Below, piece after piece: positions 1-64,000 of a stretch of 64,000 nucleotides of DNA. The stretch lies in the NCBI GenBank assembly GCA_944391085.1, contig CALXSE010000003.1, positions 54,143 through 118,142 of the forward strand, given 5' to 3'. The notes under the pieces were generated by a model. That model was not told where the DNA came from. It made no database searches and saw only the letters and a list, made by a program, of their open reading frames with translations. Positions within the stretch are counted from its first letter, which is position 1; every line of letters begins with the position of its first letter. The DNA is from an uncultured Kiritimatiellota bacterium. Its GTDB lineage: Bacteria > Verrucomicrobiota > Kiritimatiellia > RFP12 > DVOR01. The position numbers and the translations under genes were made by a program.

Positions 1-3000
1 TTGCGGCGGGCGGCCATGGCAGGCGGCGCGTCAGGCCTGTCAGCGCCGGAAGGCTCGCCAACGTAAGGCCTTACGCTGGTGATGACCTGCCCCCCGTCAG
101 TCTCCTGGGAGAGGGCGAACGTGGCGACGGCCTCGGCGGTGAAGCGCACTTCGCCCTCCGTCGTGACGTAGAGCTTGAGCGGGATTTCGATCTGGGTCAA
201 GTCCGAACCGACCGTGACCTCGGCCCAGCCGTCCGCGTCGGGGGCGCCGATGGCGACCCCGACCTGGTCGTCGAGGGCAGGGAGCCCGGCCTCTGTCGCG
301 GCTTGGGTGCCGAGGTAGCTGCCAGAGACGGAATCGCGGAGGCGGATCCGGACGGAGGCGATGTGGTGGTAAGGCAGGGCGTCATAGATGAGGTTGACGT
401 GGGGCGAACCCGCGTTGCCGACCGTCCAGGTGACACCGTCGCGGTCGACGCCGCCGCGGCGGGTGTCGGTGACCTCCGTGGAGGCGGGGTCGGAGCTGTC
501 GAGGATCTCGAGGGTGTGGCGGCCCAGCCCGCCTTCGATGCGGGAGACGACGGCGCAGCGTGAGAGGCCGGTGTAGGGGATCAGCCACTGGTCGAGGTTG
601 ATTTGGCGCGGGGTGACCTGGTAGTTCTTCGTGTCGCCGTCGCCGGCGCGGGCCATCTGGGTGGGGTTGAAGCCGAGGGGATTGCCGGAGGTGAGGTGCG
701 TGAGGTCGGCGACGGAGGCGTCGTTGATCTTGTTGCGGCGGGTGACCCACTTGCCGCCCATGTCGACGGTGGCGATGGAGTTGGCGTAACCGGCGTGGGC
801 GTCGTCGTTGTCCTGGACGTAGGTAGACGTGCCGCCGGTGGGGGCGTAGTCGCCGTTGTCGTCGGCCTGGAAGGTCTCGGCGACGGCCAGGCGGCGGCCG
901 TGCATCTCGGCGGGGGTCGTCTCGGGGCCGATGAGGCCGATGGGGTCATTGGCGGGGGCCCCGTCGACGACGTCGTCGGTGAGGCCGGCGTCGATTTCCG
1001 CCTGCCACGTGGTGTCGAGGAAGGCCTGGGACCACGTGCCGCCGAAGGGCGCGGTGCGGCCGAGGATGTCGTTGTACGTGTCCGCCACGTTCTGGCGCTG
1101 CTGTTCGCCGGAGACGTTCGAGGCCCGGGCGGAGGAGAAGACGACGATGTGCTCGGCGCCGCCGGTGGGGCGGTAAAGGTAGACGGCCACGCCGTAGTTG
1201 GTGCCCGTGAAGCCGATGGTGTTGTCGGTCTTGGCCCAGCCGGCGTTCTTGGCGTCCTCGGTGGTGAAGCTGACGCCGTTGGCGACGGTGTAGAAGGTGC
1301 GGTTGGAGGAGGAATCCGCGGCGCGGCGGGCGGGGACGACGCCGGCATCGGGGTTCATGTCGGCCTGGGCGTCCTCGTCGACGTCGATCGGGACGTAGTT
1401 GCCGTTGGTGATGCCGCCCTGCACGGTGTGGGCGACGCCCCAGCCGTCGATGTCGAGGGTGGCGGGGAAGCAGAGCTCGATGAAGGAGGCGAGGTCGGCG
1501 CCGTCCGCGGGGGTGCCGACGTCGGTGAGGTTGAACTCGTTGATGAAGGCCTCGCCGGGGACGCAGGAGTAGACCCAGTAATAGGGGGAGAAGCCGGCGG
1601 CGGCGTCCCGCGCCTGCATCTCCGCGTTGAGGTTGCGGGGGAAGTACCAGGGGAACTCGGTGTAGTCGGCCTCGTCGATGACGGAGCAGTACCACTCGTT
1701 GGCCTCGGCCTCGCTCTGGCCTTCCTCGGCCTCGGCCTGGTAGATGGCCCAGACGGCGTAACGGACGAGGGAGTTGGGCGGGAGGGTGAGGAGCTCGGGG
1801 AACGGCTGCGCGAGGCTGCCGGTGAAGGTCGTCTCGTCGGCGTCGCCCTCCAGCTCGAGGGTGTTGGGATAAAGCGTGGAGACGTCGGTGGCCGCGGCGA
1901 CGGCGGCGGGGTCGATCTCGCCCAGCCAGCTGCCGATGTCCCACTGCGCGGCGTTCTGGAAGCGGTAGATGGGGCGACTTTCGCCGGCGGCGTTGTCGCC
2001 GCCGAGGGCGTCGGTGTACGTGTAACCGTTGGTGGTGCGAAGGCGATCTGCCTCGGTGGTGGCGAAGGAGTAGAAGACGCGGACGGAGCCGGGCTTGACG
2101 CGCTGTTTGTTGCCGAGGGTGGCCTGGACGCGCAGGTCGGTGGCGCCGGAGACGGGCTGGGAGAGGGGCGATTTGGAGTCGAAGGCGCCGGAGGCGTCGT
2201 TGGAGAAGGCGACGTCGGTCACGCGAAGGGAGGGCGCGACGGGGTCCTCGATGGCGAGGCGGTCGATGAGCACCTGGCCGTAGGAGGCGGGGTGGGCGTC
2301 CGGGATGGCGCCGGCGAAGTCGCGCGGGACGGTCCAGAGGCGCAGGCGCGTGGCCTCCTTGCCCTTGTGCGTCACCGTGTCGTCGGCGGCGTCGGCGAAG
2401 GTGGCGGCGGCGAGGTCAAGGTCATAGACCCGGTAGACGGTGTTGGTGACGTCGAGGGAGGCCAGGACGGTGAAGTCCTCGGCGGTCAGATCCTCGTCCG
2501 TGGAGGTCGTGGCCGAGACGTAGAGGCGGACGGGCGTGGGATTGGAGGCGGCGAGGCGGGCGGCGAAGGTGAGGCGGCCGACGCCGTTCTCCAGCGCGGG
2601 GGATTCGAGATAGGCGTCGGAGACCTGGGTGTTGACGACGGCGTCGTTGAGGTGGAGGGCCTTGGTGAGGCCGGCGCGTTCGGCGAAGGTCTGCTCGACC
2701 TGGTCGGTGAGGCCGGCGGCGGCGCGATCCTTCCAGTACAGCAGGTCGACGGGGGACGTGGTGAGCTTGGCGTTGCCGGCGGCCCAGGAAGCGAGGACGC
2801 CGGACCGGTTGTCGGTGACGGTGACGTCGTCGAGCCAGACGCAGGGGTCGTAGGAGGCGTCGTCCCGGTATTCGTCGGGGATGAGCATGACGAGGCGGAG
2901 GGTGCCGGCGCGGCCGACGAGCTCCTGACCCGACTCGTCGCCCGAGGCGAAGCGGGGGACGACGCTGGCGGTGGCCCAGTCGCCGGAGGTGTCGGAGAGG

Positions 3001-6000
3001 AGGATGGGGGAGGAGACGTCTTCCCAATACTGGTCGCGGGCGTAGCTGCCGAGGTAGTCGTTGGTGTAGTTGCTGTCCTCCCGGAACTGGAGGAGGAGGC
3101 GGACGGCGGAGCCGGAGCCGCCGTTGGCGGCCTGCGGGATGCGGTAGCGGAAGGAGACGGAGCCGAAGCCGCGCCCGCGGTTGTGGGGCGTGTAGAGGGC
3201 GAGCGAGGCGCCGGTGACCCAGTAGGAGCCCATGCCGCCGTCGCTCCGGCCCTCGGAGAACTCGCCGCCGTTGGTGTTCTTGCGGGAGCGCTGCATGACG
3301 AGGACCTGCCGGCCTTCGTAGGCGTCCTTGGAGACGGTGAGCTGGGCGTCGTCCTCGGGGCGGACCCAGACGCCGACGGCCGCGAAGCCGTTCGCGTCCT
3401 CGCCGCCGCCGCCGTCGGGGTTCGAGAAGCCGAGGTCGGTGAAGTCGGGGACGTTTTCGCCGTTGCGCTGGGTGTCGTCGCCGCACCAGGAGGTGACGGT
3501 GACGTTGTCGAGGTAGACGCCGGAGGCGCCGCTTTCGATGAGGAGGGAGACCGTGGCGTTGGCCTGGCCGACGGTGAAGCTGCCCGTCTGCGTGGCGCCG
3601 CTACTGGCATAGAAGGGATAGTCCACGCGGGCGCCGCTCTCGGGCTGGACGCGGAGGACGAAGCGCCCGGCGGTGTCGGAGGGCGGGTTCACGCGGGTCA
3701 GGGTGATGGCGGTGCGGTCGTTCTCGGTGCCGAGCGTCCACGCGCCCGAGGTGGCCCATCCCGGGCGATTGGACTCGCGCTTGGCCACGCCGTCAAGGAG
3801 GAGGGTGGTGGGGGAATTGCCCGAGGCGGAGGCATAGGCGACGTAACGGAAGGTGGGGCGGCATTCGGCGCTGTTCAGCGCCAGCCGGAAGCCCCCGCTC
3901 GGCACGGAGACCGTCTCCTGCGAGTACTTCGTGGCGGTGATCGCGGAGCCCGTCGCGGAATCGGAGACGCCCACGACAAGTCGGTGATCCGCATTCACCC
4001 AGAGGCCATAGCGATGGCCGGCCAAATGGCTGTGGTTCAGCTGCGCCGCGTAGCCGTCCCCGGAATCCTGGAACCGCAGCCGCGTGGCAGTGGAGCCGTT
4101 CCACCGGTAGAGCTCGGCGTAGACGCGGGAGGTGGGCTCGGCCTCGAAGTCGGCCGACGGGAAGTCGACCACCTCGGTGAGGCGAAGCTCGTAGGCTCGG
4201 TCGCCCCAGACGTCCTCGAGATAGTAGGAGACGGAGACGCCGGAGGGCGAGTAGGTCTGCGAGGCGTTGGAGGGGATGCCGGCGGCGATGCCGTAGCCCG
4301 CGCCGGGGAAGGCGCCGGGAGTCTCCGTTTGGACGAGCTGGACGCGGCCGGAGAAATCGTAGGGGATGGAGAGGGTATAGTCGAAGGAGACGGTGCCCAC
4401 GCCGTTGAGCTTGACGGACGCGCTGGGCTCGATGGAGGCGGTGGGCGTCAGGCGGATGGCCGCGTCGGGCATCATGGTGCCGTCGCCCAGGGTGGAATAG
4501 GTGCGGCGGAGGACGACCTCGGCGCCGCCGTCCAGGTCGAAGTATTGCGATCGGCCGTCCTCGCCATAGTCATCCGCGCGCAGGAGCCCGGGGTCGGCGG
4601 GGTCGGACGCGGCGCCCCACTGGGCGAACTGCCCGTTGATGGCGTCTGAGGTGTCGCGGTAATAGAAGGCGTAATCGGCTGTCTGCTCGGTGCGGCGGGC
4701 GACCCCGAAGGCGTCGGTGATGGAGGTGGTGCGGGCGAAGGGGCCTTCGTCGGGCATCCAGCCGGCGGCGATGGTGCGCTCGTCGGTGGCGGAATCGTGC
4801 CCCCAGTCGCGGACGTCGAAGCCGGCCGTGACGGAGGCGACGTTCTCGCGGAAGTCGGTGTTGGAGAAGTCGGAGTCCGCCTCCTCGGAGACGGCGAACC
4901 AGGAGTTGAAGTCCTGCCAGTAGGAGCCGCGCAGGACGATCGCGGGCGCGGCGTCGGCGAGGGTGACCTCGACGGCGACGTGGGAGTTGGCGATGTTGAG
5001 CGGGACGGCGAGGGGCGAGAGGCGCCCGGGGGCGTCCGCCGAGGCGAGGGTGGCGGTGGAGGAGGGGACGGCGGTGAGGGTGGGCGGGAGGGTGGCCGAG
5101 GCCTGCTGGAGCGTCTGGCCATAGTAGGTGACGGAGCCGTCGGGCGCGGTGGCGCGGATGCGGAAGCTGAGGATGTTCTCCTCGCCGGCCTGGTCGGTGG
5201 GGTCCTCCTGGCCGATGAGGTCGTCCGGGGCCCAGGCCCAGACGGCGGTCTCGTCCTCCTCCAGGCGCAGGACGCGCTGGACGTCGACGCGCCAGACGTT
5301 GGGGTCGGCGGAGGATGGGAGCATCTCCACCTCGCGGGTGAAGAAGGCATACTCGTTGCGGCCCTCGCCGTCGACGCGGTAGGTGGCCTCGAGGACGACG
5401 CCGGCGTGGGCGGTCTCCCGCTCGCGGAGATCAACGACGAAGGGGTGGGTCTCGACGACCTGCTGGCCGTCGTCGTCCGTCTGCGTGACGTCATAGGTGG
5501 CGCGTTCGACGCGGACGGTCTCGTGCTCGTCGATGTTCTCGCGGCCGGCGGCGAAGGAGCCGAGGACGTCGCAGGTGAGGCGGAGGTCGTAGACGCCGGG
5601 GAGGAGGCCGGTGACGGCGCCCGAGGAATCGGTGAAGAAGGCGCCCTCGACGGCGTTGACCGCGCCGGTGGAGTAGGTCTCGAGGGTGCCGGGGAGGAAG
5701 GAGGCGGTCAGTTCGGCCGTGTCGCCGGCGGTCTTCCTGTCCACGGAGACGTCGGCGGCGGCGTGCCATTGGGCGGTGTCGTCGCCGTCGGCGCGGCGGC
5801 GGAGGGCGATCTCGGGGCTGTAGCCGCGGGCGTCGTCGCTCGTGGCCTGGAAGACGACCTGCCAGCCGCCGTCGCGCGGGTAGAGGGGATCCGGCGAGAA
5901 GCCGGGGGTGGAGAAGTCGGCGGTGGGCGAGGCGGAGCGCACGAGCAGGTCGTTGATGGCGATGGCGCCGGTGTGCGTGTTGCCGCCGGGGGTGGCGCGG

Positions 6001-7085
6001 ACAATGCGGAAGCGGCCGTTGGAGCCGGCGGGGAGGGCGTCGCCGAGGCTGACGGTGAAGGTTTGGTGGGTGTTGGTGAGGCCCGTGACGCTGGCGACGG
6101 TCGTCCAGGCCTCGGCGCCGGAGGAGGTGTCGAGGACCTGGACGTCGAGGCGCGGCGTCTCGCCCGCGGCGGCGCCGGAGCCGAGGGAGGCCTTGAAGGT
6201 GACGGCGGAGACGCCGTCCGGATAGACGGGGGAGACGAGGCGGGGGAGGGCGCCCCCGTCCTCATCGACGATGCCGAGGAGGTGGACGCCGTCCACGCCG
6301 CGGTTGTTCACGTTGACGACGCCGCCGTGGATTTCCCAGGGCGCGCCCTTCATCGAGACGGACTGCCAGTCGTAGACGGCGCCCCAGCGGCTCCTGGTGG
6401 CGTCGTCGACCGCGCCGGCCCAGTCGTAAGTCTCGGAGGCCTCCGCCCAGAGGCGGGCGTCGCGGAAGGTTTGCTTGCGCCCGGCGTCCTGGATGTCTGA
6501 GATTCGGGTGAAGGAGCCGATGCCGTATCGGCTGGCGGCGTACCATTCATGCGTGGCCTGGCCCTCCAGGAGGGAGGCGAGCAGGGCGTTGGCCGCGGCG
6601 GTGCCGGTGGAATCGTACCAGTCGCTGGCGTAGACGGCCTCCCAGCGGAGGGGGTCGGTGGCGGGGGCGGCGACGGCGCCGTCGTCGAGGGCGGCAAGGT
6701 CGTCGGCGTCGCCGCTCTTGACGCCGTCGGTATTGAGCGTGTCGCCGCTTTGCGGCATGGGGTAGAGGAGCCTGGCGTCCGCGGGGAGCAGGCGGGAGAG
6801 GAGGATGGAGCCGTCGAAGGCGGTGACGTCGCCCTTGTGGGCGCGGAACATGAGGCGGGAGGGGACGGCGGCGACGGGGATGCCGTAGTCCGCGCCCTCG
6901 CGGGGGATGGAGACGGTGACGCGGAAGCGCCACTGCCCGGCGGCGTCCGGGTTTTCCTCGAGCGCGAGGGCATAGCGGACGGGGTCCGTCTGCACGGTGC
7001 GGGTCGTCTGCGCCCAAGCGGCGGACCCGCCGAGCAGGCCCGCCGCGAGCGCCGCGAGCGCCCAGTAGCGGAGGCGTGAGATCAT
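1..7085 (-). CDS. Very large secreted protein (>2360 aa, C-terminus beyond window start); product unknown, likely a surface/extracellular protein
   Basis: ATG at 7083-7085 on the minus strand; revcomp reads ATGATCTCACGCCTCCGCTACTGG..., giving MISRLRYWALAALAAGLLGGSAAWAQTTRTVQTD. This is a classic signal peptide with an AWA-Q cleavage site. The frame (end mod 3 = 2) has no ORF boundary anywhere in 1..7085, and every listed minus-strand ORF there is in the other two frames. The long plus-strand ORFs 603..4649, 4797..6500 and 6549..7079 are low-complexity G/A/V/D antisense shadows. The gene is absent from the track only because it runs off the window edge. Hand translation found no in-frame stops but is not fully rigorous. 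Confidence 0.7.
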   Translation of the reverse strand, partial: MISRLRYWALAALAAGLLGGSAAWAQTTRTVQTDPVRYALALEENPDAAGQWRFRVTVSIPREGADYGIPVAAVPSRLMFRAHKGDVTAFDGSILLSRLLPADARLLYPMPQSGDTLNTDGVKSGDADDLAALDDGAVAAPATDPLRWEAVYASDWYDSTGTAAANALLASLLEGQATHEWYAASRYGIGSFTRISDIQDAGRKQTFRDARLWAEASETYDWAGAVDDATRSRWGAVYDWQSVSMKGAPWEIHGGVVNVNNRGVDGVHLLGIVDEDGGALPRLVSPVYPDGVSAVTFKASLGSGAAAGETPRLDVQVLDTSSGAEAWTTVASVTGLTNTHQTFTVSLGDALPAGSNGRFRIVRATPGGNTHTGAIAINDLLVRSASPTADFSTPGFSPDPLYPRDGGWQVVFQATSDDARGYSPEIALRRRADGDDTAQWHAAADVSVDRKTAGDTAELTASFLPGTLETYSTGAVNAVEGAFFTDSSGAVTGLLPGVYDLRLTCDVLGSFAAGRENIDEHETVRVERATYDVTQTDDDGQQVVETHPFVVDLRERETAHAGVVLEATYRVDGEGRNEYAFFTREVEMLPSSADPNVWRVDVQRVLRLEEDETAVWAWAPDDLIGQEDPTDQAGEENILSFRIRATAPDGSVTYYGQTLQQASATLPPTLTAVPSSTATLASADAPGRLSPLAVPLNIANSHVAVEVTLADAAPAIVLRGSYWQDFNSWFAVSEEADSDFSNTDFRENVASVTAGFDVRDWGHDSATDERTIAAGWMPDEGPFARTTSITDAFGVARRTEQTADYAFYYRDTSDAINGQFAQWGAASDPADPGLLRADDYGEDGRSQYFDLDGGAEVVLRRTYSTLGDGTMMPDAAIRLTPTASIEPSASVKLNGVGTVSFDYTLSIPYDFSGRVQLVQTETPGAFPGAGYGIAAGIPSNASQTYSPSGVSVSYYLEDVWGDRAYELRLTEVVDFPSADFEAEPTSRVYAELYRWNGSTATRLRFQDSGDGYAAQLNHSHLAGHRYGLWVNADHRLVVGVSDSATGSAITATKYSQETVSVPSGGFRLALNSAECRPTFRYVAYASASGNSPTTLLLDGVAKRESNRPGWATSGAWTLGTENDRTAITLTRVNPPSDTAGRFVLRVQPESGARVDYPFYASSGATQTGSFTVGQANATVSLLIESGASGVYLDNVTVTSWCGDDTQRNGENVPDFTDLGFSNPDGGGGEDANGFAAVGVWVRPEDDAQLTVSKDAYEGRQVLVMQRSRKNTNGGEFSEGRSDGGMGSYWVTGASLALYTPHNRGRGFGSVSFRYRIPQAANGGSGSAVRLLLQFREDSNYTNDYLGSYARDQYWEDVSSPILLSDTSGDWATASVVPRFASGDESGQELVGRAGTLRLVMLIPDEYRDDASYDPCVWLDDVTVTDNRSGVLASWAAGNAKLTTSPVDLLYWKDRAAAGLTDQVEQTFAERAGLTKALHLNDAVVNTQVSDAYLESPALENGVGRLTFAARLAASNPTPVRLYVSATTSTDEDLTAEDFTVLASLDVTNTVYRVYDLDLAAATFADAADDTVTHKGKEATRLRLWTVPRDFAGAIPDAHPASYGQVLIDRLAIEDPVAPSLRVTDVAFSNDASGAFDSKSPLSQPVSGATDLRVQATLGNKQRVKPGSVRVFYSFATTEADRLRTTNGYTYTDALGGDNAAGESRPIYRFQNAAQWDIGSWLGEIDPAAVAAATDVSTLYPNTLELEGDADETTFTGSLAQPFPELLTLPPNSLVRYAVWAIYQAEAEEGQSEAEANEWYCSVIDEADYTEFPWYFPRNLNAEMQARDAAAGFSPYYWVYSCVPGEAFINEFNLTDVGTPADGADLASFIELCFPATLDIDGWGVAHTVQGGITNGNYVPIDVDEDAQADMNPDAGVVPARRAADSSSNRTFYTVANGVSFTTEDAKNAGWAKTDNTIGFTGTNYGVAVYLYRPTGGAEHIVVFSSARASNVSGEQQRQNVADTYNDILGRTAPFGGTWSQAFLDTTWQAEIDAGLTDDVVDGAPANDPIGLIGPETTPAEMHGRRLAVAETFQADDNGDYAPTGGTSTYVQDNDDAHAGYANSIATVDMGGKWVTRRNKINDASVADLTHLTSGNPLGFNPTQMARAGDGDTKNYQVTPRQINLDQWLIPYTGLSRCAVVSRIEGGLGRHTLEILDSSDPASTEVTDTRRGGVDRDGVTWTVGNAGSPHVNLIYDALPYHHIASVRIRLRDSVSGSYLGTQAATEAGLPALDDQVGVAIGAPDADGWAEVTVGSDLTQIEIPLKLYVTTEGEVRFTAEAVATFALSQETDGGQVITSVRPYVGEPSGADRPDAPPAMAARR

Positions 7086-7088
7086 ACT

Positions 7089-8222
7089 TCAGTCCCCATT
7101 TTTCGATCCATTTCGGTTTATCCCACCGGATCCGTACCATTTTGAGACTTTTTCCCGCTTGCCGAGATCCGGGTCGTCCGGGTCTGACGAGGGGTCATAG
7201 AGGGTCTCGACGCGGCCGTCGGCGAAGCAGACGTAGGCCATCCATCCGCCGTCGAAGTGGTTGAAGCCGATGCGCTCGTCGCCGTCGTCCCAGTCCCAGA
7301 CCTGGTCGCCGGCGAGGTCGTTCTGGCTTTTGACGTTGCTTTCGTCGAGGTCGAGCTCGACGAAGAGGACGGTTTGCGCGGGGGAGGCGGCCTTGCGCTC
7401 GTTGTTGCCTTCGCCGGTGCGGGCCTTGAGGGAGGCGGGGCCGAGGCGGATGGCGCCGTGGCCGGCGGCGTTGTTGGGGCAGCAGTAGTCCTTTTCGTAG
7501 CCGGCGTCGAGGTAGTGGTCGTTGTCGTAGAGGTCGGCGTCGGCGCTGGCGGCGATGTTCATGGCGTAGGCGCGGCAGATGGCGTCGCGTTGGGCGAGGC
7601 CGAGCTCGGCGGCGCGTTTCTCGAAGCCGGGGTTGGTGAAGACGTCGAGCTTCTGGTTGACGTAGTCGTAGAGGGCGCCGTTCATGATGGCGACCTCGCC
7701 CCGGGAGAAGGCGCCGCCGGAGGTTTTGTCGGCCCAGGCGGCGGGCTGGGCGTTGATGCCGCCCTCGCGCTGCTTGGTGTTGAAGCAGGTGCAGCAGCCG
7801 GCCTCGTTGGCGAAGTCCCCGGTGACGTTGCCGTCGGCGTCTTTCTCGCCGACACCGTAGCTGTCGTGGTTGCCGTCGCCGACGTTTTCGGAGGGGTTGT
7901 TGGCGCGGGGGCAGTCGTGCTCGAAGTAGACCCAGCCGCGGGAGCGGCCGTAGCGTTCTTCGCGTTGCTTGCCGGAGGAGACGGTGTATTCGGTGAAGAC
8001 GCCGCCGGCGCTGGGCCAGCAGCCGCCGTGTTCCTGGCGGTAGGCCAGGGCGGCCTGCCCCAGGAGGCGCAGGTTGTTGACGGCCACGGCGTTGTCGCCG
8101 AAGCCGAGGGCGCGCCCGATCACCGGCATCAGCGTGCCGGCGAGGACGCCTATGATCACGATGACCACCAGAAGCTCGATCAGCGTGAAGCCGCATTTGC
8201 GCGCAAGACGTGTCATCTGCAA
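7089..8222 (-). CDS. Prepilin-type N-terminal cleavage/methylation domain protein with C-terminal DUF1559 (H-X9-DG) domain; type II secretion/type IV pilin-like pseudopilin
   Basis: N-terminus MQMTRLARKCGFTLIELLVVIVIIGVLAGTL is a class III (prepilin peptidase) signal. The C-terminus has NHFDGGWMAYVCFADG, typical of the H-X9-DG family that is expanded in the PVC superphylum. Only 3 nt separate it from the start of the downstream giant gene, implying an operon. Confidence 0.85.
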   Translation of the reverse strand: MQMTRLARKCGFTLIELLVVIVIIGVLAGTLMPVIGRALGFGDNAVAVNNLRLLGQAALAYRQEHGGCWPSAGGVFTEYTVSSGKQREERYGRSRGWVYFEHDCPRANNPSENVGDGNHDSYGVGEKDADGNVTGDFANEAGCCTCFNTKQREGGINAQPAAWADKTSGGAFSRGEVAIMNGALYDYVNQKLDVFTNPGFEKRAAELGLAQRDAICRAYAMNIAASADADLYDNDHYLDAGYEKDYCCPNNAAGHGAIRLGPASLKARTGEGNNERKAASPAQTVLFVELDLDESNVKSQNDLAGDQVWDWDDGDERIGFNHFDGGWMAYVCFADGRVETLYDPSSDPDDPDLGKREKVSKWYGSGGINRNGSKNGD

Positions 8223-8291
8223 ACCTCGTACGTTGCCATTAGTATAGAGGAAAGCGGGGCGCTTGGGAAGTGGTTTTTTGCGGTCTGCCGC

Positions 8292-9698
8292 TCAGAGGCC
8301 TTTGTAGATGGCCCCGGGGGCGGGGGCGACGGGGTCTTGGTAGCCTTCCTCGCGGAGGATTTGGCACATGGCGGCGACCTTTTCGTCCTCGCCGTGGACG
8401 GCGAAGGCCTTTCTGACGGTCTTCTTTTCGTTGACGGCGCGGACCCAGTCGCGCAGGGCGGTGCGGTCGGCGTGGGCGGAGAGGGCGTTGATGGTGTGGA
8501 CGCGGGCGCGGAGCTCGAAGGTGTCGCCGAGGATTTTGAGGGGGCTCTGGCAGGCGACGATACGTCGGCCGAGGGTGCCTTCGGCCTGGTAGCCGACGAT
8601 GAGGATGATGTTGCGCGGGTCGCCGACGCCGTTCTGGAGGTGGTGGAGGATGCGCCCGCCCTCGCACATGCCGCTGGCGGCGATGATGACCATGGGGCCC
8701 TCGGCGCGGTTGAGGGCCTTGGATTGCTCGGCGGTCTCGAGGAATTGGAGGCCGGGCATCCGGAAGAGCTCGATGCCCCGGCGGAGGAGGTCGCTGGCGG
8801 CCTGGCCGTAGCAATCGGTGTGCCGGGCGTAGATCTTGGTGGCCTTGAGGGAGAGGGGGGAGTCGACGTAAAGGGGCACCTGGGGGATTTTCCGCTGGCG
8901 GAGCAGCTCGTTGAGGAAGAAGAGGATCTGCTGGGTGCGGCCGACGCTGAAGGCCGGGATGATGAGCTTGGCGCGCTGCTGGACGATGTCGTCGATGTAG
9001 TCGCGCAGGCGCCCGGCGACGTTGGCGCGGGGGGGGTGCTCGCGGTCGGCGTAGGTCGATTCCACCACCAGCACGTCCGCGCCGACGGGCGGGTCCGGCG
9101 GGGGGAGGATGGGGGCGCCGGGCTGGCCGACGTCGCCGGAGAAGAGGAGGCGGCGGTAGGCGCCGTTGGGCTGGCGGGCGAAGAGCTCGACGTGGGCGGA
9201 GCCGAGGATGTGGCCGGCGTTGTGGAAGACGGCCCCCACCCCGTTGCCCAGGTCGATGGCGCGTTTGTAGGGCCAGCCCTGCATGAGCGAGAGGGTACGC
9301 TCGACGTCCTCGTCGCCGTAGAGCGGCTCGAAGGGGGTGCGGCCCTCGGCGATGCGGCGGCGGTTGACGATCTCGACGTCGTGGCGGGTGATGAAGGCGC
9401 AGTCGCGGAGCATCGGGTCGCAGAGGTCGCGCGTGGCCTCGGTGGTGTGGATGGGGCCGCGCCAGCCCGCGCGGATGAGGGAGGGGAGGTTGCCGCTGTG
9501 GTCGATGTGCGCGTGGGAGAGGAGGACGCAGTCGACCGTCCCGGGGTCCACCATCAGCCGCCGGTTGCGCTCGAAGGCCTCCTTGCGGTGGCCCTGGTAC
9601 AGGCCGCAGTCGAGCAGGATGCGCAGGCCGTTCACGTCCACGATGTGCATCGAGCCGGTGGTCGTGTGCGCCGCCCCCTGGAAAGTGATCGTATACAT
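8292..9698 (-). CDS. MBL-fold beta-CASP family RNA-metabolising metallo-hydrolase (CPSF73/RNase J-like)
   Basis: HxHxDH motif LLSHAHIDHSGNLPSL and the beta-CASP layout. The likely start is the internal Met MYTITFQGAAH at 9698, preceded by AAGGAGAGG 6 nt upstream. The 52-codon upstream extension in the track is R/G-rich junk. Confidence 0.8.
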   Translation of the reverse strand: MYTITFQGAAHTTTGSMHIVDVNGLRILLDCGLYQGHRKEAFERNRRLMVDPGTVDCVLLSHAHIDHSGNLPSLIRAGWRGPIHTTEATRDLCDPMLRDCAFITRHDVEIVNRRRIAEGRTPFEPLYGDEDVERTLSLMQGWPYKRAIDLGNGVGAVFHNAGHILGSAHVELFARQPNGAYRRLLFSGDVGQPGAPILPPPDPPVGADVLVVESTYADREHPPRANVAGRLRDYIDDIVQQRAKLIIPAFSVGRTQQILFFLNELLRQRKIPQVPLYVDSPLSLKATKIYARHTDCYGQAASDLLRRGIELFRMPGLQFLETAEQSKALNRAEGPMVIIAASGMCEGGRILHHLQNGVGDPRNIILIVGYQAEGTLGRRIVACQSPLKILGDTFELRARVHTINALSAHADRTALRDWVRAVNEKKTVRKAFAVHGEDEKVAAMCQILREEGYQDPVAPAPGAIYKGL

Positions 9699-9963
9699 GC
9701 CGCCTCTCCTTTCTTCCCTTATTTTTCCAAACCCGCGCGCCCCGGTCAAGCCCCGACTGAGGCGCGTCTTCCTGCGGCGGCGCGGGGCAAAGGCGCAGGG
9801 AAGGGCGCCGCGTGCGGCCGCGCCCCCGTGCTCAGGCGGGGCGGCGCCTGCCAAGTATCGCCGGGCAGGGCTCCCTCGCCGCGCCGCCGCGTTTTTCCTT
9901 TCCGCTTGCGGTTTTGGCGGCGGAGGGGTAAACTAGTGCGTTGTTTTAAGAAAAGGAACGGCC

Positions 9964-11427
9964 ATGGTTTGGTTTATCGGCGGCATCGTCGCGTTGATTG
10001 CGGGTTATTTCACCTATGGGCGCCTCATCGAGCGCCTGCTGCGGCCGGACGACCGGGCGACGCCGTGCTACGCGTTGGCCGACGGGGTGGACTATGTGCC
10101 GCTGCCGATGTGGAAGAACATGCTCATCCAGCTGCTGAACATCGCCGGCGTGGGGCCGGTCATCGGCGTGATCATCGGCATCAAGTTCGGCTGGGAGTGC
10201 TTCTGGATCATCCCGGTGGGGTGCGTCTTCGGCGGGGCGGTGCACGATTGCGTCTCGGGCTTCATGAGCGTGCGGACGCGGGGGGCGAACCTGCCGGTGC
10301 TGACGGAGGGCGCGCTGGGCAAGTGGTACACGCAGGTCTATTCCCTCTTCCTGATGGCGCTGCTGCTGCTGGTGGTGGCCGTCTTCATCAACGTGCCGGC
10401 GAACCTGGCCGCGGGGCTGGCCGCGCCCGTCGCGCCGGGCGTGCCGTGGTTCTGGGTCTTCGTGGGGGTCATCTTCCTGTATTACGTCGTGGCGACGCTT
10501 TTCCCGGTGGACAAGATCATCGGGGCGATCTACCCCTTCTTTGGGGCGGTGCTGCTGGTCGGCTCGCTGGCGATGCTCGCGTCGCTGGTCTGGAACGGCC
10601 TTTCCGAGCCGTGGCTCCTCACCGAGACCGAGGCCTTCAAGGCCGGGATGTTCCACGACCAGCCCATCATCCCCTGCCTCTTCGTCACCATCGCCTGCGG
10701 CATCCTCTCCGGCTTCCACGCCACGCAGTCGCCCATCGTCGCGCGCACGATGAAGAGCGAGCGCCAGGCCCGCGCCACCTACTACGGCATGATGATCGCC
10801 GAGGGCGTCATCGCGATGGTCTGGGCCGGCGCCGGCATGGCCGTCTACAACCTCTCCCCCGAGCTCATGGCCCAGCCGGCCACCCAGGCGCTGATGGAGA
10901 GCACGCGCCGCTTCCTGGGCTCGTGGATGGGCGCCGTCACCGTCCTCTCGGTCATCGTCCTGGCCATCACCAGCGGCGACACCGCGCTGCGCAGCCTGCG
11001 CCTGACGCTGGCCGAGCTCACGCGCGTGCCCCAGCGGCGCTTCGCCGCGCGCCTCTCCCTCTGCCTGCCGCTGATCGCCATCGTCGCCGCGCTCCTCTGG
11101 TGGAGCAACCTCAGCGCCGAGAGCTTCGAGTGGCTGTGGAAATACTTCGCCTGGGGCAACCAGACCCTCGCGGCCAGCACCCTGATGGTCTGCACCGTCT
11201 GGCTCATGCGCCGCGGCGTCGCGCCCTGGTTCACCCTCGTCCCAGGGCTGTTCATGACCTTCGTCGTCGTCAGCTTCATCCTCTGGTCCGACCCCAGCCA
11301 CGCCGGCTGCCCCTACGGCCTCAACCTCCCCATCCGCACCGCCTACGCCATCGCCGGCGTCTTCACCTTCTTCGCCGCCGTCGTCGTCGTCCGCCTCGGC
11401 ACCGCCAAGACGGCCCTGGCCGATTAG
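9964..11427 (+). CDS. cstA: Carbon starvation protein A family peptide/pyruvate transporter
   Basis: 487-aa polytopic membrane protein (MVWFIGGIVALIAGYFTYG..., PLPMWKNMLIQLLNIAGVGPVIG) typical of CstA. SD AAAAGGAAC precedes the ATG. Confidence 0.85.
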   Translation: MVWFIGGIVALIAGYFTYGRLIERLLRPDDRATPCYALADGVDYVPLPMWKNMLIQLLNIAGVGPVIGVIIGIKFGWECFWIIPVGCVFGGAVHDCVSGFMSVRTRGANLPVLTEGALGKWYTQVYSLFLMALLLLVVAVFINVPANLAAGLAAPVAPGVPWFWVFVGVIFLYYVVATLFPVDKIIGAIYPFFGAVLLVGSLAMLASLVWNGLSEPWLLTETEAFKAGMFHDQPIIPCLFVTIACGILSGFHATQSPIVARTMKSERQARATYYGMMIAEGVIAMVWAGAGMAVYNLSPELMAQPATQALMESTRRFLGSWMGAVTVLSVIVLAITSGDTALRSLRLTLAELTRVPQRRFAARLSLCLPLIAIVAALLWWSNLSAESFEWLWKYFAWGNQTLAASTLMVCTVWLMRRGVAPWFTLVPGLFMTFVVVSFILWSDPSHAGCPYGLNLPIRTAYAIAGVFTFFAAVVVVRLGTAKTALAD

Positions 11428-11584
11428 CGGATAGCCATGGGAGGGGCGCCGCCCCTCACGCCCTTCGGGCTCACGGGCGGATTGGGTAATTGGCAGGTTG
11501 GAGGATTGATTGGCGGGCGTGGGGCGCCGCCCCACGCCCCGGCAGGGAAAAGGTCTCCCTGCACCCCCGGCACGTCCGCGCCGC

Positions 11585-11621
11585 GCCTTGAAAGCACGCC
11601 CAGCGGGCGTGCTTTCAAGGC
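11585..11621. repeat. Perfect 17-bp-arm inverted repeat (hairpin) with 3-nt loop
   Basis: GCCTTGAAAGCACGCCC-agc-GGGCGTGCTTTCAAGGC. No flanking T/A tract. Confidence 0.8.
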
Positions 11622-11726
11622 CACCGCAGCCTCCTCTCCTTGGCGCAGACTCGTGCGGCGCGGGCAGACCCACACATGGCCGCGCCCCACCCTCGCGGCC
11701 CCGACAAACAAAATACGTCTTTAGTA

Positions 11727-11752
11727 TTGACGGGGGGGGGAATTGCTATTGT
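11727..11752 (+). promoter_or_regulatory. PEP-CTERM gene promoter containing a G9 homopolymer in the spacer
   Basis: TTGACG (11727-32) is followed immediately by GGGGGGGGG (11732-40), then AATTGC TATTGT with TG at 11744-45 (TGcTATTGT extended -10), 48 nt upstream of the ATG at 11800. Confidence 0.5.
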
Positions 11753-11799
11753 ATGTGCCGTCAAGGGTGCCCAGTGGCGCCCCGGAAAGGTACGTGAAC

Positions 11800-12447
11800 A
11801 TGAAGAAACTGGCAATTGCGGCCTTGATAGCCTGCGTTTTTGGCATCGGGACGGCCTCGGCCGTGACGATGAATTGGACGGACGCTGCGGGTACGCTCAC
11901 GACGACGAACCCGGGTTATGAAGACACCCTCACCGTCTCCCCCTCCACCACCTTCTCGATGTTGGTGACGCTCAACGTCAATAGCTACACGGGAGGAGAA
12001 AGGTGGAACGTCCTGGCGGCCAACAACGCCGATGGCACCGACGGCTTCCGCCTCCGCATCGAAAACCAGTGGATGCTGCTGAAGTACAAAGACGGCAACA
12101 CCGAGCGGGACGCCTCCAACGGCACCAACGGCAATCTCTCCTCCACCCTGACCTCCACCAACGGGACGCTGCGGGTGGCCTTCTCCGTGACCGAAGACGG
12201 CATCCGCGTCGCCATCAACGACAACGACACCATCTACGCCAACACGGCGGCCATCACGTTCGATGAGCTGACGAATTGGACCATCGGCACCCACGTCCCC
12301 GGGGTCGACCTCGTGCAGGTGGACGTCTACGAAGGCGTGGCCTGGACGGACGAGCAGCTCCACGCCGCCGCCATCCCCGAGCCGACCGCCCTGGCGCTCT
12401 TGGCGTTGGGCGTGGCCGGCGTGGCGCTCCGCCGCCGCGTGGCCTAA
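11800..12447 (+). CDS. PEP-CTERM sorting-domain surface protein
   Basis: Signal peptide MKKLAIAALIACVFGIGTASA; C-terminal IPEPTALALLALGVAGVALRRRVA is the PEP motif plus TM helix plus Arg cluster. SD GGAAAGG lies upstream. The track ORF starts 19 codons earlier. Confidence 0.8.
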   Translation: MKKLAIAALIACVFGIGTASAVTMNWTDAAGTLTTTNPGYEDTLTVSPSTTFSMLVTLNVNSYTGGERWNVLAANNADGTDGFRLRIENQWMLLKYKDGNTERDASNGTNGNLSSTLTSTNGTLRVAFSVTEDGIRVAINDNDTIYANTAAITFDELTNWTIGTHVPGVDLVQVDVYEGVAWTDEQLHAAAIPEPTALALLALGVAGVALRRRVA

Positions 12448-12469
12448 GCGGCCCCGCCGCGCTTCCCGC

Positions 12470-12501
12470 AAAGGCCCTTCGACAACCGCCGGAGGGCCTT
12501 T
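12470..12501 (+). terminator. Terminator-like hairpin plus T-tract after the PEP-CTERM gene
   Basis: AAAGGCCCT...AGGGCCTTTT. A second weak hairpin+T5 (GCCcttcgGCGtattttt) lies about 60 nt downstream. Confidence 0.5.
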
Positions 12502-12593
12502 TCATGCCCCCGCACGCGCCGCAACGCTTGCGCCGAAAGTTGCGCCGAGCGGCCAAAACCGCCCTTCGGCGTATTTTTCCGCGCAATTCCATC

Positions 12594-12618
12594 ACACTGA
12601 ACCGCAATCAGAAAACAC
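12594..12618 (+). promoter_or_regulatory. Recurrent motif copy A (CACACT-N5-CGCAAT-c-AGAAAACA), upstream of the first Fic gene
   Basis: catCACACTgaacCGCAATcAGAAAACAcgc. Related copies occur at 28293..28328, 58483..58512 and 58580..58592. Confidence 0.5.
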
Positions 12619-12633
12619 GCTTTTATCCCACTT

Positions 12634-12687
12634 CAACGCAATTTCCAAAAAATTGCGTTGAAATCCGCCCCGAGGTGTTGTATACTA
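12634..12687 (+). promoter_or_regulatory. Fic gene promoter with overlapping 27-bp palindromic operator
   Basis: CAACGCAATTT-ccaaa-AAATTGCGTTG (12634..12662) has perfect 11-bp arms. The right arm overlaps the -35 TTGAAA (12659-64). Seventeen nt on is the -10 TATACT (12682-87). SD and ATG follow at 12711. Confidence 0.55.
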
Positions 12688-12710
12688 GGCGGCGAAAGGA
12701 GGGCAAAGCG

Positions 12711-14045
12711 ATGCGCGCGGCGGTTGCGCCGGAACTCAACAACGCCGCCTTTCTGGCGTGGCTGGCAGGGCCGGGGGCGGCGACGCTCCCGGGGCTCTTG
12801 CGCACGGCCAAGGCCCAACGCGCCTACCTACCGTGGCGGAAGGCGCGTTACTCCGCGCCCGAAGGCCTCCCCGCCGAGGTCTGGTGGCCCATCCTCTGCC
12901 TGGCGCGCGACCTGCGCGTGGTGAATCCGGCGTTGGTCGGCGCGGGCGGGCAGCCCTTCCTGCTCTCGACGACGGACGAAATCCGGCGGTTGCTGCACGA
13001 AATCGACCGCAACGCGCCGGCGGCCATCCGCATGGACAGCGTGCGTGGGCGCGACGATGCCTCGGAACTGCGACGCACCTACCTCCAGCGCGAGCAGATG
13101 TTGGAGGCCATCTCCTCCAGCCAGATGGAGGGCGCCGCCACGACCCGCCAGGTGGCCCAGGAGCTGCTCCTGGCGAACCGCCCGCCCCAGAACGACGGTG
13201 AGCGGATGATCGCCAATAACTACGCCACCATCCGCGCGCTCGAGGGTTGGAGCAAGGAACCGCTCGCTGAAGGCCTCCTCTTCCGGATCCACCGCACGCT
13301 CACCGAAGGCCTCCTGCCCGAGGACGCCCAGGGCCGTTACCGGACGACGGACGACGTCCTCGTGCGCGACCGGGACGGCGAGGTCGTCCACCAACCCCCG
13401 CCGGCCGCGGCCCTGCCCGCGCGTATGGCCGCGCTGATGGCCTTCGCCAACCAAGGCGAGGCGGCGCAGGAGCCCTTCCTGCACCCCGTGCTCAAGGCCA
13501 TTCTCCTGCACACCCTCCTGGCCTACGAGCACCCCTTCCGCGACGGCAATGGCCGCACCGCCCGCGCCCTCTTCTACTGGAGCCTCCTGCGCGACGGCTA
13601 CTGGGTGGCCCCCTACGTCTCCATCTCGCGGATGTTGCGCCAAGAGCGAAAGGCCTACGACGAGGCCTACGTGGACATGGAATGCTGCCATCTCGACGCC
13701 ACCTACTGCGTCCTGGCGAACCTGCGCGTCTTCGCCCGCGGCCTACGCGACCTCAACGCCTACGTCGAGGGGCAGGCCCGGCAGACCGACGCCTGGCGCA
13801 AGGCCCTCCAAGGCCAATTCAACGCCCGCCAACTGGATTTGCTCGGCCACACCCTGCGCCACCCGAATTACCAATACACCGCCGCCGAGCACCAACGCTG
13901 GCACGACGTCTCGGCGAACACCGCCCGCGCCGACCTCGACGGCCTTGAGGCGCGCGGCTTCCTCCGGCGCCGCCAAATCGGGCGCGTGCGCTTCTACACC
14001 GCCACCGGCCTCTTCAAGGCCCTTGCCGAGCGGCCCGGGCCTTAG
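12711..14045 (+). CDS. Fic/DOC family protein (class II, internal inhibitory helix) with C-terminal winged-helix-like domain
   Basis: Fic motif HPFRDGNGRTARAL and inhibitory motif SSQMEGAATT, matching (S/T)xxxE(G/N). Start ATG at 12711 is preceded by GAAAGGAGGG. The upstream 145 codons of the track ORF are R/P-rich junk overlapping the neighbouring gene. Confidence 0.85.
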   Translation: MRAAVAPELNNAAFLAWLAGPGAATLPGLLRTAKAQRAYLPWRKARYSAPEGLPAEVWWPILCLARDLRVVNPALVGAGGQPFLLSTTDEIRRLLHEIDRNAPAAIRMDSVRGRDDASELRRTYLQREQMLEAISSSQMEGAATTRQVAQELLLANRPPQNDGERMIANNYATIRALEGWSKEPLAEGLLFRIHRTLTEGLLPEDAQGRYRTTDDVLVRDRDGEVVHQPPPAAALPARMAALMAFANQGEAAQEPFLHPVLKAILLHTLLAYEHPFRDGNGRTARALFYWSLLRDGYWVAPYVSISRMLRQERKAYDEAYVDMECCHLDATYCVLANLRVFARGLRDLNAYVEGQARQTDAWRKALQGQFNARQLDLLGHTLRHPNYQYTAAEHQRWHDVSANTARADLDGLEARGFLRRRQIGRVRFYTATGLFKALAERPGP

Positions 14046-15976
14046 CCGCCGAGGGCCTCGAGGGCGGTGGCGGCGGCCTCCCAGTCGAGGGTGAGCTTGG
14101 CGAGGTCGAATTGGATGGCGCGGAGGCGGCGGCCGGCGTCGGCGAGGCCCTGGGCGTCCAGCGAGCCGTCGCCGAGGGAGGCGGTGAGGGCGGCCTGCTC
14201 GGCCTCGAGCTTGGCGATGGCGGCCTCGGCCTCGGCGACGCGGCGGCGGAGGCGTTTGACCTCGGGGGCCTTGGCGGCGCGTTCCTGGGCGCGTTGGCGG
14301 CGGAGATCCTTGGAGGTGACCTTGGCCTCCTGGGGCCTGGCGGCGGGTTCGCCGGGGGGGGCCTCGCCGGCGATTTTCTCCTGGTAATAGTCGTAGCCGC
14401 CGTGGAAACGGCGGATGCCGCGGCGGGAGATTTCGAGGATGTTCTCGGCGGTGCCGCGGACGAATTCGACGTCGTGGGAGACGAGGACGACGGTGCCGTC
14501 GTAGTCGCGGACGGCCTGCTGGAGGCGCTCGCGGCCGTCGAGGTCGAGGTGGGTGGTGGGCTCGTCGAGGAGCAGGAGGTTGGGCGGGTTGAGGAAGAGG
14601 CGGAGGAAGGCCAGGCGGATCTTCTCGCCGCCGGAGAGGACTTTGACGGGCTTGGCGCAGTCCTCGGCATCGAAGCCGAAGCCGCCCAGGCGGTTGCGGA
14701 GCTCCTTTTCGGGGAGGGCGCCGGCGGCGGCCTTGGCGACGGCGAAGACGGTGGAATCCGGGTCCATGGTCTCGGCCAGATCCTGGCTTTGGTAGCCGGG
14801 GACGACGTGGTAGCCGAAGACGGCCTTGCCCTCGGTGGGCCTGCGGGCGCCGGCGAGGACGCGCAGGAGGGTGGTCTTGCCCATGCCGTTGTAGCCGACG
14901 ATGGCGATTTTGTCGCCGTTCATGACGCGCAGGTCAAGGCCGCTGAAGATGGGGCGCGCGCCGCCGGGATAGGTGTAGGCCGCGCCTTCGAGGCGGACGA
15001 TCTCGGCGCCGGCGTGGGGGGCCTTTGGCAGGCGGAGGGCGCCGGCGGCGCGGGAACGGGCGGGGAGGCGGATCTCCTCGAGCTTCTCGAGCTGCTTCTC
15101 GCGGCTTTGGGCCTGGGCGGCCTTGGTGGCCTGGGCGCGGAAGCGGTCGATGAAGCGCTGGAGCTGCTCGCGCTTGCGGTCTTGGTTGGCCTTGGCCTGG
15201 AGGAGCTGGCGGTAGCGCGTCTCGCGCTCGGCGAGGTAGGTGTCCAGCGGGGCGTTGTAGCGGGTGACGGCGCCGCCGTCGACCTCCACGGTGACCTTGG
15301 TGATGGCGCGCAGCAGGTAACGGTCGTGCGAGATGAGCGCGAGGGTGCCCTCAAAGCCGCGCAGGAAGCGCTGGAGCCACTCGATGGCCGGCAGGTCAAG
15401 GTAGTTGGAGGGCTCGTCGAGCAGGAGCAGCTCGGGCTTGGAGGCCAGCACGCGCGAGAGCTCGGCGCGCATCCGCCAGCCGCCGGAGAAGGCGGCGAAG
15501 GGGCGGTCGAAATCCTCCGTGGCGTAGCCCAGGCCGCCGAGGGATTCCTTGACGCGGGCCTCGAGGGTGTAGCCGCCCAGCTGCTCGAAGCGGGTGTTGG
15601 CCTCGCCCAGCGCGCGCAGGAGGCGCCCCTTGGCCGCCGGGTCGCGCTCGGTGGCGAGGGCCTCCTCCAGGCGCGCGATGTCGCGCTCGGTGCGCTCGAA
15701 GCCGGGGATGCCTTCCAGGCAATACTGCAGCAGCGTCTGCTCGGGCGAGTCTGGCTCCAAATGCTGGCGGACGAAACCGATGCGCGGGTTGCCTTCGTGG
15801 AGCACCTCGCCGGCGTCGGGCGAGAGGTCGCCGAGGATGAGCTTGAAGAGGGTGGATTTCCCCGATCCGTTCGGCCCCACGATGCCCACGCGCTCGCCCG
15901 CGTTGATCTTGAAGCTGGCGTGCTCGAACAAGGGCTCCGACCCATACCTGACGCTGACGTCCCGAAACTCAATCAT
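14042..15976 (-). CDS. ABC-F family ATPase (EttA/Uup-like, two ABC domains, no TMD)
   Basis: Two Walker A sites, GERVGIVGPNGSGKSTL and GDKIAIVGYNGMGKTTL, joined by a linker/coiled coil. Its stop is convergent with and overlaps the Fic stop by 4 nt. Confidence 0.85.
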   Translation of the reverse strand: MIEFRDVSVRYGSEPLFEHASFKINAGERVGIVGPNGSGKSTLFKLILGDLSPDAGEVLHEGNPRIGFVRQHLEPDSPEQTLLQYCLEGIPGFERTERDIARLEEALATERDPAAKGRLLRALGEANTRFEQLGGYTLEARVKESLGGLGYATEDFDRPFAAFSGGWRMRAELSRVLASKPELLLLDEPSNYLDLPAIEWLQRFLRGFEGTLALISHDRYLLRAITKVTVEVDGGAVTRYNAPLDTYLAERETRYRQLLQAKANQDRKREQLQRFIDRFRAQATKAAQAQSREKQLEKLEEIRLPARSRAAGALRLPKAPHAGAEIVRLEGAAYTYPGGARPIFSGLDLRVMNGDKIAIVGYNGMGKTTLLRVLAGARRPTEGKAVFGYHVVPGYQSQDLAETMDPDSTVFAVAKAAAGALPEKELRNRLGGFGFDAEDCAKPVKVLSGGEKIRLAFLRLFLNPPNLLLLDEPTTHLDLDGRERLQQAVRDYDGTVVLVSHDVEFVRGTAENILEISRRGIRRFHGGYDYYQEKIAGEAPPGEPAARPQEAKVTSKDLRRQRAQERAAKAPEVKRLRRRVAEAEAAIAKLEAEQAALTASLGDGSLDAQGLADAGRRLRAIQFDLAKLTLDWEAAATALEALGG

Positions 15977-16037
15977 GCGCGCATTATAGCAAAGGGGCGG
16001 CTGGGCCGCCCCCGGGAATACAGGCCCCGCGCCCCGC

Positions 16038-17498
16038 TCACCTCAGCCAGGAATAGAGGCAGAGGCAGACGATGGGCAGCAGGAAGAAGACGCAGACGAT
16101 GTAGGCCACGGCCATCGGGCGGCAGTCGCTGGCCAGCTTGGCGAGCGAGCTGGCGCACACCAGCGGCACGCGCCGCAGGGGCGGCAGGCCGTAGATGAGG
16201 ATGACGCCGCACGTGTTGAAGAGCAGGTGCACCAGCGCGATCTGCAGCCCGAAGGACGCCCCCTCCCCGGTGAAGGCCAGCGCCGCCAGCAGCGCCGTCA
16301 CGCACGTGCCGATGTTCGCCCCCAGCGTGAAGGGGAAGGCCTGCTTCAGCCGCATCAGCCCCGCGCCCGCCAGCGGCACGATGAGCGAGGTGGTGGTGCT
16401 GCTGCTCTGCACCAGCGCCGTGATGGCGAACCCGCTGCCGATGGCCGCCACCGGGTTCTTCCCCACCGCCGTGCGGAACACCTGCTCCGCGCGCCCCGTG
16501 AAGAGCATCCGCAGCAGCTGCCCCAGCAGCAGGATCGAACCGAAGATCAGGATCAGCCCGAAGACCACGTAGGCCGCGTTGGCCCACATCGCCCCGGGGA
16601 TCCGCAGGAACAGCCCGTACAGGAACGATTCCACCGGCGCCGTCGCCGCGGCCACGAAGTTGATCGCGTCCATGTTGAACCCGCCCGCCCCGTAAAGCGC
16701 GCCGGAAATCACCCCCGAGAGCCGCTCCAGCCAATGGAACGCCATCTCCGTGGGCAGGAAGAGGACGACGGCGGTGATGTTGAAGAAGTCGTGGATCGTC
16801 GCCGCCGCGAAGGCCCGGCGGAACTCGCGCCGGTGCCCGATGTGCCCCAGCGAGACAAGCGTGTTCGTCACCGACGTGCCGATGTTCGCCCCCATCACCA
16901 TCGGGATCGCCACATGGATCGGCAGCCCGCCCACGCACAGCCCCACAATCACCGACGTCGTCACCGAGCTGCTCTGGATGATCGCCGTCACCAGCAGCCC
17001 CGCCACCAGCCCCACGAACGGGTTCCCCGCGTACGTCTCGAAGAACGCCCGCGCGTGCGCCTCGCCCCCGAACAGCCCGTTGAAGCCCGCCCCCAGCGCC
17101 GCCATCGCCACCAGCAGCACGTACACCAGCGCCAGGCACGCCGCCCACGACGCCCACGGCCGCGCCGTCACCCACGAAAAAGCCCGCGCCAGCAGACCCT
17201 CCTGCTTCCTCGCGGGCTTTTGCTCGGACTTCCTGAGCGCGCCTCTCAACGTCTCCTCCAACGACTGCACCGCCGCCAACAGCCCCTCGCGCAGCCCGCC
17301 CCACGCCTCCTGGCGCGTGTTGTTCTCCGGCGAAACCACCAGGTTGATCAGCTCCGTCTCCAGCTTCGCGCGTTCGTCGACCAGCTTCTGGAGCGTCGCC
17401 CGTAGCGCCTCCGGCTCCTGGTTGGATTTCTTGAGGGCTTTGATCTCGTCGCGCAACTGCAACAGCCGGCTTTCGAGGGAGAGTTGTCGGTCGTCCAT
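16038..17498 (-). CDS. Na+/phosphate cotransporter family protein (NptA/PF02690-like) with N-terminal coiled-coil extension
   Basis: Duplicated QSSS(V/T)TTS(V/L)IV motifs and hydrophobic core typical of Na/Pi-cotransporter II-related proteins. SD AAGGA lies 8 nt upstream. Confidence 0.75.
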   Translation of the reverse strand: MDDRQLSLESRLLQLRDEIKALKKSNQEPEALRATLQKLVDERAKLETELINLVVSPENNTRQEAWGGLREGLLAAVQSLEETLRGALRKSEQKPARKQEGLLARAFSWVTARPWASWAACLALVYVLLVAMAALGAGFNGLFGGEAHARAFFETYAGNPFVGLVAGLLVTAIIQSSSVTTSVIVGLCVGGLPIHVAIPMVMGANIGTSVTNTLVSLGHIGHRREFRRAFAAATIHDFFNITAVVLFLPTEMAFHWLERLSGVISGALYGAGGFNMDAINFVAAATAPVESFLYGLFLRIPGAMWANAAYVVFGLILIFGSILLLGQLLRMLFTGRAEQVFRTAVGKNPVAAIGSGFAITALVQSSSTTTSLIVPLAGAGLMRLKQAFPFTLGANIGTCVTALLAALAFTGEGASFGLQIALVHLLFNTCGVILIYGLPPLRRVPLVCASSLAKLASDCRPMAVAYIVCVFFLLPIVCLCLYSWLR

Positions 17499-17616
17499 GG
17501 ATACATCCTTGCTTTGGAATTGCCCGATAAGATATCAGAAAAATGTTAGCGTTACGTTAGGATGTCAGGAAAAGATAAGAAAACCGTTAGCTCCCGCATC
17601 CGCCCGGGGAGGCCGG

Positions 17617-19125
17617 TCATCGCGCAAGCTCCAGGACGAAGAGCCGATGGATGGCCCGTGAAAACGCGGTGTAACGCGCCGCGCGGTCCCACAACGGGTT
17701 GCCGTCGCACACGTCCAGCACGATGAGCACGGGCGCCTCAAGCCCCTTGAACTTGCGGTACGTGTAATACCGCACCCCCGGGTGGGCCGCGAGCACGCCC
17801 TCCAGCCCCATCCTCGGCCTGGCGTGCGCCCCGATGAGCAGGATGTCCTCCGGCGGCACGCCCTCGGCCCCCAGGCGCGCCCGCAGGGCCGCGCGGTTCT
17901 CGGCGCGGTAAATCTCCGTGGCCTCGCCCTCCGGGGCGCGCGGGTTGGGGCGCGCGTCGCCGGGCGCGTAAGGCGCGAGCGCCTCGAAGACGCCGCGGGT
18001 GTTGCGGCAGTTCACGGTCAGGCAGGCGTCCGGCCACGGGAACTCCGGCAGGGCCGAAAGGTCGCGCTGGAAGATGTTCTGCGCCGGGTCGTAAAAGACC
18101 AGAAACCGCGCGCCCTCCGGCACCAGCGCCTGGACGGCGGCCCACAGGGGCGGCGAGAAATCCTGCCCCTCATCCACGATCACCGCGTCGTAGGCCCGCC
18201 GCGCGGCGAGCCCGCGGGCCGCGGGGAGCGCGTCGCGCTGAAGCCGGTGCCAAAACTCGGGGTCGCCGTCGTCGCGCCGCCCCAACAGCTCGCACAGCAG
18301 CTCGTTCACGGCCACGGCCCGCACCCGCGGCAGGTCGGCCACCAGCGCCCGCAGGCGCTCGGCCAACAGCAGGTTGAAGCACAGCAGCAGCACGCGCCGC
18401 CCCCCGCGGGCCCAGATCGCCGCCTGCCGCAGGGCCAGGAGCGTCTTGCCGCTGCCGGCGCAGCCGCGCACCCGCAGGCGCGGGAAGGCGGCGAAGGCGT
18501 CGAGCGCGCGGCCCTGCTCCTCGGTCAGGCGCGCGATGCGGGCGTCCTGCAAGGCCCGGCGCCGCGCCCAGGCGGGGCGGAACTCAAGCGTAGGCGACAA
18601 CACCCCGGCCACGGCCTCGAGGGGCACCGGCGCGGGCGGGCGGCCCACGCCTTCGAGCACGCGCAGGAGGGCGTGCTCGGGGTCGGCCAGGTCGCCGGCG
18701 TAAAGCGTGAGGCCGGCCAGGTCGAGCGGCTCGCCCGCGGGGCGATCCACGCCGGTGAACCAGACGGCGTGGGCCACGGGGAAGGCGGGCGGCGCGCCGA
18801 AGGCCCCGGCGAGGACGCGGATGAGGGCGTGGGCGTTGCGCGTGGCCTGGTGGGCGGGAGACTCGCGCAGGCGGAGGCCGTCCTGGAACCACTGCCCCCT
18901 GCGGCAGGCGAGGCGCCCGCCCTTGACCTCGATGACGAGCAGGCCGAGCGCGGGGTGCGCGGCCACGAAGTCGGCCTCGCCCTCGGCGCCGCCCCGCGCG
19001 GCGGAATAGGCCACGGCGTGCCAGACGTGCCAGGGGGCGGGGAGACGGTCGCGCAGCGCCTCGAAGACGAGGCGTTCGCTGGCGGGCCCGGCGGGCGGCT
19101 GTTCGGGGGTGAGGCGTGCCATCAA
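17617..19125 (-). CDS. NERD (PD-(D/E)xK-like) nuclease domain fused to UvrD/Rep-type SF1 helicase
   Basis: N-terminal ADFVAAHPALGLLVIEVKGG carries the D..ExK nuclease-related motif. Walker A is GCAGSGKTLLAL, the DExx box is VIVDEGQDF, and the C-terminal YTAFSRAIHRLFVL matches UvrD C-terminal helicase motifs. The start overlaps the pyrD stop (ATGA). Confidence 0.7.
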   Translation of the reverse strand: MMARLTPEQPPAGPASERLVFEALRDRLPAPWHVWHAVAYSAARGGAEGEADFVAAHPALGLLVIEVKGGRLACRRGQWFQDGLRLRESPAHQATRNAHALIRVLAGAFGAPPAFPVAHAVWFTGVDRPAGEPLDLAGLTLYAGDLADPEHALLRVLEGVGRPPAPVPLEAVAGVLSPTLEFRPAWARRRALQDARIARLTEEQGRALDAFAAFPRLRVRGCAGSGKTLLALRQAAIWARGGRRVLLLCFNLLLAERLRALVADLPRVRAVAVNELLCELLGRRDDGDPEFWHRLQRDALPAARGLAARRAYDAVIVDEGQDFSPPLWAAVQALVPEGARFLVFYDPAQNIFQRDLSALPEFPWPDACLTVNCRNTRGVFEALAPYAPGDARPNPRAPEGEATEIYRAENRAALRARLGAEGVPPEDILLIGAHARPRMGLEGVLAAHPGVRYYTYRKFKGLEAPVLIVLDVCDGNPLWDRAARYTAFSRAIHRLFVLELAR

Positions 19126-20033
19126 AGGCGAAGCGCGCCGCGGAAGTCGTTGACGTCGGCGACGCCGTGGTCGTCGAGCCAGCGTTCCATGCCCTCAAGG
19201 ACGCGGACGGGCGCGAGGGGATCCAGGAAGGTGGCGGTGCCCACGGCCACGGCGGTGGCGCCCACGAGGATGAAGTCGAGCGCGTCCTTGGCGTCCATGA
19301 TCCCGCCCATGGCCAGGATCGGCACCTCGGCCACCTGCGCGGCCTCCCAGACGTGCTTGAGGGCGATGGGGTGGATGCCGGGGCCGGAGAGGCCGCCGGT
19401 GCGGTTGGCCAGGATGGGCCGGCGCGCCTCCAAATCCACGGCCATGCCCGGGAGGGTGTTGATGAGGCTGACGGCGTCCGCCCCGGCCTCCTGCGCGGCG
19501 CGGACGAAGGGGCGCACGTCGGGCACGTTCGGGGCCAGCTTGGGCATGATGGGGAGCGTGGTGGCGGCGCGGACGGCGCGGACGACCTCGGCGAAGGTCT
19601 CGACCCGCGTGCCGAAGCTGGCGCCGCCTTCCTTGACGTTGGGGCAGGAGACGTTGAGCTCGAGCATGGCCACGCCGGGCTTGCCCTCGAGCGCGGCGGC
19701 CACCTGGGCGTATTCCTCGGCGCTGGTCCCCCAGACGTTGACGATGGCCGGCACGCCGCGCGCGGCCAGGAAGGGGAGGTCGTCCGCGATGAAGGCCTCG
19801 ACGCCGGGCCCTTGCAGGCCGATGGCGTTGAGCAGGCCGCCTGGGACCTCCGCGTGGCGCGGCAGGGGGTTGCCGGGCCAGGGGCGGGCGCGCACGCCCT
19901 TGACGGTCACCGCGCCCAGGCGCGAGACGTCGAAGAAGGCGTCGTATTCCCGACCGTAGCCGAAAGTGCCGCTCGCCGTGGTGACGGGGTTCTTCATCGC
20001 CACCCCGCCGAGGTTGACCGCCATGCGTGCCAT
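19122..20033 (-). CDS. pyrD: Dihydroorotate dehydrogenase (class 1, catalytic subunit)
   Basis: MARMAVNLGGVAMKNPVTTASGTFGYG...SLINT...GGLSGP motifs. SD AAGGGGGGA sits 6 nt upstream of the Met at 20033. The track ORF carries a junk N-terminal extension. Confidence 0.85.
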   Translation of the reverse strand: MARMAVNLGGVAMKNPVTTASGTFGYGREYDAFFDVSRLGAVTVKGVRARPWPGNPLPRHAEVPGGLLNAIGLQGPGVEAFIADDLPFLAARGVPAIVNVWGTSAEEYAQVAAALEGKPGVAMLELNVSCPNVKEGGASFGTRVETFAEVVRAVRAATTLPIMPKLAPNVPDVRPFVRAAQEAGADAVSLINTLPGMAVDLEARRPILANRTGGLSGPGIHPIALKHVWEAAQVAEVPILAMGGIMDAKDALDFILVGATAVAVGTATFLDPLAPVRVLEGMERWLDDHGVADVNDFRGALRL

Positions 20034-20046
20034 CGCCGTCCCCCCT

Positions 20047-20547
20047 TCAGCCGCGGCGCCCGTGGGCGTGGCGGTCGAGCACGCCGTTGACGAAGGCGCC
20101 GGATTCATCGTTGGCGAAGCGCTTGGCCAGCTCGACGGCCTCGTTGATGACCACCGGCGCGGGCGTGCCGAACCAGTCCATCTCGAAGCAGGCCTGGCGC
20201 AACACGCAGCGCTCGATCACGCCCAGGCGGTCAAGCTCCCAGTTCTCGCAGAGGGCCGAGAGGGTGGCGTCGATTTCCCCGAGGTGGCCGAGGGTGCCGC
20301 GCACGAGGTCCTCGGTGAAGGCCTTGAGCTCGGCGGTGGCGAGGCGCTCCTCGGGGGGGAGGAGGGCCTCGATGGCGTCCATGTCATTGTCCTCTTTGCC
20401 CCTGGCCTCCTGGCGGCAGCTCCACTGCTGCTCCCAGAAATGCGCGAGGATGAGGTTCACGTCGGCGAAGGGGTTGAGGTCGGCCTGCACGATCATCTGC
20501 AGGGCCCATTCGCGGCCTTTGCGGCGCGTTCTGGCGGGTGCGTCCAT
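20047..20547 (-). CDS. nusB: Transcription antitermination factor NusB
   Basis: RRKGREWALQMIVQADL... is a typical NusB fold sequence. It lies immediately downstream of ribH, which is the conserved arrangement. Confidence 0.85.
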   Translation of the reverse strand: MDAPARTRRKGREWALQMIVQADLNPFADVNLILAHFWEQQWSCRQEARGKEDNDMDAIEALLPPEERLATAELKAFTEDLVRGTLGHLGEIDATLSALCENWELDRLGVIERCVLRQACFEMDWFGTPAPVVINEAVELAKRFANDESGAFVNGVLDRHAHGRRG

Positions 20548-20559
20548 GGTGTGTTCCCC

Positions 20560-21021
20560 TTAGAGGCGGCGCAGGACGTTGACGGCCTCGATGGCGGCGC
20601 AGACCGTGTCGAAGCCTTTGTTCCCGGCCTTGGAGCCGGAGCGCTCGATGGCCTGATCCAGGTTGTGCGCGCAGACGATGCCGTTGAGCACGGGCACGCC
20701 CGTCTCCAGGCCGATCTGGCAGAGGGCGCGGGCCACGGCGGTGTTGATGAGCATGGCGTGGTCGGTGGCGCCGTCGATGACCGCGCCCAGGGCCACCACC
20801 GCGTCCACCCCGCCCGCGCGGGCCAGCCTGGCCGCCGCCAGGGGGATCTCGTTCGCCCCGGGCACGCGCACCAGGGTCAGGGCCTCGTCGGCCACGCCGT
20901 GGCGGAGGGCCGCGTCGCGCGCGCCCTTGAGCAACTGTTCGGTGAAGATGGCGTTGAAGCGGCTCACCACGAAGGCCAGCCGCAGGCCCTTGCCCGTCAA
21001 CTCTCCGGTGATTTCGGTCAT
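20560..21021 (-). CDS. ribH: 6,7-dimethyl-8-ribityllumazine synthase
   Basis: MTEITGELTGKGLRLAFVVSRFN...ALGAVIDGATDH lumazine synthase motifs. SD AAAGGA lies upstream of the Met at 21021. Confidence 0.85.
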   Translation of the reverse strand: MTEITGELTGKGLRLAFVVSRFNAIFTEQLLKGARDAALRHGVADEALTLVRVPGANEIPLAAARLARAGGVDAVVALGAVIDGATDHAMLINTAVARALCQIGLETGVPVLNGIVCAHNLDQAIERSGSKAGNKGFDTVCAAIEAVNVLRRL

Positions 21022-21081
21022 GCTACGATCCTTTCGCCCACAGTTTACCAAATCCTTCCGCGCCGCGCCCCGTTGCGGGGC

Positions 21082-22305
21082 TCAGAGCAAGTGGCCCATC
21101 TTCTCGCGCTTGGTCTCCAGGTAATGCGCGTTGAAGGGGCCCGCGTGGGCCACGATGGGCACGCGCTCAACGATTTCCAGCCCGTGGCCGGCCAGGCCCA
21201 CCACCTTCTGCGGGTTGTTCGTCATCAGGCGCAGGCGGCGGACGCCGAGCTCGGAGAGGATCTGCGCGCCGATGCCGTAGTCGCGCAGGTCGGGCGCGAA
21301 GCCCAGGCGCACGTTGGCCTCCACCGTGTCGCACCCCTGTTCCTGGAGGCGATAGGCGTGGAGCTTGTTGGCCAGGCCGATGCCGCGCCCCTCCTGGCGC
21401 ATGTAGAGCAGGCACCCGCGCCCCTCCCGGGCGATGGCCGCCAGGGCCTGGTGGAGCTGCCAGCCGCAGTCGCAGCGCGCGCTCCCGAAGACGTCGCCCG
21501 TCAGGCATTCGCTGTGCACGCGCACCAGGGGCGGCGTCTCGCCGGAGGCAAGGTCGCCCATCGTCAGGGCCAGATGCTCCAGGCCGTCGAGCTTCCCGCG
21601 GAACATCGTCAGGCGGAAGTGCCCGTACGCCGTCGGCAGATCCACGCTCTCGACGCGCTCGACGAGCGTCTCGTGCGCCCGGCGGTAGGCGATGAGCCGC
21701 TCCACCGAGCACAGGCGCAGGCCGTGCTTCTTGGCGAAGGGGATCAGGTCGGGCAGGCGCGCCATCGTCCCGTCCTCCCCCACGATCTCGCAGCAGATGC
21801 CCGCGGGCCGGAGCCCGGCCAGCCGCGCCAGATCCACCGTCGCCTCGGTGTGCCCCGCGCGCCGCAGGACGCCGCCGGGCTGGGGCCGCAGGGGAAAGGT
21901 GTGCCCCGGCGAGACGAAGTCCTGGCCCGTCGCCGCGCCGTCCACCAGCAGGCGCACCGCCTTCGCGCGGTCCGCCGCCGAGATCCCCGTCGTCACGCCC
22001 GTGTGCGGCGCGCCGTCCACGCTCAGCGTGAAGGCGGTGGCGAAGCGGTCGCCCCGGTTCACGCTCGGCGCCAGCGCGATGCCCAGGCGGTCGAGGATGG
22101 CGCCGTCGCACGGGGCGCAGAGCAGGCCGCGGGCCTCGCGGATGCAGAAGTTGACGGCCTCGGGGGTGACCTTCTCGGCGGCCATGATGAGGTCTCCCTC
22201 GTTCTCGCGCTGCGCGTCGTCCACGATGACGACGAACTTCCCCGCCCGGATGTCCGCCAGGCAATCCTCCACCGAATCGAACGCCATTTCCAGATCCTTA
22301 GCCAT
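21082..22305 (-). CDS. ribBA: Bifunctional 3,4-dihydroxy-2-butanone-4-phosphate synthase / GTP cyclohydrolase II
   Basis: DHBP synthase N-terminal half (VVIVDDAQRENEGDLIMAAE) and GTP cyclohydrolase II C-terminal half (CDCGWQ...GRGIGLANKL). Start MAKDLEMAFD at 22305 with SD AAGAAAGGG. The track's N-terminal extension is junk. Confidence 0.85.
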   Translation of the reverse strand: MAKDLEMAFDSVEDCLADIRAGKFVVIVDDAQRENEGDLIMAAEKVTPEAVNFCIREARGLLCAPCDGAILDRLGIALAPSVNRGDRFATAFTLSVDGAPHTGVTTGISAADRAKAVRLLVDGAATGQDFVSPGHTFPLRPQPGGVLRRAGHTEATVDLARLAGLRPAGICCEIVGEDGTMARLPDLIPFAKKHGLRLCSVERLIAYRRAHETLVERVESVDLPTAYGHFRLTMFRGKLDGLEHLALTMGDLASGETPPLVRVHSECLTGDVFGSARCDCGWQLHQALAAIAREGRGCLLYMRQEGRGIGLANKLHAYRLQEQGCDTVEANVRLGFAPDLRDYGIGAQILSELGVRRLRLMTNNPQKVVGLAGHGLEIVERVPIVAHAGPFNAHYLETKREKMGHLL

Positions 22306-22533
22306 CTCTAGCCCTTTCTTGACCCAACAGTATACCACATCCCCGCCGCCACAGGCGCCCGGGAGCGGCAAGCATGGGGCTTGGGCCGTTCCGCCGCGGC
22401 CCCGCGAAGGCACGGGGCGTGCGGCCCGCCGGCGCGGGGCCCTTGCGGGGCTGGCCTTCCGCGGGGCGCGGGAGGGCGTTCCCCGCACGGGGCCGCCTTG
22501 CAGGCCTGCGAAGGCTTCCCGCGGGGCGCGGGG

Positions 22534-22566
22534 CAAAAAAAGGGCCCCCGGGTGCGGGGGCCTTTT
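22534..22566 (-). terminator. Intrinsic terminator downstream of fusA
   Basis: Minus strand reads AAAAGGCCCCCGCACCCGGGGGCCCTTTTTTTG: a 9-bp GC stem followed by T7. Confidence 0.8.
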
Positions 22567-22584
22567 CGGGAAGCCGGGCGCGGC

Positions 22585-24690
22585 TCAGTCGTCGGACTCG
22601 GAGTAGCCGTGGACCTTGCCGGCTTTGCGGCGCTTCTCGACGATCTCGTCCTGGAGGGATTTGGGGACGGGCTCGTAGTGGTCGAACACCATGGTGAAGG
22701 AGCCGCGGCCCTGGGTGAGGGTGCGGATGGTGTTGGAGTAGCCGAACATCTCGCCGAGCGGGACGAAGGCGTGGACGAGGCGGGCGCCGCCGCGCTCTTC
22801 CATGCCCTCGACGCGGCCGCGGCGCTGGGAGAGGGAGCCGGTGGCCGCGCCCATGTAGTCCTCGGGGACGACGACCTCGACCTTCATGATGGGCTCGAGG
22901 AGCTGGGGCTGGCTCTTGAGGAAGACTTCCTTGAAGCACTGGCGGGCGGCCGTCTGGAAGGCGAACTCGGAGGAGTCGACGTCGTGGTAGGAGCCGTAGA
23001 AGAGCGTGGCCTTGATCGGGAGCACGGGGTAGCCGGCGAGGGGGCCGGATTCCATGGCGGCGCGGATGCCCTTTTCGACGGCGGGGATGTATTCGCCGGG
23101 GATGACGCCGCCCTTGATGTCGTTGATGAACTCGAACTCCTTGCCGGGCTCCTGCGGGGCGAACTTCATGCAGACGTGGCCGTACTGGCCGCGGCCGCCG
23201 GACTGCTTTTTGTGCTTGTATTCGCCCTCGCCCTCGACGGCGATGGACTCGCGGTAGGCGACCTCGGGGCGGCCGACCTCGCACTCGACGTTGAACTCGC
23301 GCTTCAGGCGGTCGACGATGATCTCGAGGTGGAGCTCGCCCATGCCGGAGATGATGGTCTCGCTGGTCTCCTGGTCGAAGGCGACGGTGAAGGTGGGGTC
23401 TTCCTGGGCGAGGGTGTGCAGGGCGTTGCCGAGCTTCTCGTTGTCGCCGCGGGAGACGGGCTTCACCGCGATGGAGATGACCGGCGCGGGGAAGTCGATG
23501 GATTCCAGGTGGATGGGGTTCTCGGGGTCGCAGAGGGTGTCGCCGGTGCGGGTGTTGGGCAGGCCGATGACCGCGACGATGTCGCCGGCGTAGGCTTCCT
23601 CGAGCTTCTCCTGGTGGTTGGCGTGCATGCGGAAGAGGCGCGAGATGCGCGCCTTCTTGTTGATGGTGCTGTCGAGGATCTCCTCGCCGGCCTTGAGGGT
23701 GCCGGAGTAGACACGGGTGAAGATGATCTTGCCCATGTTCTTGTCGGCCATGATCTTGAAGGCGAGGGCGGAGAGGGGCTCCTTGTCGTCGGCATGGCGG
23801 ACGATCGAGGCGTCGGCCTCGTCGGTCACCGGGGGGATGTCCAGGGGGCTGGGCAGGTAGCTGACGACGGCGTCGAGGAGGATCTGGATGCCCTTGTTCT
23901 TGAAGGCGGTGCCGCAGAAGGCGGGCATGATGGCGCGGCTGATGCAGCCCTTGCGGATGCCGCGGATGATCTCGTCCTTCGTGAGGGTGCCCTCCTCGAA
24001 GTACTTGTTCATCAGCTCCTCGTCCTGCTCGGCGGCGGCCTCGATCATCTCGTGGCGCATCTCCTCGCACTTGTCCTTGAGCTCGGCGGGGATCTCGGAG
24101 TAGATCTGCTTCATGCCCTGGGAGGCCTTGTCGTAGGTCACCAGGCGCTCCTCGAGCAGGTCGACGACGCCCTCGAAGGTGTCGCCGGCGCCGTAGGGGC
24201 AGACCATCGGGACGGGGCGGGCGCCGAGCTGGTTCTTCACCTGCTCCATCACGGAGAAGAAGTTCGCGCCGATGCGGTCCATCTTGTTCACGAAGATGAG
24301 CTTGGGCACCTTGTACTTCTCGGACTGGCGCCAGACCTGCTCGGACTGGGGCTGGACGCCGCCCACCGCGCAGAAGACGGCGACGGCGCCGTCGAGCACG
24401 CGCAGGGAGCGCTCCACCTCGGCCGTGAAGTCCACGTGGCCGGGGGTGTCGATCAGGGAAATCATGTAGTCGCCCCACATCACCGCGGTGGCGGCGGAGG
24501 TGATGGTGATGCCGCGCTCCTGCTCCTGCACCATCCAGTCCATCGTGGCGCCGCCGTCGTGCACCTCGCCGATCTTGTGGTTCTTGCCGGAATAGAAGAG
24601 GATGCGCTCGGACGTCGTCGTCTTGCCGGCGTCGATGTGGGCCATGATGCCGATGTTGCGGACGTGGTCCAGGGGGATTTTGCGTGCCAT
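22585..24690 (-). CDS. fusA: Translation elongation factor G
   Basis: [33 protein letters not shown]..., full-length EF-G of 701 aa. SD AGGAG upstream. Confidence 0.95.
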
Positions 24691-24770
24691 GTCGCGGACT
24701 CCTAATGTGCCTGAAAAAGAAAAGTCCCGCTACTGTATCACAAAATGCCGCACGCGCGCAAGTGGCCCGC

Positions 24771-24804
24771 GCAAACAAAGCGCCGCCGGCGGGGCCGGCG
24801 GCGC
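24771..24804 (-). terminator. Intrinsic terminator downstream of rplT
   Basis: Minus strand: GCGCCGCCGGC-ccc-GCCGGCGGCGC (11-bp stem) followed by TTTGTTTG. Confidence 0.75.
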
Positions 24805-24827
24805 CTGACGTCTGGCCGTTGGGCGCC

Positions 24828-25190
24828 TCAGAGGGCGGCGGCGGCCTTGGCGACGAGGGCCTTGAAGCCTTCGGCGTCGGCGATCGCGATCTCGGAGAGC
24901 ATCTTGCGGTTGACGGCGACGCCGGCCTTGGTGAGGCCCTCGATGAAGCGCGAGTAGTTGGGCACCTTGGCGTCGGCGAGGGCGCGCACGGCGGCGTTGA
25001 TGCGCGCGATCCAGAGCTGGCGGAAGTCGCGCTTGCGGAGCTTGCGGTGCCAGGTGGAGAGGCGCTGGGCGCGGTCGACGGCCTCGGTGGCGAGGCGGAA
25101 CTGCTTGGAGCGGGCGCCGTAGAAGCCGCGGGCGAGTTTGAGGCGGCGGCGGCGGCGTTCGCGGGAGGCGGGTGCGTTGGTGGCTCTCAT
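24828..25190 (-). CDS. rplT: 50S ribosomal protein L20
   Basis: MRATNAPASRERRRRRLKLARGFYGARSKQFRLATEAVDRAQ... is the L20 signature. Confidence 0.9.
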   Translation of the reverse strand: MRATNAPASRERRRRRLKLARGFYGARSKQFRLATEAVDRAQRLSTWHRKLRKRDFRQLWIARINAAVRALADAKVPNYSRFIEGLTKAGVAVNRKMLSEIAIADAEGFKALVAKAAAAL

Positions 25191-25208
25191 GGGGTGTGTC
25201 CTCCTGGG

Positions 25209-25403
25209 TTAGGCCTGAAGCATGCGGGCGACCATTTTCTGGTTGCCCTCGTAGACGGCGGCGGAACCACGGAGGTTGCGCTTGCGGGCACGGGTCTTGT
25301 AGCCGTTGAGGTGGCGTTTCCCGGCCTGGGTGCGCATGGCCTTGCCCGTGGCCGACAGTTTGAACTTCTTGGTCGCTGCCTTTTTGGTCTTCATCTTAGG
25401 CAT
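25209..25403 (-). CDS. rpmI: 50S ribosomal protein L35
   Basis: MPKMKTKKAATKKFKLSATGKAMRTQAGKRHLN. The start at 25403 has SD AAAGGA 8 nt upstream. The track ORF carries a 47-codon junk extension. Confidence 0.85.
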   Translation of the reverse strand: MPKMKTKKAATKKFKLSATGKAMRTQAGKRHLNGYKTRARKRNLRGSAAVYEGNQKMVARMLQA

Positions 25404-25527
25404 GATCGTGTTCCTTTGTGGGTTGCCCGCTTCGGCGGCCATCGGCCGATAAGCCGTCCTCCGCGGAAAAGTCGCAATAAGATAGCACAAGGGCCGCCCT
25501 TTTGCAAGGGGGCGGCGCCGCGCAAGG

Positions 25528-26577
25528 TCATTTGGCGGTGCCAAGGCGTTCCTCGGCGGCCTTGCGCAGGGGGGCCCACCAGGCCTCGTTGGCGAGGTAC
25601 CAGCGGATGGTGCGGCGGAGCCCGGTGTCGAAGGTCTCTTGGGGCTTCCAGCCGAGCTCGCGCATGATTTTGGAGGGGTCGATGGCGTAGCGCGCGTCGT
25701 GGCCGGGGCGGTCTTTGACGAAGGTGATCTGGTCGGCGTAGGGGCGGGCGTCCGGGCGGGGGCGGAGCTCGTCGAGGATGGCGCAGATGGATTGGACGAC
25801 CTGGAGGTTGGTGCGCTCGTTGTGGCCGCCGACGTTGTAGGTCTCCCCGGGGCGGCCCGTGGTGAGGGCGAGCCAGAGGGCGCGGGCGTGGTCTTCGACG
25901 TAGAGCCAATCGCGGACGTTGTCGCCTTTGCCGTAGATGGGCAGGGGGCGGCCGGCGAGGGCGTTGAGCGTCACCAGCGGGATGAGCTTCTCGGGGAAGT
26001 GATAGGGGCCGTAGTTGTTGGAGCAGTTGGTCTTGAGGGTGGGCAGGCCGTAGGTGTGGAACCACGCGTTCACCAAGTGGTCGGCGCTGGCCTTGGAGGC
26101 GGAATAGGGCGAGCGGGGGGCGTAGGGGGTCTCCTCGGTGAAGAAGCCGGTGGGGCCGAGGGAGCCGTAGACCTCGTCGGTGGAGATGTGGAGGAAGCGG
26201 AAGGCGGCGCGGTCGGCCTCGGGGAGGGCCTTCCAGTAGGCATGGGCGGCCTCGAGCAGCGTGTAGGTGCCCACGACGTTGGTCTGGAGGAAGAGCCCCG
26301 GGCCGTCGATGGAGCGGTCGACGTGGCTTTCGGCGGCCAGGTGCATCACGCCCTGGGGGCGGAACTCGGCGAAGGCGCGGGCCATGGCCGGCGCGTCGCA
26401 GATGTCCGCCTTGAGGAAGTGGTAGTTGGGGAGGTGGGCGACGGGCTCGAGGCTGGAGAGGTTGCCCGCGTAGGTGAGCTTGTCGACGTTCAGGACCTCG
26501 ACGCCCTGCCCGGCGAGCATCCGGCAGACCGCGGACCCGATGAAGCCGGCGCCGCCGGTGACGATGACACGATTCAT
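25528..26577 (-). CDS. rfbB: dTDP-glucose 4,6-dehydratase
   Basis: [15 protein letters not shown]...[11 protein letters not shown]...extended SDR with YxxxK. SD AAAGGAG upstream of the Met at 26577. Confidence 0.9.
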
Positions 26578-26616
26578 TTCCGTTCTCCTTTCGATGGACA
26601 GACGCTGACACATTCC

Positions 26617-27732
26617 TCACACGCGGCGCAGGTCATAGGCCTGCGTGCCCAGGCCGATGGCCTCGGCATGCTCCAGGCAGACGCGCCAGTCGGTACTCGG
26701 CGAGACGGTGCCGAAGTGGTCGACGTGCCGCGCCTTGGCCTCGGAAAGGCGGGTGCCGGGGAGCGGCTCGGCGGCGTTCACCGCGTCGGCGCACGCGCGG
26801 TCGATGGCCACGGGGTCGAACGAGGCGAACATCCCCACGTCCGGCACGATGGGCACGTCGTTCTCGGCGTGGCAGTCGCAGAAGGGCGAGACGTCGATGG
26901 CCAGGGAGACGTGGAAGTGGGGCCGCCCGTGGAGCACGGCCAGCGCGTACTCGGCCATCTTGCGGTTGAGGACGTCGTTGGCCGCGCCGTAATCCGGCGT
27001 GATCGCGTCCTTGGGGCAGACGCCGATGCAGCGGCCGCAGCCGACGCACCGGCCGTGGTCGATCGTCGCCTTGCCCGCCGCGAGGCGGGGCGCGTCGTGG
27101 GCGCAGATCCTGGCGCACCGCCCGCAACCGACGCATTTGGCGGGGTCGACGGTCGGCTTGCCCGCCGCGTGCATCTCCATCTTGCCGGCGCGGCTGCCGC
27201 AGCCCATGCCGATGTTCTTGATGGCGCCGCCGAAGCCCGTGCACTCGTGGCCCTTGAAATGGTTGAGGGAGATGACCGCGTCCGCGTCCATCACCGCGCG
27301 GCCGATCTTGGCGGCATTGACGTACCGCCCGCCGGGCACCGGCACCTCCACGTCGTCCGTGCCCTTGAGGCCGTCGGCGATGAGGGTGTGGCAGCCCAGG
27401 CAGAGGGGGTTGTAACCGTTCAGGTACGCCGTGTCCAGGTGGTCGAGGGCGTTCTTGCGCCCGCCCACGTAGAGCGTGTTGCAGTCCGTCACGAAGGGCC
27501 GCCCGCCCTGTTCCTTCACCAGGTCGCACACCGTCCGCGCCCAGTTCATCCGCAGGAAGGCCAGGTTCCCCGGCTCGCCGAAATGCAGCTTCACCGCCAC
27601 GAACTTATCCTTGAGCCCCAGCTCGCCGAAGCCCGCCGCCAGCATCAGCTTGCGCAGCTTCGCCTGCAGCCCGTCGCCCATCGGCGCCGTGCGCAGGTCA
27701 GAGAACCAAACTTCCGCCTTTTTCCCGTCCAT
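26617..27732 (-). CDS. DUF362 domain protein with two 4Fe-4S ferredoxin-type cluster motifs
   Basis: CVGCGRCARICAHDA and CVGCGRCIGVCPKDA are CxxCxxCxxxCP motifs. Start MDGKKAEVWFSDL at 27732 with SD AGGAGG. The track's N-terminal extension is the antisense of tRNA-Ser. Confidence 0.75.
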   Translation of the reverse strand: MDGKKAEVWFSDLRTAPMGDGLQAKLRKLMLAAGFGELGLKDKFVAVKLHFGEPGNLAFLRMNWARTVCDLVKEQGGRPFVTDCNTLYVGGRKNALDHLDTAYLNGYNPLCLGCHTLIADGLKGTDDVEVPVPGGRYVNAAKIGRAVMDADAVISLNHFKGHECTGFGGAIKNIGMGCGSRAGKMEMHAAGKPTVDPAKCVGCGRCARICAHDAPRLAAGKATIDHGRCVGCGRCIGVCPKDAITPDYGAANDVLNRKMAEYALAVLHGRPHFHVSLAIDVSPFCDCHAENDVPIVPDVGMFASFDPVAIDRACADAVNAAEPLPGTRLSEAKARHVDHFGTVSPSTDWRVCLEHAEAIGLGTQAYDLRRV

Positions 27733-27866
27733 CGCGCCCTCCTGATACAAAAAAACCCACGTCAGGCGGGTTTCGCGAAGGCCAAAAAACCCATCCGTCA
27801 CAGGGGGACGGCTTACCGCCGCATAGGGGACGGTTGACGACGCGTGCCCAAAAGACGTGGGAAAAC

Positions 27867-27957
<91 letters not shown>

Positions 27958-28292
27958 GGAAAAACGCCTCATAGTATGCCATAATCCGCCCCCTCCGCGC
28001 AAGCAAAACTTTCACGCCGGCGGCCAAAGGGAAAGGAACCTCGAGCGGACAGAGGATTATTCCACCCGTTGGGCGCCCAAGACCGGCAAGGCTTCCAAAG
28101 GGAGAGGGCCCAGACGGTCGTCGTCACGTCCCCGCGATATCGTACTCATATATGGCGCGGTCGATGAGGCGCCACGCGCCATCCTCGCGGAGCACAAGGC
28201 CAAGGGGCACGCCGTGCGCTGGCAAATCGCATAACCCGCTTCCCAATTGTTATACCCTATCCGCGGGAATGTCCAGCAAAAACGGACTTGTC

Positions 28293-28328
28293 CACACTGT
28301 AATTGCGCAATCGCAGGAAAGAAGAAAC
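28293..28328 (+). promoter_or_regulatory. Recurrent motif copy B, 160 nt upstream of the serine recombinase gene; contains perfect palindrome ATTGCGCAAT
   Basis: gtcCACACTgtaattGCGCAATcgcAGgAAAgAagaaac. Confidence 0.5.
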
Positions 28329-28488
28329 GAAGAAGAAAAGGGCGCACCAAGGAAACGAAAACAGCGCCGGCCTCACAACGCCTGGGAGCAACGCCACCAC
28401 CGCCTCCTGACACCTGCCATCCCAACTCCCCAAACGCATCCCCCGCCCGCCATCCGCTCCCCCCGCACCCCGAAAGGCCCCCCGACCC

Positions 28489-29076
28489 ATGACTTACGGC
28501 TACATCCGCGTCTCCACCGACAAACAGACCGTCGAGAACCAACGCTTCGAAATCAAGCGCTTCTGCGCCAGCCAGGGCCTCCGCGTCGACAAGTGGATCG
28601 AGGAGACCGTCTCCGGCACCAAGCCCTGGTCCCGCCGCCGCCTGGGCAAGCTCCTGCGCCACGCCCACGGCGGCGACCTCCTGCTCTGCTCCGAGCTGTC
28701 ACGCCTGGGCCGCTCGCTCTTCATGATCCTGGAGGTGCTCAACCACTGCCTCCAGCGCGACATCCGCGTCTGGACCGTCAAGGACAACTACCGCCTGGGC
28801 GACGACATCCCTAGCAAGGTCCTCGCCTTCGCCCTGGGCATCTCCGCCGAGATCGAACGCAACCTGATCTCCCAGCGCACCCGCGAGGCCCTCGCCCGCC
28901 GCCGCGCCGAAGGCCTCCCCCTCGGCCGGCCGCAGGGCACCCGCACGCGGCGCCTTGCCCCCCACCGCGACACCATCCGCCGCCTCCTCGCCCAAGGCAC
29001 CCCAAAGACCCGCATCGCCCGCCGCCTCCGCGTCAACGTCGAGACCCTCCGCCGCTTCCTCAAACTGGAGCCCTAG
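28489..29076 (+). CDS. Serine recombinase (resolvase/DNA invertase family, Hin/Gin/Tn3-res-like) with C-terminal HTH
   Basis: MTYGYIRVSTDKQTVENQRFEIKRF... carries the catalytic Ser-containing YxRVSTxxQ motif. At 195 aa with a C-terminal basic HTH (TRIARRLRVNVETLRRFL) it is typical of small serine recombinases. Confidence 0.85.
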   Translation: MTYGYIRVSTDKQTVENQRFEIKRFCASQGLRVDKWIEETVSGTKPWSRRRLGKLLRHAHGGDLLLCSELSRLGRSLFMILEVLNHCLQRDIRVWTVKDNYRLGDDIPSKVLAFALGISAEIERNLISQRTREALARRRAEGLPLGRPQGTRTRRLAPHRDTIRRLLAQGTPKTRIARRLRVNVETLRRFLKLEP

Positions 29077-29127
29077 GCCCGCTGCGTCCCCGGCGGCCGC
29101 CTTAAGAAACACCTTCTGAGAAAGGCG

Positions 29128-29862
29128 CTAGGGCCGCGGGGTGCGCCAGAGGGCCAGGAACTCAACGTTGCCCTCGGGGCCAAGGAGGGGCGAGGGCGCG
29201 CAGGCCAGCCAGTCCAGCCCCAGCCCGCCCGTGCCGAAGGCGCGGATCTCCGCGACGACGCGCTCACGGACGGCGGGGTCGCGGACGACGCCCCTGGGCG
29301 CGTCCTTGCGCCCGGCCTCGAACTGCGGCTTGATGAGCGAGACCAGGAGGCTCCCGGGGGCCAGGCACGCGGCCATCGGCGGGAGGATGAGGCGCAGGGA
29401 AATGAAGGAGACGTCGGTGCAGCCGAATTGCGGCGTCTCCGGCAGGTCGCCGGGCGTCAGGAAGCGGCAGTTGAAGCGCTCCCTGCTCCAGACGCGCGGG
29501 TCGGTGCGCAGGCGGTAATGCAGCTGGTTGGTGCCCACGTCCAGGGCCAGCACGCGGCGCGCGCCGTGCTGGAGCAGGCAGTCGGTGAAGCCCCCCGTGC
29601 TGGCGCCGACGTCAAGGCAGCAGAGCCCCGCGACGTCCAGCCCAAAGGCCTCGAAGGCGCCCTGGAGCTTCTCGCCGCCGCGGCTGACGAAGCGGGGCCT
29701 GGCCAGCAGGGCCAGGGCGGCGCCCTCGGGCACAGGCTGGCTGGCCTTGGCGGCCTTCTGGCCGTTGACGGTGACCTCGCCGGCCAGGATGAGGCGCTGG
29801 GCGGCCTCGCGGCTTTCCACGAGGCCGGCCTGCACGAGGGCTTGGTCAAGGCGTTGGCGCAT
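29128..29862 (-). CDS. tlyA: TlyA family rRNA (cytidine-2'-O)-methyltransferase
   Basis: S4-like N-terminus (RLDQALVQAGLVESREAAQRLILAGEVTVNG) plus FtsJ-type MTase (LDVGASTGGFTDCLL). Confidence 0.85.
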   Translation of the reverse strand: MRQRLDQALVQAGLVESREAAQRLILAGEVTVNGQKAAKASQPVPEGAALALLARPRFVSRGGEKLQGAFEAFGLDVAGLCCLDVGASTGGFTDCLLQHGARRVLALDVGTNQLHYRLRTDPRVWSRERFNCRFLTPGDLPETPQFGCTDVSFISLRLILPPMAACLAPGSLLVSLIKPQFEAGRKDAPRGVVRDPAVRERVVAEIRAFGTGGLGLDWLACAPSPLLGPEGNVEFLALWRTPRP

Positions 29863-30908
29863 CAGCGGAAAAGGTATTGCGGCGCGGACGCGCCCCGGCT
29901 CAGGAAAGGCTCGGCCAGGCCGCGGCCCAGGGCGGCGGGGAACTCGTCATAGAGGGCCCGGAAGGCGTTGCCGCGGCGGCGCGGCGCGCAAAAGGCCAGG
30001 TCGTCCTCGGCGCAGCCCAGCAGGCGGGCAAGCTCGGCGCCGAGCGTGTCCTCATAGCCCACGTCGTCGGCCAGGCGCAGGTTCACCGCGTCCGAGGCCG
30101 AGAAGACGCGCCCATCCGCCACGGCGCGGACGTCGGCCTCGGTAAGGCCGCGCCCCCTGGCCACGACGGCCACGAAGCGCGCGTGCATCGCCTCCACCAC
30201 GCCGCGCAGGACGGCCGTCCGCGCGGGGTCGGCGGGCTTGAGCGGGTTGCCCAGATCCTTCATCGGGCCGGAGGCGACCGAGGCGTCCGCCACGCCGAGG
30301 CGCCGGGCCAGGGCGGAGGCGTCCAGCCCGGGCAGGATAACGCCGATGGAGCCGGCGACGGTGGTGGGGCTGAGGCGGATCCAATCGGCCTGCATGGCCA
30401 CGTAGTACGCGCCGCTGGCCAGCAGGCCGCCGGCCTGGACGACGACCTTGCGCCCGGGCCTGGCGGCCTTGAAGCGCTCAAGCGCGTGATACAGCGCGTC
30501 GCTGGCGCCGACCGCGCCGCCGGGGCTGTCGATGACCAGGAGGATGGCGTCCACGGACGCGTCGTCGATGGCCCGCTCGATCTCCTCCCGCACCGCCGCC
30601 GCGCAGTCCTCCGGGCGATACCAGCGGCTGGGCGCCGCGTCGGCGATGACGCCGCCCAGCTCCAGGCGCAGCACGCGCCGCGCCCCCTCGCGCGCCGCGT
30701 CGCCGCCCAACGCCCGGTAGCGGGGCGCAGACTCGGCGGACGCCGCGGCGCGGGAAGCCACCGCGACGATGCCCGCCGGCACCCCCACGGCCAGCAGCGC
30801 CAGCAGCAGGACCGAGCCCAGGCACCCGCAGAGGATGCCCGGCAGGCATCCCCCGAAGCGGCGCGGCCTGGGCGGGGGCGGCGGAAAGGCGGCGGTCTCG
30901 TTTTCCAT
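29862..30908 (-). CDS. sppA: Signal peptide peptidase SppA (S49 family, 36K type)
   Basis: N-terminal TM segment followed by an S49 domain (LLVIDSPGGAVGASDALYHAL...AGGLLASGAYYVAMQAD). Confidence 0.8.
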   Translation of the reverse strand: MENETAAFPPPPPRPRRFGGCLPGILCGCLGSVLLLALLAVGVPAGIVAVASRAAASAESAPRYRALGGDAAREGARRVLRLELGGVIADAAPSRWYRPEDCAAAVREEIERAIDDASVDAILLVIDSPGGAVGASDALYHALERFKAARPGRKVVVQAGGLLASGAYYVAMQADWIRLSPTTVAGSIGVILPGLDASALARRLGVADASVASGPMKDLGNPLKPADPARTAVLRGVVEAMHARFVAVVARGRGLTEADVRAVADGRVFSASDAVNLRLADDVGYEDTLGAELARLLGCAEDDLAFCAPRRRGNAFRALYDEFPAALGRGLAEPFLSRGASAPQYLFR

Positions 30909-30911
30909 GGC

Positions 30912-31838
30912 TCACTCCTTGTAGCCGAGTTCCTTGAGGATGAAATGGTTCTTGAACCAGTTGGGCTCCACGCGCACGAAGGGGACGATCGTGCACCCGG
31001 CCAGGCCGTAGGCCTCGGCGATCTCCGGCTCGGCGGCGCGGCGCATGGCGCGCAGCGTGCGGCCCTTGTTGCCGATGACCATGCCCTTCTGCGAGGGGCG
31101 GTTCACCAGCAGCGTGGCGAAGACCTCCCACGTGCCGTCGGGCCGCTCGTCGATGCGCTCCACGCGCACGCCCAGCTGGTGCGGCACCTCCTGGAAGAGG
31201 CGGCGGATGAGCTTCTCGCGGATGATGTCGGCGATGGCCAGCCGCCGCGGGAAGTCGCTCACGATGTCCTCCGGGAAAGGCAGGGCCTCGCAGGCCGGCG
31301 CCAGGCCGAACAGCCGATCCACCAGCGCCCCGCACCCCGCGCCCGTCTCCGCCGAAAGCTCCAGCCACGGGATCTCCCGCCCCACCCCTTTCTCCCGGCT
31401 GATGCGCGCCCACGCGGCCCGGAACGGCGCCGGGTCGAAGCCCGCCGCGTCGGCCTTGTTCAGCGCGAAGAGCGCTGGCGCCTCAGAGAAGGCCGCCCGC
31501 GCCATCCACCCCTCGTCCTCCAGGCGCACCGGCGCCGCGCCGTCGAAGACCACCACCAGCGCGTCCGCCCCCTGCCCCGCCCCGCGGGACATCTTGTTCA
31601 TCAGCGCCCCCAGCTCGTTCTCGGCCTTGTGCGCCCCGGGCGTGTCCAGGAAGACCAGTTGCCCGCGCGCCTCGGTGAGGATGGCGCGGATGCGGTTGCG
31701 CGTCGTCTGCTCCATCCCCGAGACGATCGACACCTTTTCCCCGACCAAGCGGTTCACGAGCGTCGACTTGCCCGAGTTCGTCCGCCCCACCACGGCCACC
31801 ATCGCCGCCCGGGGCCCCTGCTCTTCCTTCGCTTCCAT
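30912..31838 (-). CDS. era: GTPase Era
   Basis: VAVVGRTNSGKSTLVNRLVG...DTPG...NKAD G-motifs plus a KH domain. Start chosen at MEAKEEQG (31838) because a TGGTAGAAT extended -10 lies 7 nt upstream, which fits a leaderless mRNA. An alternative start is 31847. Confidence 0.88.
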   Translation of the reverse strand: MEAKEEQGPRAAMVAVVGRTNSGKSTLVNRLVGEKVSIVSGMEQTTRNRIRAILTEARGQLVFLDTPGAHKAENELGALMNKMSRGAGQGADALVVVFDGAAPVRLEDEGWMARAAFSEAPALFALNKADAAGFDPAPFRAAWARISREKGVGREIPWLELSAETGAGCGALVDRLFGLAPACEALPFPEDIVSDFPRRLAIADIIREKLIRRLFQEVPHQLGVRVERIDERPDGTWEVFATLLVNRPSQKGMVIGNKGRTLRAMRRAAEPEIAEAYGLAGCTIVPFVRVEPNWFKNHFILKELGYKE

Positions 31839-31872
31839 GCTCCCCATTCTACCAAAATGCTATAATGCCCGC
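31839..31872. promoter_or_regulatory. Back-to-back divergent extended -10 promoters for era (minus) and trmH (plus); both genes apparently leaderless
   Basis: Minus strand: TTGGTAGAAT (plus-strand 31846-54), then 7 nt, then era ATG at 31838. Plus strand: TGCTATAAT (31858-66), then 6 nt, then trmH ATG at 31873. No SD is present on either side. Confidence 0.55.
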
Positions 31873-32733
31873 ATGATCACCCCGCTCACCTCCCTGGCCA
31901 ACCCCCGCGTCAAGGCCGCCGTCAAGCTCCGCCAGCGCTCCCACCGCGACGACGCCGGGCTCATGCTCGTCGAAGGCTACCGCGAGATCCGCCGCGCCCT
32001 CGACCACGCCTACCGCCCCACCCAGCTCTTCTACTGCGAGGAACTCTGGCTCAAGCACGAGAACGAGCCCGCCCTCGTCGAGCGCTGCCGCGCCCTCGGC
32101 GCCCACCTCTTCCCCTGCTCCCGCGCCGTCTTCGAGAAGCTCGCCTACCGCGAACGCCCCGACGGCCTCCTCGCCGTCGGCCCCCAGGTCGCCAGGCGCC
32201 TCGAAGACCTCCGCCTCCCCCCCAACCCCCTCCTCCTCGTCTGCGAGGCCATCGAGAAGCCCGGCAACCTCGGCACCATCCTCCGCTCCGCGGACGCCTC
32301 CGGCGCCGCCGCCGTCATCGTCTGCGACCCCTGCACCGACATCCACAACCCCAACGTCGTGCGCGCCTCCACCGGCACCCTCTTCACCCTCCCCGTCGCG
32401 CAGACCACCGCCGCCGAGCTCCTGCCCTGGCTCCGCGCCCGCCGCATCCCCATCCTCGCGGCCTCCCCCCACGCCGAGAAGCTCCACTTCCAGCAATCCC
32501 TCACCGGCCCCGTCGCCCTCTGCCTCGGCAGCGAGCAATACGGCCTCACCGAGGCCTTCATGGACGGCGCCGACCTCCGCGTCCGCATCCCCATGCTCGG
32601 CGTCGCCGACAGCCTCAACGTCTCCGCCGCCGCCACCATCCTCCTCGCCGAGGCCCTCCGCCAACGCATCCTCTCCGGCGCCCTCACCCCCCCGCCCCCC
32701 GAACCCTGGCACGGCCACACCCACGACCAATGA
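31873..32733 (+). CDS. TrmH/SpoU family RNA 2'-O-methyltransferase
   Basis: SPOUT motifs (LLLVCEAIEKPGNLGTILRSADASGA...LGSEQYGL...IPMLGVADSLNVSAAA). ATG at 31873 lies 6 nt after a TGCTATAAT extended -10. The track ORF begins about 830 nt earlier as the antisense of era. Confidence 0.8.
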   Translation: MITPLTSLANPRVKAAVKLRQRSHRDDAGLMLVEGYREIRRALDHAYRPTQLFYCEELWLKHENEPALVERCRALGAHLFPCSRAVFEKLAYRERPDGLLAVGPQVARRLEDLRLPPNPLLLVCEAIEKPGNLGTILRSADASGAAAVIVCDPCTDIHNPNVVRASTGTLFTLPVAQTTAAELLPWLRARRIPILAASPHAEKLHFQQSLTGPVALCLGSEQYGLTEAFMDGADLRVRIPMLGVADSLNVSAAATILLAEALRQRILSGALTPPPPEPWHGHTHDQ

Positions 32734-32817
32734 CCGCCGCCCGCGGCGGCGCGGGGACGGGGGGAAAAGGCTCTCAAGGCAAGTCCCGGCGGGACGCCGC
32801 CGGGGGCTGCGCGGGGA

Positions 32818-33333
32818 TCAGCGGGACCAGGCGAGGGCGCGCTCGGAGGCCGCCGCGCGCTCCGCGTCGAAACGCTCGGGGGCGGCGGCTAGGTAGGCCG
32901 TGCCGCAGCGGACGCAGAAGGCCCCCGGGTTCAGCGCCGCGCCGCACTCGGGGCACGCGCGCTCGAGCACCTCGCCGCACCAGGCGCAGTGGCGCTCGCC
33001 CTCGCGCGCCAGGCGGCCGCGCGGCACCAGGGCCACGGCCTGGCCCACGCGCACGGGCAGGTTGCTGGGGCAGTCGGGGTTCGGGCAGTAGGCGCGCTCG
33101 CCCTGCGCCTGGGGCGCGTCTGCGGCGAGCTCGCCCTCGGCGGGGGGGAGCAGGCCCAGGGCGGCGCACAGGCGCCCGACCGTCTCGGCGGAGAGCGCGG
33201 TGGCGCGGCCAAGCTCGTACATCGAGAGGGCCGATTGCTTGCACCCCACCTGCCGGGCCAGATCGCTCTGGCTCAGGTGGCGGCGCAGGCGCGCCTCGCG
33301 GATTTGGTTGCCCAAGGTCTTCATTCGGCGCAT
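32818..33333 (-). CDS. XRE-family HTH transcriptional regulator with C-terminal double zinc-ribbon (four CxxC pairs)
   Basis: QIREARLRRHLSQSDLARQVGCKQSALSMYELG is a Cro/C1-type HTH. The C-terminal CPNPDC...CAWCG...CPECG...CVRCG supplies the zinc ribbons. Start uncertain between 33333 and 33324. Confidence 0.7.
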   Translation of the reverse strand: MRRMKTLGNQIREARLRRHLSQSDLARQVGCKQSALSMYELGRATALSAETVGRLCAALGLLPPAEGELAADAPQAQGERAYCPNPDCPSNLPVRVGQAVALVPRGRLAREGERHCAWCGEVLERACPECGAALNPGAFCVRCGTAYLAAAPERFDAERAAASERALAWSR

Positions 33334-33357
33334 AGGATAGCCGATTTCCCGTCCCGG

Positions 33358-33374
33358 CGCAAGCGGCGCTTGCG
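33358..33374. promoter_or_regulatory. 17-bp palindrome CGCAAGCG-g-CGCTTGCG in the divergent XRE-regulator/lyase intergenic region (candidate operator)
   Basis: Perfect 8-bp arms around one central nt, sited between the divergent genes 32818..33333 and 33441..34889. Confidence 0.45.
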
Positions 33375-33440
33375 GGGGCGGCGGGGATGCGGTATGATAA
33401 GGGGGTTTTTGACCCCAGACGGAAACGGAAGGAAAACGAC

Positions 33441-34889
33441 ATGGCAAACGTGAAGTTCCACAGCGGCAGGCAGCTCCCCCTTGAGATGCACAAGGTGCGC
33501 ATCGTGCAGAAGCTCTTCCTCCCGCCGGTGGAGGCGCGCCTGCGCCTGATGAACGAGGCGGGGAACAACACCTTCCTGCTGCAGAACAAAGACGTCTTCA
33601 TGGACATGCTGACGGACTCCGGCGTCAACGCGATGAGCGACCTCCAGCAATCGGCCATGCTCCGCGCCGACGACGCCTATGCCGGCTCGGAAACCTACAA
33701 CCGCCTGGCCGCGAAGGTGCGCGAGCTCTTCCACATGGACTATTTCCTGCCCGCCCACCAGGGCCGCGCCGCGGAGAACGTCCTGGCCACCGCCTACCTC
33801 AAGCCCGGCGACGTGGTGCCCATGAACTTCCACTTCACCACCACCAAAGCCCACATCACCCGCCTGGGCGGCGCCGTCGAGGAGCTCATCGTCAAGGAAG
33901 GCCTCGAGGCCGTCAACGATTGCCCCTTCAAGGGCAACTTCGACATCCCCCGCCTCGAGGCCCTCATCGGGAAGGTCGGCGCGGAAAAGATCCCCTTCGT
34001 CCGCGTCGAGGCCGGCACCAACCTCGTCGGCGGCCAGCCCCTCTCCCTCCAAAACATGCGCGAGGTCGCCGCCGTCTGCAACAGGCACGGCATCAAGCTC
34101 GTCCTCGACGCCTCGCTCCTCCAGGACAACCTCTGGTTCATCAAGCAACGCGAGCCGGAGTGCAGGGACTGGCCCATCCGCCGGATCGTCGACGAGGTGG
34201 CCAAGCTCTTCGACATCATCTACTTCTCCGCCCGCAAGCTCGGCTTCGCCCGCGGCGGCGGAATCGCCATCCGCGACAAGGCCGACGAAGTCCGCATGAA
34301 GGAGCTCATCCCCCTCTACGAGGGCTTCCTCACCTACGGCGGCATGTCCGTGCGCGAGATGGAGGCCATCGTCGTCGGCCTCGACGAGACGCTCGACGAG
34401 GACGTCATCAGCCAAGGCCCCCAGTTCATCGAGTACATGGCCGGCGAGCTCCACAGGCGCGGCGTCCCCGTCGTCCTCCCCGCCGGCGGCCTCGGCTGCC
34501 ACATCAACGCCACCGCGTTCCTCGACCACATCCCGCAAAGCCAATACCCCGCCGGCGCCCTCGCCGCCGCCCTCTACATCGCCGGCGGCATCCGCGGCAT
34601 GGAGCGCGGCACCCTCTCCGAGCAGCGCAACGAGGACGGCTCCGAACGCTTCGCCGAGCTCGAGCTCCTGCGCCTGGCCATGCCCCGCCGCGTCTACACC
34701 CTCTCCCAGGTCGAATACGCCATCGACCGCGTCCAATGGCTCTACGAGAACCGCCGCCTCGTCGGCGGCCTCACCTTCGTCGAGGAACCCAGCGTCCTGC
34801 GCTTCTTCTTCGGCCGCCTCGCCCCCGTCGGCGACTGGCAGGAGAAGCTCGTGGCCAAGTTCCGCGCCGACTTCGGCGACTCCCTCTGA
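33441..34889 (+). CDS. Beta-eliminating lyase (tryptophanase / tyrosine phenol-lyase family, PLP-dependent)
   Basis: 482 aa: MANVKFHSGRQLPLEMHKVRIVQKL... and SARKLGFARGGGIAIRD (PLP-Lys region), characteristic of TnaA/TPL. SD GGAAGGAAAA upstream of the ATG at 33441. Confidence 0.85.
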   Translation: MANVKFHSGRQLPLEMHKVRIVQKLFLPPVEARLRLMNEAGNNTFLLQNKDVFMDMLTDSGVNAMSDLQQSAMLRADDAYAGSETYNRLAAKVRELFHMDYFLPAHQGRAAENVLATAYLKPGDVVPMNFHFTTTKAHITRLGGAVEELIVKEGLEAVNDCPFKGNFDIPRLEALIGKVGAEKIPFVRVEAGTNLVGGQPLSLQNMREVAAVCNRHGIKLVLDASLLQDNLWFIKQREPECRDWPIRRIVDEVAKLFDIIYFSARKLGFARGGGIAIRDKADEVRMKELIPLYEGFLTYGGMSVREMEAIVVGLDETLDEDVISQGPQFIEYMAGELHRRGVPVVLPAGGLGCHINATAFLDHIPQSQYPAGALAAALYIAGGIRGMERGTLSEQRNEDGSERFAELELLRLAMPRRVYTLSQVEYAIDRVQWLYENRRLVGGLTFVEEPSVLRFFFGRLAPVGDWQEKLVAKFRADFGDSL

Positions 34890-34944
34890 GCCGGCGCCCG
34901 CGCGGCAAAAAAAGCGCCCCGGCCACGAAGGCCGGGGCGTTTTC

Positions 34945-35697
34945 TCAAAACGCGCAGCGCCCGGAGGCGCGCAGGGAAAGATAGGCGGGCGACAGATCCG
35001 GGCGGCCCAGGATCAGATGGTCGCGCAAAGGGATGCCCAGCGTGCGCCCCGCGCGGATGAGCGCCTCGGTGGCCTCGAGATCCTGCGCGCTGGGGGTGAC
35101 GTCGCCGGAAGGATGGTTGTGCGCCACCACCACGCCCCCGGCGCCCAGCAGGATGGCCCGGCGGAAAAGGGTCGCCGGGTCGATGAGCGTCTGGTCCAGC
35201 AGGCCGGCGGTGATGAGGTCGGGCCCCTCCCCGATGGGGCGGCGGGCCTTGTCCAGGAAGATCGCCCAGAACCCCTCGCGCGTGAAACGGGTGCTCGCGG
35301 TGAAGAAAAGCCCCGCCATCTCCGAGGCCAGCAGGAGCGGCTTGGGGAGCGCCCCCCGCTCACGGGGCGAGAAGACGCGCGCGCCGAACTCGATGGTCGC
35401 CAGGAGCGTGGCGATCTTGTCCTCGCCGATGCCGCTGAGTTCCCCGCGGTGCTGGCGCACGAAGGCGCGGAACTCCTCGCGGTCGTACGTCCGCAGCTGC
35501 GCCAGGCCGCGCGGGCCGAGCGCCGCGATGAAGTTCGCCGCCAGCTGCCCCACGTTGCAGCCCTTGACGCCCGTGCGCAGGACGATGGCCAGCAGCTCGG
35601 CATCGGTGAGGCGCTCCGGGCCATACCGCCACAGCTTCTCGCGCGGGCGCTCGCCCTCAGGCAGGTCCGCGATGCGCACGCCCCCCGCCGCGCTCAT
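34945..35697 (-). CDS. radC: RadC-family JAB/MPN domain protein
   Basis: C-terminal HNHPSGDVTPSAQDLEATEAL (JAMM-like motif) and N-terminal HhH (ERLTDAELLAIVLRTG). The real start MSAAGG lies immediately after the miaA stop. Confidence 0.85.
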   Translation of the reverse strand: MSAAGGVRIADLPEGERPREKLWRYGPERLTDAELLAIVLRTGVKGCNVGQLAANFIAALGPRGLAQLRTYDREEFRAFVRQHRGELSGIGEDKIATLLATIEFGARVFSPRERGALPKPLLLASEMAGLFFTASTRFTREGFWAIFLDKARRPIGEGPDLITAGLLDQTLIDPATLFRRAILLGAGGVVVAHNHPSGDVTPSAQDLEATEALIRAGRTLGIPLRDHLILGRPDLSPAYLSLRASGRCAF

Positions 35698-36569
35698 GCC
35701 GCCCCCCACCGCTCGGCGACGCGCCGCGCCAGGCCCTCCACGCCCTCGCCCGGCCGCGCCGCCACCCAATCCACCTCGAACTGATGGCGCAGGTACGTCT
35801 CCTGCCGCCGGGCCAACTGCCGCGTGCGCACCACCGTCCGCTCCCGCGCCTCCGCCTCCGAGAGCCGCCCGTCCAGCACGCCGAAGGCCTCCGCGTAGCC
35901 GATGGCCTGCGCCGCGGTGCGCGACCAGGCCGGCCAGCGCGCCCGGAGCGCCCGCGCCTCCTCGATCAGCCCCCCGGCGTACATCGCCCCCACCCGCTCG
36001 GCGATCCGCGCGTGCAGCGCCGCGCGCGGCCAGGTCAGGGCCGTGAGGGCAGGCCTTTCGGCGCGGGCCCACCCCCGCGGCAGGTCAAGCCCCTGCTCCA
36101 AAAACTCCAGCGCCCGCACCAAACGCCGCGGGTTCGCCGCGTCGGGCACCGTGCGCCCATGGGCGGCCAGGCGGGCACGGAGGGCCTCGGGGGGGAGCGC
36201 CTCGAGCGCGGCGCGGAGGGCGGGGTTGGGCGGCGGCGCGGGGTCAAGCCCGCGCAGGAGGGCCGAAAAGTAAAGCCCCGTGCCGCCGACAGCGATCAGG
36301 CGCGGCTCGGCGGCACGGGCGCGCCCGGCCTCGTCCAGCCAGCGGGCGGCGGAGAAGGGCTCGCTGGGGGGGATACAGTCGACGCCGTAATAGCGCACGC
36401 CGCCGCGCTCGGCCAGGGTGGGCTTGGCGGTGCCGATGTCCAGCCCCCGGTAGACGAGCATGGCGTCGGCCGAGAGGATGGCCGCGCCGAGGCGTTCGGC
36501 CAAAAGCTGGGCGACGGCGCTTTTGCCCGTGGCCGTAGCCCCCGCCAGGCACCAGCGCGCGGCGTCCAT
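35694..36569 (-). CDS. miaA: tRNA dimethylallyltransferase
   Basis: MDAARWCLAGATATGKSAVAQLLAERLGAAILSADAMLVYRGLDIGTAKP is the P-loop MiaA N-terminus. The 794-aa track ORF 35694..38078 is an artefactual read-through of an R/G-rich frame. Confidence 0.85.
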   Translation of the reverse strand: MDAARWCLAGATATGKSAVAQLLAERLGAAILSADAMLVYRGLDIGTAKPTLAERGGVRYYGVDCIPPSEPFSAARWLDEAGRARAAEPRLIAVGGTGLYFSALLRGLDPAPPPNPALRAALEALPPEALRARLAAHGRTVPDAANPRRLVRALEFLEQGLDLPRGWARAERPALTALTWPRAALHARIAERVGAMYAGGLIEEARALRARWPAWSRTAAQAIGYAEAFGVLDGRLSEAEARERTVVRTRQLARRQETYLRHQFEVDWVAARPGEGVEGLARRVAERWGAA

Positions 36570-37042
36570 CAGGCCCCTTTCCCCCGGCCGCGCCCCTCCC
36601 ACCATTGCAGGGCGATGAGCGCGGCCACGCCCACGCAGATGGCGCTGTCGGCGACGTTGAAGCAGGGGAAATGCCAGGCGCCCCAATGGAAGTCGAGGAA
36701 GTCCACCACGTAGCCCAGGCGCACGCGGTCGATCAGGTTGCCCACGATGCCGCCGAGCAGGAGCCCGCCCAGCGGCGCGGCCCAGGCATGGTCGCCGAAG
36801 ATCCTGCGCCAGAACAGGCAGCAGAGCGCGACGGCCACCGCACCGAAGCCGGCCAGCCAGAGGTGCGCGCCCTGGAAAAGCCCCCACGCGGCGCCCTGGT
36901 TGCGCACGTACGTCAGGGAAAAGAACGGCAGCAGCGGGAGCGTCTCGCCAGGCGCGAAGGCGCCCACCACCCAGAGCTTCGTGCCCTGATCCAGCGCGAC
37001 CACGGCAAGGGCGACGGCGGCCGCGAAGAAGAACCGGCGCAT
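36569..37042 (-). CDS. lspA: Lipoprotein signal peptidase (signal peptidase II)
   Basis: 157-aa membrane protein (LDQGTKLWVV...YVRNQGAAWG...FNVADSAICVG) with conserved LspA motifs. Its stop overlaps the miaA start. Confidence 0.8.
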   Translation of the reverse strand: MRRFFFAAAVALAVVALDQGTKLWVVGAFAPGETLPLLPFFSLTYVRNQGAAWGLFQGAHLWLAGFGAVAVALCCLFWRRIFGDHAWAAPLGGLLLGGIVGNLIDRVRLGYVVDFLDFHWGAWHFPCFNVADSAICVGVAALIALQWWEGRGRGKGA

Positions 37043-37045
37043 GGC

Positions 37046-38188
37046 TCAGCGCACCTTCACGAAGAGGAGGAACAAAATCGGCTGGAGCAGCCCCTGCAGG
37101 AGCAGGAAACGCACCACCACCTGCTGGCCCGACCAGTGCAACACCGTGCGGCAATGGTCGTGCAGCGGGAAGGTGAAGGTGAAGAACAGCCGCTGCAGCG
37201 GCGTCCTGCGCTCCCCCTCGCGCGGCCTCGGCACGGGGTGGCCGGCGGCCTTGAGCAGGCGCAGGCAGGCGAGCTTGACCAACCCCAGCCCGCCGTTGAT
37301 GACGATCATCGGCGCCACCACGAGGATCACGCAGAGGTTCCCCGTGGCCAACGCCGCCACGCCGATCACCATCCCGAACATCCGCGAGCCCGCGTCCCCC
37401 ATCAGCAGGCTCGAGGGATAGCAGTTGTACCACAGGTACGCGCCCATCGTGCCGACGAAGGCGCACACCAGCACCGCCCACTTCGCCGCCGCGTCGCTGT
37501 GCGGGATGATCAGGTAATCGGCCACCGTGCGGTGCCCCACCACCACGTACAGCATCACCACCAGCGCCAGCAGCGAAAGCAGCGTCAGCAGCCCCGCCAG
37601 CCCGTCGATGCCGTCTGAGCAGTTCGTCGTGTTGATCGCCCCGAAGAGCAACGCCCCGGCCACCGGCACGTACGCCCACGCCGGGATCAGCGTCTCCACC
37701 CGCGTGAACGGCCACCACACCGGCACCGCATGACCCTGGCAGAGCAACCACGCGCAGAGCAACGCCACCGCCGCGTCGAAAAGCCCCTTCTTCAGCCCCC
37801 CCCACGGCAGGCGCGAACGGTCGTCCAGCCACCCCGAAAGCATGCACAGGTAAACGCACGCCACCACCCCCAAATCCCACAGCGACTCCCAGGCATACAC
37901 CGGGAAGAAGAGCGCGAGGGCCGGCACCGTCAGCAGCGCCATCGGCATCCCCGCGCCCGTCGGCTTCCCGCCGGCCCTCCCCTCCGCCCCGACGGCCCTC
38001 ACCGTGCCGTCCGGCAACGTCACCGCCTTGCCGCGGTCCACCGGCAGCATCCCCTTCAGGCGCGGCAGGAAAAACCACACCAGGAGCGCCGCCAGGAACG
38101 CCGCCCCGCCCATCATCACCACGTGGGACTGCAGCAGGCGGAACGGCCCCCAGAATCCCTGAAGATACTCGCTCAGAATGTAAAACAT
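37046..38188 (-). CDS. mraY: Phospho-N-acetylmuramoyl-pentapeptide transferase
   Basis: MFYILSEYLQGFWGPFRLLQ..., NTTNCSDGIDGLAG (DDxxD/NxxNxxDGxDGL), WYNCYPSSLLMGDAGS, and C-terminal FLLLQGLLQPILFLLFVKVR all align with E. coli MraY landmarks. A TGGTAGAAT -10 sits 7 nt upstream of the ATG inside the 19-nt gap after mnmE. Confidence 0.85.
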   Translation of the reverse strand: MFYILSEYLQGFWGPFRLLQSHVVMMGGAAFLAALLVWFFLPRLKGMLPVDRGKAVTLPDGTVRAVGAEGRAGGKPTGAGMPMALLTVPALALFFPVYAWESLWDLGVVACVYLCMLSGWLDDRSRLPWGGLKKGLFDAAVALLCAWLLCQGHAVPVWWPFTRVETLIPAWAYVPVAGALLFGAINTTNCSDGIDGLAGLLTLLSLLALVVMLYVVVGHRTVADYLIIPHSDAAAKWAVLVCAFVGTMGAYLWYNCYPSSLLMGDAGSRMFGMVIGVAALATGNLCVILVVAPMIVINGGLGLVKLACLRLLKAAGHPVPRPREGERRTPLQRLFFTFTFPLHDHCRTVLHWSGQQVVVRFLLLQGLLQPILFLLFVKVR

Positions 38189-38207
38189 GGCCCCTATTCT
38201 ACCATAC

Positions 38208-39521
38208 TCACTTGCCCACGCAGAAGGCGGAGAAGACCCGGTCGAGCAAATCCTCCGTGTACGTCCGCCCCAGCACCCGCCCCAACGCCTCCGTCCCGGC
38301 CCGGAGCCACCCCGCCGCCGGCACCAGCCCGGCCTCCCCCCCGGCGAGGGCCTCCCCCGCCGCGTCGAAGGCCGCGCACGCCTCGGCCAACCCCGCGTGT
38401 TGCCGTTCGGTGGCCAGGGTCGCCGCGTCGGGCGCCTCCGCCTGCGCCCCCAAGGCCCCGCGCAGAAGCGCCTCCGCCGCGCGCCGCGCGCCCTCCGGGT
38501 CGGCCGTCGCCGAGATCCCCCCCCGGCCGGGCGCAAGGTCGGCCTTGGTGCGGAGCACAAGCGCCCCCTCCGGCACGTCCGCCGGGAGCGCCTCGCCCGC
38601 CGGCACCAGATAAAGCACCGCGTCCGCGCGGGCGATGAGCCCCCTGGCCCGCGCCACGCCCTCGCGCTCGACCGCCCCGGGCGCCTCACGCAGCCCCGCC
38701 GTGTCCGTCAGGCGCAACGGCACGCCGTCCAGGGAAAAGGCCTCCTCGATCGCGTCGCGCGTCGTCCCGGGCTCGGGGCTGACGATGGCCCGCGCCTCGC
38801 CCAGCAGCAGGTTCATCAGCGTGGACTTCCCCGCGTTCGGCGGCCCCGCGAGCACCACCAGCGCCCCCTCGCGCAGCAGTCTCCCCCGCCGCCACGTGGA
38901 GAGCAGCCCCCGGGCGCGCCCGGCCAAGGCCCCCAGGCGCGCCCGCGCCCCGGCGGCGAAATCGGGCGGCAGCTCGCCCTCGTCGAAGTCCAACAGGTGC
39001 TCCACGTCCGCCGAAAGGGCCAGCGCGTCGTCGTACAGCGGCCCAAGCGCCCCGGCCAGGCGGCCCTCCAGGTTGGCGCGGGCGGCCCGCTCGGCGCGCG
39101 GCGTCTTGGCGGCGATGAGGTCGGCCACGGCCTCGGCCTGCGTCAGGTCGAGCCGCCCGTTGAGGAAGGCGCGGCGCGTGAACTCCCCCGGCCCCGCGGG
39201 GCGCGCCCCCAGCAGGAAGAGCGCGTCGAGGACGCTGCGGGGGACGACCGGCCCACCGTGGACGCACAGCTCCACGGTGTCCTCGCCGGAATACGAATGG
39301 GGCGCGCGGTAAAACAGCAGGATGGCGTCGTCGAGCGCCTCGCCCCCCGGCCCCCGGAGCGTCGCGTAGGCGAAGGTGCCCGCGGGCCGCGCGGAGGGCG
39401 GCGGCCGCAGCCCCGGCGCCAGGCGGTCGGCGATGGCATAGACGCCCTCGCCGCTCAGGCGGATCACCGCCACGCCGCCCAACCCGGGCGCGGAAGCCAG
39501 CGCGGCGATGGGCTCAGCCAT
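38208..39521 (-). CDS. mnmE: tRNA modification GTPase MnmE (TrmE)
   Basis: N-terminal THF-binding domain, G-domain ([16 protein letters not shown]...DTAG...TKADL) and C-terminal FCVGK end motif. Confidence 0.9.
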
Positions 39522-41505
39522 GGAGGCTTTCCCCGAGGCAGACCCGGGCGTAGGCGCGGATGGCGTCCGCCGGCGTCTGGCGCGCGGGGACGGCGGCGGG
39601 CTCGCGGCCCAGGGCGCGGAGCGCGGCGGCGGTGGGCCCGCCCAGGGCGATGACGGGGACGCCCTTGGGCGCGGCGGAGGCGGCCCAGGCGCGGACGGCG
39701 CTGGACGAGGCCAGAAAGACGGCGTCGTGCGGCGGCGGCTCGGTCTCGGGCAGCCCGACGGTGCGGTAGAAAGGCAGATCCTTGACCTTCGCGCCGCGGG
39801 CCTTGAGCGCCTGGGCCAGCGCGGGCCCGGCCTCCTCGCTGCGGACGCGGAGGATCCTCATGCCGCCCAGATCCCCGGGCAGCGCGGCCAGCAGCCCCTC
39901 CGCCGAGAAGTCGCCCTCGGGCACAAGGGTGTCGATGTTCAGGTGCGCCAGCGCGGCGGCGGTGCCGGGGCCGGCGACGGCCAGGCGCTTGGGCAGGTAT
40001 TGGATGGGGCTGACCAGCTGCCGGAGCAGGAAACGCGCGGCGGTGGGGCTGGTCACGACCAACAGGTTGTAGGCCTTGCTCGGGCGGATCTTCACCGCGG
40101 CGGTCGCCTCGAAGCGCACCAGGGGCCGCACGACGGGCACGCCGCCCAGGTCAAGGATGGCCTCGCGCGCCTTCCCGGCCACGGATTCCGATCCGGTGAC
40201 CCAGACCCGCCGGCCGGCCAGCGGCCCAAGCGCGGGGAAGGCATGGCGCGCGGCCTCGCCCACCAGCAGCAGCCCGGGGCGCGACGGCGTCCGGGCGCGG
40301 AGCCCGGCGACCGTCCCGCGCCAGACCTCCTGCCCGGGGCCGAAGGCGTCGAAGACGACGGCGCAGGGGGTGTCCGGGGCGTAACGGCAGGCGACGTCGT
40401 CGGCCTGGCCCAGGGCCATGAACCAGACGTCGGTGGCCTCGGGGCCCGCCGCGCGGGGGGTGCCGACCGTGAAGCCGCGCCCGGCCCCGCGCCGCGTCAG
40501 GAGCATCCCGGTAGCGGCGGGGGCGGCGGCGAGGGCCGAGACGCCCGGCCAGACGCGGAAGGGGATGCCGTCCGCGGCAAGCGCGTCGGTCTCCTCGGCC
40601 AGGCGCCCGAAGATGCCCGGGTCGCCGCCCTTGAGGCGGACGACGCGCTGGCCGCGGCGGGCGCGCTCGCCGATGAGGGCGGTGATCTCGGCCTGGGGCA
40701 GGGCGTGCGCGCCGCTGCGCTTGCCCACGTACAGCCGCTCGGCCCGCAGGCCATCGAGGAGCGAGGCGTCCATGAGCGCGTCGTAGATGACCACGTCGGC
40801 GGCGCGGAGCTCGCGCAGGCCGGCGACCGTGCAGAGCCCGGCGTCGCCCACGCCCGCGCCGACGAAGCGCACGGCCTTGACGTAGAGGCCGCGCAGGGCG
40901 CGGAGGCGTCCGTCGCCGCGGCGGAAGGTCATCGCCAGAAAGCCCTGGCCGGGCGGCGGCGTGAGGGCGTCCAGGGGGATATACTCGGCGATGCGGCCGC
41001 GCAGGCCCAGGCGGTGGAGCGCGGCGGCGGCCACGACGATGGCGTCGTACTCGCCGCGGTCGAGCTTGGCCAGGCGCTCGGGGATGGCGCCGCGGAGGGT
41101 CAGCCGCTCGGCCCCGGGGAAGCGCCTGGCGCACCAGGCGTCGCGCCGGCCGCTGCTGACGCCCACGCGGCGCGGGTGCGCGGCGTCGCCCACAAGGCAG
41201 TCGCGCGGATCTTCGCGCCAGGGCAGCCAGAACCAGTCAAGCCCCTCGGGGAGGCCCCCGGGGGGGAGATCCTTGGCGGAGTGGAGGGCGCAGTCGATGC
41301 GGCCGGCGAGGAGGGCCTCGTCGAGGTCGCGCGTGAAGAAGTCGCCGGGGCTGGCGCGCAGGTCAGTGGCCTGGTCGCGGTCGCCGGGCGAGGAGAAGGG
41401 GATGGCCTCGAAGTCAAGGCCCGTCTCCGCGCGGAGCCTGGCGAGGGCGTCTTCGGTTTGGAGGAGGGAGAGCGCGGAATCGCGCGTGCCGCATCTCAGC
41501 TTCAT
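39514..41505 (-). CDS. Trifunctional fusion: HemC-like N-terminal domains / uroporphyrinogen-III C-methyltransferase (CobA/SUMT) / uroporphyrinogen-III synthase (HemD)
   Basis: Residues about 1-205 resemble HemC domains 1-2 ([51 protein letters not shown]). The middle is SUMT ([30 protein letters not shown]...[12 protein letters not shown]). The C-terminus is HemD-like ([14 protein letters not shown]...). Confidence 0.75.
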
Positions 41506-41517
41506 GCCGGGCTCCTT

Positions 41518-42822
41518 TCAGCGCGCGGGAGGGGGCAGGGCCGCGTAGGCGCGGTCGGCGGCGGCGCGGATGGCCTCGAGCGCGCCGGTGCGGCGGAGGT
41601 AGGCGCCGCGCAGGTCGTCCAGGTCGCGCACGCCCCGGTCGCCGCGGATGTTCCTGGGGGCGCCGAGGTCGAAGGCCGGCACGCCGCCGAGCGCCTCGGC
41701 CTCGAAGCAGGGCGCCTCGACGGTGAGCGCGGCGAGGAAGCGGTCGGCCCCGCGCACGGCCTCGCGCCAGCCGGCCAGGGGGCGGCAGTCCTCGCCGGGG
41801 AGCGGGGTGCGGTGGTAAAGGACGGTGACGGGCAGGCCGCGGGCGTGGGCCTTGGCGACGGCGGCGCGGCCCAGGCGCCCGGTGCCGGCGACGACGACGC
41901 GGCCCTTGGCGCCCTCGAGCGCGAGATCCTCGACCTCGACGTCCGGGATGAGGGGGGCGACGGCGGCGCGGACGGCCTGGGCGCGGCGGAGGGCCTCGGC
42001 GTAGGCGTCCAGCAGGTGGCCGCAGGCCCAGCCCCGCGCGCGGGCCTCCTCGAAGGCGTCGCGCACCTGGCCGACGATGTGGAACTCGCCGACCATCCTG
42101 GCGCGCATCCCCGCGAGCACCATCGTCAGGTGGCGCAGGGCGCCGTCCCCGAAGGCGGCCTTCGCGCCGGGCAGGTGCAGGGCGTGCGCCAGCAGGTCGC
42201 AGGCGACGAGCTCGGGCGCGGCCCAGGCGATGAGCTCGGTGCGGTTGCAGGTGCGCAGGAGGGCCCAGCCGTAGAGGCCGTTGAGGAAGGAGAGGCGCGT
42301 GGCCAGCACGTCCAGCGGCGGCAGCGGCGCGGCCTCCTCGGCGCCCAGCACATAAAGCCCGCCGGGGGAGACGCGCGCGAGGCTCTTGGCCAGGCCCTCG
42401 CGGACTTCCTTGGCGGTGCGGCAGCTGCGGCCGTCGGTGGAGACGGCGAGGGTCAGCCCCTCCAGGCGCAGGGTCGCCGGCACGATGAGGTCGCCCTCGG
42501 CCCAGTTGCCGTCGGCGCAGCAGCAGAGGACGGCGCGGGCGCGGGCGGCGGCCAGGACGGCGCGGTTGGCGCGCTTGTCGTCGGTGCAGGCGAAGGCCAG
42601 GCGGCACCCGGCCACGTCGTCGGGCACGAAGCAGCGCGCCACGCGCTCCACCGGCAGGGCGTCGAACTCGGCCACCGCCTCGGGGCAGACGAGGCGCACG
42701 CGGGCGCCGGCCTCGAGGAGGGCCCGGGCCTTGCGCAGGCCCACGCGGCCACCGCCCACGACGAGCGCCAGGGCGCCCTCGATGAGGAGGTTCGCGGGGA
42801 AGGTCTTGCGCACGGGCCGCAT
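41518..42822 (-). CDS. Fusion: precorrin-2 dehydrogenase/sirohydrochlorin ferrochelatase-like (SirC/CysG-N) domain + glutamyl-tRNA reductase (HemA)-like domain
   Basis: N-terminal Rossmann NLLIEGALALVVGGGRVGLRKARALLEAGARV and LAFACTDDKRANRAV match CysG-N/SirC. The downstream LLRTCNRTELIAW is the HemA catalytic-Cys motif, and VVVAGTGRLGRAAVAKA is the NADPH site. Start taken at MRPVRK (42822), overlapping the bioD stop; alternative start 42855. Confidence 0.65.
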   Translation of the reverse strand: MRPVRKTFPANLLIEGALALVVGGGRVGLRKARALLEAGARVRLVCPEAVAEFDALPVERVARCFVPDDVAGCRLAFACTDDKRANRAVLAAARARAVLCCCADGNWAEGDLIVPATLRLEGLTLAVSTDGRSCRTAKEVREGLAKSLARVSPGGLYVLGAEEAAPLPPLDVLATRLSFLNGLYGWALLRTCNRTELIAWAAPELVACDLLAHALHLPGAKAAFGDGALRHLTMVLAGMRARMVGEFHIVGQVRDAFEEARARGWACGHLLDAYAEALRRAQAVRAAVAPLIPDVEVEDLALEGAKGRVVVAGTGRLGRAAVAKAHARGLPVTVLYHRTPLPGEDCRPLAGWREAVRGADRFLAALTVEAPCFEAEALGGVPAFDLGAPRNIRGDRGVRDLDDLRGAYLRRTGALEAIRAAADRAYAALPPPAR

Positions 42823-43463
42823 CAGAGGCCCTCCAGGATGGGCAGCTCCAGCCACTCGGCGCCGGGGAACATCCCCTCGGCGACTCGCTTCAGGAAGGCG
42901 CGCGAATCCGCGTCGATGACCGGGTCGCGGCGGCCGGGCCAGGCGTTGTAGACGAATTGGGCGACCGTCGCGCCGCGCGCGGCGAGGGCCTCGAGGGAGA
43001 GCAGGGCGTGGTTGACGGAGCCGAGCGCGCCGTGCAGCACGAAGGTGAAGGGCCAGCCCCGCGCCACCGCGAAATCCACCGTCAGCAACCCGGGCCGGAG
43101 GGGCACCATGAGGCCGCCCGCGCCTTCCACGAAGACCTCGTCGTACCGCTCGCCGAGGGCACGGGCGCAGGCCTCCAGGCGCGCCGGGTCGATCTCCGCC
43201 CCGGCCAGGCGCGCGGCGAGGTGGGGCGAGCAGGGATGCGGGAAGATGTAGGGCGCGGTGAGGCCCTCCGCGTCCTCGGGGAGCGGCCCCACGCCCATCA
43301 TGGCGCGGTGGCGGGCGATGTCCTCGGAGGCGCCGGCGTTGCCCGTCTGCGCCAGCTTCATGGTGGCCGCGCGCCGCCCGGCGGCCAGCGCGCGCCGGGC
43401 CAGCCAGCCGGTGGCGACGCTCTTGCCCGCGTCCGTGTCAATCCCGCTCACAAACCGAATCAT
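42822..43463 (-). CDS. bioD: Dethiobiotin synthetase
   Basis: MIRFVSGIDTDAGKSVATGWLA (P-loop), VEGAGGLMVPL and GSVNHALLSLEAL align with E. coli BioD. Confidence 0.8.
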   Translation of the reverse strand: MIRFVSGIDTDAGKSVATGWLARRALAAGRRAATMKLAQTGNAGASEDIARHRAMMGVGPLPEDAEGLTAPYIFPHPCSPHLAARLAGAEIDPARLEACARALGERYDEVFVEGAGGLMVPLRPGLLTVDFAVARGWPFTFVLHGALGSVNHALLSLEALAARGATVAQFVYNAWPGRRDPVIDADSRAFLKRVAEGMFPGAEWLELPILEGL

Positions 43464-43512
43464 GCGTGACCCTTTCCATCGCAAAGGCGCGATTATACCA
43501 AAGCCCGCGCGC

Positions 43513-44397
43513 TCAGCGCCGCCCGCCGGGCCTGGCGAAGATGAGCTGGATACCGTTCCACGCGTTGTGGAAGAAGACGTAGAAGGCCGGCCCGAGCGCC
43601 GCGAAGGGCGCCCCGCACGCCAGCGCCAGGTAGACGGTGTAGGACGTGTTCTTCTGCCCCAGCAGCTGCGAGCACTCGTGCCAGCGCCGCCGCCCGCCCA
43701 AAAGCGCCCCCAGCGCGAAGAGCGCCACGCACAGCGCCAGGTCGATGGCGACCACCCACAGCACGTCCGCCCGCGGGTACTCCGCCGCGTGCTCCTCAAG
43801 CGTGCGCGACGCGCTGGCCGCGATGATGGCCACCAGGACGATCCACACGTAGAGCGTCGAGGGCGTCAGCGCGCGCCCCCACCGCCGCGCCCGCTCCCCA
43901 AAGCGCCGCCGCAGCAGGAGCGCCGCCGCGAAGGGCAGGAGCGTCACGAAGCAGACGCGCCCCGCGATCGCCGGCAGCGCCGCCCACGCGCTCTGGTGCA
44001 GCACCAGCGGGATGGCCGCCGGCAGCGCCGCGCTCACGCACAGCGCCCCCAGCAGAAAGCCCATCGAGCCGAAGGTGACGCTCCCCCCCAGCAGGCTGAT
44101 GATGACCGGCGCCGCGCTCGCCGTCGGCGTGACGGCCGTGAAGAAGGCCGCCTGCGCGAAGCGCTCCGGCACCCCGCACAGCAGCATCCCGGCCCACACC
44201 GCGAAGGCGCTGGCCAGATTCACCGCGATGACCAGCCAGTGCCGCCAGTGGATCGCCCGCGGCGTGAACTCCATCCGCAGGAAGACGGCCACCAGCATGT
44301 AGAAGAGGCACCACGGCATCAGCGGCCGCAACGCCGCGAGCCAGGGGCAGAACCACCCCAGCGCGAAGCACGCCACCAGCAGCACCGTGCGCAGCAC
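43513..44397 (-). CDS. Polytopic membrane transporter (BART/bile-acid:Na+ symporter-like superfamily, uncertain)
   Basis: 294 aa with about 8-10 hydrophobic helices. Family assignment is tentative. Confidence 0.5.
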   Translation of the reverse strand: MLRTVLLVACFALGWFCPWLAALRPLMPWCLFYMLVAVFLRMEFTPRAIHWRHWLVIAVNLASAFAVWAGMLLCGVPERFAQAAFFTAVTPTASAAPVIISLLGGSVTFGSMGFLLGALCVSAALPAAIPLVLHQSAWAALPAIAGRVCFVTLLPFAAALLLRRRFGERARRWGRALTPSTLYVWIVLVAIIAASASRTLEEHAAEYPRADVLWVVAIDLALCVALFALGALLGGRRRWHECSQLLGQKNTSYTVYLALACGAPFAALGPAFYVFFHNAWNGIQLIFARPGGRR

Positions 44398-44398
44398 T

Positions 44399-44698
44399 TC
44401 AGCGCCCCACAGGCCCGGCGTTCTTGCGGAACAGGAAGTAAAGCGTCAGATCCGTGCCCACCAGCGCCATGTCCAGCACGTACAGCCACAGCACGTAGGG
44501 CGCCAGGGCCCCCGCGTCCGCCCCGGGCGGGTTCAGCAGCTTGTGGACGACGCCGCAGAGGTACCCCGCCAGCACGATGACCATGAAGGCCGGGGACTTG
44601 CCGCGCACGAAGCGCGTCCGCAGCGACTTGGCGATGGAGGCCGGCCAGCTGCACCCGAAGGCCAGCAGCATCAGCGCCTCGAAGACCCACGCGCTCAT
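44399..44698 (-). CDS. Small 3-TM membrane protein (PQ-loop/SemiSWEET-like, tentative)
   Basis: 99 aa with three hydrophobic segments and a W-P-x-x-I motif after TM1. Tight spacing with neighbours suggests operon membership with exbBD. Confidence 0.4.
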   Translation of the reverse strand: MSAWVFEALMLLAFGCSWPASIAKSLRTRFVRGKSPAFMVIVLAGYLCGVVHKLLNPPGADAGALAPYVLWLYVLDMALVGTDLTLYFLFRKNAGPVGR

Positions 44699-45153
44699 TC
44701 CAGCCCCTCCCCGAAGGCCCCCGGCGGGGGCGGCGGCGCCTCCGCCTCCGGCGCGGCCGTGGCCAGGGCCACGTTCGAGATGCCCGCCAGGCGGCAGGCG
44801 TCCATCACCGCCATCACCTTGCCGTACGCCGTCCCGGCGTCCGCCCGCAGGGTGATGGGCTGGCCGGGGTTGTACTTCGCCACCTGGCGCAGCGCCGCGT
44901 CGAGCGATGCGCCCGAGAGGACGCGCTGGTTCACCGTCACCGTGCCCTCGCGCGTGACGTTGAGGATGATCTCGCCCGGCACCCGCGTGGAGGATTGGCC
45001 CGAGCGCGCCGTCGGCAGCGTCAGCCCCACCTCATATTCCCACTGCGAGAAGACCGAGCTCGTCACGAAGAAGCACAGCAAGAGGAACACCACGTCCATC
45101 ATCGCCGTCATCTGGAAATGCGGCAGCGCCGCGCGCCTCGACCGGAAGTCCAT
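44695..45153 (-). CDS. exbD: ExbD/TolR family biopolymer transport protein
   Basis: Single N-terminal TM (MTAMMDVVFLLLCFFV) followed by a periplasmic ExbD domain. Downstream of exbB. Confidence 0.8.
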   Translation of the reverse strand: MDFRSRRAALPHFQMTAMMDVVFLLLCFFVTSSVFSQWEYEVGLTLPTARSGQSSTRVPGEIILNVTREGTVTVNQRVLSGASLDAALRQVAKYNPGQPITLRADAGTAYGKVMAVMDACRLAGISNVALATAAPEAEAPPPPPGAFGEGLE

Positions 45154-45159
45154 CGCCGC

Positions 45160-45825
45160 TCACTCCCGCGCGTGCTTGCCGCCCAGCACCGCCACCAGCT
45201 CCGCGCACACGCTCTCGAGCTGGCACACCAGCCGCCCCGCCCGCCTCCGGAAATAGGCGTAGAAGACCATCGCCGGGATGGCCACCGCCAGGCCGAAGAT
45301 CGTCGTCACGATCGCCTGCGCCACCCCCTCGGCCAGCAGCGTCGGCTTCGCCGCCGCCACGTCGCTCGCCACCGCCCCGAACGCCCCCAGCATGCCGACC
45401 ACCGTGCCCAGCAACCCCACCAGCGGCGCGATCGTCGCGATGTCCAGCAGCCACTGCGTCCGCCCCTCGATGGCCTCGGCCTGGCGCCGGCCCTCGCTCT
45501 GGGCCACCTGCGCGATGAGCGCCGCGTCGGCCCGCGGCGCGCTGCGCACCGCGTCGAGCGTCGCCAGCATCACCGCCGCCAGGGGCGAGGGCGAATCCTC
45601 GCACAGCCGCCGCGCCTCCTCGGGGTCGTCCCCCAGCAGGTACGTCGGCAGGTCACGGCGCAGGCGCGGCGGCACGACCGTCCCCTCGCGCAGCGTCGCC
45701 AGGAAGTAGACGCAGGCCGTCACCCCCGCCACGCTCATCGCCAGGAGCACCCACATCAGCCACCCGCCGCAGGCCCACGCCTCCGCCAACGTCATCCCCG
45801 CCGCCGCAAAAAACAATCCGCTCAT
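45160..45825 (-). CDS. exbB: MotA/TolQ/ExbB proton-channel family protein
   Basis: 221 aa, three TM helices, conserved C-terminal LAEGVAQAIVTTIFGLAVAIPAMVFY. Confidence 0.8.
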   Translation of the reverse strand: MSGLFFAAAGMTLAEAWACGGWLMWVLLAMSVAGVTACVYFLATLREGTVVPPRLRRDLPTYLLGDDPEEARRLCEDSPSPLAAVMLATLDAVRSAPRADAALIAQVAQSEGRRQAEAIEGRTQWLLDIATIAPLVGLLGTVVGMLGAFGAVASDVAAAKPTLLAEGVAQAIVTTIFGLAVAIPAMVFYAYFRRRAGRLVCQLESVCAELVAVLGGKHARE

Positions 45826-45922
45826 CCCGAGATCCTTTCAGAAGACAATCCCCGTCAGTATACCACAATCCACGAAAAAGCCCCGGGCGAACCCGGGGCC
45901 CTTTGGGGCGCAGGGCGCCCGC

Positions 45923-46537
45923 TCAGGCCGCGCGGCGGCGAAGCGCCACCCCAGCCACGCCCAGCGCCAGGAGCGCCAGCGCCGTCGGCTCGGGCAGAAC
46001 CGCCGTCTCGTTCGCCGTCAGCCAGCCGATCTGCTCGGTGGTGAGGTTGCCGGAATAGGCGGCGGAACCGACGATGTCCCACGCGTCGTTGTCGTACAGC
46101 CACACGTTCAGGCCGCTCTTGTTGCCGCCTTCGTCGAACGAGGCGTAGAGATCGCCGTCGACGTAGATGTTCACGGTGATCTCGCTCGTTGAGACGGGCT
46201 CATAGTTGATGGCGATGGTGTGGATGCCGGTGCCAAGCGTCGGGCGATCGGCACTGGGCGACCAATTGCCGGCCTGATAACGGAGCGAGCCGTCCGTGTT
46301 CAGCTTCAGGAAGGCGTCGCCGTTCCAGTAGCCGAACTTGACGAGATCCGTGCCGTCCGCCGACACCGCCTGCGTCACGTCGACGGTCACGACGTAGGCG
46401 AAGGGGTTGGTGTAGCCCGTGCCGGAGATGATGCCCTTGTTATCGTAGGCGCCGCTCTCCTGCCAGGTCAGCGTCACCGCGTGCGCGGCGGAGAGGGCCA
46501 GTGCGGCGAAGGCCGCCGCCAGGACTGTTCTTTTCAT
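45923..46537 (-). CDS. PEP-CTERM sorting-domain surface protein (paralog of 11800..12447)
   Basis: Signal peptide MKRTVLAAAFAALALSAAHA; C-terminal LPEPTALALLALGVAGVALRRRAA is identical to the paralog. Real start at 46537. The track ORF has a 72-codon junk extension. Confidence 0.8.
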   Translation of the reverse strand: MKRTVLAAAFAALALSAAHAVTLTWQESGAYDNKGIISGTGYTNPFAYVVTVDVTQAVSADGTDLVKFGYWNGDAFLKLNTDGSLRYQAGNWSPSADRPTLGTGIHTIAINYEPVSTSEITVNIYVDGDLYASFDEGGNKSGLNVWLYDNDAWDIVGSAAYSGNLTTEQIGWLTANETAVLPEPTALALLALGVAGVALRRRAA

Positions 46538-46843
46538 GTGAAGGAATACCTCCCAATCGCCCCTACAACGTGCGGAGGCAGGCCCGGGGACGAAAACGTG
46601 CCCACTTCCGATGCCGCTTGGAGGTCTTAGGAAACCCGAGTCATGACACCAAAAGTGGGCACGCGACGCCGCGTGCTCGCAGTTTGGACACTGACTCTGA
46701 AAGTTCCTAAGTTCCCAAGCATGTCCTTGTGCGTCCGCACAAATCCGTGCCACGGCTCACCCGTGGCGTGCCACTAAGATACCACCGCCCGCCTCCGCGA
46801 CGCAAGCGTTTTCTTCCAAAGCCCCCTTCATTCAAATTGACGC

Positions 46844-46873
46844 TTGACACAAGAAGGCCGGCTGCGCTATCCT
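46844..46873 (+). promoter_or_regulatory. Promoter for HMA-chaperone/P1B-ATPase operon
   Basis: TTGACA (46844-49, overlapping a second TTGACG at 46838-43), 18-nt spacer, TATCCT (46868-73). A CAAACaggcGTTTG dyad lies just downstream. Confidence 0.45.
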
Positions 46874-46934
46874 AAGGCCGTTGTTCAATCAAACAGGCGT
46901 TTGATGCAAAGCCACCATGGAAAGGTTGTCAATC

Positions 46935-47150
46935 ATGAAGCAATCGTTTCGCCTGCAAGGGCTTGACTGCGCGAATTGCGCCGCCAGGCTGGAGCGCGCC
47001 CTCAACAAACTCGAAGGCATGGGCCACGCCTCCGTGAACTTCCTGGCCCAGCGCATGACCCTCGAGGCCGAGGACGCGCGCTGGGACGCCGTCGTCCGCG
47101 ACGCCAGGGCCCTCGTCAAGAAACTCGAGCCCGACGCGGTGGTGGCCTGA
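46935..47150 (+). CDS. Heavy-metal-associated (HMA) domain metallochaperone (CopZ-like)
   Basis: MKQSFRLQGLDCANCAARLERAL carries the GxxCxxC metal-binding motif. SD GGAAAGG lies 8 nt upstream. It immediately precedes the P1B-ATPase. Confidence 0.7.
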   Translation: MKQSFRLQGLDCANCAARLERALNKLEGMGHASVNFLAQRMTLEAEDARWDAVVRDARALVKKLEPDAVVA

Positions 47151-47178
47151 GCCCCCGCCGGCCGGAAAGGAGGACGCC

Positions 47179-49056
47179 ATGACGCGCAAACAACGCAAAG
47201 GGCTCATCCGCATCGCCGCGGGCCTGGCCCTCTTCGCCGCCGGCTGGTGCGTGCCCGGGGGCTGGCTCGGCGGCTGGGCCGCGCGCGCCGTCTTCGCCGC
47301 CGCCTACGCCCTCGCCGGGTGGGACGTGCTCCTGGCCTCGTGCCGGAACATCCTGCGCGGCGAGGTCTTCGACGAAAACTTCCTCATGTCCGTCGCCTCC
47401 ATCGGCGCCATGGCCCTGGGAGACTTCGCCGAGGGCGCGGCCGTCATGCTCTTCTACCAGATCGGCGAATGGTTCCAGGCCTACGCCGTCGGCCGCACGC
47501 GCGGCTCCATCGCCGCCCTGATGGACATCCGCCCGGACTTCGCCGACGTGGTGCGCGGCGGCGAGACCCTCCGCGTCGCCCCCGAGGAGGTGCAAGTCGG
47601 CGAGACGATCCGCGTGCGCCCCGGCGGGCGCGTCCCCCTCGACGGCACCGTCCTCAAAGGCGAATCCGCCCTCGACACCGCCGCCCTCACCGGCGAGTCG
47701 CTCCCCCGCCCCGTCATGCCCGGCGACCCGGCCCCCAGCGGCTGCATCAATCTCTCCGGACTCCTCGAGATCCGCGCGGACCGCCGGTACGGCGACTCCA
47801 CCGTCGCGCGCATCCTCAGCCTGGTCGAGGAAGCCTCCGGGCGCAAGGCCCGCGCCGAGGCCTTCATCACCCGCTTCGCGCGCGTCTACACCCCCTTCGT
47901 CTGCGTCTGCGCCCTTGCCCTGGCGCTGCTGCCGCCGCTCTGCCTGGGCGGCGCGTGGGGCGTCTGGGTCTACCGCGCGCTCACCTTCCTGGTCATCTCC
48001 TGCCCCTGCGCGCTGGTCATCTCCGTGCCCCTGAGCTTCTTCGGGGGAATCGGCGCGGCCAGCCGCCGCGGCGTCCTGCTCAAGGGCGGCAACGCCCTCG
48101 AGACCCTCGCCCACGTCCGCACGGTGGTCTTCGACAAGACCGGCACGCTCACCCGGGGCGTCTTCGCCGTCTCCCGGGTCCTCCCCGCGCCGGGCTTCGG
48201 CCGGGACGCGCTCCTCGACCTCGCCGCGCACGCCGAGAACGCCTCCACCCATCCCCTGGCGCGGGCCGTCGTGGCGGCCGCGCCGGGCCCCGTCGACCCC
48301 GCGGCCGTCTCGGATCTCCGCGAACACGCCGGGCGCGGCGTCTCCGCCACCGTCAGGGGCCGCGCCGTCCTCGCCGGCAGCGCCGGGCTCCTGCGCGCCC
48401 ACGGCGTCGAACCCCCGGCGGACGTCCTCGGCCTCCCGGGCTCGGCCGTCCTGCTCGCCGTCGACGGCGCCTACGCGGGGGCCATCCTCGCGCAGGACCG
48501 GCCCAAGCCCGACGCCAAAGCCGCCGTCGAGGGCCTCCGCCGCGTCGGCGTCCGCCGCACGGTCATGCTCTCCGGGGACAACGAACCCGCCGCGCGCGCC
48601 GTCGCCGACGCGCTGGGGCTGGACGAGTGCCGCGCCAGGCTCCTCCCCGCAGACAAGGTCGCCCACGTCGAGCGCCTCCTTGCCGAGACGCGCGCCGCCG
48701 ACCCCGGGGCCCGCCTGGCCTTCGTCGGCGACGGCATCAACGACGCCCCCGTCCTGGCCCGCGCCGACGTCGGCGTCGCCATGGGGGCCCTCGGCTCCGA
48801 CGCCGCCATCGAGGCCGCCGACGTCGTGCTCATGGACGACCACGTTTCCAAGCTCCCCCTCGCCATCCGCATCGCCCGCGGCACGCTCGCCATCGCCTGG
48901 CAGAACATCGTCTTCGCCATCGGCGTCAAGGCCGCCATCCTCCTGCTTGGCGCGCTCGGCCTCGCGAATCTCTGGCTCGCGGTCTTCGCCGACGTCGGCG
49001 TCGCCTTCCTCGCCATCCTCAACGCCGTCCGCGCCCTCACCCTCGCGCGCCGTTGA
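47179..49056 (+). CDS. Heavy-metal translocating P1B-type ATPase (Cd2+/Zn2+/Co2+ type)
   Basis: CPC motif (ISCPCALVISVP), DKTGTLT phosphorylation site, and GDGINDAP hinge. 625 aa. Confidence 0.9.
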   Translation: MTRKQRKGLIRIAAGLALFAAGWCVPGGWLGGWAARAVFAAAYALAGWDVLLASCRNILRGEVFDENFLMSVASIGAMALGDFAEGAAVMLFYQIGEWFQAYAVGRTRGSIAALMDIRPDFADVVRGGETLRVAPEEVQVGETIRVRPGGRVPLDGTVLKGESALDTAALTGESLPRPVMPGDPAPSGCINLSGLLEIRADRRYGDSTVARILSLVEEASGRKARAEAFITRFARVYTPFVCVCALALALLPPLCLGGAWGVWVYRALTFLVISCPCALVISVPLSFFGGIGAASRRGVLLKGGNALETLAHVRTVVFDKTGTLTRGVFAVSRVLPAPGFGRDALLDLAAHAENASTHPLARAVVAAAPGPVDPAAVSDLREHAGRGVSATVRGRAVLAGSAGLLRAHGVEPPADVLGLPGSAVLLAVDGAYAGAILAQDRPKPDAKAAVEGLRRVGVRRTVMLSGDNEPAARAVADALGLDECRARLLPADKVAHVERLLAETRAADPGARLAFVGDGINDAPVLARADVGVAMGALGSDAAIEAADVVLMDDHVSKLPLAIRIARGTLAIAWQNIVFAIGVKAAILLLGALGLANLWLAVFADVGVAFLAILNAVRALTLARR

Positions 49057-49064
49057 GCCCGCCG

Positions 49065-49376
49065 TCAGGAGACGATGAGGAGGCGGGGGGCCGAGGCGCG
49101 GGGGCCCAGGCAAAGGCGCAGGAGGTAGAGGCCGCGCTTGAGCGTGGGGGGCAGGCGCAGGAGGATCAGGCCCTCTTCGTCGACCTCCTGGGGGCGGAGC
49201 GTCCGGCGGCGGCCCGCGCAGGCCCGGCGGGGACCCAGCGGCAGGGGGCGCAGGCCAAGGCGCGGGGGCGGCGCGCCGCGGGAGAGGGGGTCGGTGCGCA
49301 ACAGAAGAAGCTCGCCCGGGGCGCAGCGCCAGAAACGTCCCTGGCGCACGGAATAGGCGCAAAGCAGTTGTGTCAT
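49065..49376 (-). CDS. Hypothetical small Arg/Leu/Pro-rich protein (103 aa)
   Basis: Strong SD AAAGGAAAGGAAACGAC immediately upstream of the ATG at 49376. Composition is odd (R/P/L-rich) and there is no recognisable domain. Confidence 0.35.
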   Translation of the reverse strand: MTQLLCAYSVRQGRFWRCAPGELLLLRTDPLSRGAPPPRLGLRPLPLGPRRACAGRRRTLRPQEVDEEGLILLRLPPTLKRGLYLLRLCLGPRASAPRLLIVS

Positions 49377-49444
49377 GTCGTTTCCTTTCCTTTAATATGG
49401 GGTTTGGGGCGCCCCGGGGCGGTCTCCCGCCCGCGGGGCGTGGG

Positions 49445-49522
49445 TCAGCCCAAGAGGTTGAGCAGACCGCGCAGGAGGCTCCGCAGAGCCTCGAGCAAGA
49501 CGCCGATCAACGGGTTTTCCAT
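49445..49522 (-). CDS. Putative 25-aa amphipathic/hydrophobic peptide MENPLIGVLLEALRSLLRGLLNLLG
   Basis: Perfect SD AAGGAGGTG 4 nt upstream of the ATG (49520-49522). Below the track's length cut-off. Confidence 0.3.
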   Translation of the reverse strand: MENPLIGVLLEALRSLLRGLLNLLG

Positions 49523-49620
49523 GCGCACCTCCTTTCGTCGGGGCGGCCGCCCGGGGGGGCGGGCCGCTTGCAGGCGCGGGGCCCGGGGCGTCTGCCCCGC
49601 CGGCTTGGCGGGGCGGGGCG

Positions 49621-50382
49621 TCAGTTGGGCACCGCGGTGACGAGGGTGTCCTTGTATTCCACCATGTAGAGCACGTCTCCGCCCATGCGGGTGCGGAAGA
49701 AGAACTGGAGGGGGACGCCGTCGCTGTCGAAGGGCTCGTCGTTGTAGAGGAGGACCTTGGTGGGGTCGCCGGTGGGGTCGCCGTACTGGTCGCAACGGAT
49801 CTCGCGCCCGGCGTAGAGCATGAAGAAGCCCTCGTCCTCGGCCTCGTCGTCCCACGTCAGCTTGGTGCCCTGCACCAGGAAGGGGCCGGGGCCCACGATG
49901 ACGCCGCGCGCGCCGCTGTTCACCAGCTCGGTCACGTCCGTCAGGGTCGGCAGGGTCGGCAGATCCACGCGCCGCACGCCGCTGCCGGAGGCCGCCGTGC
50001 GCAGGCGCGCCCCGACGGTGGCGTTGACGACGAGCCTGTTCTTGCTCGGGTCCCACGCCGCGTCCTCCGCCGCGAAGGTGCCGCGCACCGCCGGGGCGAA
50101 CTTCACCAGCCCGCTGATGTTCACCGCCCGGCCCGCGGAGACCAGCTCCGCCACCAGGTCGGCGAATTCGCCGAGCACCAGGCGGATCGTGCTCTCCTTC
50201 ACCGCGCAGCCTTCCCTGACCATCTGGCGCGCCACGTCCTGCAGGCCATAGGTCTCCTTCACCTCCACGCGCCCCACGAAGGTCTCGGCGCCGGCCTTCT
50301 CGGTGGCCAGCTCGTTGCGCACCAGCCGGTAGTTCACGCTCTTGAGGTCTCCCTCCGAATTGATCACGATGTCCGTGTCCAT
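49621..50382 (-). CDS. HU-like DNA-binding domain protein with DUF4469-like C-terminal domain (tentative)
   Basis: Real start MDTDIVINSEG at 50382 with SD GAAAGGAAC. The N-terminal stretch ESTIRLVLGEFADLVAELVSAGRAVNISGLVKF matches the HU/IHF-like fold. The 47 codons upstream in the track lie inside the 172-bp direct repeat and are identical to the spurious ORF at 54702..58553. Confidence 0.55.
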   Translation of the reverse strand: MDTDIVINSEGDLKSVNYRLVRNELATEKAGAETFVGRVEVKETYGLQDVARQMVREGCAVKESTIRLVLGEFADLVAELVSAGRAVNISGLVKFAPAVRGTFAAEDAAWDPSKNRLVVNATVGARLRTAASGSGVRRVDLPTLPTLTDVTELVNSGARGVIVGPGPFLVQGTKLTWDDEAEDEGFFMLYAGREIRCDQYGDPTGDPTKVLLYNDEPFDSDGVPLQFFFRTRMGGDVLYMVEYKDTLVTAVPN

Positions 50383-50398
50383 GTCCGTGTTCCTTTCA

Positions 50399-50570
50399 CG
50401 CGGCCCCCTTTCCCGCCCCGGGCAACCCGCCCGGCGGCGCCGCACGCCGGGGGCCGCCCCACGTGCGCACCCTCCGCGCACCCCTGACAGGCCGCGCGGG
50501 GAAAACCGCGCAACCCCTTCCAAGCCAACGCCTCCGGGATACTGACACCCCTGACGCGCCCCCTGACGCC
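50399..50570. repeat. 172-bp direct repeat, copy 1 (identical to 58216..58387)
   Basis: CGCGGCCCCCTTTCCCGCCCCGGGCAACCCGCCCGGCGGCGCCGCACGCCGGGGGCCGCCCCACGTGCGCACCCTCCGCGCACCCCTGACAGGCCGCGCGGGGAAAACCGCGCAACCCCTTCCAAGCCAACGCCTCCGGGATACTGACACCCCTGACGCGCCCCCTGACGCC is found identically at both sites by visual alignment. Identical spurious ORF translations in the track confirm the match. Confidence 0.9.
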
Positions 50571-50604
50571 GCGCCGCCCCCTAGGGGGCGCCCCCTCCGG
50601 GGGG

Positions 50605-50643
50605 CAGGAGGACGGGCTACGCCCCTCCTCCTGTTTTGGTTTG
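50605..50643 (+). terminator. Intrinsic-terminator-like hairpin plus T-tract on the plus strand just after repeat copy 1
   Basis: CAGGAGGACGGGC tac GCCCCTCCTCCTG (13-bp stem, 1 mismatch) followed by TTTTGGTTTG. It is preceded by the perfect 14-bp palindrome AGGGGGCGCCCCCT at 50583-50596. Confidence 0.5.
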
Positions 50644-51038
50644 CTCAAGGTCCGTCCATCTTTCCTCTTTCTTCGCTTCGGTCCTACAAGTGCGCAATTA
50701 CATTGTGGACGATTCAGCTTGACAGGGAGGGAACAAGTCTTGTAGCATTGGGGCAGATGGCGCGGGGCGTGCGCTTCGTCGGTTGGCGTTGGGCATGCTT
50801 TTCGGGGCCGGAGCTGATGCGTTTGCGCGTACGTTCGTTTCAGAGGGAACCATGGCCTTTCCAAGCCTGGGCGAAATGTGTCGCGGAGGCGCGCCCAAGG
50901 GGTGCTCCTTGGGGGTGTTTTCTCGCGTTGTGTTTCCAAGCGCGGTTGTGGGTCCTCTGAAGGACTTTGGGGGGAGCCTCACTGGTTGTTGTCTCTCCGT
51001 TTCGTCGTTGGTGTGAAAACAGGGATTGGAGAACGGTC

Positions 51039-54000
51039 ATGAAGCGGTTTGTCTTTTGGATTTGGGCGCTGTGTGCGGCGGCGCCGGGGTTTGCCGATCA
51101 GGTAACCATTGATGGGGTCACGTGGACGTACAGCGTCCGCTCCAGGGAAGGGGCGTCGTATGCGGTGATTGAGGAGGCCAGCGGGGTGCAGGGCGCGGTA
51201 ACCGTGCCGGCAACGCTGGGCGGGGCGCCGGTCACGGAGCTTGAAACCGGATTTTTCGGTATGAGCGGCGTCTTCTACGGATGCACCGACCTGACGGAGG
51301 TCCGCTGGGAGGAGGGGTGCGCGATCGAGAAGATCGGGGGGTATGCTTTCAGGGGGTGCACAAGCCTGACCCAGATCACGATCCCGCCTTCGGTGACGAA
51401 ACTGGGGAACCAGGCCTTCAGAGGGTCGGGGCTGGAGACCGTCACGATTCCGGGCACGGTGAAGACGCTGGGCGCAGAGGTCTTCGCGGAGTGCCCCGAC
51501 CTGAAGACGGCTGTCTTTGAGGAGGGGGAGCTGATAGGGGATAGTACGAGCTCTGTTGATTGGACGAATCTTTTCAGGAAATGTCCGGAGCTGGAGTCGG
51601 TGACGGTGAAACGATTGCCGTACATCAAGGAGGGGATGTTTGCCGATTGTCCGAAGTTGACCTCGGTGTCGTTGCCGGTGACGGTGTCTGAGATCATGGG
51701 AATGGCGTTTTCCCGGAGCCCGAATATCACCTTCACGCTCGATGCCGGGGTGACGAGATTCTCTGTCGAAAACGGAATGCTGCGCTCCGCGACGGGACTC
51801 TATTATGTGCCGGGGGACCCCGAACGACTGGAAATCCCGGACGGGATTACCGATATTCTCGGCGGCATCTGCCGGGGGATGACGAACCTGCGCGAGGTGA
51901 CCGTGCCCGACACGCTGAAATCCATCGGCACGTATGCTTTCTACGGGTGTGCGTCGCTGGAGGAGATCGATCTTTCGGGAACGCAGGTGGCGGCACTGAC
52001 GGAGAGCGCCTTTGCGAATTGCCCCGCGCTGGCATGGGTGCGCCTGCCGGCGACCGTCACGTCGTTCGAGATCGGCAAGACCTTCGACGGTTCGCCGAAT
52101 GTGCGCTTTGAGGTGGCGGAGGGGAGCAAAACCTTTGCCTCGGACGAACAGCACGCGCTTTACAGCAAGGATATGACGATCCTTTTCCTCGGCCCCAATG
52201 CGGCATCCTTCACGGTGCCTGAGACGGTGACGGCTATCGCCCCTTATGCCTTCGACGGCCGCGCCGCGCTGACGTCCATCACCATTCCGGCGAGCGTCAG
52301 AGACTTCGGGTATGATGTCTTCCGCGGGTGCACGAATCTGGCGTCGGCGAACGGGCTCTGGCTTGATGCGGAGCAGACGACCGTGCTCGGGATTGACGCG
52401 GGAGAGACCGCGGTCGCCGCGGAAGATTTCCCGGAGACCGTCTGGCGCGTGGCCGATTACGCCTTTTATGAAAACACGTCTCTGAGCTCTGTTGTCTTCC
52501 CCCAAAAAGTAACCTCCATCGGGGCTTCCGCTTTTTACTATTGCGGCAATCTGGGGAGCGTGACCTTCGCCGAGGGACTTGAGGAGATTCGGGACGGGGC
52601 CTTTTACGGTACCGGCATCGGCGGGGAGCTCAATTTGCCCGCCACGCTGATGCACCTCGGGGATCGGGCGTTCGGCTGGACGTTTATAACAGAGGTGAAG
52701 ATGGGCGGCGAGCCGGGGCTGCGCGATGACCCGAATCTGACGCTCGCGGGAAACCCTTTTTCCGAGTGCGAGTGCCTGCCTGTGGATCCCGAGACATGCA
52801 TCATGTATGAGACTGCCGTCGCGAACGGTCCCCGCGTGGTTGTCGGCGTCGGTGAATATCATGACGAGACCACCGGCTACACGCACTATAATGTCCGGGT
52901 GTCGGATCTTGTCTTTCCGGAGAGCGTTCGCTACATCCTCAGTGGGCTTGACATCAGTGATAGCCCGAGAACCATCACGACCACGGGGCCAATCTACAGC
53001 GTTGGGAGCGCCGCCTTCATAAGTCCGACTGCCAAGGTGCACACCATCACCTTCGGCGGCAATGTGGGCGTGGTGGAATCGAAGGCCTTCTATGAGCTTC
53101 CGTATCTGCAGGTGCTGACTTTCAAAGGAAAAGTCGGTACCATCCGCAGCAATGTCCTCTGGGGGACCCCTCGCAGTCTGACGGAGGAAGGCAGCCTTTC
53201 GATAACCTTTGAAGGGGACGTCGGCACGATTGAGGCAGGCGCCTTCGACGCCACTACCAGCCAGGAATCCAACGTGTACGGATGGTCCCCTTTAAAGGAG
53301 CATCTCACCTCGGTGACCTTCGGCGGAACGATCGGCACTATCGGAGAGGATGCCTTTCGCGGGTGCTCCTCACTGAAGACCCTTGCCGGATGCAAGCCGG
53401 CGAACCTTGGCGCAAGAGCTTTTTACAATTGTCAGGCGCTGACGGAGGCTCCGGACCTGAGCCTTCTGAGCGAGGTGCCGCAGGGCGCTCTGCTGAACTG
53501 CTTGAACATAAAAGCGGTCGACGCCGGTGCGGCGACGGTCATCGGACCCTCAGCTTTTCAGGGATGCGTGTCGCTCGTCTCGGTGAACGCCCCGATGGCG
53601 GCGACGGTGGGAAAGAGCGCCTTCAAGATGCTGCCCAAGAGCGGCGGCGGTTGGGCTACGGCCCTGACGGAGGTGACGCTGGCCGAGACCGTCACGCTCG
53701 GCGCGGAGGCCTTCAGCGGATGTGCCGAGCTGACGGGACTGAAGACCGCTTCCGGCGGTGAGCCGGTGGTGACGTTGGCGACGTCCGTCTTCGGCGGATG
53801 CGCCAAGCTCACCGGTGTCACGCTTAATCCGGCCACGACGGAGATCCCAAGTGGCGCTTTTTCCGGATGCGCGGCCATGACCGCCTTCCCCTGGCCGGCC
53901 AATATCAGAATCATCGGAGGTTCCGCCTTCAGCCGCACCGGCCTTACGGGAGAGCTGAACCTGCCCGCCACGGTGGAGAAGGTCGACTACTATGCCTTTG

Positions 54001-57000
54001 ACGGGTGCAAGGGTCTGACCAAGATTACGCTTAATTCCGCGCCGGAGCTGCTCACGCCCTTCTCCGGGTGCTCCGGCGTCACGGAGGTCGTCTATACGTG
54101 CGATGTGCCGGAGCTTCCGCGGGTGTGGGACGGCCTCACAGGCCTGACTTCCTTCACGGTGAACGGCGATATCGGCACGTCGGCGAATTTTGCGCTCTCG
54201 GATTGCGACAGCCTGGAGACGATGACGGTGAAGGGCAATTGGGGGACCGTCGCGGCCGGAACCTTCTATGACCTTAGCAAGTTCACGACGCTGACCGTCA
54301 CGGGCACCGTCGGCGCCGTCGGCGACTCGGCCTTTATGGGGTGTACGGCGCTGACTTCGGTGCCAACAATCGGCGATGCGTCCCTTGAGGGGGCCATCGG
54401 CAACTCTGCCTTCCAAGACTGCTCGAGCCTGGAATCCGTCACGCTCGACCGCGACATCCGCGCCATCGGCAACTACGCCTTCCGTGACTGCACAGGCCTC
54501 AAGACCGTCTCGATCTTGGGCGATCTCCGCACGATTGGCACCTATGCCTTTTCGGGCTGCACGGCGCTGAACAATCTGACGCTGCCGACCTCGCTGGTCT
54601 CCATCGGCGACTACGCCTTCCAGAACTGCAACGCGCTCCCAAAAGACGCTGACTACATCTACACCTCGGCAGACAAGACGGTTATTCTGAGCCGGGTTTC
54701 GTCATCGCCCAAGCTGACCACGCTCAGCATCCCCGAGGGCGTCACCATGATCGGCCCCAGCGCGTTCGCCTCGGAATACAATCTGACGTCGCTGACGTTG
54801 CCTTCGACCCTGAAGGCCATCGCCAACAGGGCCTTCTATAATTGCAACAAGCTTACGAAGGTCACCATCCCGGCCGGTGTCGTGACCATCGGCGACTATG
54901 CCTTCCAGAGCTGTTCCAAGCTTGCGACGGTGACCTTTGAGCCGGAGAGCCAGCTGGCAACGATGGGCAAGGGAGCCTTTTCCAGTTGCAGTGCGCTCAC
55001 GGGCTTCGCCTTCCAGCCCGGGGTGACGGCCATCGCCGACAGCCTCCTGAGCGGATGCGGCAAGCTGGCGGCGGTGACCTATGAGCCGGGCTTTGCGCCG
55101 GAGTCGATCGGGGCAAGCGCCTTCAGCGGCTGCACGGCGCTCTCCGCGCTGCCTATCCCCGAAAGCGTGACCGTCATCGGCGACTATGCCTTCCAGAACT
55201 GCGACGATTTGACGGAGATGGGCATCCCGGAATTGGTCACGGCCATCCCGGACAACTGCTTCAACAACTGTGACGGCCTCACCGCCGTGACCTTCGGGGC
55301 GCAGGTCACGTCCATCGGAGCCTCCGCCTTCTATGGATGCGCCAAGCTGACCACGCTGCCGGCGGCGGATGCCGATGGCATCGTCATCCCGGAGACGGTG
55401 ACCACCCTCGGCGAAGAGGCCTTTTATAATTGCAAGGCCGTGACGAAGGTTACCTTGCCGGATGTCATCACCGAGATTCCCGAGTCGCTCTTCTATAGGT
55501 GTGCCGCGCTGGACACGGTCAAGCTGGGTTCGACCGTGACAAAGATCGGCGCCTCCGCCTTCCGGAACTGCACGGCGCTGGAAAGCATCGAACTGCCCGA
55601 CACGCTGACCACCTTGGGATCGTCGGCCTTCAGCGACAGCGGACTGACCTCCGTGACCCTGCCGGACGGACTGACGAAGCTGTCCTATTACGGGTTCTCC
55701 GGGTGCAAACGGCTCGCTTCGGTGACGCTGAGCCCGGATACCGTCGCCCTCGACACGGGGACCTTCTACGGGTGTACGGCTCTCACGGCCATCACCCTGC
55801 CCGCGGGGGTCACGGAGATCCCTCAGGCCGCCTTCATGAACTGCACCGCGCTGGAGACCGTCACGCTGGAGGGAGTGTTGACCAAGATCGGCTATCAGGC
55901 TTTCAGCGGTTGCCCATCGCTCCGCTTCGCGATTCCCGAGACGGTTGTCGCCATCGGCGGACAGGCCTTCAAAGGGTGCGCGGCCCTTACGGAGATCAGC
56001 ATCCCGGAGGGCGTCACGGAGCTGGCGGCGAATGTCTTCCAAGATTGCGGCGGCCTGACGGAAGTCACCATCCCGGCCACCGTCGGGAAGTTCAACGCGA
56101 GCGCCTTCGCGGGGTGCGACAGCCTCACGACGGTGACGCTCGGCGGATCGCCCACCGCCGTGCCGAATGCGATGTTCGACGGCTGCACGGCGCTGACCAC
56201 CATCCGTCTGCCGGACTCCGTCACCACCATCGGCGACTCCGCCTTCCGGAACTGCACGGCGCTCACCTCCATCGATATTCCCCCCCGCGTGACCAAGATC
56301 GGGACCTACGCCTTCCAAAAGTCCGGCCTGACCTCTGTCGTCGTGCCCGACACGGTGACCTCGCTGGGGACCTATACCTTCCAGGGCTGCGCGGCGCTGA
56401 CCTCGGCCACCGTCGGCGAGGGCGTCGCCACGATCGGCAACTACACCTTCGGCGACTGCACGGCGCTCACGAAGGTGACGCTGCCGGCCGACCTGAAGGA
56501 GATCGGAAGATCCGCCTTCTACGGATGCACGGTGCTCACGGCCATTGACATTCCCTCCGGCGTGACCAAGGTCGGGAGCAACGCGTTTGAAAAGTCCGGT
56601 CTGATCGCCGCCGTCCTGCCCGACACCGTGACCTCGCTGGGAACCTATGCCTTCCAGAACTGCACGTCGCTGACTTCGGTGGATGTCGGCGCGAGGCTTA
56701 CGAAGCTCGACACCCGCACTTTCTACGGATGCACGGCGCTCGCGGAGGTGACGCTGCCGGCCGGCCTGAAGGAGTTCGGGAGCAGCGCGTTCCAGAACTG
56801 CACGGCGCTTGATGCCATCACAATCCCCGAGGACGTAACCAAAATCGGGAGCAGCGCGTTCCAGGACTGCACGGCGCTCTCGGAAGTGACGCTGCCGGCC
56901 GGTCTGGAGGAGATCGGGAGCAGCGCGTTCCAGAACTGCACGGCGCTCTCGGCCATCATAATCCCCGAGGGTGTGACCACCATCGGAAACTACGCCTTCA

Positions 57001-58181
57001 AGAACACCGGCCTGACGTCCGTCTCGGTGCCCGGCTCGGTGACCTCGCTGGGGACGTATGTCTTCCAGAATTGCACGGCGCTGACCTCGGCCGCCTTCGG
57101 CGAGGGCATCAACGCGATCCCCAATTACACGTTTTACGGATGCACGGCGCTCTCGAAGGTGACGCTGCCGGCGACGCTGACGGAAATCGGCGCTAACGCC
57201 TTCAACGGATGCACGGCGCTCACGGCCGTCACAATCCCCTCCGGCGTGACCAAGATCGGGAATTACGCCTTCCTGAAGTGCGGCCTGACGTCCGTCTTGG
57301 TGCCCGGGTCGGTGACCTCGCTGGGGATGTACGTCTTTCAGAATTGCACGGCGCTGACCTCGGCCACGCTCGGGGAAGGGATCACGGTCATCCCGAGCAG
57401 TACCTTCTACGGGTGCACGGAGCTGGCGGCCGTCACGTTGCCGGACAGCGTGACCACCGTCAATTCCAACGCCTTCGGGAACTGCAGGAAACTGGTCTCG
57501 CTCACCATCCGGGGCGATGTGCCCACTTCGGTGAACAGCTACGCCTTCCCCACGGGGAATTATCTGGCCGAAGGCGCCACGCTTTATTACCCGGCCGCGC
57601 AGGAAGCGGCGTGGAAGGCGGCGGCCGACGCGGACGGCAAATGGAAGGGCTTCACACTGGCCGTGCTCGCGGCCGTGGCCATGCCCAACGTCCCCGACGG
57701 CGCGGCAGGTTACACCGACATGGCCGTGCTCGAACGCCTTCAGGCCGCCGCCTTGGAGGCCGGCATCACCGACGGCACGTTCGACGTCTTCCGCCAGAAC
57801 AGCGACGGCACCGTGGTTCGGGAACTCCTCGCTCCGGCGACCGTGGAGGATGCGCTGAACTGCTTTGCCGGTCTTGAGCCGGTGGCGGTCACGCTTGAGG
57901 ACGGGACGGCCATGGTGGTCCTGCCCTATACCTTCGACGTCTGCGGCATCTCCGTCGAGGCGTCGGAGGTCGTCGTCACGGTCAAGGTCGAAAGCGGCCT
58001 TCCCGAGATGCCCCTGACCTTCGCCGAGGGCATCGCCTATGCCATTGTGCCCACCACGGAGGGCACCGCGCCCGTCGTCACCGTGCGGGAAGTGGCCGGC
58101 GACACCGCCACGCTGGCGTTCACCCCGCCGGAGGGACACTCCACCTACCTCTTCAAGGCGTCGGTTTCGCCTCTTCGGTAA
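51039..58181 (+). CDS. Giant (2380 aa) secreted BspA-type leucine-rich-repeat surface protein
   Basis: Signal peptide MKRFVFWIWALCAAAPGFA. It has dozens of about 22-aa BspA-like LRR units (IPxSVTxIGxxAFxxCxxLTSVTLP), with higher-order near-identical repeats of about 88 aa (264 bp) in the C-terminal half, and a non-repeat C-terminal domain. SD GGAGAA precedes the ATG at 51039. The track ORF starts 24 codons earlier. Confidence 0.85.
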   Translation: MKRFVFWIWALCAAAPGFADQVTIDGVTWTYSVRSREGASYAVIEEASGVQGAVTVPATLGGAPVTELETGFFGMSGVFYGCTDLTEVRWEEGCAIEKIGGYAFRGCTSLTQITIPPSVTKLGNQAFRGSGLETVTIPGTVKTLGAEVFAECPDLKTAVFEEGELIGDSTSSVDWTNLFRKCPELESVTVKRLPYIKEGMFADCPKLTSVSLPVTVSEIMGMAFSRSPNITFTLDAGVTRFSVENGMLRSATGLYYVPGDPERLEIPDGITDILGGICRGMTNLREVTVPDTLKSIGTYAFYGCASLEEIDLSGTQVAALTESAFANCPALAWVRLPATVTSFEIGKTFDGSPNVRFEVAEGSKTFASDEQHALYSKDMTILFLGPNAASFTVPETVTAIAPYAFDGRAALTSITIPASVRDFGYDVFRGCTNLASANGLWLDAEQTTVLGIDAGETAVAAEDFPETVWRVADYAFYENTSLSSVVFPQKVTSIGASAFYYCGNLGSVTFAEGLEEIRDGAFYGTGIGGELNLPATLMHLGDRAFGWTFITEVKMGGEPGLRDDPNLTLAGNPFSECECLPVDPETCIMYETAVANGPRVVVGVGEYHDETTGYTHYNVRVSDLVFPESVRYILSGLDISDSPRTITTTGPIYSVGSAAFISPTAKVHTITFGGNVGVVESKAFYELPYLQVLTFKGKVGTIRSNVLWGTPRSLTEEGSLSITFEGDVGTIEAGAFDATTSQESNVYGWSPLKEHLTSVTFGGTIGTIGEDAFRGCSSLKTLAGCKPANLGARAFYNCQALTEAPDLSLLSEVPQGALLNCLNIKAVDAGAATVIGPSAFQGCVSLVSVNAPMAATVGKSAFKMLPKSGGGWATALTEVTLAETVTLGAEAFSGCAELTGLKTASGGEPVVTLATSVFGGCAKLTGVTLNPATTEIPSGAFSGCAAMTAFPWPANIRIIGGSAFSRTGLTGELNLPATVEKVDYYAFDGCKGLTKITLNSAPELLTPFSGCSGVTEVVYTCDVPELPRVWDGLTGLTSFTVNGDIGTSANFALSDCDSLETMTVKGNWGTVAAGTFYDLSKFTTLTVTGTVGAVGDSAFMGCTALTSVPTIGDASLEGAIGNSAFQDCSSLESVTLDRDIRAIGNYAFRDCTGLKTVSILGDLRTIGTYAFSGCTALNNLTLPTSLVSIGDYAFQNCNALPKDADYIYTSADKTVILSRVSSSPKLTTLSIPEGVTMIGPSAFASEYNLTSLTLPSTLKAIANRAFYNCNKLTKVTIPAGVVTIGDYAFQSCSKLATVTFEPESQLATMGKGAFSSCSALTGFAFQPGVTAIADSLLSGCGKLAAVTYEPGFAPESIGASAFSGCTALSALPIPESVTVIGDYAFQNCDDLTEMGIPELVTAIPDNCFNNCDGLTAVTFGAQVTSIGASAFYGCAKLTTLPAADADGIVIPETVTTLGEEAFYNCKAVTKVTLPDVITEIPESLFYRCAALDTVKLGSTVTKIGASAFRNCTALESIELPDTLTTLGSSAFSDSGLTSVTLPDGLTKLSYYGFSGCKRLASVTLSPDTVALDTGTFYGCTALTAITLPAGVTEIPQAAFMNCTALETVTLEGVLTKIGYQAFSGCPSLRFAIPETVVAIGGQAFKGCAALTEISIPEGVTELAANVFQDCGGLTEVTIPATVGKFNASAFAGCDSLTTVTLGGSPTAVPNAMFDGCTALTTIRLPDSVTTIGDSAFRNCTALTSIDIPPRVTKIGTYAFQKSGLTSVVVPDTVTSLGTYTFQGCAALTSATVGEGVATIGNYTFGDCTALTKVTLPADLKEIGRSAFYGCTVLTAIDIPSGVTKVGSNAFEKSGLIAAVLPDTVTSLGTYAFQNCTSLTSVDVGARLTKLDTRTFYGCTALAEVTLPAGLKEFGSSAFQNCTALDAITIPEDVTKIGSSAFQDCTALSEVTLPAGLEEIGSSAFQNCTALSAIIIPEGVTTIGNYAFKNTGLTSVSVPGSVTSLGTYVFQNCTALTSAAFGEGINAIPNYTFYGCTALSKVTLPATLTEIGANAFNGCTALTAVTIPSGVTKIGNYAFLKCGLTSVLVPGSVTSLGMYVFQNCTALTSATLGEGITVIPSSTFYGCTELAAVTLPDSVTTVNSNAFGNCRKLVSLTIRGDVPTSVNSYAFPTGNYLAEGATLYYPAAQEAAWKAAADADGKWKGFTLAVLAAVAMPNVPDGAAGYTDMAVLERLQAAALEAGITDGTFDVFRQNSDGTVVRELLAPATVEDALNCFAGLEPVAVTLEDGTAMVVLPYTFDVCGISVEASEVVVTVKVESGLPEMPLTFAEGIAYAIVPTTEGTAPVVTVREVAGDTATLAFTPPEGHSTYLFKASVSPLR

Positions 58182-58215
58182 ATCAATGCCGAACCCGCGC
58201 TCCTGGAATCCGGAG

Positions 58216-58387
58216 CGCGGCCCCCTTTCCCGCCCCGGGCAACCCGCCCGGCGGCGCCGCACGCCGGGGGCCGCCCCACGTGCGCACCCTCCGCGCACCC
58301 CTGACAGGCCGCGCGGGGAAAACCGCGCAACCCCTTCCAAGCCAACGCCTCCGGGATACTGACACCCCTGACGCGCCCCCTGACGCC
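58216..58387. repeat. 172-bp direct repeat, copy 2 (identical to 50399..50570)
   Basis: Begins 35 nt after the LRR gene stop. The 3' arm of a hairpin (CCGCGCTCC-tggaatcc-GGAGCGCGG, 58195..58220) overlaps the repeat start. Confidence 0.9.
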
Positions 58388-58482
58388 CCCCACCCCGCCG
58401 CAACCCTTTTTCCGCCAAAACCCGCCTTTCCCCAGACACCCCCCAACAAAATGTAACGATAGCGCAATGAAATCCGCCAAAA

Positions 58483-58592
58483 GTGTGACAATAACGCAAT
58501 ATCCAGAAAACAAGCCTTGAGCCCAACAACGCCAAGCACTCCGGCCCCCCCATAACGCAATGGAATTGCCAAAAAGTGTCACACTAGCGCAA
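58483..58592 (+). promoter_or_regulatory. Recurrent motif copies C' and C upstream of the second Fic gene
   Basis: C' (58483-58512) reads gtgtGACAaTaaCGCAATatccAGAAAACAagc. C (58580-58592) reads gtgtCACACTaGCGCAAcacag. Between them lie GAAATCCGCC (shared with the first Fic gene's upstream region) and GGAATTGCC (revcomp of GCAATTCC there). Confidence 0.5.
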
Positions 58593-58827
58593 CACAGCCT
58601 CTGAACGCTCCCCCCAGGCGCGTTGTTTATGCGGCACACACGATGGGCAGAGAGGCCCGAACGCGCTTCTGCAAGGTCGTCGCGCCGGGTTGCCCCACCA
58701 CCCGCACCCTGCCGGAACACGCCACACCCCCCTCCCAAATCCGTAAGTCTTTTTTCGCCGAAACCCCCATTTGTAACTTTTTTTGCCCGTTTGTAACTGT
58801 TTTCGTTTCCCGCCCAAACGCCCGCTC

Positions 58828-58856
58828 TTGTCGAATTGCCCACGCTGTGGTAAATT
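58828..58856 (+). promoter_or_regulatory. Sigma70-like promoter for second Fic gene
   Basis: TTGTCG (58828-33), 17-nt spacer, TAAATT (58851-56). It lies 50 nt upstream of the proposed ATG at 58906. Confidence 0.45.
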
Positions 58857-58905
58857 GTTGTGCGTTTTGAGGGGCCATTTCCGATCCCTCCCCCGTAAGC
58901 GTTTG

Positions 58906-60414
58906 ATGAAAGCGGAACCGCTAGGCTATCTGTTTTTGATTGAGGCGTTCGACTTGGACGTCCTTGCGCCCTTGTGCCAGACCTTCTGCGGGGAAGGGGC
59001 TCAGCGGCAGGAGCGGGTCGCCGGCGCCACCACCACGCGCTTCCTGCCGCCGAGGGCTTGTCACCCGGCAACCTGGCAGCATCAGCTGGACTTCGCGCTG
59101 AAACAGGAGGGCGTGAACCTCGAGGTGCTGCGGGCCTTCTTCGCCAAGGTGCCCGAGCAGGCGTTAGCCGATTATGTCGCGGCGCGTTCCGTCGGCATCT
59201 ACCGTCGGCGCGTCTGGTTCCTCTATGAGTTCCTCACGGGGCGCGAATTGCCCCTTCCCGCCCTGCGGCAGGGCAACTACGGCTTTGTCTTGGATCCGGA
59301 GGCCTATGTGGCGCGCGCCCGGGAAGATTCCCCCCGCGCCAAGCGCCAGCGCCTCTTCAACAACCTGCCCGGGGTGGCCGATTGCTGCCCCATGGTGCGC
59401 CGGACCGCCAAAATCCGCCACGAGGAGGCCGACGATTTGGCGGCGCAGGTGCGCAAGGCCCTGAATCGTTATCCCGCCGAGCTGTTGGCGCGAGCGAACC
59501 GTTGGCTGCACCTCAAAGAGACCAAGGCTTCCTTCGCCATCGAGCATGCCTCCCCGGATCGACGACGCGAGGCGGCTTTCCTGGAAATCCTGGCGCAAGC
59601 CGGTTCGGAGCCGCTGACCAAGTCCCTTCTCCTGCGTCTGCAGAACGCCATCGTGGACCCGCGTTACCGAGAGGAGGACTACCGCGACGACCAAGTCTAC
59701 GTCGGCGAAACCCTGCGCTCTGGCAACGAGCTTGTCCATTTCGTCGGCGCGCGCCCCGAGGACGTGTCAGGGCTCATGGAGGGCCTTCTCACGGTGGCCG
59801 ACCGCCTCACGCGGGGCGATACGCACCCATTGGTCGCAGCCGCCGCCGTGGCCTTTCTCTTTGTCTTCATCCACCCCTTCAATGACGGGAACGGCCGCCT
59901 TCACCGTTACCTGCTGCAACACATCCTCGTCGCCAAAGGCTTCATCCCCGGTGGCACGGCCTTTCCCCTCTCCGCCGTCCTCCAACGCGACCCCACGCGC
60001 TATGACGCGATGCTGGAGACCTTCTCCAAGCGCCTCATGGGGCGCGTGGACTACGCGCTCGACCCGCAAGGCCGCATGACCGTGCGCAACCCGACTGCGG
60101 ACTACTATCGCCACATCGACCTCACCCCCATCGTCGAAGCGCTCTTCGACGTCGCGCGCGAAACCCTGCGCAAGGAACTGATCCCCGAGCTCAGCCACCT
60201 GATGCTGTGGGACGACATCCAAGCCCGCTTCCGTGCCATCGTCGACATGCCCGACGCCCGCGCCCAACACTTCGCGCGTCTGGCTCTCCAAAACGGCGGC
60301 ACGCTCGCAAAGGCACGCCGAGGCGACTTCCCCGAGCTGACAGACGACGAAGTTGCCACCCTCGAACAAGCCATCGCCCAAGCCCAAGCCACGCTGCCCG
60401 TCCCCGCGCCGTGA
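58906..60414 (+). CDS. Fic/DOC family protein (second copy; different architecture from 12711..14045)
   Basis: Fic motif HPFNDGNGRLHRYL. A putative inhibitory-helix variant is KASFAIEHASPD (E retained, G/N replaced by H). Start placed at MKAEPLGY (58906) because a TTGTCG-17-TAAATT promoter (58828..58856) lies inside the longer track ORF that begins at 58783. Confidence 0.8.
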   Translation: MKAEPLGYLFLIEAFDLDVLAPLCQTFCGEGAQRQERVAGATTTRFLPPRACHPATWQHQLDFALKQEGVNLEVLRAFFAKVPEQALADYVAARSVGIYRRRVWFLYEFLTGRELPLPALRQGNYGFVLDPEAYVARAREDSPRAKRQRLFNNLPGVADCCPMVRRTAKIRHEEADDLAAQVRKALNRYPAELLARANRWLHLKETKASFAIEHASPDRRREAAFLEILAQAGSEPLTKSLLLRLQNAIVDPRYREEDYRDDQVYVGETLRSGNELVHFVGARPEDVSGLMEGLLTVADRLTRGDTHPLVAAAAVAFLFVFIHPFNDGNGRLHRYLLQHILVAKGFIPGGTAFPLSAVLQRDPTRYDAMLETFSKRLMGRVDYALDPQGRMTVRNPTADYYRHIDLTPIVEALFDVARETLRKELIPELSHLMLWDDIQARFRAIVDMPDARAQHFARLALQNGGTLAKARRGDFPELTDDEVATLEQAIAQAQATLPVPAP

Positions 60415-60526
60415 GCCATAAAACACCCTGCCACCCCTGGCACGCACCCCTGGCTTCCCGCCACGCCCACGCTTGCCGGGGGTGGGTTCCTTTGCTATCC
60501 TCTTGGCCAGAAAGGAGACACTCGCC

Positions 60527-60634
60527 ATGAAACCCACCTTCTCCCTCGCCCTCACCCTCCTCGCCGCGCCCCTCCCCGACGCCCTCCAGGCCGCCGCCCG
60601 CCACGCCATCCTCGCCGAGGCCCTCGCCCTCTGA
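60527..60634 (+). CDS. Putative 35-aa small protein MKPTFSLALTLLAAPLPDALQAAARHAILAEALAL
   Basis: Own promoter TTGCCG-17-TGcTATCCT (60473..60501). SD GAAAGGAGA lies 8 nt upstream of the ATG. It is followed by an 11-bp-stem GC hairpin plus TTT (60648..60690). Too short for the track. Confidence 0.4.
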   Translation: MKPTFSLALTLLAAPLPDALQAAARHAILAEALAL

Positions 60635-60773
60635 GGCCCCCGCCCACGCGCCGCCCCGCGGCCCCGTTCGCCGGGGCGGCGCGGCGCTTTCGTCCCGGTG
60701 CGGGGCGGCGGGTTGCAGGGCGGGGGGATTTGTGCGATACTATGAGAAGATTTGTTTCACAAAGGAGTTTGCA

Positions 60774-61748
60774 GTGGCGTTCACACATATCGCAGGAACG
60801 GGCTCGGCGGTGCCGGAGAAGGTGCTGACGAACGACGACATGGCCAAGTTGGTCGACACGAGCGACGAGTGGATCGTCTCGCACACGGGCATCCGCCAGC
60901 GCCACGTGGTGGGGCCGGGCGAGAACGCCGCGACGCTCGGCTGCCAGGCCGCCCGCCGCGCGCTCGAGGACGCGGGCGTCGCGCCGGAGGAGCTGGGCAC
61001 GGTCATCGTCACCACCACCACGCCGGATTACGCGATCTACCCCTCCGTCTCGTGCGAGATCCAGGGGATGCTGGGCGCGAAACACGCGGCGGCGTTCGAC
61101 CTGAGCGCGGCCTGCCCGGGCTTCGTCTACGGCCTTGTCGTCGCGCGCGGCCTGATGCAGGTGGACCCCCGCCCCATCCTGGTCGTCTCCACCGAGATCA
61201 TGAGCCGCACCATCAACTGGTCCGACCGCAACACCTGCTGCCTCTTCGGCGACGGCGCCGGCGCCGTGGTGCTGAAGAACACGGACGAGCCCGGCGGCCT
61301 GGGCTTCCACCTGCTGGGCGCGGACGGCACGGGCGCGCTGGCCATCCACCGCGAGGGCGGCGTCCGCACCGAGGAGACCGCCCGCAGCGCCCCCGGCGAC
61401 CTGAAGATGGACGGCCGCGCGGTCTTCAACTTCGCCGTCCGCTCCTTCTGCGACATCATCGCCCAGACGCTGGGGCATTACGGCTGGACGGAGAAGGACA
61501 TCGCCTGGATCGTCCCCCACCAGGCCAACACCCGCATCATCGACGCGGCCGTCAAGCGCATCGCCGTGCCGCACGAGAAGTTTTACGTGAACATCGACCG
61601 CTTCGCGAACACCTCCAGCGCCTCCATCCCCATCGCGCTGGACGAGATGAAGCAGAAGGGCCTGCTCAAGCGCGGCGACCGCCTGGTCTTCGCCGCCTTC
61701 GGCGCGGGCCTCGTGTACGGCGGCATCGCCGTCGAATGGACCAAGTGA
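60774..61748 (+). CDS. fabH: 3-oxoacyl-ACP synthase III
   Basis: GTG start at 60774 preceded by AAGGAG; the in-frame ATG at 60732 has no SD. Motifs VAFTHIAGTGSAVPEKVLTNDDMAKLVDTSDEWI...CPGFVYGL...HQAN...GDRLVFAAFGAGL are FabH signatures with the Cys-His-Asn triad context. Confidence 0.9.
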   Translation: MAFTHIAGTGSAVPEKVLTNDDMAKLVDTSDEWIVSHTGIRQRHVVGPGENAATLGCQAARRALEDAGVAPEELGTVIVTTTTPDYAIYPSVSCEIQGMLGAKHAAAFDLSAACPGFVYGLVVARGLMQVDPRPILVVSTEIMSRTINWSDRNTCCLFGDGAGAVVLKNTDEPGGLGFHLLGADGTGALAIHREGGVRTEETARSAPGDLKMDGRAVFNFAVRSFCDIIAQTLGHYGWTEKDIAWIVPHQANTRIIDAAVKRIAVPHEKFYVNIDRFANTSSASIPIALDEMKQKGLLKRGDRLVFAAFGAGLVYGGIAVEWTK

Positions 61749-61767
61749 TTTGAGAAAGGACAACGCC

Positions 61768-63054
61768 ATGGACAAGAAGAAAGTCGTCGTCACCGGTTTG
61801 GGCTGCGTCACGCCCCTGGGCAATGACGTGAAGACCTATTGGGAAGGCATCCGCGCCGGGCGCTGCGGCATCAAGACCATCGAGCGTTTCGACACTTCCC
61901 GCCTCAACGTCAAGGTCGCCGGCGAGGTCCGCGATTTCGACGTGGGGCAATACATCGACCCCAAGGAGGCCAAGCGCATCGCCCGCTTCGCCCAATACGC
62001 CGTGGCCGCCGCCAAGCAAGCCTGGGTCGACGCCGGCTACGCCGCGCTGGGCGAGGGCGAGCACCCCTGGCAGGCCGTCGGCACGGAGGCCCCGAAGGGC
62101 GTCGACCCCGAGCGCGTCGGCTGCATCCTGGGCGTGGGCATCGGCGGCAAGGAAGTCGACGGCCCCAGCTACAAGACCCTCTTCGAGAAGGGCCCCCGCC
62201 GCCTCTCGCCCATGACCATCCCCATGCTCATCGCCAACGAGGGCCCCGGCAACGTCTCCATCGCCCTCAAGGCCAAAGGCCCCGTCCTCACCGTCTCCAC
62301 CGCCTGCTCGGCCTCCACCGACGCCATCGGCGTGGCGCTGGACATGATCCGCGCCGGCCGCGCCGACGTCATGATCACCGGCGGCGCCGAGAGCACCATC
62401 GAGGAATACTGCATCGGCGGCTTCCAGGCCATGCACGCGCTCTCCACCAACCCCGACCCCCTCAAGGCCTGCCGCCCCTTCGACAAGGACCGCGACGGCT
62501 TCATCATGTCCGAGGGCGCCGCCATCCTCATCCTCGAGAGCGAGGAGCACGCCAAGGCCCGCGGCGCCAAGATCTACGGCGAGGTGGCCGGCTACGGCGC
62601 CGGCGGCGACGCCTACCACATCGTCGCCCCCGACCCCGAGGCCAGCGGCATCATCCACGCCGAGCGCATGGCCATCGCCGACGCCGGCATCAAGCCCGAG
62701 GACGTCCAGTACATCAACGCCCACGGCACCTCCACCGGCCTCAACGACCCCATGGAGACCCGCGCCGCCAAGGCCGTCTTCGGCGAGCACGCCCACAAGC
62801 TCAGGATGTCCTCCACCAAGTCCATGACCGGCCACCTCCTCGGCGCCACCGGCGCCCTCGAGGCCATGACCTGCCTCCTGGCCATCGGCGACAACTTCTA
62901 CCCGCCGACCATCAACTACCACACCCCAGACCCCGAGTGCGACCTCGACTGCGTCCCGAACGTCGGCGTCGAGGCCCCGCTGGACGTCGCCATGTCCAAC
63001 ACCCTGGGCTTCGGCGGCCACAACTCCTCCCTCATCCTCCGCCGCTACGCCTAA
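61768..63054 (+). CDS. fabF: 3-oxoacyl-ACP synthase II
   Basis: MDKKKVVVTGLGCVTPLGNDV... and TACSASTDAIG active-site Cys, plus the HGTSTGLND His motifs. SD GAGAAAGGA upstream. Confidence 0.9.
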   Translation: MDKKKVVVTGLGCVTPLGNDVKTYWEGIRAGRCGIKTIERFDTSRLNVKVAGEVRDFDVGQYIDPKEAKRIARFAQYAVAAAKQAWVDAGYAALGEGEHPWQAVGTEAPKGVDPERVGCILGVGIGGKEVDGPSYKTLFEKGPRRLSPMTIPMLIANEGPGNVSIALKAKGPVLTVSTACSASTDAIGVALDMIRAGRADVMITGGAESTIEEYCIGGFQAMHALSTNPDPLKACRPFDKDRDGFIMSEGAAILILESEEHAKARGAKIYGEVAGYGAGGDAYHIVAPDPEASGIIHAERMAIADAGIKPEDVQYINAHGTSTGLNDPMETRAAKAVFGEHAHKLRMSSTKSMTGHLLGATGALEAMTCLLAIGDNFYPPTINYHTPDPECDLDCVPNVGVEAPLDVAMSNTLGFGGHNSSLILRRYA

Positions 63055-63064
63055 AGGAGACGCG

Positions 63065-63538
63065 ATGTACGACCAGGAAACCATCAAGACCGTCCTCCCG
63101 CACCGCGACCCCTTCCTCTTCTGCGACCGCATCCTCGAGTGCTCGCCCGAGCGCACCGTCGCGGAGGTGGACTACGGCCCGGACCGCTACTTCTTCAAGG
63201 GCCACTTCCCCGGCCACCCCGTGTGCCCGGGCGTCATCTTGGTGGAATCCATGGCCCAATGCGGCGGCGCCGGCTACCGCCTTTCCGCGACCGCCGAGGG
63301 CGAGCGGAAGCTCTTCCTCTTCGCCAAGCTGATGGAGGTGCGCTTCGTCAACCAGGTCCTCCCCGGCGACACCGTCCGCTACGAGATCGAGACCGTCAAG
63401 GCCACCGGCCGCCGCCTCGAGCAGAAGGGCCGCGGCATCCTCGTCGGCAAGGCCGACAAGAACGGCCGCCCCCTCACCGCCGTCGAGGCCCAATGGTTCT
63501 GCCTCGTCGTCCCCGAAAGCGCCGTCACCGCCCAATAA
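63065..63538 (+). CDS. fabZ: 3-hydroxyacyl-ACP dehydratase
   Basis: LPHRDPFLFCDRILE...GHFPGHPVCPGVILVESMAQ hot-dog fold with catalytic His. Confidence 0.9.
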   Translation: MYDQETIKTVLPHRDPFLFCDRILECSPERTVAEVDYGPDRYFFKGHFPGHPVCPGVILVESMAQCGGAGYRLSATAEGERKLFLFAKLMEVRFVNQVLPGDTVRYEIETVKATGRRLEQKGRGILVGKADKNGRPLTAVEAQWFCLVVPESAVTAQ

Positions 63539-63550
63539 AAGGAGCCCCCC

Positions 63551-64000
63551 ATGCCCGAACAACCCAAAGTCCGCGGCGGCCTCTGCCTCAACGTCGACGG
63601 CGAAGGCTGCAAGCGCTTCGTCGCCCGCGACATCGCCCGCGAAAAGGCCAAGGCCCCCATCCAAAACGGCCCCAAGAGCGTCCTCGTCCTCGGCTGCTCG
63701 GGCGGCTACGGCCTCGCCAGCCGCATCGCCGTCGCCTTCGGCGGCCCCAAGGCCGAGACCCTCGGCGTCTCCTTCGAGCGCGCCCCCACCGAGCGCAAGG
63801 CCGGCAGCCCCGGCTGGTACAACAACGAGGCCTTTGACGCCGCCGCCAGGGCCGAGGGCCTCAAGGCCGTCACCCTCTCCGCCGACGCCTTCGCAGACGC
63901 CACCCGCCAGGCCGTCGCCCAAATCGCCAGGGACAACGGCTTCAAGCCCTTCGACCTGGTCGTCTACTCCCTCGCCTCCCCCCTGCGCACCGACCCCAAG
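63551..64000 (+). CDS. fabV: Enoyl-ACP reductase FabV (trans-2-enoyl-CoA reductase family), N-terminal part; continues past window end
   Basis: ATG at 63551 after AAAGGAG. Hand translation gives MPEQPKVRGGLCLNVDGEGCKRFVARDIAREKAKAPIQNGPKSVLVLGCSGGYGLASRIAVAFG...GWYNNEAF...YSLASPLRTDPK, which matches FabV N-terminal landmarks. Not in the track because it is truncated by the window edge. Confidence 0.75.
   Translation, partial: MPEQPKVRGGLCLNVDGEGCKRFVARDIAREKAKAPIQNGPKSVLVLGCSGGYGLASRIAVAFGGPKAETLGVSFERAPTERKAGSPGWYNNEAFDAAARAEGLKAVTLSADAFADATRQAVAQIARDNGFKPFDLVVYSLASPLRTDPK

Follow-up and report, generated by a model that had tools for sequence, protein, structure and literature searches.

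The window, the 64,000-nt stretch of DNA that we analysed, holds a 372-nt gap between cstA (9964-11427, PF02554) and an open reading frame for a 215-aa secreted protein (11800-12447), and within this gap lies a run of G residues. Reading the sequence directly, we found that 11727-11752 is TTGACGGGGGGGGGAATTGCTATTGT and that the run is exactly 9 bases long (11732-11740, hereafter G9), the longest homopolymer anywhere in the 64-kb window. The tract sits 60 nt upstream of the 215-aa gene, between a -35-like hexamer, TTGACG (11727-11732), and TGC-TATTGT, in which TGC (11744-11746) is an extended -10 (TGn) motif directly preceding a -10-like hexamer (TATTGT, 11747-11752); these and the other parts of the unit described below are all on the plus strand. 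The first G of the run is also the last base of TTGACG, so that the spacer between TTGACG and TATTGT is 14 nt (8 G followed by AATTGC). An earlier note made from the same sequence had placed a G9 tract in a promoter spacer, which we confirm, but it drew the string as TTGACG-GGGGGGGGG, with one G too many, implying a spacer of 15 nt. Transcription would start near 11759-11760. A generic sigma-70 promoter scan did not call the G9 site because its 14-nt spacer falls outside the 16-18 nt range of the scan. In this region the scan gave the promoter of the Fic-domain gene alone (TTGAAA-17-TATACT, 12658-12686), and it found no further promoter-like site in the intergenic region between cstA and the 215-aa gene.

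Several other features surround the hexamers. Directly upstream of the -35-like hexamer is a conserved A/T-rich block, CAAAATACGTCTTTAGTA (11709-11726), a possible activator site or UP-like element; AAATAAGTCTTTA is kept at a second genomic locus and in lineages with about 70% protein identity, and the DNA further upstream of it is unalignable. Between the end of cstA at 11427 and the promoter lies a perfect 17-bp stem-loop, CCTTGAAAGCACGCCC-AGC-GGGCGTGCTTTCAAGG (11585-11621; RNA fold -35.5 kcal/mol, z = -6.2, 0 of 200 shuffles as good), which probably terminates or insulates cstA transcription and may be a repeat element or a terminator that lacks a T-run. This stem-loop is partly degraded in L035, a relative discussed below. 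Behind the 215-aa gene is a terminator-like hairpin ending in TTTT (12470-12502; RNA fold -22.9 kcal/mol, z = -2.9, 0 of 200 shuffles as good), which a strict terminator scan did not call. Given hairpins on both sides, the gene looks insulated and monocistronic. Its translation signal is a Shine-Dalgarno-like GGAAAGG (11784-11790) that is kept in lineages A-C (the window-type, L041-type and second-locus haplotypes, respectively) and reads GGGAAGG in the distant homologue L064. The minimum free energy fold of the 5' UTR contains a short hairpin, GGGTGCC-CAGT-GGCGCCC (11765-11782), the stem of which is invariant in lineages A and B, and the second locus has a different hairpin in the same place. 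We rejected the 5' UTR hairpin as a functional element, as its fold is no better than shuffles (z = -0.9) and it shows no covariation. An Rfam search over 11400-11900 of the window matched no family even at E ≤1.

The presence of a G9 run is in itself little surprise. The window is 69.6% GC, and in Markov-simulated 64-kb sequences of orders 0, 1 and 2 the mean number of G/C runs of at least 9 was 6.0, 2.7 and 0.8, respectively, against the one observed. G9 is unremarkable in such simulations at about 70% GC, and we rejected base composition as support for the tract; since its presence alone is expected from composition, the weight of G9 rests on comparative data. A reading of the tract as an upstream ORF or a frameshift site was also rejected, as the ORFs that cross it are the usual spurious frames of high-GC DNA and it lies upstream of every plausible start.

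The 215-aa protein has a signal peptide (MKKLAIAALIACVFGIGTASA, by inspection) at its N-terminus, a lectin-like beta-sandwich of about 165 aa, and a C-terminal PEP-CTERM anchor, IPEPTALALLALGVAGVALRRRVA, in which the PEP motif, the hydrophobic helix and the basic cluster are all present. It passes the cutoffs of both PEP-CTERM models (PF07589, 27.5 bits with a cutoff of 20.7; TIGR02595, 20.5 with a cutoff of 16). The match to the flocculation protein PepA (NF033554) covers residues 31-213 and scores 29.8 bits, short of the equivalog cutoff of 80, and the resemblance to PepA is distant only. An AlphaFold model made with 23 homologues is an all-beta sandwich (pLDDT 79, pTM 0.75), and the best PDB matches of this model are galectins, LamG/neurexin domains and CBM66 (E about 1e-6, TM 0.4-0.55). 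As modelled, the protein has a concanavalin-like lectin fold, an assignment that holds at the fold level only, and it would be located at the cell surface. Among the 23 homologues that were aligned, every coding sequence is intact and the anchor is conserved throughout.

To judge from the neighbouring cstA, for which the closest protein identity is 95%, the relatives of this bacterium are ‘Candidatus Spyradenecus’ MAGs (gut Kiritimatiellae). We scanned species-representative genomes via this cstA gene, which gave 33 loci, and found the PEP-CTERM gene beside cstA in only two of these species-level genomes, L035 and L005. It is missing between cstA and the Fic gene in the other 31 (L004, L007 and most of L006-L036), and we therefore regard it as a presence/absence accessory cassette. 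In L004, for example, the Fic promoter follows about 200 nt after cstA, without the PEP-CTERM gene. Of the species-representative MAGs, L035 comes closest to the window, with 92% protein identity; over 5764-5850 it shows a G5 tract with an 11-nt spacer, and an ATA replaces the ATG start codon, with an in-frame GTG 6 nt upstream. In this lineage the PEP-CTERM gene may be locked OFF or decaying. Searches of JGI metagenomes gave no matches in an exact-pattern scan with the -10/5' UTR motif and four loci in a family-profile scan, of which the only full-length relative is L061 (29% identity).

We compared the promoter across 34 related Kiritimatiellae contigs (‘Ca. Spyradenecus’-like) that come from gut metagenomes and MAGs, 33 of them tabulated together and L070 in addition, all chosen as encoding an identical protein or homologues at 51-99% identity. 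Across these contigs the tract is G5, 7, 8, 9, 10, 11, 12, 13, 15 or 16, and it is interrupted in one distant homologue, while the TTGAC and TGCTAT flanks are invariant. The tract is G9 in the window and in L001, L002 and L003, and in the closest other strain, L070 (98.9% identical to the window), it is G16 followed by AGGAAAA. Contigs L038 and L039, which encode an identical protein, have G12 and G11; L040 has G7, L037 has G9 followed by AAA, and L035 has G5 followed by AAA. The tract is G10 in L041-45 and L005, and G5 in L068 and L069. Two further sets with identical proteins vary within themselves, L046-50 reading G13, G10, G12, G10 and G10, and L053-57 reading G8, G9, G7, G9 and G12. About 8 or more uninterrupted G or C suffice for a tract to slip, a length that the G9 of the window reaches, and most relatives have G7-G16. 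The resulting spacers range from 11 to 26 nt with a mode of 16-17 nt, and 18 of the 34 are 16-18 nt long. A spacer of 16-17 nt is the sigma-70 optimum.

The same promoter cassette is found at a second locus, between genes for pyruvate phosphate dikinase (PPDK) and a DUF5672 protein (L062, L063 and L065-L067, locus positions about 340-1420). There the cassette, AGAAATAAGTCTTTATGGTTGAC-Gn-..TGCTATCGT, precedes a 70%-identical homologue, and the tract reads G9T, G12, G15, G12 and G12 in the order of the contigs named.

Sequences that are otherwise alike give the closest view of how fast the tract changes. Four contigs from four samples (L053, L054, L055 and L056), which encode an identical protein, have 0 mismatches over 1.7-2.4 kb, and their sole difference is the tract (G8, G9, G7 and G9). 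L048 and L049 are separated by 1 mismatch and read G12 and G10, and L070 differs from the window by G16 versus G9 at 98.9% identity. Because L053-L056 differ in the tract only, we roughly estimate that mutations of the tract would outpace substitutions at a single site by orders of magnitude. There are also clonal groups without tract variation (G10 in 6 contigs, G9 in 4), some of which are perhaps the same reads assembled again. A comparison of tract length across metagenome strains had been proposed as a check on phase variation here, and the range found, G5-G16 with invariant flanks, is as that hypothesis predicts. The phase-variation reading of the earlier note is thereby supported at the sequence level, by tract polymorphism among contigs with 0 other mismatches.

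That the hexamers are the promoter elements is suggested by what is conserved around the tract. An alignment of 8 haplotypes shows no variation in TTGAC, in part of the G run, in TGCTAT..T or in the upstream A/T-rich AAATAAGTCTTTA. TTGAC is invariant in this alignment and in 34 of 34 related contigs, down to 51% protein identity, and TGC is invariant in all haplotypes. Within the -10-like hexamer TAT..T is invariant, and other lineages read TATCGT or TATCAT. The most distant homologue, L064 (51% protein identity), reads TTGACG-GGAGTGGGCAAAAGTTGC-TATCAT and has no homopolymer; its interrupted spacer begins GGAGTGGGC and is 18 nt long. We read the hexamers as a promoter because L064 keeps both, 18 nt apart, without the homopolymer. 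The site would thus fit a -35/-10 promoter with a slippery spacer.

These observations lead us to propose, as the reading we consider probable on moderate confidence, that the site is a promoter-spacer contingency locus (phase or ‘volume’ variation) of the Neisseria porA/opc type, acting through changes in tract length. The G9 homopolymer would gain or lose Gs by slipped-strand mispairing at replication, and the number of Gs would set the -35/-10 distance in a sigma-70-type promoter, TTGACG-N-TGcTATTGT. This distance would in turn set promoter strength, in steps that are heritable and potentially reversible, and the product of the monocistronic gene behind this promoter would be a surface protein with a lectin fold and a PEP-CTERM anchor, made by a bacterium of the gut Kiritimatiellae. 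By analogy with porA, we predict that the window allele (G9, 14-nt spacer) is low or OFF, and that G11-G12, lengths seen in L039 and L038, give the ON state of the window lineage with spacers of 16-17 nt. The extended -10 might allow some basal activity, and it could make the promoter partly -35-independent, which would blunt the effect of length. We count in favour of the switch that lineages sharing about 70% protein identity retain the tract, which is also found at a second locus (G9T, G12, G15). Several points run counter to it, however. Some alleles are far from a functional spacing (11, 12 and 26 nt), the G5 alleles are too short for ready reversal, so that decay fits them as well as switching, and the window allele needs 2 or 3 more Gs to reach 16-17 nt, which is more than one step. 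We infer both the effect of tract length on transcription and a frequent, reversible switching within a clone from tract comparisons that are all between samples and drawn from assembled consensus sequences.

Differences in tract length could in principle be sequencing or assembly errors at poly-G. Illumina accuracy falls in long G runs, one-G differences such as G12 versus G11 in L038 and L039 could be noise, and the L051 and L052 contigs start at or just past the tract. The differences seen here, however, amount to as many as 5-7 bases (7 versus 12, 9 versus 16), which is beyond homopolymer miscalls, and groups of 100%-identical contigs made by different assemblers agree on the tract (G10 in 6 contigs, G9 in L001, L002 and the window, and G5 in 2). 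Such groups are partly perhaps re-assemblies of the same reads, and are good technical controls but weak biological ones. Contigs that differ slightly agree as well, as L003, 4 SNPs from the other G9 contigs, is also G9, and L066 and L067, 4 SNPs apart, are both G12. Control runs in the same contigs are constant: in L070, where the promoter tract is G16, both coding G8 runs (at 9029 and at 14354) keep this length, and in L035, where the promoter tract is G5, so does the run at 9029. As for the contig starts (L051, L052, and L056 at 12 nt before the -35), we considered them as a sign of within-sample heterogeneity and rejected this; this promoter is common to two strains present in sample ERZ17292902, which alone is enough to break de Bruijn assembly, and the breaks are uninformative for the artefact reading too. 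Spacing at the neighbouring Fic promoter, about 900 nt downstream, is 17 nt in 30 of 31 loci despite 5 different spacer sequences; sigma-70-like promoters with 17-nt spacing are the norm in this clade, with intergenic length normally stable. Taken together, we regard artefact as a very remote explanation of the length differences.

Two further readings accept that the tract is hypermutable and differ in what follows from it. One keeps the phase-variable outcome and takes TGcTATTGT as an extended -10 promoter, with AAATAAGTCTTTA..TTGAC as an activator or UP site whose distance from the -10, or helical phase relative to it, is set by the tract, as in Bordetella fim2/fim3. The invariance of the TGn motif is in keeping with this, as is the conserved block, which reaches some 18 nt beyond TTGAC on its upstream side and is retained at the second locus too, and the 26-nt spacer of L070, a single case, is about one helical turn past 16-17 nt. 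TTGACG is nonetheless a near-consensus -35, the spacer mode of 16-17 nt and the 18 nt of the tract-less L064 suit a plain -35/-10 promoter, and no candidate activator was identified, all of which makes an activator-spacing role unlikely in our judgement. The other reading holds that the tract is a neutral mutational hot spot in the promoter of a dispensable accessory gene, with many lineages losing expression and no adaptive switching. It would account for the non-functional spacings (11, 12 and 26 nt) and the short, ‘locked’ G5 tracts, for the pairing of G5 with the ATG-to-ATA change in L035, for the interrupted tract of L062 (G9T), and for the lack of the gene at this position in 31 of the 33 related genomes at species level. 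Yet long pure G tracts persist over about 30% protein divergence and at two loci, where neutral ones would be expected to shrink or be interrupted; the coding sequence is intact and the anchor conserved in 23 of 23 aligned homologues; and the spacers cluster at the optimum of 16-17 nt that would be named a priori. We therefore hold neutral decay to be doubtful.

If the site is a promoter-spacer switch, it would have close counterparts in other bacteria. In Bordetella pertussis fim2/fim3 a poly-C tract sets the distance from the BvgA activator site to the -10, and in Haemophilus influenzae a TA dinucleotide repeat is common to the divergent promoters of hifA and hifB. Like the present site, these have a repeat tract inside the promoter of a surface-structure gene; here, unlike in hif, the tract is a mononucleotide one and there is no divergent gene, and unlike in fim there is no known activator. 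A promoter repeat tract that alters the spacing of elements for a surface structure was described by van Ham 1993, as cited in PMC5084427. The nearest likeness is porA of Neisseria meningitidis, in which a poly-G tract lies between -35 and -10, and 11G gives high expression, 10G 2.2-fold lower and 9G 13-fold lower expression (PMC3639595). Homopolymers of the porA and opc promoters go back to van der Ende 1995 and Sarkari 1994, again as cited in PMC5084427. As in porA (and also opc and the poly-C of fetA), a G/C homopolymer of about 9-13 nt here would separate the -35 and -10 of a surface-protein gene, and strains differ in its length. In contrast to porA and opc, the host is a member of the Kiritimatiellota (PVC superphylum) and an uncultured gut commensal, and the target is a small lectin-fold PEP-CTERM protein in place of a porin or Opa-like protein. 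The range is also wider than in porA (G5-G16), the tract abuts the -35, and the case here is known from sequence, that of porA from measured expression.

Closer in phylogeny, Amuc_1413 of Akkermansia muciniphila undergoes G9 phase variation affecting a cell-envelope/EPS function, with genomes at 8G, 9G and 10G (PMC13055324). This is likewise a G9 tract in a gut member of the PVC superphylum that varies in length among genomes, but it lies inside the coding sequence and acts as a frameshift ON/OFF switch, whereas the effect of the promoter-spacer tract would be to tune transcription like a volume control. Proteins with a PEP-CTERM sorting domain are enriched beside invertible promoters in a defined gut community (PMC11892184); the same class of protein is thus already known to phase-vary, there by site-specific inversion by an invertase and not by repeat slippage. 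A full-text literature search for ‘Kiritimatiellae’ and ‘phase variation’ together found no paper.

Most of what is known of phase variation in gut commensals concerns the invertons of Bacteroidota and coding-region repeats, and PEP-CTERM proteins are abundant in PVC bacteria and poorly understood. The mechanism proposed here would be a classical one; what would be new, as the comparisons support, is the presence of promoter switching by a simple sequence repeat (SSR) in an uncultured gut phylum. A promoter tract that is conserved and yet hypervariable would mark the lectin-like protein as one that the bacterium gains from switching, such as an adhesin, an antigen or a receptor for phage, and the lectin-like PEP-CTERM family as a likely target of fluctuating selection. 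Tract length is also a simple marker that can be read in existing metagenomes and could be related to host state or metatranscript levels. For MAG annotation there is a caution, in that the assembled allele (G9, 14-nt spacer) would be one state of a variable locus.

We put forward a broader version of the promoter-spacer switch only tentatively, as possible but short of an even chance. The AAATAAGTCTTTA block, TTGAC, the poly-G tract and TGCTATnnT would form a portable conserved cassette that stands before small lectin-fold PEP-CTERM genes at no fewer than two loci. Together with runs in L061 and L011, this cassette would make up a multi-locus SSR ‘phasome’, the first for the phylum, with which an uncultured commensal would vary its glycan-binding surface proteins in response to host immunity, phage or mucus. 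In a bolder form of this version, the 11-26 nt range would reflect helical-phase control from an upstream activator site in place of simple -35/-10 spacing. In L061 (980-989, metagenome contig OOCM01004896.1) an unrelated PEP-CTERM gene (29% identity) has TTGACC-TTTCGTCAC-G10-TACAAT, in which G10 abuts the -10 of a near-consensus promoter; its spacer is 19 nt and would be 17 nt with G8. L061 is a candidate for a second, independent poly-G promoter spacer. In L011 (2774-2782), a related Lentisphaeraceae/Kiritimatiellae MAG, a G9 run lies directly upstream of a -35-like TTGACA, and the gene behind it encodes a 275-aa secreted protein that is not PEP-CTERM.

Elsewhere in the window is a second PEP-CTERM gene (45923-46537). 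The description of this gene as a paralogue needs qualifying: it is on the minus strand, and its identity to the 215-aa protein is only 37% over 159 aa, much of it in the anchor. The accompanying contrast, by which one of the two genes would be switchable, does hold, as there is no homopolymer of at least 6 within 170 nt upstream of 45923-46537. This gene has a leader of about 230 nt (46538-46800, minus strand) after a promoter-like TTGCGT-18-TATCTT, and the leader contains a hairpin, GCCACGG-GTGA-GCCGTGGC, and matches no Rfam family at the gathering score.

A G7 run at 49553-59, to which attention had also been drawn, is present about 25-30 nt upstream of the Shine-Dalgarno sequence of a 25-aa minus-strand ORF, and is one of 12 G7/C7 runs in the window. 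The ORF (MENPLIGVLLEALRSLLRGLLNLLG, 49445-49522, minus strand) has a strong Shine-Dalgarno sequence, AGGAGGTG, and lies downstream of a 300-aa gene (49621-50523); the run, C7 on that strand and G7 on the plus strand, is in the GC-rich gap between the two. At the gene for the Fic-domain protein (12711-14045), the -35 TTGAAA is overlapped by a perfect inverted repeat of 10 nt, AACGCAATTT-CCAAA-AAATTGCGTT (12635-12663), and lineages in which the promoter spacer has diverged retain a form of this repeat, TTGCAATTTC..GAATTGCA. By its sequence this repeat looks like an operator. Finally, between a 2404-aa gene (50967-58181) and an ORF at 58783-60414, the stretch 58400-59000 dips to 55-58% GC with strong skews and short runs (T7, T6 and several C6), and is probably an ordinary regulatory intergenic region.

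Follow-up and report, generated by a model that had tools for sequence, protein, structure and literature searches.

Putative operator half-sites at two Fic loci and a dispersed repeat upstream of an Mpi-family invertase gene in a Kiritimatiellota genome

Three genes of an uncultured Kiritimatiellota bacterium, two coding for Fic proteins and one for a small serine recombinase, are preceded by AT-richer islands in which the same short words recur: do these words form one motif of about 30 bp, and what might read it? The first-pass annotation of the region, a 64,000-nucleotide stretch of DNA (hereafter the window), recognized four copies, A, B, C′ and C, and proposed that they are bound by a shared regulator, stem from a common mobile element, or serve as recombination sites of the recombinase. 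The analyses described here indicate that the 30-bp motif consists of pieces of two unrelated things and is not one element. In the reading that we favor, with a probability of about 0.55, the composite joins arrays of half-sites at the Fic loci, including a putative auto-operator of Fic1, with an unrelated dispersed repeat at site B.

The composite motif and its CGCAAT component

A check of the window sequence found the words where they had been reported, within 1 nt: CACACT lies at 12593, 28293 and 58580, GACAAT at 58486, CGCAAT at 12603, 28306 and 58495, AGAAAACA at 12610 and 58505, GAAATCCGCC at 12660 and 58469, and GGAATTGC at 17516 and 58562, with its complement at 12583. The blocks that contain them are indeed non-coding and lower in GC (0.59, 0.62 and 0.55–0.62, vs. 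0.70 for the window), and the gene identities were borne out, with two Fic proteins and one Resolvase+HTH_7 protein. The claims that made these words one motif did not survive: the copies no longer share one orientation once a fifth, inverted copy (E) is counted, and a single motif at A, B, C′ and C is contradicted by both alignments and profile searches. Smith-Waterman comparison with dinucleotide shuffles placed the similarity between A and B (z = 1.2) and between B and C on the plus strand (z = −1.1) at chance level; that between A and C (+) had a z of about 2.2–4.2, varying with gap scoring, and its score was reached by 0–1 of 300 shuffles under two stricter gap schemes and by 6–10 of 300 under two laxer ones. 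When a statistical motif model was applied, leave-one-out profile HMMs never recovered the omitted site in the 64-kb window, as it was never among the top 8–9 nhmmer matches listed. Across the 185,579 species genomes of GTDB, the non-random matches to the composite pattern of A and C′ were these two sites only.

No individual over-representation of CACACT or AGAAAACA was found given the composition, and the idea that CACACT and GACAAT are −10 hexamers of tandem promoters was rejected, the spacing to −35-like hexamers being inconsistent (14–18 nt, and 5 nt in A); a promoter scan of region C found none. The sole robust part of the composite is CGCAAT. Together with its complement ATTGCG, it occurs 10 times in regions A, B, C and E vs. 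1.3 times expected (Poisson 1e-6); it is the most over-represented hexamer, and its extremeness was not matched by the best hexamer in any of 200 shuffled sets. Expectations were taken for each k-mer from a Markov model, which replaced the comparison of raw k-mer maxima with shuffles because the latter was dominated by C-runs. The word does not behave as a generic promoter element: among the approximately ten readable promoter regions of the window it clusters in A and C only, and is otherwise seen once each in B, in E and upstream of L35. Judged from sequence, CGCAAT, of which GCAATT would be the extended form, looks like a repressor half-site at Fic promoters; its degenerate copies were sought in the 64-kb window and in the fetched loci. 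Against an operator, the spacing of the half-sites varies among sites (N0, N2–3, N5 and N9), more than a single dimeric protein would usually allow.

The Fic1 promoter, region C and Fic2

Fic1 (12711..14045, + strand; 444 aa, Pfam Fic 6.8e-18) is preceded by the promoter TTGAAA-17-TATACT and the ribosome-binding site GAAAGGAG (12658..12686, +); the promoter matches the consensus at 10 of 12 positions, with 0.0 such matches expected, and is kept in orthologues. A perfect palindrome, TTCAACGCAATTT-ccaaa-AAATTGCGTTGAA, occupies 12632..12662, with 13-nt arms that are 100% complementary and of which the right one runs into the −35 hexamer (12658–12663); this is the proposed Fic1 operator. The pattern GCAATT-N5-9-AATTGC occurs once in the window and in none of 100 shuffles. 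Further upstream lie two distal CGCAAT half-sites on the plus strand, 21 nt apart, A0 (12582–12587) and A1 (12603–12608), the second of which is spanned by the annotated site A (12593–12618). The C-terminal part of Fic1, approximately residues 370–432, is modeled as a winged helix-turn-helix (H-H-H-beta-beta; AF2, pLDDT 86.6), with a weak HTH_DeoR match at residues 399–421; the best fold matches of the model are the SoFic structures 3ZCN and 3EQX, and the latter was deposited under the title ‘Fic domain containing transcriptional regulator’.

Comparison with orthologues separates what is kept from what is not. In relatives of about 50% GC, whose Fic1 is 72–75% identical, the upstream elements TTC..yGCAATTTy....rAATTGCrTTGAAA, TATACTA and the ribosome-binding site are invariant, while the −35/−10 spacer and site A diverge; the palindrome is invariant in 4 distinct orthologous sequences and A0 is retained as GCAAT(T), while the CACACT and AGAAAACA flanks of A1 are not kept. 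The proposal of a shared DNA-binding regulator is supported for the two Fic loci only, on the strength of the CGCAAT/GCAATT half-site and of the −35 palindrome of Fic1, and not for the 30-bp string. More distant orthologues, which sit in other genomic contexts, display the same architecture with different half-sites: TGTCAATTT-ttag-AAATTGACA-17-TATATT upstream of a gene with 57% identity, and three direct copies of ACTGTCAA plus the palindrome CTGTCAA..TTGACAG-17-TACACT upstream of one with 50% identity. The half-site therefore differs from one Fic lineage to another, which is what recognition by the gene product would predict. The 100% within-species conservation of region A (145 nt) is uninformative, since the whole Fic1 block is about 99% identical between the two lineages compared. 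One match to the operator pattern in viral contigs, upstream of a non-Fic gene of an AT-rich phage, was taken as chance.

The locus thus has a dyad at the core promoter, kept while neighboring bases diverge, and encodes a DNA-binding domain; from this winged helix, together with the conserved but lineage-specific palindrome and half-sites, we infer an auto-operator of Fic1. Three direct putative half-sites and the palindrome GCAATTT-N5-AAATTGC lie on and upstream of the −35 hexamer of a strong sigma-70-type promoter. A dimer seated on the palindrome would keep RNA polymerase out, with the half-sites further upstream contributing cooperativity. The binder is most likely Fic1 itself, acting through its C-terminal winged helix and repressing its own gene; it could instead be the HU-HIG protein encoded beside region C, or an unlinked regulator. 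Precedents exist in auto-repressed enzyme-repressor fusions and toxin-type modules, such as BirA and the Phd/Doc operon, of which Doc is a Fic-fold protein. As in these systems, the putative palindromic operator of Fic1 overlaps the −35 of its own promoter, and the candidate operator sequence changes with the gene across lineages; as in the SoFic-type proteins (3EQX/3ZCN), a winged helix comes after the Fic core in the model. Unlike them, the Fic1 locus is devoid of a separate antitoxin gene and has extra direct arrays of half-sites, and a second array, region C, is far from mapped promoters.

Region C (58397..58631, +), which includes the annotated C′ (58483–58512) and C (58580–58592), contains four CGCAA(T/C) half-sites at 58463, 58495, 58556 and 58587, with spacings of 32, 61 and 31 nt that form two tandem units of about 93 nt, and a quasi-palindrome GCAAT-gg-AATTGC at 58557–58569. 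It aligns collinearly, if weakly, with region A (z of about 4 with the stricter gap schemes), which suggests that it may be a diverged relative of the Fic1 regulatory region, heading a variable gene array that contains Fic2; as four phased half-sites head this array, the same protein plausibly acts at region C. Fic2 (58906..60414, +; 502 aa) has its own promoter module at 58690..58905 (+), with GTAA(G/C)T..TTTT repeats at 58742, 58770, 58790 and 58895 and the elements TTGTCG(58828)-AATTGC...-TGgTAAATT(58851–58856); the module has orthologous counterparts upstream of Fic2 orthologues and beside mpi in locus L025, and 5 sequences of promoters of the Fic2 type have an invariant GAATTGC next to the −35. 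Against an action of region C on Fic2, the mapped Fic2-type promoter is 240–400 bp downstream of it, a distance that simple repression would not bridge, and no counterpart was found in the Fic2 upstream regions of relatives. The genes had been regarded as otherwise unrelated; this does not apply to the two Fic genes, because they are neighbors in related species. There the locus reads CstA-Fic1-small-Fic2, and its second Fic gene is 82.5% identical to the Fic2 described here.

Site B, the dispersed repeat and the variable cassette locus

The annotated site B (28293–28328) is the end motif, read on the other strand, of a dispersed repeat of about 150 nt. Copy B extends over 28285..28398 on the minus strand (nhmmer 5e-20), where it displays a terminator-like hairpin and the hexamers TGGACA-18-AACAAT, and B carries the perfect palindrome ATTGCGCAAT. 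Copy E, missed in the first reading, extends over 50568..50715 on the plus strand (nhmmer 5.9e-46) and comprises the palindrome GCCCCCTAGGGGGC, a hairpin followed by TGTTTTGGTTTG, a CT-rich stretch and the end motif GTGCGCAATTACATTGTGGACGATT; its part at 50631–50710 is similar to B with z = 13, on the opposite strand. Two copies from this genome and 4 from OOCM01 contigs of another metagenome bring the family to 6 distinct members, the latter four upstream of GT4, GH2, SIR2-HerA and GATase/LpxK/MurJ genes, and homology among copies stops sharply at ..GTGGACGATT; the copies thus share sharp boundaries and occur at unrelated loci, as dispersed repeats do. Site B would then be the end of an element, made of hairpins or a terminator, the CT-rich stretch and the end motif, that sits just upstream of varied promoters, and its CGCAAT is probably coincidental with respect to the half-sites. 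The proposal of a common mobile-element origin is supported for site B, which is a repeat copy within a segment of about 480 bp (28008..28488) that is absent from the sister species and holds a strain-variable 130-bp indel (28037–28166).

Other roles considered for site B were set aside. It adjoins tRNA-Ser(GGA) (27867..27957, −), located between DUF362 and the recombinase gene and the sole hit of an Rfam scan at gathering thresholds; this tRNA gene has its own promoter, TTGCGC-18-CATACT, kept in the sister species, which lacks B. B and E each have a word that looks like a high-GC DnaA box (TTGTCCACA and TCGTCCACA, respectively); A and C are devoid of one, and the word simply belongs to the repeat end motif. 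The dnaA gene itself lies about 12 kb beyond the window. Scans of viral contigs gave 0 matches to the repeat core. The B/E family resembles REP/BIME, ERIC, RUP and MITE-like elements in size, GC-rich hairpins, intergenic location, copy number and sharp boundaries; it differs from them in that terminal inverted repeats and target-site duplications are not visible, every copy is oriented the same way and sits shortly before a promoter, and one of them coincides with the boundary of a mobile cassette.

This cassette (50571..58215, +; 7.6 kb) begins at the left end of copy E, which is directly followed by the promoter TTGACA-18-TAGCAT (50719..50748, +) of a gene coding for a giant, 2,400-aa leucine-rich-repeat-like protein (50967–58181, +). 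It is flanked by a perfect direct repeat of 172 nt (50399..50570 and 58216..58387, +), the left copy of which is in the 5′ region of the gene for an HU-HIG/HU-DNA_bdg protein (49621..50382, −), the fixed left neighbor of the variable interval. The cassette is present in the window and in loci L012, L018 and L086, and absent from L011, L014-17 and L020; among near-identical strains, the content of the interval between the HU-HIG gene and fabH ranges from no gene to two, drawn from at least three alternatives. Lineages were compared over the Fic1 block and the Fic2/C region (with the GTDB representative) and over the repeat-E region (with L086); there, the accessory blocks are 99% identical vs. 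85–97% for their flanks, implying recent transfer. In its varying gene content the interval is like integron-like arrays and the defense or accessory islets found at fixed hotspots; it differs in having neither an integron integrase nor attC-type sites, and in that one insertion is flanked by the 172-nt duplication.

Competing readings and significance

The recombinase gene (28489..29076, +; 195 aa) encodes an Mpi-family master DNA invertase, which passes the NCBIfam NF009949 equivalog (291.6 bits vs. a cut-off of 272), and homologues 65–70% identical to it go by the name Mpi in Bacteroidales and Kiritimatiellia. Like Mpi of Bacteroides fragilis it is chromosomal, here between housekeeping genes, and in Bacteroides such an invertase acts at distant sites (PMC4747536, PMC5903667). 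The motif copies could then be its crossover sites, with direct pairs leading to excision and the inverted pair B/E to a 22-kb inversion: a repeat copy lies 165–200 bp upstream of the invertase gene, homology among the copies ends abruptly at the motif, and the neighborhood of E is structurally variable. We regard this as very improbable. No inverted or deleted junction at a motif copy was found among the contigs of about 60 same-species loci, consensus assemblies being an insensitive test; the real structural variants break at the 172-nt repeat, which rather than the motif bounds the cassette, at a 10-nt microhomology, or elsewhere, and one apparent gap was due to scaffold Ns. Excision between A, B and C would remove 16–46 kb of housekeeping genes; B and E, 22 kb from each other, form the sole inverted pair, and many strains lack E. 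Mpi sites stand as inverted pairs around promoters, an arrangement that the motif copies do not have; no inverted partner of the end motif was found within 900 nt of any repeat copy, and no promoter segment flanked by inverted repeats in the window, where the search was swamped by GC-rich chance pairs. The core of the Bacteroides Mpi repeat, which we take to be ARACGTWCGT, has no exact match in the window and 14 one-mismatch occurrences vs. 5.6 expected, mostly coding and all outside the motif copies. The centre of a serine-invertase site is 2 bp long, vs. 5 nt in the Fic1 palindrome. Recombination at the motif copies is thus not supported, and nothing points to it. A similarly slim chance is given to the 150-nt repeat itself serving this invertase as a recognition or crossover element for the shuffling of cassettes, a reading that arises because one copy is beside the invertase gene, copy E is the exact left boundary of the strain-variable cassette and homology ends at GCGCAATTACATTGTGGAC.

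The remaining readings concern the half-sites. According to one, a single regulator reads GCAAT(T) in each of the regions A, B, C and E as well as at the Fic2 promoter, and thereby controls Fic1 and the cassette array together with the giant surface protein and the invertase; CGCAAT is present in all four regions, A, E and the Fic2 promoter each have a GCAATT or AATTGC no more than about 30 nt from a −35, B contains a perfect palindrome, and B and E have CGCAAT beside a promoter. This appears improbable, as the word in B and E belongs to the repeat that in another metagenome precedes housekeeping and unrelated genes (LpxK/MurJ, GH2 and SIR2-HerA), the arrangement and spacing of half-sites differ between sites, models of A and C miss B and E, and E has one half-site only. 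It is somewhat less doubtful, while still unlikely, that the words are decaying remnants of duplicated regulatory DNA carried with horizontally exchanged accessory genes, the Fic1 palindrome alone being functional. The weak alignment of A with C, the resemblance of C to a degenerate tandem unit of the Fic1 promoter (GAAATCCGCC...GTGT..-10-like hexamer), the recent transfer of the accessory blocks, and the loss of half-site C0 in one strain through a 62-nt microhomology deletion are consistent with it; the half-site spacings in C, close to whole helical turns, and the fact that every variant with any cassette keeps C at the head of its array argue against it.

For the scanning of genomes, the case is a caution that short AT-containing words stand out at 70% GC, and that words picked by eye can be joined into a motif that fails cross-validation. 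The by-products may be of more interest than the motif: an Mpi-type master invertase in Kiritimatiellota, a hypervariable cassette hotspot by the HU-HIG gene, and the B/E family, a new dispersed repeat. If the invertase did use this repeat, a Kiritimatiellota master invertase would move or flip whole promoter-gene cassettes, and not short promoters. As for the half-sites, the winged helix of SoFic-type proteins hints at a repressor role, and we know of no demonstration of it or of DNA binding by these proteins. If Fic1 reads its own operator, it would represent a concrete, testable case of a Fic AMPylase doubling as transcriptional repressor, and the half-sites that co-vary across Fic1 orthologues would provide ready-made specificity pairs for experiments.

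Shared words upstream of the three genes

The GTDB relative of the window (GC about 70%) is the uncultured Kiritimatiellota MAG BRZ_QD__bin101, which is ~94% identical, and near-identical contigs are found in several gut-type metagenomes. The three genes are those named by the first-pass annotation: Fic1 (12711-14045), a small serine recombinase (28489-29076) and Fic2 (58906-60414). The recombinase can now be placed more narrowly, as the 195-aa Resolvase+HTH_7 protein scores 291.6 bits against the NCBI model of Mpi-family master DNA invertases, above the equivalog cut-off of 272. Its 65-70% identity with Bacteroidales Mpi proteins suggests that this Kiritimatiellota invertase derives from a cross-phylum transfer in the gut.

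A motif of ~30 bp had been proposed to link these genes, with copies at sites A (12593-12618), B (28293-28328), C' (58483-58512) and C (58580-58592). Every reported word was found, at most one base from its assigned position, and the surrounding blocks are indeed non-coding and lower in GC. Nevertheless, the similarity is lost under a statistical motif model. In local alignments against dinucleotide shuffles, z was 1.2 for sites A and B, -1.1 for B and C, and about 2.2-4.2 for A and C, varying with gap scoring; the A-C score was reached by 0-1 of 300 shuffles under two stricter gap schemes and by 6-10 under two laxer ones. When three sites were used to build a profile HMM, the remaining one was in no case among the top 8-9 hits listed for the window, and a scan of 185,579 species genomes with the A/C' composite form gave those two sites as the only non-random matches. 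The hexamer CGCAAT/ATTGCG is instead truly enriched, with 10 occurrences vs 1.3 expected in the four regions, an excess beating the best hexamer of every shuffled set (n=200). Thus, the words, the low-GC blocks and the hexamer excess stand, while the unifying interpretation is not borne out. For regions A and C, upstream of Fic1 and Fic2, the best-supported reading is an auto-operator of Fic1 composed of CGCAAT half-sites, to which an array at the Fic2 locus is related.

The Fic1 and Fic2 upstream regions

Region A, the block upstream of Fic1, contains a sigma-70 promoter (TTGAAA-17-TATACT, 10/12 matches, 12658-12686) and a perfect palindrome, TTCAACGCAATTT-ccaaa-AAATTGCGTTGAA (12632-12662), which extends into the -35 element; two further direct CGCAAT copies lie upstream of it, at 12582 and 12603. 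The upstream regions of Fic1 orthologues with 72-75% identity, from relatives of ~50% GC, are collinear with region A: across four distinct aligned sequences the palindrome, -35, -10 and RBS are invariant, and the promoter spacer and site A (CACACTGAACCGCAATCAGAAAACA) are unconserved. Two more distant orthologues, in other genomic contexts, keep the architecture with a changed word, namely TGTCAATTT-ttag-AAATTGACA-17-TATATT (57% identity) and three direct copies of ACTGTCAA plus the palindrome CTGTCAA..TTGACAG-17-TACACT (50% identity). A Fic1 orthologue of 50% identity in another genome adjoins an AAA_14/DUF4143 gene (L107, 1-838); in the window's species, a cassette of this family takes the place of Fic2 or accompanies it.

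A half-site that varies in this way with the lineage of the adjacent Fic gene points to the product of that gene as the binder. In its AlphaFold model (pLDDT 86.6), Fic1 has a C-terminal helix-helix-helix-hairpin winged helix, and its closest structural matches are SoFic (3ZCN/3EQX), the 3EQX deposition being titled "Fic domain containing transcriptional regulator". It is proposed, from sequence comparison and the predicted fold, that Fic1 may bind the putative palindromic operator at its own promoter and would thereby repress its own expression.

Region C, the block upstream of Fic2 (58397-58631), carries four CGCAA(T/C) copies at spacings of 32, 61 and 31 nt, arranged in two ~93-nt tandem units. 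Its alignment with region A is weak but collinear, and part of it resembles a degenerate Fic1 promoter unit (GAAATCCGCC...GTGT...hexamer); the region may still serve as a binding array or may be a relic. The Fic2 promoter lies downstream (TTGTCG-17-TAAATT with extended TG, 58828-58856), in a module that has its counterparts upstream of Fic2 orthologues, all of which keep GAATTGC next to the -35. A module of this type also occurs beside mpi, the invertase gene, in a related species whose Mpi is 89% identical (L025, 5675-5890; 80% identity over 164 nt), facing a different gene, which codes for a 187-aa EcsC-like protein. Four copies of GTAA(G/C)T plus a T-run are present in the window's module (58742-58749, 58770-58777, 58790-58797 and 58895-58903), kept as CGTAAGT..TTTT in relatives, and may constitute a separate binding array.

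The two Fic genes, previously regarded as unrelated, have adjacent orthologues in relatives, in the order CstA-Fic1-small membrane protein (144-151 aa)-Fic2 (L074, L076 and L079; in L079 the operator-containing module is tandemly duplicated). They are therefore ancestrally linked, and common regulatory words are unsurprising; in the window genome they lie 46 kb apart and the small membrane-protein gene is missing. Downstream of Fic2, a small ORF of proline/leucine/alanine-rich repeats (60527-60634) has a called length of 35 to 167 aa among strains.

The dispersed repeat beside the invertase gene

Site B has a match that had been overlooked: 28290-28364 aligns with 50710-50631 of the opposite strand (z=13), with homology spanning ~115-150 nt; the second copy, E, occupies 50568-50715. 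A metagenome scan with the B/E core found four more true copies, all in OOCM01 contigs (one assembly), upstream of a GT4 glycosyltransferase, a GH2 hydrolase, a SIR2-HerA pair and a GATase/LpxK/MurJ cluster. All copies share the order GCCCCCTAGGGGGC palindrome, hairpin, TGTTTTGGTTTG, CT-rich stretch and end motif GTGCGCAATTACATTGTGGACGATT, after which homology ends and a different sigma-70-like promoter follows in each; site B is this end motif read on the opposite strand. None of the copies has an inverted partner within 900 nt, which rules out an inverton repeat.

The tRNA-Ser(GGA) gene (27867-27957) lies between DUF362 and mpi; contigs of seven assemblies terminate inside it, at 27872-27915. 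In a sister species (Mpi 92% identical) just ~65 bp separate the tRNA-Ser from the start codon of mpi, so the ~480 bp containing site B, including a 130-bp strain indel just past the tRNA (28037-28166), represent an insertion in the window lineage. Site B is best explained as a dispersed repeat next to an invertase gene, unrelated to the proposed Fic1 auto-operator.

Structural variation and exchange between lineages

The motif copies had also been considered as recombination sites. Variation is real: a hypervariable hotspot extends from the HU-HIG gene to fabH (50383-60731; window, L069, L088, L090 and L091), holding nothing, Fic2, AAA_14/DUF4143 with or without Fic2, or a giant gene plus Fic2, and no integrase lies near it. 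A 172-nt perfect direct repeat (50399-50570 and 58216-58387) flanks a lower-GC 7.6-kb segment (50571-58215) with repeat copy E and the gene of a 2,400-aa leucine-rich-repeat-like protein. Many near-identical strains lack the segment and others have it; those lacking it keep one 172-nt copy, consistent with Campbell-type insertion/excision of a repeat-bearing circle. The ATPase gene AAA_14/DUF4143 is inserted at 58631/58645, and one strain shows a 62-nt deletion between two TCCGCCAAAA copies. However, no junction of these variants falls within a CGCAAT site or the repeat end motif, and neither a 22-kb B/E inversion nor an A-B-C deletion appears in any contig; as assemblies give the majority arrangement only, minority inversions may exist. 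Two paralogous genes, one on each strand, have PEP-CTERM tails that account for an 87-nt inverted repeat (12376-12462 and 45908-45994, 85% identical).

The Fic1 block (12016-14115) and the region C/Fic2 segment (58397-60575) share ~98.5-99.4% identity with the GTDB representative (L061, L069), compared with 85-94% for the flanking DNA, and the repeat-E region (50560-51078) is ~99% identical to a contig averaging 97% (L086). These blocks exceed their surroundings in identity, which indicates that they were exchanged recently between lineages. As a type, the feature behind the shared words is an ordinary one, set in somewhat unusual surroundings.

Follow-up and report, generated by a model that had tools for sequence, protein, structure and literature searches.

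The window, the whole 64-kb stretch of DNA analyzed here, carries on its minus strand two adjacent fusion genes, A and B, with a bioD-like gene 5' of gene B and mnmE 3' of gene A (Table 1). Both fusion genes had been predicted at these positions in an earlier sequence-only reading and are present there as open reading frames, and all five domain assignments made at the time, together with the catalytic motif LLRTCNRTEL, are borne out by Pfam, NCBIfam and structural comparison. The ATG of gene B shares the sequence TGATG with the TGA of the bioD-like gene; the two are translationally coupled, and in relatives (P0281–P0312) the bioD-like domain is joined in frame to SirC-HemA. A longer gene B reading frame, opening with a GTG at 42855, is unlikely because gene B homologues measure 430–434 aa. 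Gene A has a Shine-Dalgarno sequence (AAGGAG) 6 nt 5' of its ATG, and its stop overlaps the start of mnmE by 8 nt. We place mnmE in the transcription unit of gene A by position only; the same gene order occurs in L001 and L002.

Table 1. Coordinates, strand and assignment basis of the genes, modules and key codons at the locus
Feature	Position	Strand	Basis and remarks
mnmE (tRNA modification GTPase), 3' of gene A	38208..39521	-	ORF, annotation
Gene A, HemC(domains 1-2)-CobA/SUMT-HemD tri-fusion	39514..41505	-	663 aa; ORF, Pfam, NCBIfam
HemD (uroporphyrinogen-III synthase) module, residues about 431-655	39541..40215	-	PF02602
SUMT (CobA) module, residues 212-420	40246..40872	-	PF00590; motifs GAGVGD + [10 protein letters not shown]
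Cys225 codon, SUMT N-terminal motif (Leu in Salmonella CysG)	40831..40833	-	alignment
HemC-like module, residues 1-207	40885..41505	-	PF01379, 1pda alignment, Foldseek; domains 1 and 2 only
Asp79 codon (catalytic Asp84 of E. coli HMBS)	41269..41271	-	alignment
Gene B, SirC-HemA fusion	41518..42822	-	434 aa; ORF, Pfam, NCBIfam
GluTR NADPH-binding domain (AGTGRLG) and two terminal helices, residues 303-434	41521..41916	-	Foldseek, secondary structure
Glutamyl-tRNA reductase (GluTR) catalytic domain, residues about 155-302	41917..42360	-	PF05201, Foldseek
Catalytic Cys192 codon in TCNR	42247..42249	-	motif
SirC/CysG-N-type Rossmann domain and short central segment, residues about 14-149	42376..42783	-	PF13241, TIGR01470, CysG alignment
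bioD-like gene (AAA_26), 5' of gene B	42822..43463	-	213 aa; PF13500, 98 bits

Gene B matches PF13241 NAD_binding_7 (82 bits) and PF05201 GlutR_N (56 bits) in Pfam, scores 71 bits against TIGR01470, over the cut-off of 62.3, and reaches 40 bits against the NCBIfam hemA equivalog, under the cut-off of 210. Its SirC part aligns to CysG residues 15–146, superposes on the N-terminal part of CysG with an rmsd of 2.1–3.1 Å over 139–148 columns (Foldseek) and carries in its Rossmann domain the Asp equivalent of CysG D104, a likeness to CysG (Salmonella 1PJQ) and to SirC/Met8p. Gene B shows no sign of the C-terminal helical domain found in SirC/CysG(B), and without it the dehydrogenase/chelatase competence of the SirC part is uncertain. 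Thr191, Cys192 and Arg194 are invariant in the gene B alignment, the GluTR part matches 5che, 4n7r and 1gpj, and the NADPH-binding part matches 3oj0 (TMt 0.73; both Foldseek). Neither PF01488 nor PF00745, the GluTR dimerization domain, matched gene B, the C-terminal part of which gave a weak 2-Hacid_dh_C match only. The AlphaFold2 model is confident (pLDDT 91.4, pTM 0.80) and superposes on GluTR and SirC.

In gene A, Pfam recognizes PF01379 Porphobil_deam at residues 3–201 (profile positions 1–205 of 207, 164 bits), PF00590 TP_methylase at 214–400 (115 bits) and PF02602 HEM4 at 448–649 (111 bits). The SUMT module, 40–45% similar to CysG(A), finds CysG/SUMT structures with E 1e-35 and scores 159 bits against TIGR01469, under the cut-off of 185; against the NCBIfam hemC equivalog gene A scores 152 bits, under the cut-off of 164. 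The AlphaFold2 model, again confident (pLDDT 90.8, pTM 0.90), superposes on SUMT/CysG and on E. coli HMBS (Foldseek 1pda, rmsd 2.3 Å over 211 columns). The likeness to canonical HemC (E. coli 1PDA, human HMBS) covers domains 1–2 at 39% identity and extends to the catalytic Asp, the Arg/Ser/Lys/Gln residues of the cleft and the operon slot between hemA and hemD; canonical HemC, however, has a domain 3 (PF03900) with the dipyrromethane cysteine, both of which gene A is without, and is not fused to pathway enzymes as gene A is. The lid loop also differs, reading GDRD..DLR.SP.DFFT(R/K)DLD in the domain-3-less (short) clade and GD..LD..L..GGKGLF.KELE in canonical HemC.

Gene A truly has no HemC domain 3 and no cofactor cysteine, both of which had seemed to be missing in the sequence-only reading. 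The Pfam scan returned PF01379 and no PF03900 match. Residues 3–205 align to residues 6–216 of E. coli HMBS (1pda), where the alignment stops, and the SUMT glycine motif follows after a linker of ~10 residues, so that a diverged domain 3 would find no space there. A domain-3 HMM built for this analysis, validated on independent proteins (E 1e-15 to 1e-29) and finding domain 3 in about 40 canonical hemC loci, gave nothing better than E = 0.12 in all frames of the 64-kb window and no match in the 6–10 kb around the gene in 20 short-HemC loci (L001–L021).

The active site, by contrast with this loss, is kept. Alignment pairs E. coli R11, S13, Q19, K83, D84, S128, S129, R131, R132, R149, R155, R176, Q198 and G199 with gene A R8, S10, Q16, K78, D79, S117, S118, R120, R121, R138, R144, R165, Q187 and G188, and all 14 positions are at least 97% conserved among the 120 best matches listed, which span 46–99% identity; Asp79 and the adjoining Lys78 are invariant among them. 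The same 120 tri-fusions have no invariant Cys column at any position.

The tri-fusion architecture occurs in about 85 clusters at 50% identity, and the short-HemC clade comprises about 100 such clusters in two fusion topologies. Pairing of gene A with gene B is kept down to 39–48% identity. The order HemC(short)-CobA-HemD, then HemB and HemL, recurs in L007–L011, L017, L020 and L021, with a SirC-HemA match upstream in L007–L011 and L017. In two Planctomycetota loci (L004/L005) we find cysH, a NIR_SIR sulfite reductase, SirC-HemA-HemC(short), CobA-HemD, HemB and HemL, and this placing of short HemC beside sulfite reductase and PAPS reductase upholds the earlier proposal of a compact siroheme branch. 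The idea that this branch feeds a heme pathway dependent on siroheme (Ahb) gains no support from the window, where no ahb, cbi, hemB, hemL or any further tetrapyrrole gene was found. Canonical loci of other phyla carry a full hemC beside a hemA/sirC match in 40 of 43 cases and hemB in 13 of 43; operons of the type hemA-hemC-cobA/hemD-hemB-hemL have short HemC at the place of canonical hemC, of which it is the positional orthologue. A neighbor-joining tree of domains 1–2, which is without support values, holds one split with 97 of 98 short forms on one side and 37 of 37 full-length forms on the other; at 0.40, the mean identity of the two short subtypes to each other does not exceed the 0.41 from the C-terminal subtype to full-length forms.

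Other fusions of these enzymes are known. CobA-HemD proteins occur in Desulfovibrio vulgaris, Clostridium josui, Selenomonas ruminantium and Lactobacillus reuteri, and a HemC-HemD fusion occurs in Leptospira. CobA-HemD (SUMT-UROS) is a frequent bifunctional arrangement, and HemC-HemD is also listed (PMC4921024). The two C-terminal modules of gene A correspond in order to CobA-HemD, which stands as a two-domain protein downstream of short HemC in the Planctomycetota relatives, but gene A adds HemC domains 1–2 at the N-terminus. HemC-HemD and the Firmicutes HemC-CobA-HemD tri-fusions (L041, an 830-aa ORF of Blautia; L052, an 802-aa ORF of Eubacteriales) resemble gene A in joining producer and consumer of the unstable hydroxymethylbilane, and the latter two share its three modules and their order. 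They and P0218, however, keep domain 3, as seen from the cysteine of L041 (LNGGCTSP), a domain-3 HMM match of E 3e-17 in L052 and PF03900 in P0218, whereas gene A has neither domain 3 nor cysteine. MAGs labelled Planctomycetota/Armatimonadota encode SirC-HemA-HemC(short) proteins (P0198, P0200, P0207 and others) as well as a SirC-HemC(short) protein, P0224: both kinds belong to the domain-3-less clade of gene A, with the overall order sirC-hemA/hemC/cobA-hemD and, as in gene B, a SirC-HemA without the GluTR dimerization domain. The fusion boundary differs, short HemC being joined upstream there, with a tail PLDLGDRxGLPWA, and to the downstream CobA-HemD in gene A. CysG shares siroheme as end product but fuses its dehydrogenase/chelatase to SUMT; in the present gene pair the fusion partner of that domain is GluTR, and SUMT has HemC and HemD as partners. 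The NCBIfam "hydroxymethylbilane synthase" equivalog NF002202 (PRK01066.1), which we take to represent the short chlamydial HemC, has 241 positions, too short for domain 3, which suggests a domain-3-less HemC in another PVC lineage as well. Gene A is not a member, matching positions 20–225 of 241 with 106 bits, far under the cut-off of 251.

How then might such a HemC work? Canonical HMBS is considered unable to do without its Cys-linked dipyrromethane, and the C242S mutant of the E. coli enzyme has essentially no activity. This requirement of canonical enzymology argues for a possibility raised in part by the sequence-only reading, in which domain 3 is supplied in trans by a small protein, or in which a canonical HemC encoded elsewhere is the catalyst and the fused module captures or channels pyrroles. 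The domain-3 search covered 64 kb of the genome and the 6–10 kb flanks of related loci; the pTM of gene A implies that the module packs on its partners, making docking of a further piece conceivable, and the Cys-free conserved tail of the Planctomycetota subtype could be a docking peptide. We nevertheless consider this rather unlikely, since the window and the 20 short-HemC loci yielded no domain-3-like ORF in any frame, the operons form complete, self-contained units in all other respects, and purifying selection on the catalytic Asp and every cleft residue would be unexpected for a channelling module with a catalytic paralogue. That the segment is a non-catalytic remnant or a regulatory porphobilinogen-binding domain yielding no hydroxymethylbilane, as first proposed, agrees with loss of the domain bearing the essential cofactor and with the sub-threshold hemC equivalog score. 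It has become improbable with the catalytic constellation conserved throughout the listed homologues, the size and age of the clade, and the module filling the hemC slot of operons with hemA, hemB, hemL, hemD, cobA and no other hemC, which would then be without any HMBS and therefore functionless. Covalent attachment in cis, whether the site is a relocated cysteine such as Cys225 or some other nucleophile in the fusion, is to us improbable as well: Cys225, at the CysG Leu position, is present in 108 of the 120 listed tri-fusions (90%), but the other 12 have L, I or A with no shared compensating Cys, five of the 120 have no Cys in the HemC part, and an equivalent is absent from Planctomycetota CobA-HemD and from L013, L020 and L021; a non-Cys nucleophile is conceivable as the site. 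A sequencing, assembly or gene-calling artefact that took out domain 3 in this contig through a frameshift or deletion, for which the unusual architecture alone would speak, is refuted by the same architecture in homologues, clusters and loci, namely by 120 of 120 listed matches from many samples and sources with the same three Pfam domains and without PF03900, by 14 species-representative genomes, and by an unbroken reading frame with high GC3.

We therefore favor, with moderate confidence, the gene pair as a translationally coupled siroheme core containing a probably active two-domain HMBS that holds its primer in a non-canonical way. The host would be a high-GC PVC-group bacterium, in which the two genes may form the core of the pathway from glutamyl-tRNA to siroheme by way of precorrin-2, with HemL and HemB presumably encoded elsewhere in the genome. 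Gene B would supply the entry, glutamyl-tRNA reductase, and the exit, a SirC-type precorrin-2 dehydrogenase and perhaps also chelatase; as SirC is normally dimeric, its domain probably stands in for the lost GluTR dimerization domain. Gene A would combine hydroxymethylbilane synthase, uroporphyrinogen-III synthase and SAM-dependent uroporphyrinogen-III methyltransferase, and with these three activities in a single chain, local hand-over of the unstable hydroxymethylbilane and of uroporphyrinogen III may be possible, the known rationale of such fusions. Its HemC module would be a genuine two-domain HMBS, probably catalytically active, with full pyrrole-binding cleft and catalytic Asp, from a single clade in which domain 3 has been lost together with the cofactor cysteine. 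Given that conservation in cis extends to no cysteine, the primer, be it dipyrromethane or the initial porphobilinogen units, would be held without the canonical thioether, most likely bound non-covalently by the conserved Arg/Ser/Lys cleft or, alternatively, anchored by a partner protein. The literature searched contains no description of a domain-3-less HemC enzyme, nor of the tri-fusion, which the sequence-only reading had regarded as not commonly described; among database sequences the tri-fusion is nonetheless common, and the short-HemC clade is widespread and apparently undescribed.

The two fusion genes lie on the minus strand of the window (GC about 70%) at exactly the positions assigned by the sequence-only reading. 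The sirC-hemA gene starts with the ATG at 42822, within a TGATG overlap with the TGA of the bioD-like gene directly upstream, while hemC-cobA-hemD is preceded by an AAGGAG Shine–Dalgarno sequence, its stop lying within an 8-nt overlap with the start (ATG) of mnmE. These three junctions indicate that bioD-like, sirC-hemA, hemC-cobA-hemD and mnmE, in this order, are all translationally coupled. Pfam scans of the roughly 40 ORFs covering the window returned no hemB, hemL, ahbABCD, cbi, full hemC or sulfite/nitrite reductase, nor any other tetrapyrrole gene. HemB, HemL and the enzymes that use siroheme must therefore be encoded elsewhere in the genome, and the window speaks neither for nor against an Ahb haem branch. 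In at least 14 relatives (P0281–P0312; 60–77% identity, 652–745 aa) the bioD-like and SirC-HemA parts are fused in frame, which may simply reflect stop-codon loss. Two ORFs between the bioD-like gene and exbD/exbB have a strong coding signal and no Pfam match, as does a long ORF running off the window end. A BspA-type leucine-rich-repeat gene in a region with a GC of 0.62–0.65, versus about 0.70–0.77 elsewhere, may have been acquired horizontally. These and further features are collected in the table.

Coordinates of the fusion genes, of sites within them and of other features of the window and of related loci
Feature	Sequence	Coordinates (strand)	Length	Remark
hemC-cobA-hemD tri-fusion	window	39514..41505 (-)	663 aa	HemC domains 1-2, SUMT, HemD
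Cys225 codon of tri-fusion	window	40831..40833 (-)		SUMT N-terminal SAM loop
sirC-hemA fusion	window	41518..42822 (-)	434 aa	SirC-type Rossmann domain, GluTR
SirC domain with four cysteines	window	42376..42783 (-)		residues 79, 100, 101, 134
bioD-like gene	window	42822..43463 (-)		PF13500 (AAA_26)
ORF without Pfam match	window	43513..44445 (-)		reads like a multi-pass membrane protein
ORF without Pfam match	window	44399..44698 (-)		
ORF off window end	window	3..7088 (-)	2362 aa	GC3 0.94; zero Pfam matches
Fic/DOC-domain protein, large	window	12267..14045 (+)	592 aa	
Serine resolvase	window	28411..29076 (+)		
BspA-type protein	window	50961..58181 (+)	2406 aa	22 LRR_5 stretches
Fic/DOC-domain protein, large	window	58777..60414 (+)	545 aa	
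SirC-HemA-HemC(short)	L004, Planctomycetota-labelled	8001..10145		tail PLDLGDR(E/R)GLPWA
Tri-fusion with domain 3	L041, Blautia MAG	3812..6301	830 aa	cysteine in LNGGCTSP
Tri-fusion with domain 3	L052, Eubacteriales MAG	5983..8388	802 aa	

The five domains that had been proposed for the two genes were each confirmed; the sequences were scanned with Pfam and NCBIfam, and AlphaFold2 models, both confident, with Foldseek. In the sirC-hemA product, the siroheme-synthase-type Rossmann domain PF13241 scores 82 bits and TIGR01470 (cysG_Nterm) 71.0 bits, above its cut-off of 62.3. This part aligns to CysG residues 15–146, including the equivalent of CysG D104, and G23, G25 and D104 are invariant. For the central dimerisation segment, PF14824 remains sub-threshold (18.6 bits versus 25), and for the helical domain that ends SirC and CysG(B), neither PF14823 nor PF10414 is matched in Pfam. 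The GluTR (HemA) part is identified by PF05201 (55.7 bits, cut-off 27) and by the TCNR nucleophile motif, of which T191, C192 and R194 do not vary across 51 homologues. The AlphaFold2 model, built on an alignment of homologues (pLDDT 91.4, pTM 0.80), matches the GluTR structures 5che, 4n7r and 1gpj with E values of 1e-14 to 1e-16, over 318–344 columns for the Arabidopsis and Methanopyrus enzymes, and also retrieves CysG-N, SirC and Met8p, the N-terminal part of CysG superposing with an rmsd of 2.1–3.1 Å at 32–35% identity. The NADPH-binding domain PF01488 gives no Pfam match; the sequence contains an AGTGRLG motif, Foldseek matches the model to 3oj0, a structure of the GluTR NADPH domain alone (TMt 0.73), and relatives of 480–500 aa carry PF01488 and lack PF00745. 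PF00745, the GluTR dimerisation domain, is likewise unmatched in our protein, the model of which ends two helices past the Rossmann domain, and the hemA equivalog TIGR01035 scores 40.4 bits, below its cut-off of 209.55. SirC domains are normally dimeric, and we infer that the SirC domain takes the place of the lost dimerisation domain. Four nearly invariant cysteines in the SirC domain (in ACTDD, CCCADGNW and GRSC) lie on either side of the residues corresponding to CysG D104 and S128 and could bind a metal or a cluster; in the Planctomycetota-type fusions their pattern is not conserved.

In the tri-fusion, PF01379 covers residues 3–201 (profile positions 1–205 of 207; 164 bits, cut-off 22.1), PF00590 (TP_methylase) residues 214–400 (115 bits, cut-off 27.8) and PF02602 (HEM4), with its two-lobed fold, residues 448–649 (profile positions 5–230 of 231; 111 bits, cut-off 27.5). 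The SUMT (CobA) module has SAM-binding motifs of the GxGxGD type (GAGVGD) and the GGDP type, and TIGR01469 is its best-scoring methyltransferase subfamily (159.3 bits, below the equivalog-domain cut-off of 185), followed by CobM/CbiF at 101 bits. CysG/SUMT structures are matched with E 1e-35. The AlphaFold2 model built from homologues (pLDDT 90.8, pTM 0.90) superposes at its N-terminus on E. coli hydroxymethylbilane synthase (HMBS, HemC; 1pda) over 211 columns with an rmsd of 2.3 Å and 39% identity, and Foldseek places its middle part on CysG/SUMT.

Canonical HMBS carries a third domain of about 90 residues, and the truncation of the present HemC module, which the sequence-only reading had suspected, is real. 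PF03900 (HemC domain 3) finds no match in the tri-fusion, the HMMER alignment to the E. coli enzyme covers E. coli residues 6–216 and then ends, and the hemC equivalog TIGR00212 (152.3 bits, below its cut-off of 164) is aligned up to profile position 209 of 293. The glycine motif of SUMT begins at residue 212, and the linker of about 10 residues that this leaves rules out a diverged domain 3 hidden between the modules. The N-terminal part scores as HemC domains 1-2, and no complete HemC with the domain-3 cysteine is found there. We also built a domain-3 HMM from 33 full-length HemCs, 30 of which have a cysteine in the column of E. coli Cys242. As positive controls, this HMM finds domain 3 in proteins outside its training set (E 1e-15 to 1e-29) and in about 40 canonical hemC loci of other phyla. 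It gives no match in any of the six reading frames of the window and the related loci L001–L006 (best E 0.12) or of L007–L021. The strongest alternative to a self-sufficient short enzyme, a domain 3 acting in trans or another hemC, of the canonical kind, at some other genomic location, we regard as unlikely. No such gene occurs in the window or in the 6–10-kb flanks of L001–L021, which excludes a domain 3 encoded nearby, and the DUF2061 ORF upstream in L004, considered as a candidate, is unrelated.

Short HemCs of this kind, lacking domain 3 and the cofactor cysteine, are widespread. All of the best 120 listed homologues of the tri-fusion share its three Pfam domains, PF03900 being absent from every one of them, and when the HemC part was searched against 1.8 billion cluster representatives, about 85 tri-fusion representatives ranked before the first canonical HemC. 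The statement that the tri-fusion is not commonly described therefore holds for the full-text literature searched, in which we found neither a domain-3-less HMBS nor a short HemC-CobA-HemD tri-fusion; in sequence databases the arrangement is common. In a second architecture, with proteins of about 700 aa, a SirC-HemA fusion carries the short HemC at its C-terminus, and SirC-HemC(short) alone is a further form; PF03900 is absent from all proteins of both types. Such proteins end 15–20 residues past domain 1 in a conserved, cysteine-free tail, PLDLGDRxGLPWA, which in its Planctomycetota-type version (L004 and the P0198–P0270 proteins) might serve to dock the next enzyme. The genomes that carry the clade are mostly labelled Kiritimatiellia, Lentisphaerales, Victivallales or Planctomycetota; single MAGs bear the labels Omnitrophota, Armatimonadota and Bacteroidota. 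When domains 1-2 were placed in a neighbour-joining tree, computed without support values, 97 of the 98 short forms fell on one side of a single split and all 37 full-length ones on the other. This is compatible with domain 3 having been lost once, before an ancestral sirC-hemA / hemC / cobA-hemD order was fused at one boundary or the other. Two Firmicutes tri-fusions (L041 and L052) retain domain 3, so that fusion and domain-3 loss are separate events. Two other variants combine SirC with a full HemC (PF03900 present) and HemD, and SirC with a full-length HemA including PF00745 (P0389, 690 aa, and P0378, 622 aa).

The neighbourhoods of these genes bear on their function. In the Planctomycetota-labelled loci L004 and L005, genes for PAPS reductase, NIR_SIR sulfite reductase, a ThiI-like protein and DUF2061 precede SirC-HemA-HemC(short), which is followed by CobA-HemD, HemB (ALAD), HemL (Aminotran_3) and metY/metX/metW-like genes. 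This is a complete glutamyl-tRNA-to-siroheme operon beside a siroheme-dependent enzyme, with the short form as the operon's sole HemC, and it bears out the earlier proposal of a compact siroheme branch. GTDB species representatives were then scanned with the tri-fusion alignment and the matches sorted by two HMMs. In 14 genomes a single ORF of 2.0–2.2 kb (or its beginning, where the contig breaks off) carries domains 1-2 and no domain 3; 12 are labelled Verrucomicrobiota, Lentisphaerales, Lentisphaeraceae, Lentisphaerae, Victivallales, Kiritimatiellia/Kiritimatiellae or just "bacterium", the other two being an Omnitrophota and a Paludibacter sp. HemB and HemL directly follow the tri-fusion in eight of the 14, six of these eight having a SirC-HemA match upstream. 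About 40 loci (Actinomycetota, Clostridia, Chloroflexota, Chthoniobacterales, NC10 and others) have a 0.9–1-kb hemC with domain 3, and since the canonical gene adjoins the same kinds of neighbours (hemA/sirC match in 40/43, hemB in 13/43), the short gene is its positional orthologue. The operon context argues for HMBS activity (EC 2.5.1.61) of the short form, which would turn four porphobilinogen molecules into hydroxymethylbilane.

A cofactor attached at a relocated covalent site is an improbable alternative. A candidate is Cys225 in the SUMT N-terminal SAM-loop motif GAGxGxxxxCT, which occurs in 108 of the 120 tri-fusions (90%, Kiritimatiellia type) and corresponds to Leu in Salmonella CysG. 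However, the alignment of the 120 tri-fusions has no invariant cysteine column, five of them have no cysteine at all in the HemC part, and the 12 without Cys225 have no compensating cysteine in common. The Planctomycetota CobA-HemD partners have Ile, Leu or Ala here, as do the Victivallales, Omnitrophota and Paludibacter forms, and a relocated cis cysteine is thereby rejected as a general solution. The cysteine cluster of the SirC part (C79, C100, C101, C134) was rejected as a trans donor because the Planctomycetota type does not conserve it.

Equally improbable is that the HemC segment is a non-catalytic or regulatory remnant, as had been suggested from its truncation. In E. coli HMBS, pyrrole-carboxylate binding and the catalysis of deamination and condensation depend on R11, S13, Q19, K83, the catalytic Asp D84, S128, S129, R131, R132, R149, R155, R176, Q198 and G199. 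Their counterparts in the tri-fusion are R8, S10, Q16, K78, D79, S117, S118, R120, R121, R138, R144, R165, Q187 and G188, respectively. All of these positions, D79 included, are at least 97% conserved in the 120 listed homologues (46–99% identical to our protein), and alignment A1, of 63 sequences, shows no variation at most of them. This conservation and the place of the short form in the canonical hemC operon slot contradict the reading as a remnant. A frameshift or assembly artefact has a negligible probability, as the same architecture recurs widely.

We therefore favour, as probable though well short of certain, the reading that a siroheme/precorrin-2 branch has these two genes as its core and that its HMBS module is active with a primer held without the canonical thioether. 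GluTR of the sirC-hemA product would provide the entry to the pathway and its SirC domain the exit, and the conserved Arg/Ser/Lys cleft would bind the primer non-covalently, unless a putative partner holds it. A cysteine-linked dipyrromethane on domain 3 is textbook HMBS enzymology, and activity without the cysteine would surprise because E. coli C242S is essentially inactive. With HMBS, UROS (HemD) and SUMT on one chain, hydroxymethylbilane and uroporphyrinogen III could be handed over locally, the accepted rationale for such fusions (PMC4921024). CobA-HemD, HemC-HemD and CysG-type fusions, of the same families, are already known (PMC4921024); new here is a widespread clade of domain-3-less, cysteine-less HemC, fused in two ways. 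The 241-position "hydroxymethylbilane synthase" model NF002202 (PRK01066.1) of NCBIfam, which we take to represent chlamydial HemC, is itself too short for domain 3. Our protein does not belong to this family, scoring 106.2 bits versus a cut-off of 251 (other short forms, 111–169 bits), and most proteins of about 240 aa that seem to stand alone are pieces of fusions cut off at the end of a contig.

The findings matter for annotation, as the short-HemC fusions are labelled inconsistently in databases and by pipelines, as "hydroxymethylbilane synthase", "uroporphyrinogen-III C-methyltransferase" or "NAD(P)-dependent oxidoreductase", and they suggest that different lineages fused a common ancestral gene order (sirC-hemA, hemC, cobA-hemD) at different boundaries. 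More tentatively, and with rather less confidence than an even chance, we propose that a large clade makes all its tetrapyrroles via a two-domain HMBS without covalent dipyrromethane, the primer being non-covalent or the chain starting from free porphobilinogen, and the product passing directly to the fused or neighbouring UROS. A catalytic cleft that is kept, a cofactor domain that is lost and pathway operons that are otherwise complete point to another mode of priming or to an unrecognised partner protein, and the possibility of such a trans-acting partner tempers the challenge to the textbook cofactor requirement. HMBS is the common step to all haem, chlorophyll, siroheme, B12 and F430, and if a cofactor-free two-domain enzyme proves true, the cysteine-linked cofactor would no longer be a universal requirement of HMBS.
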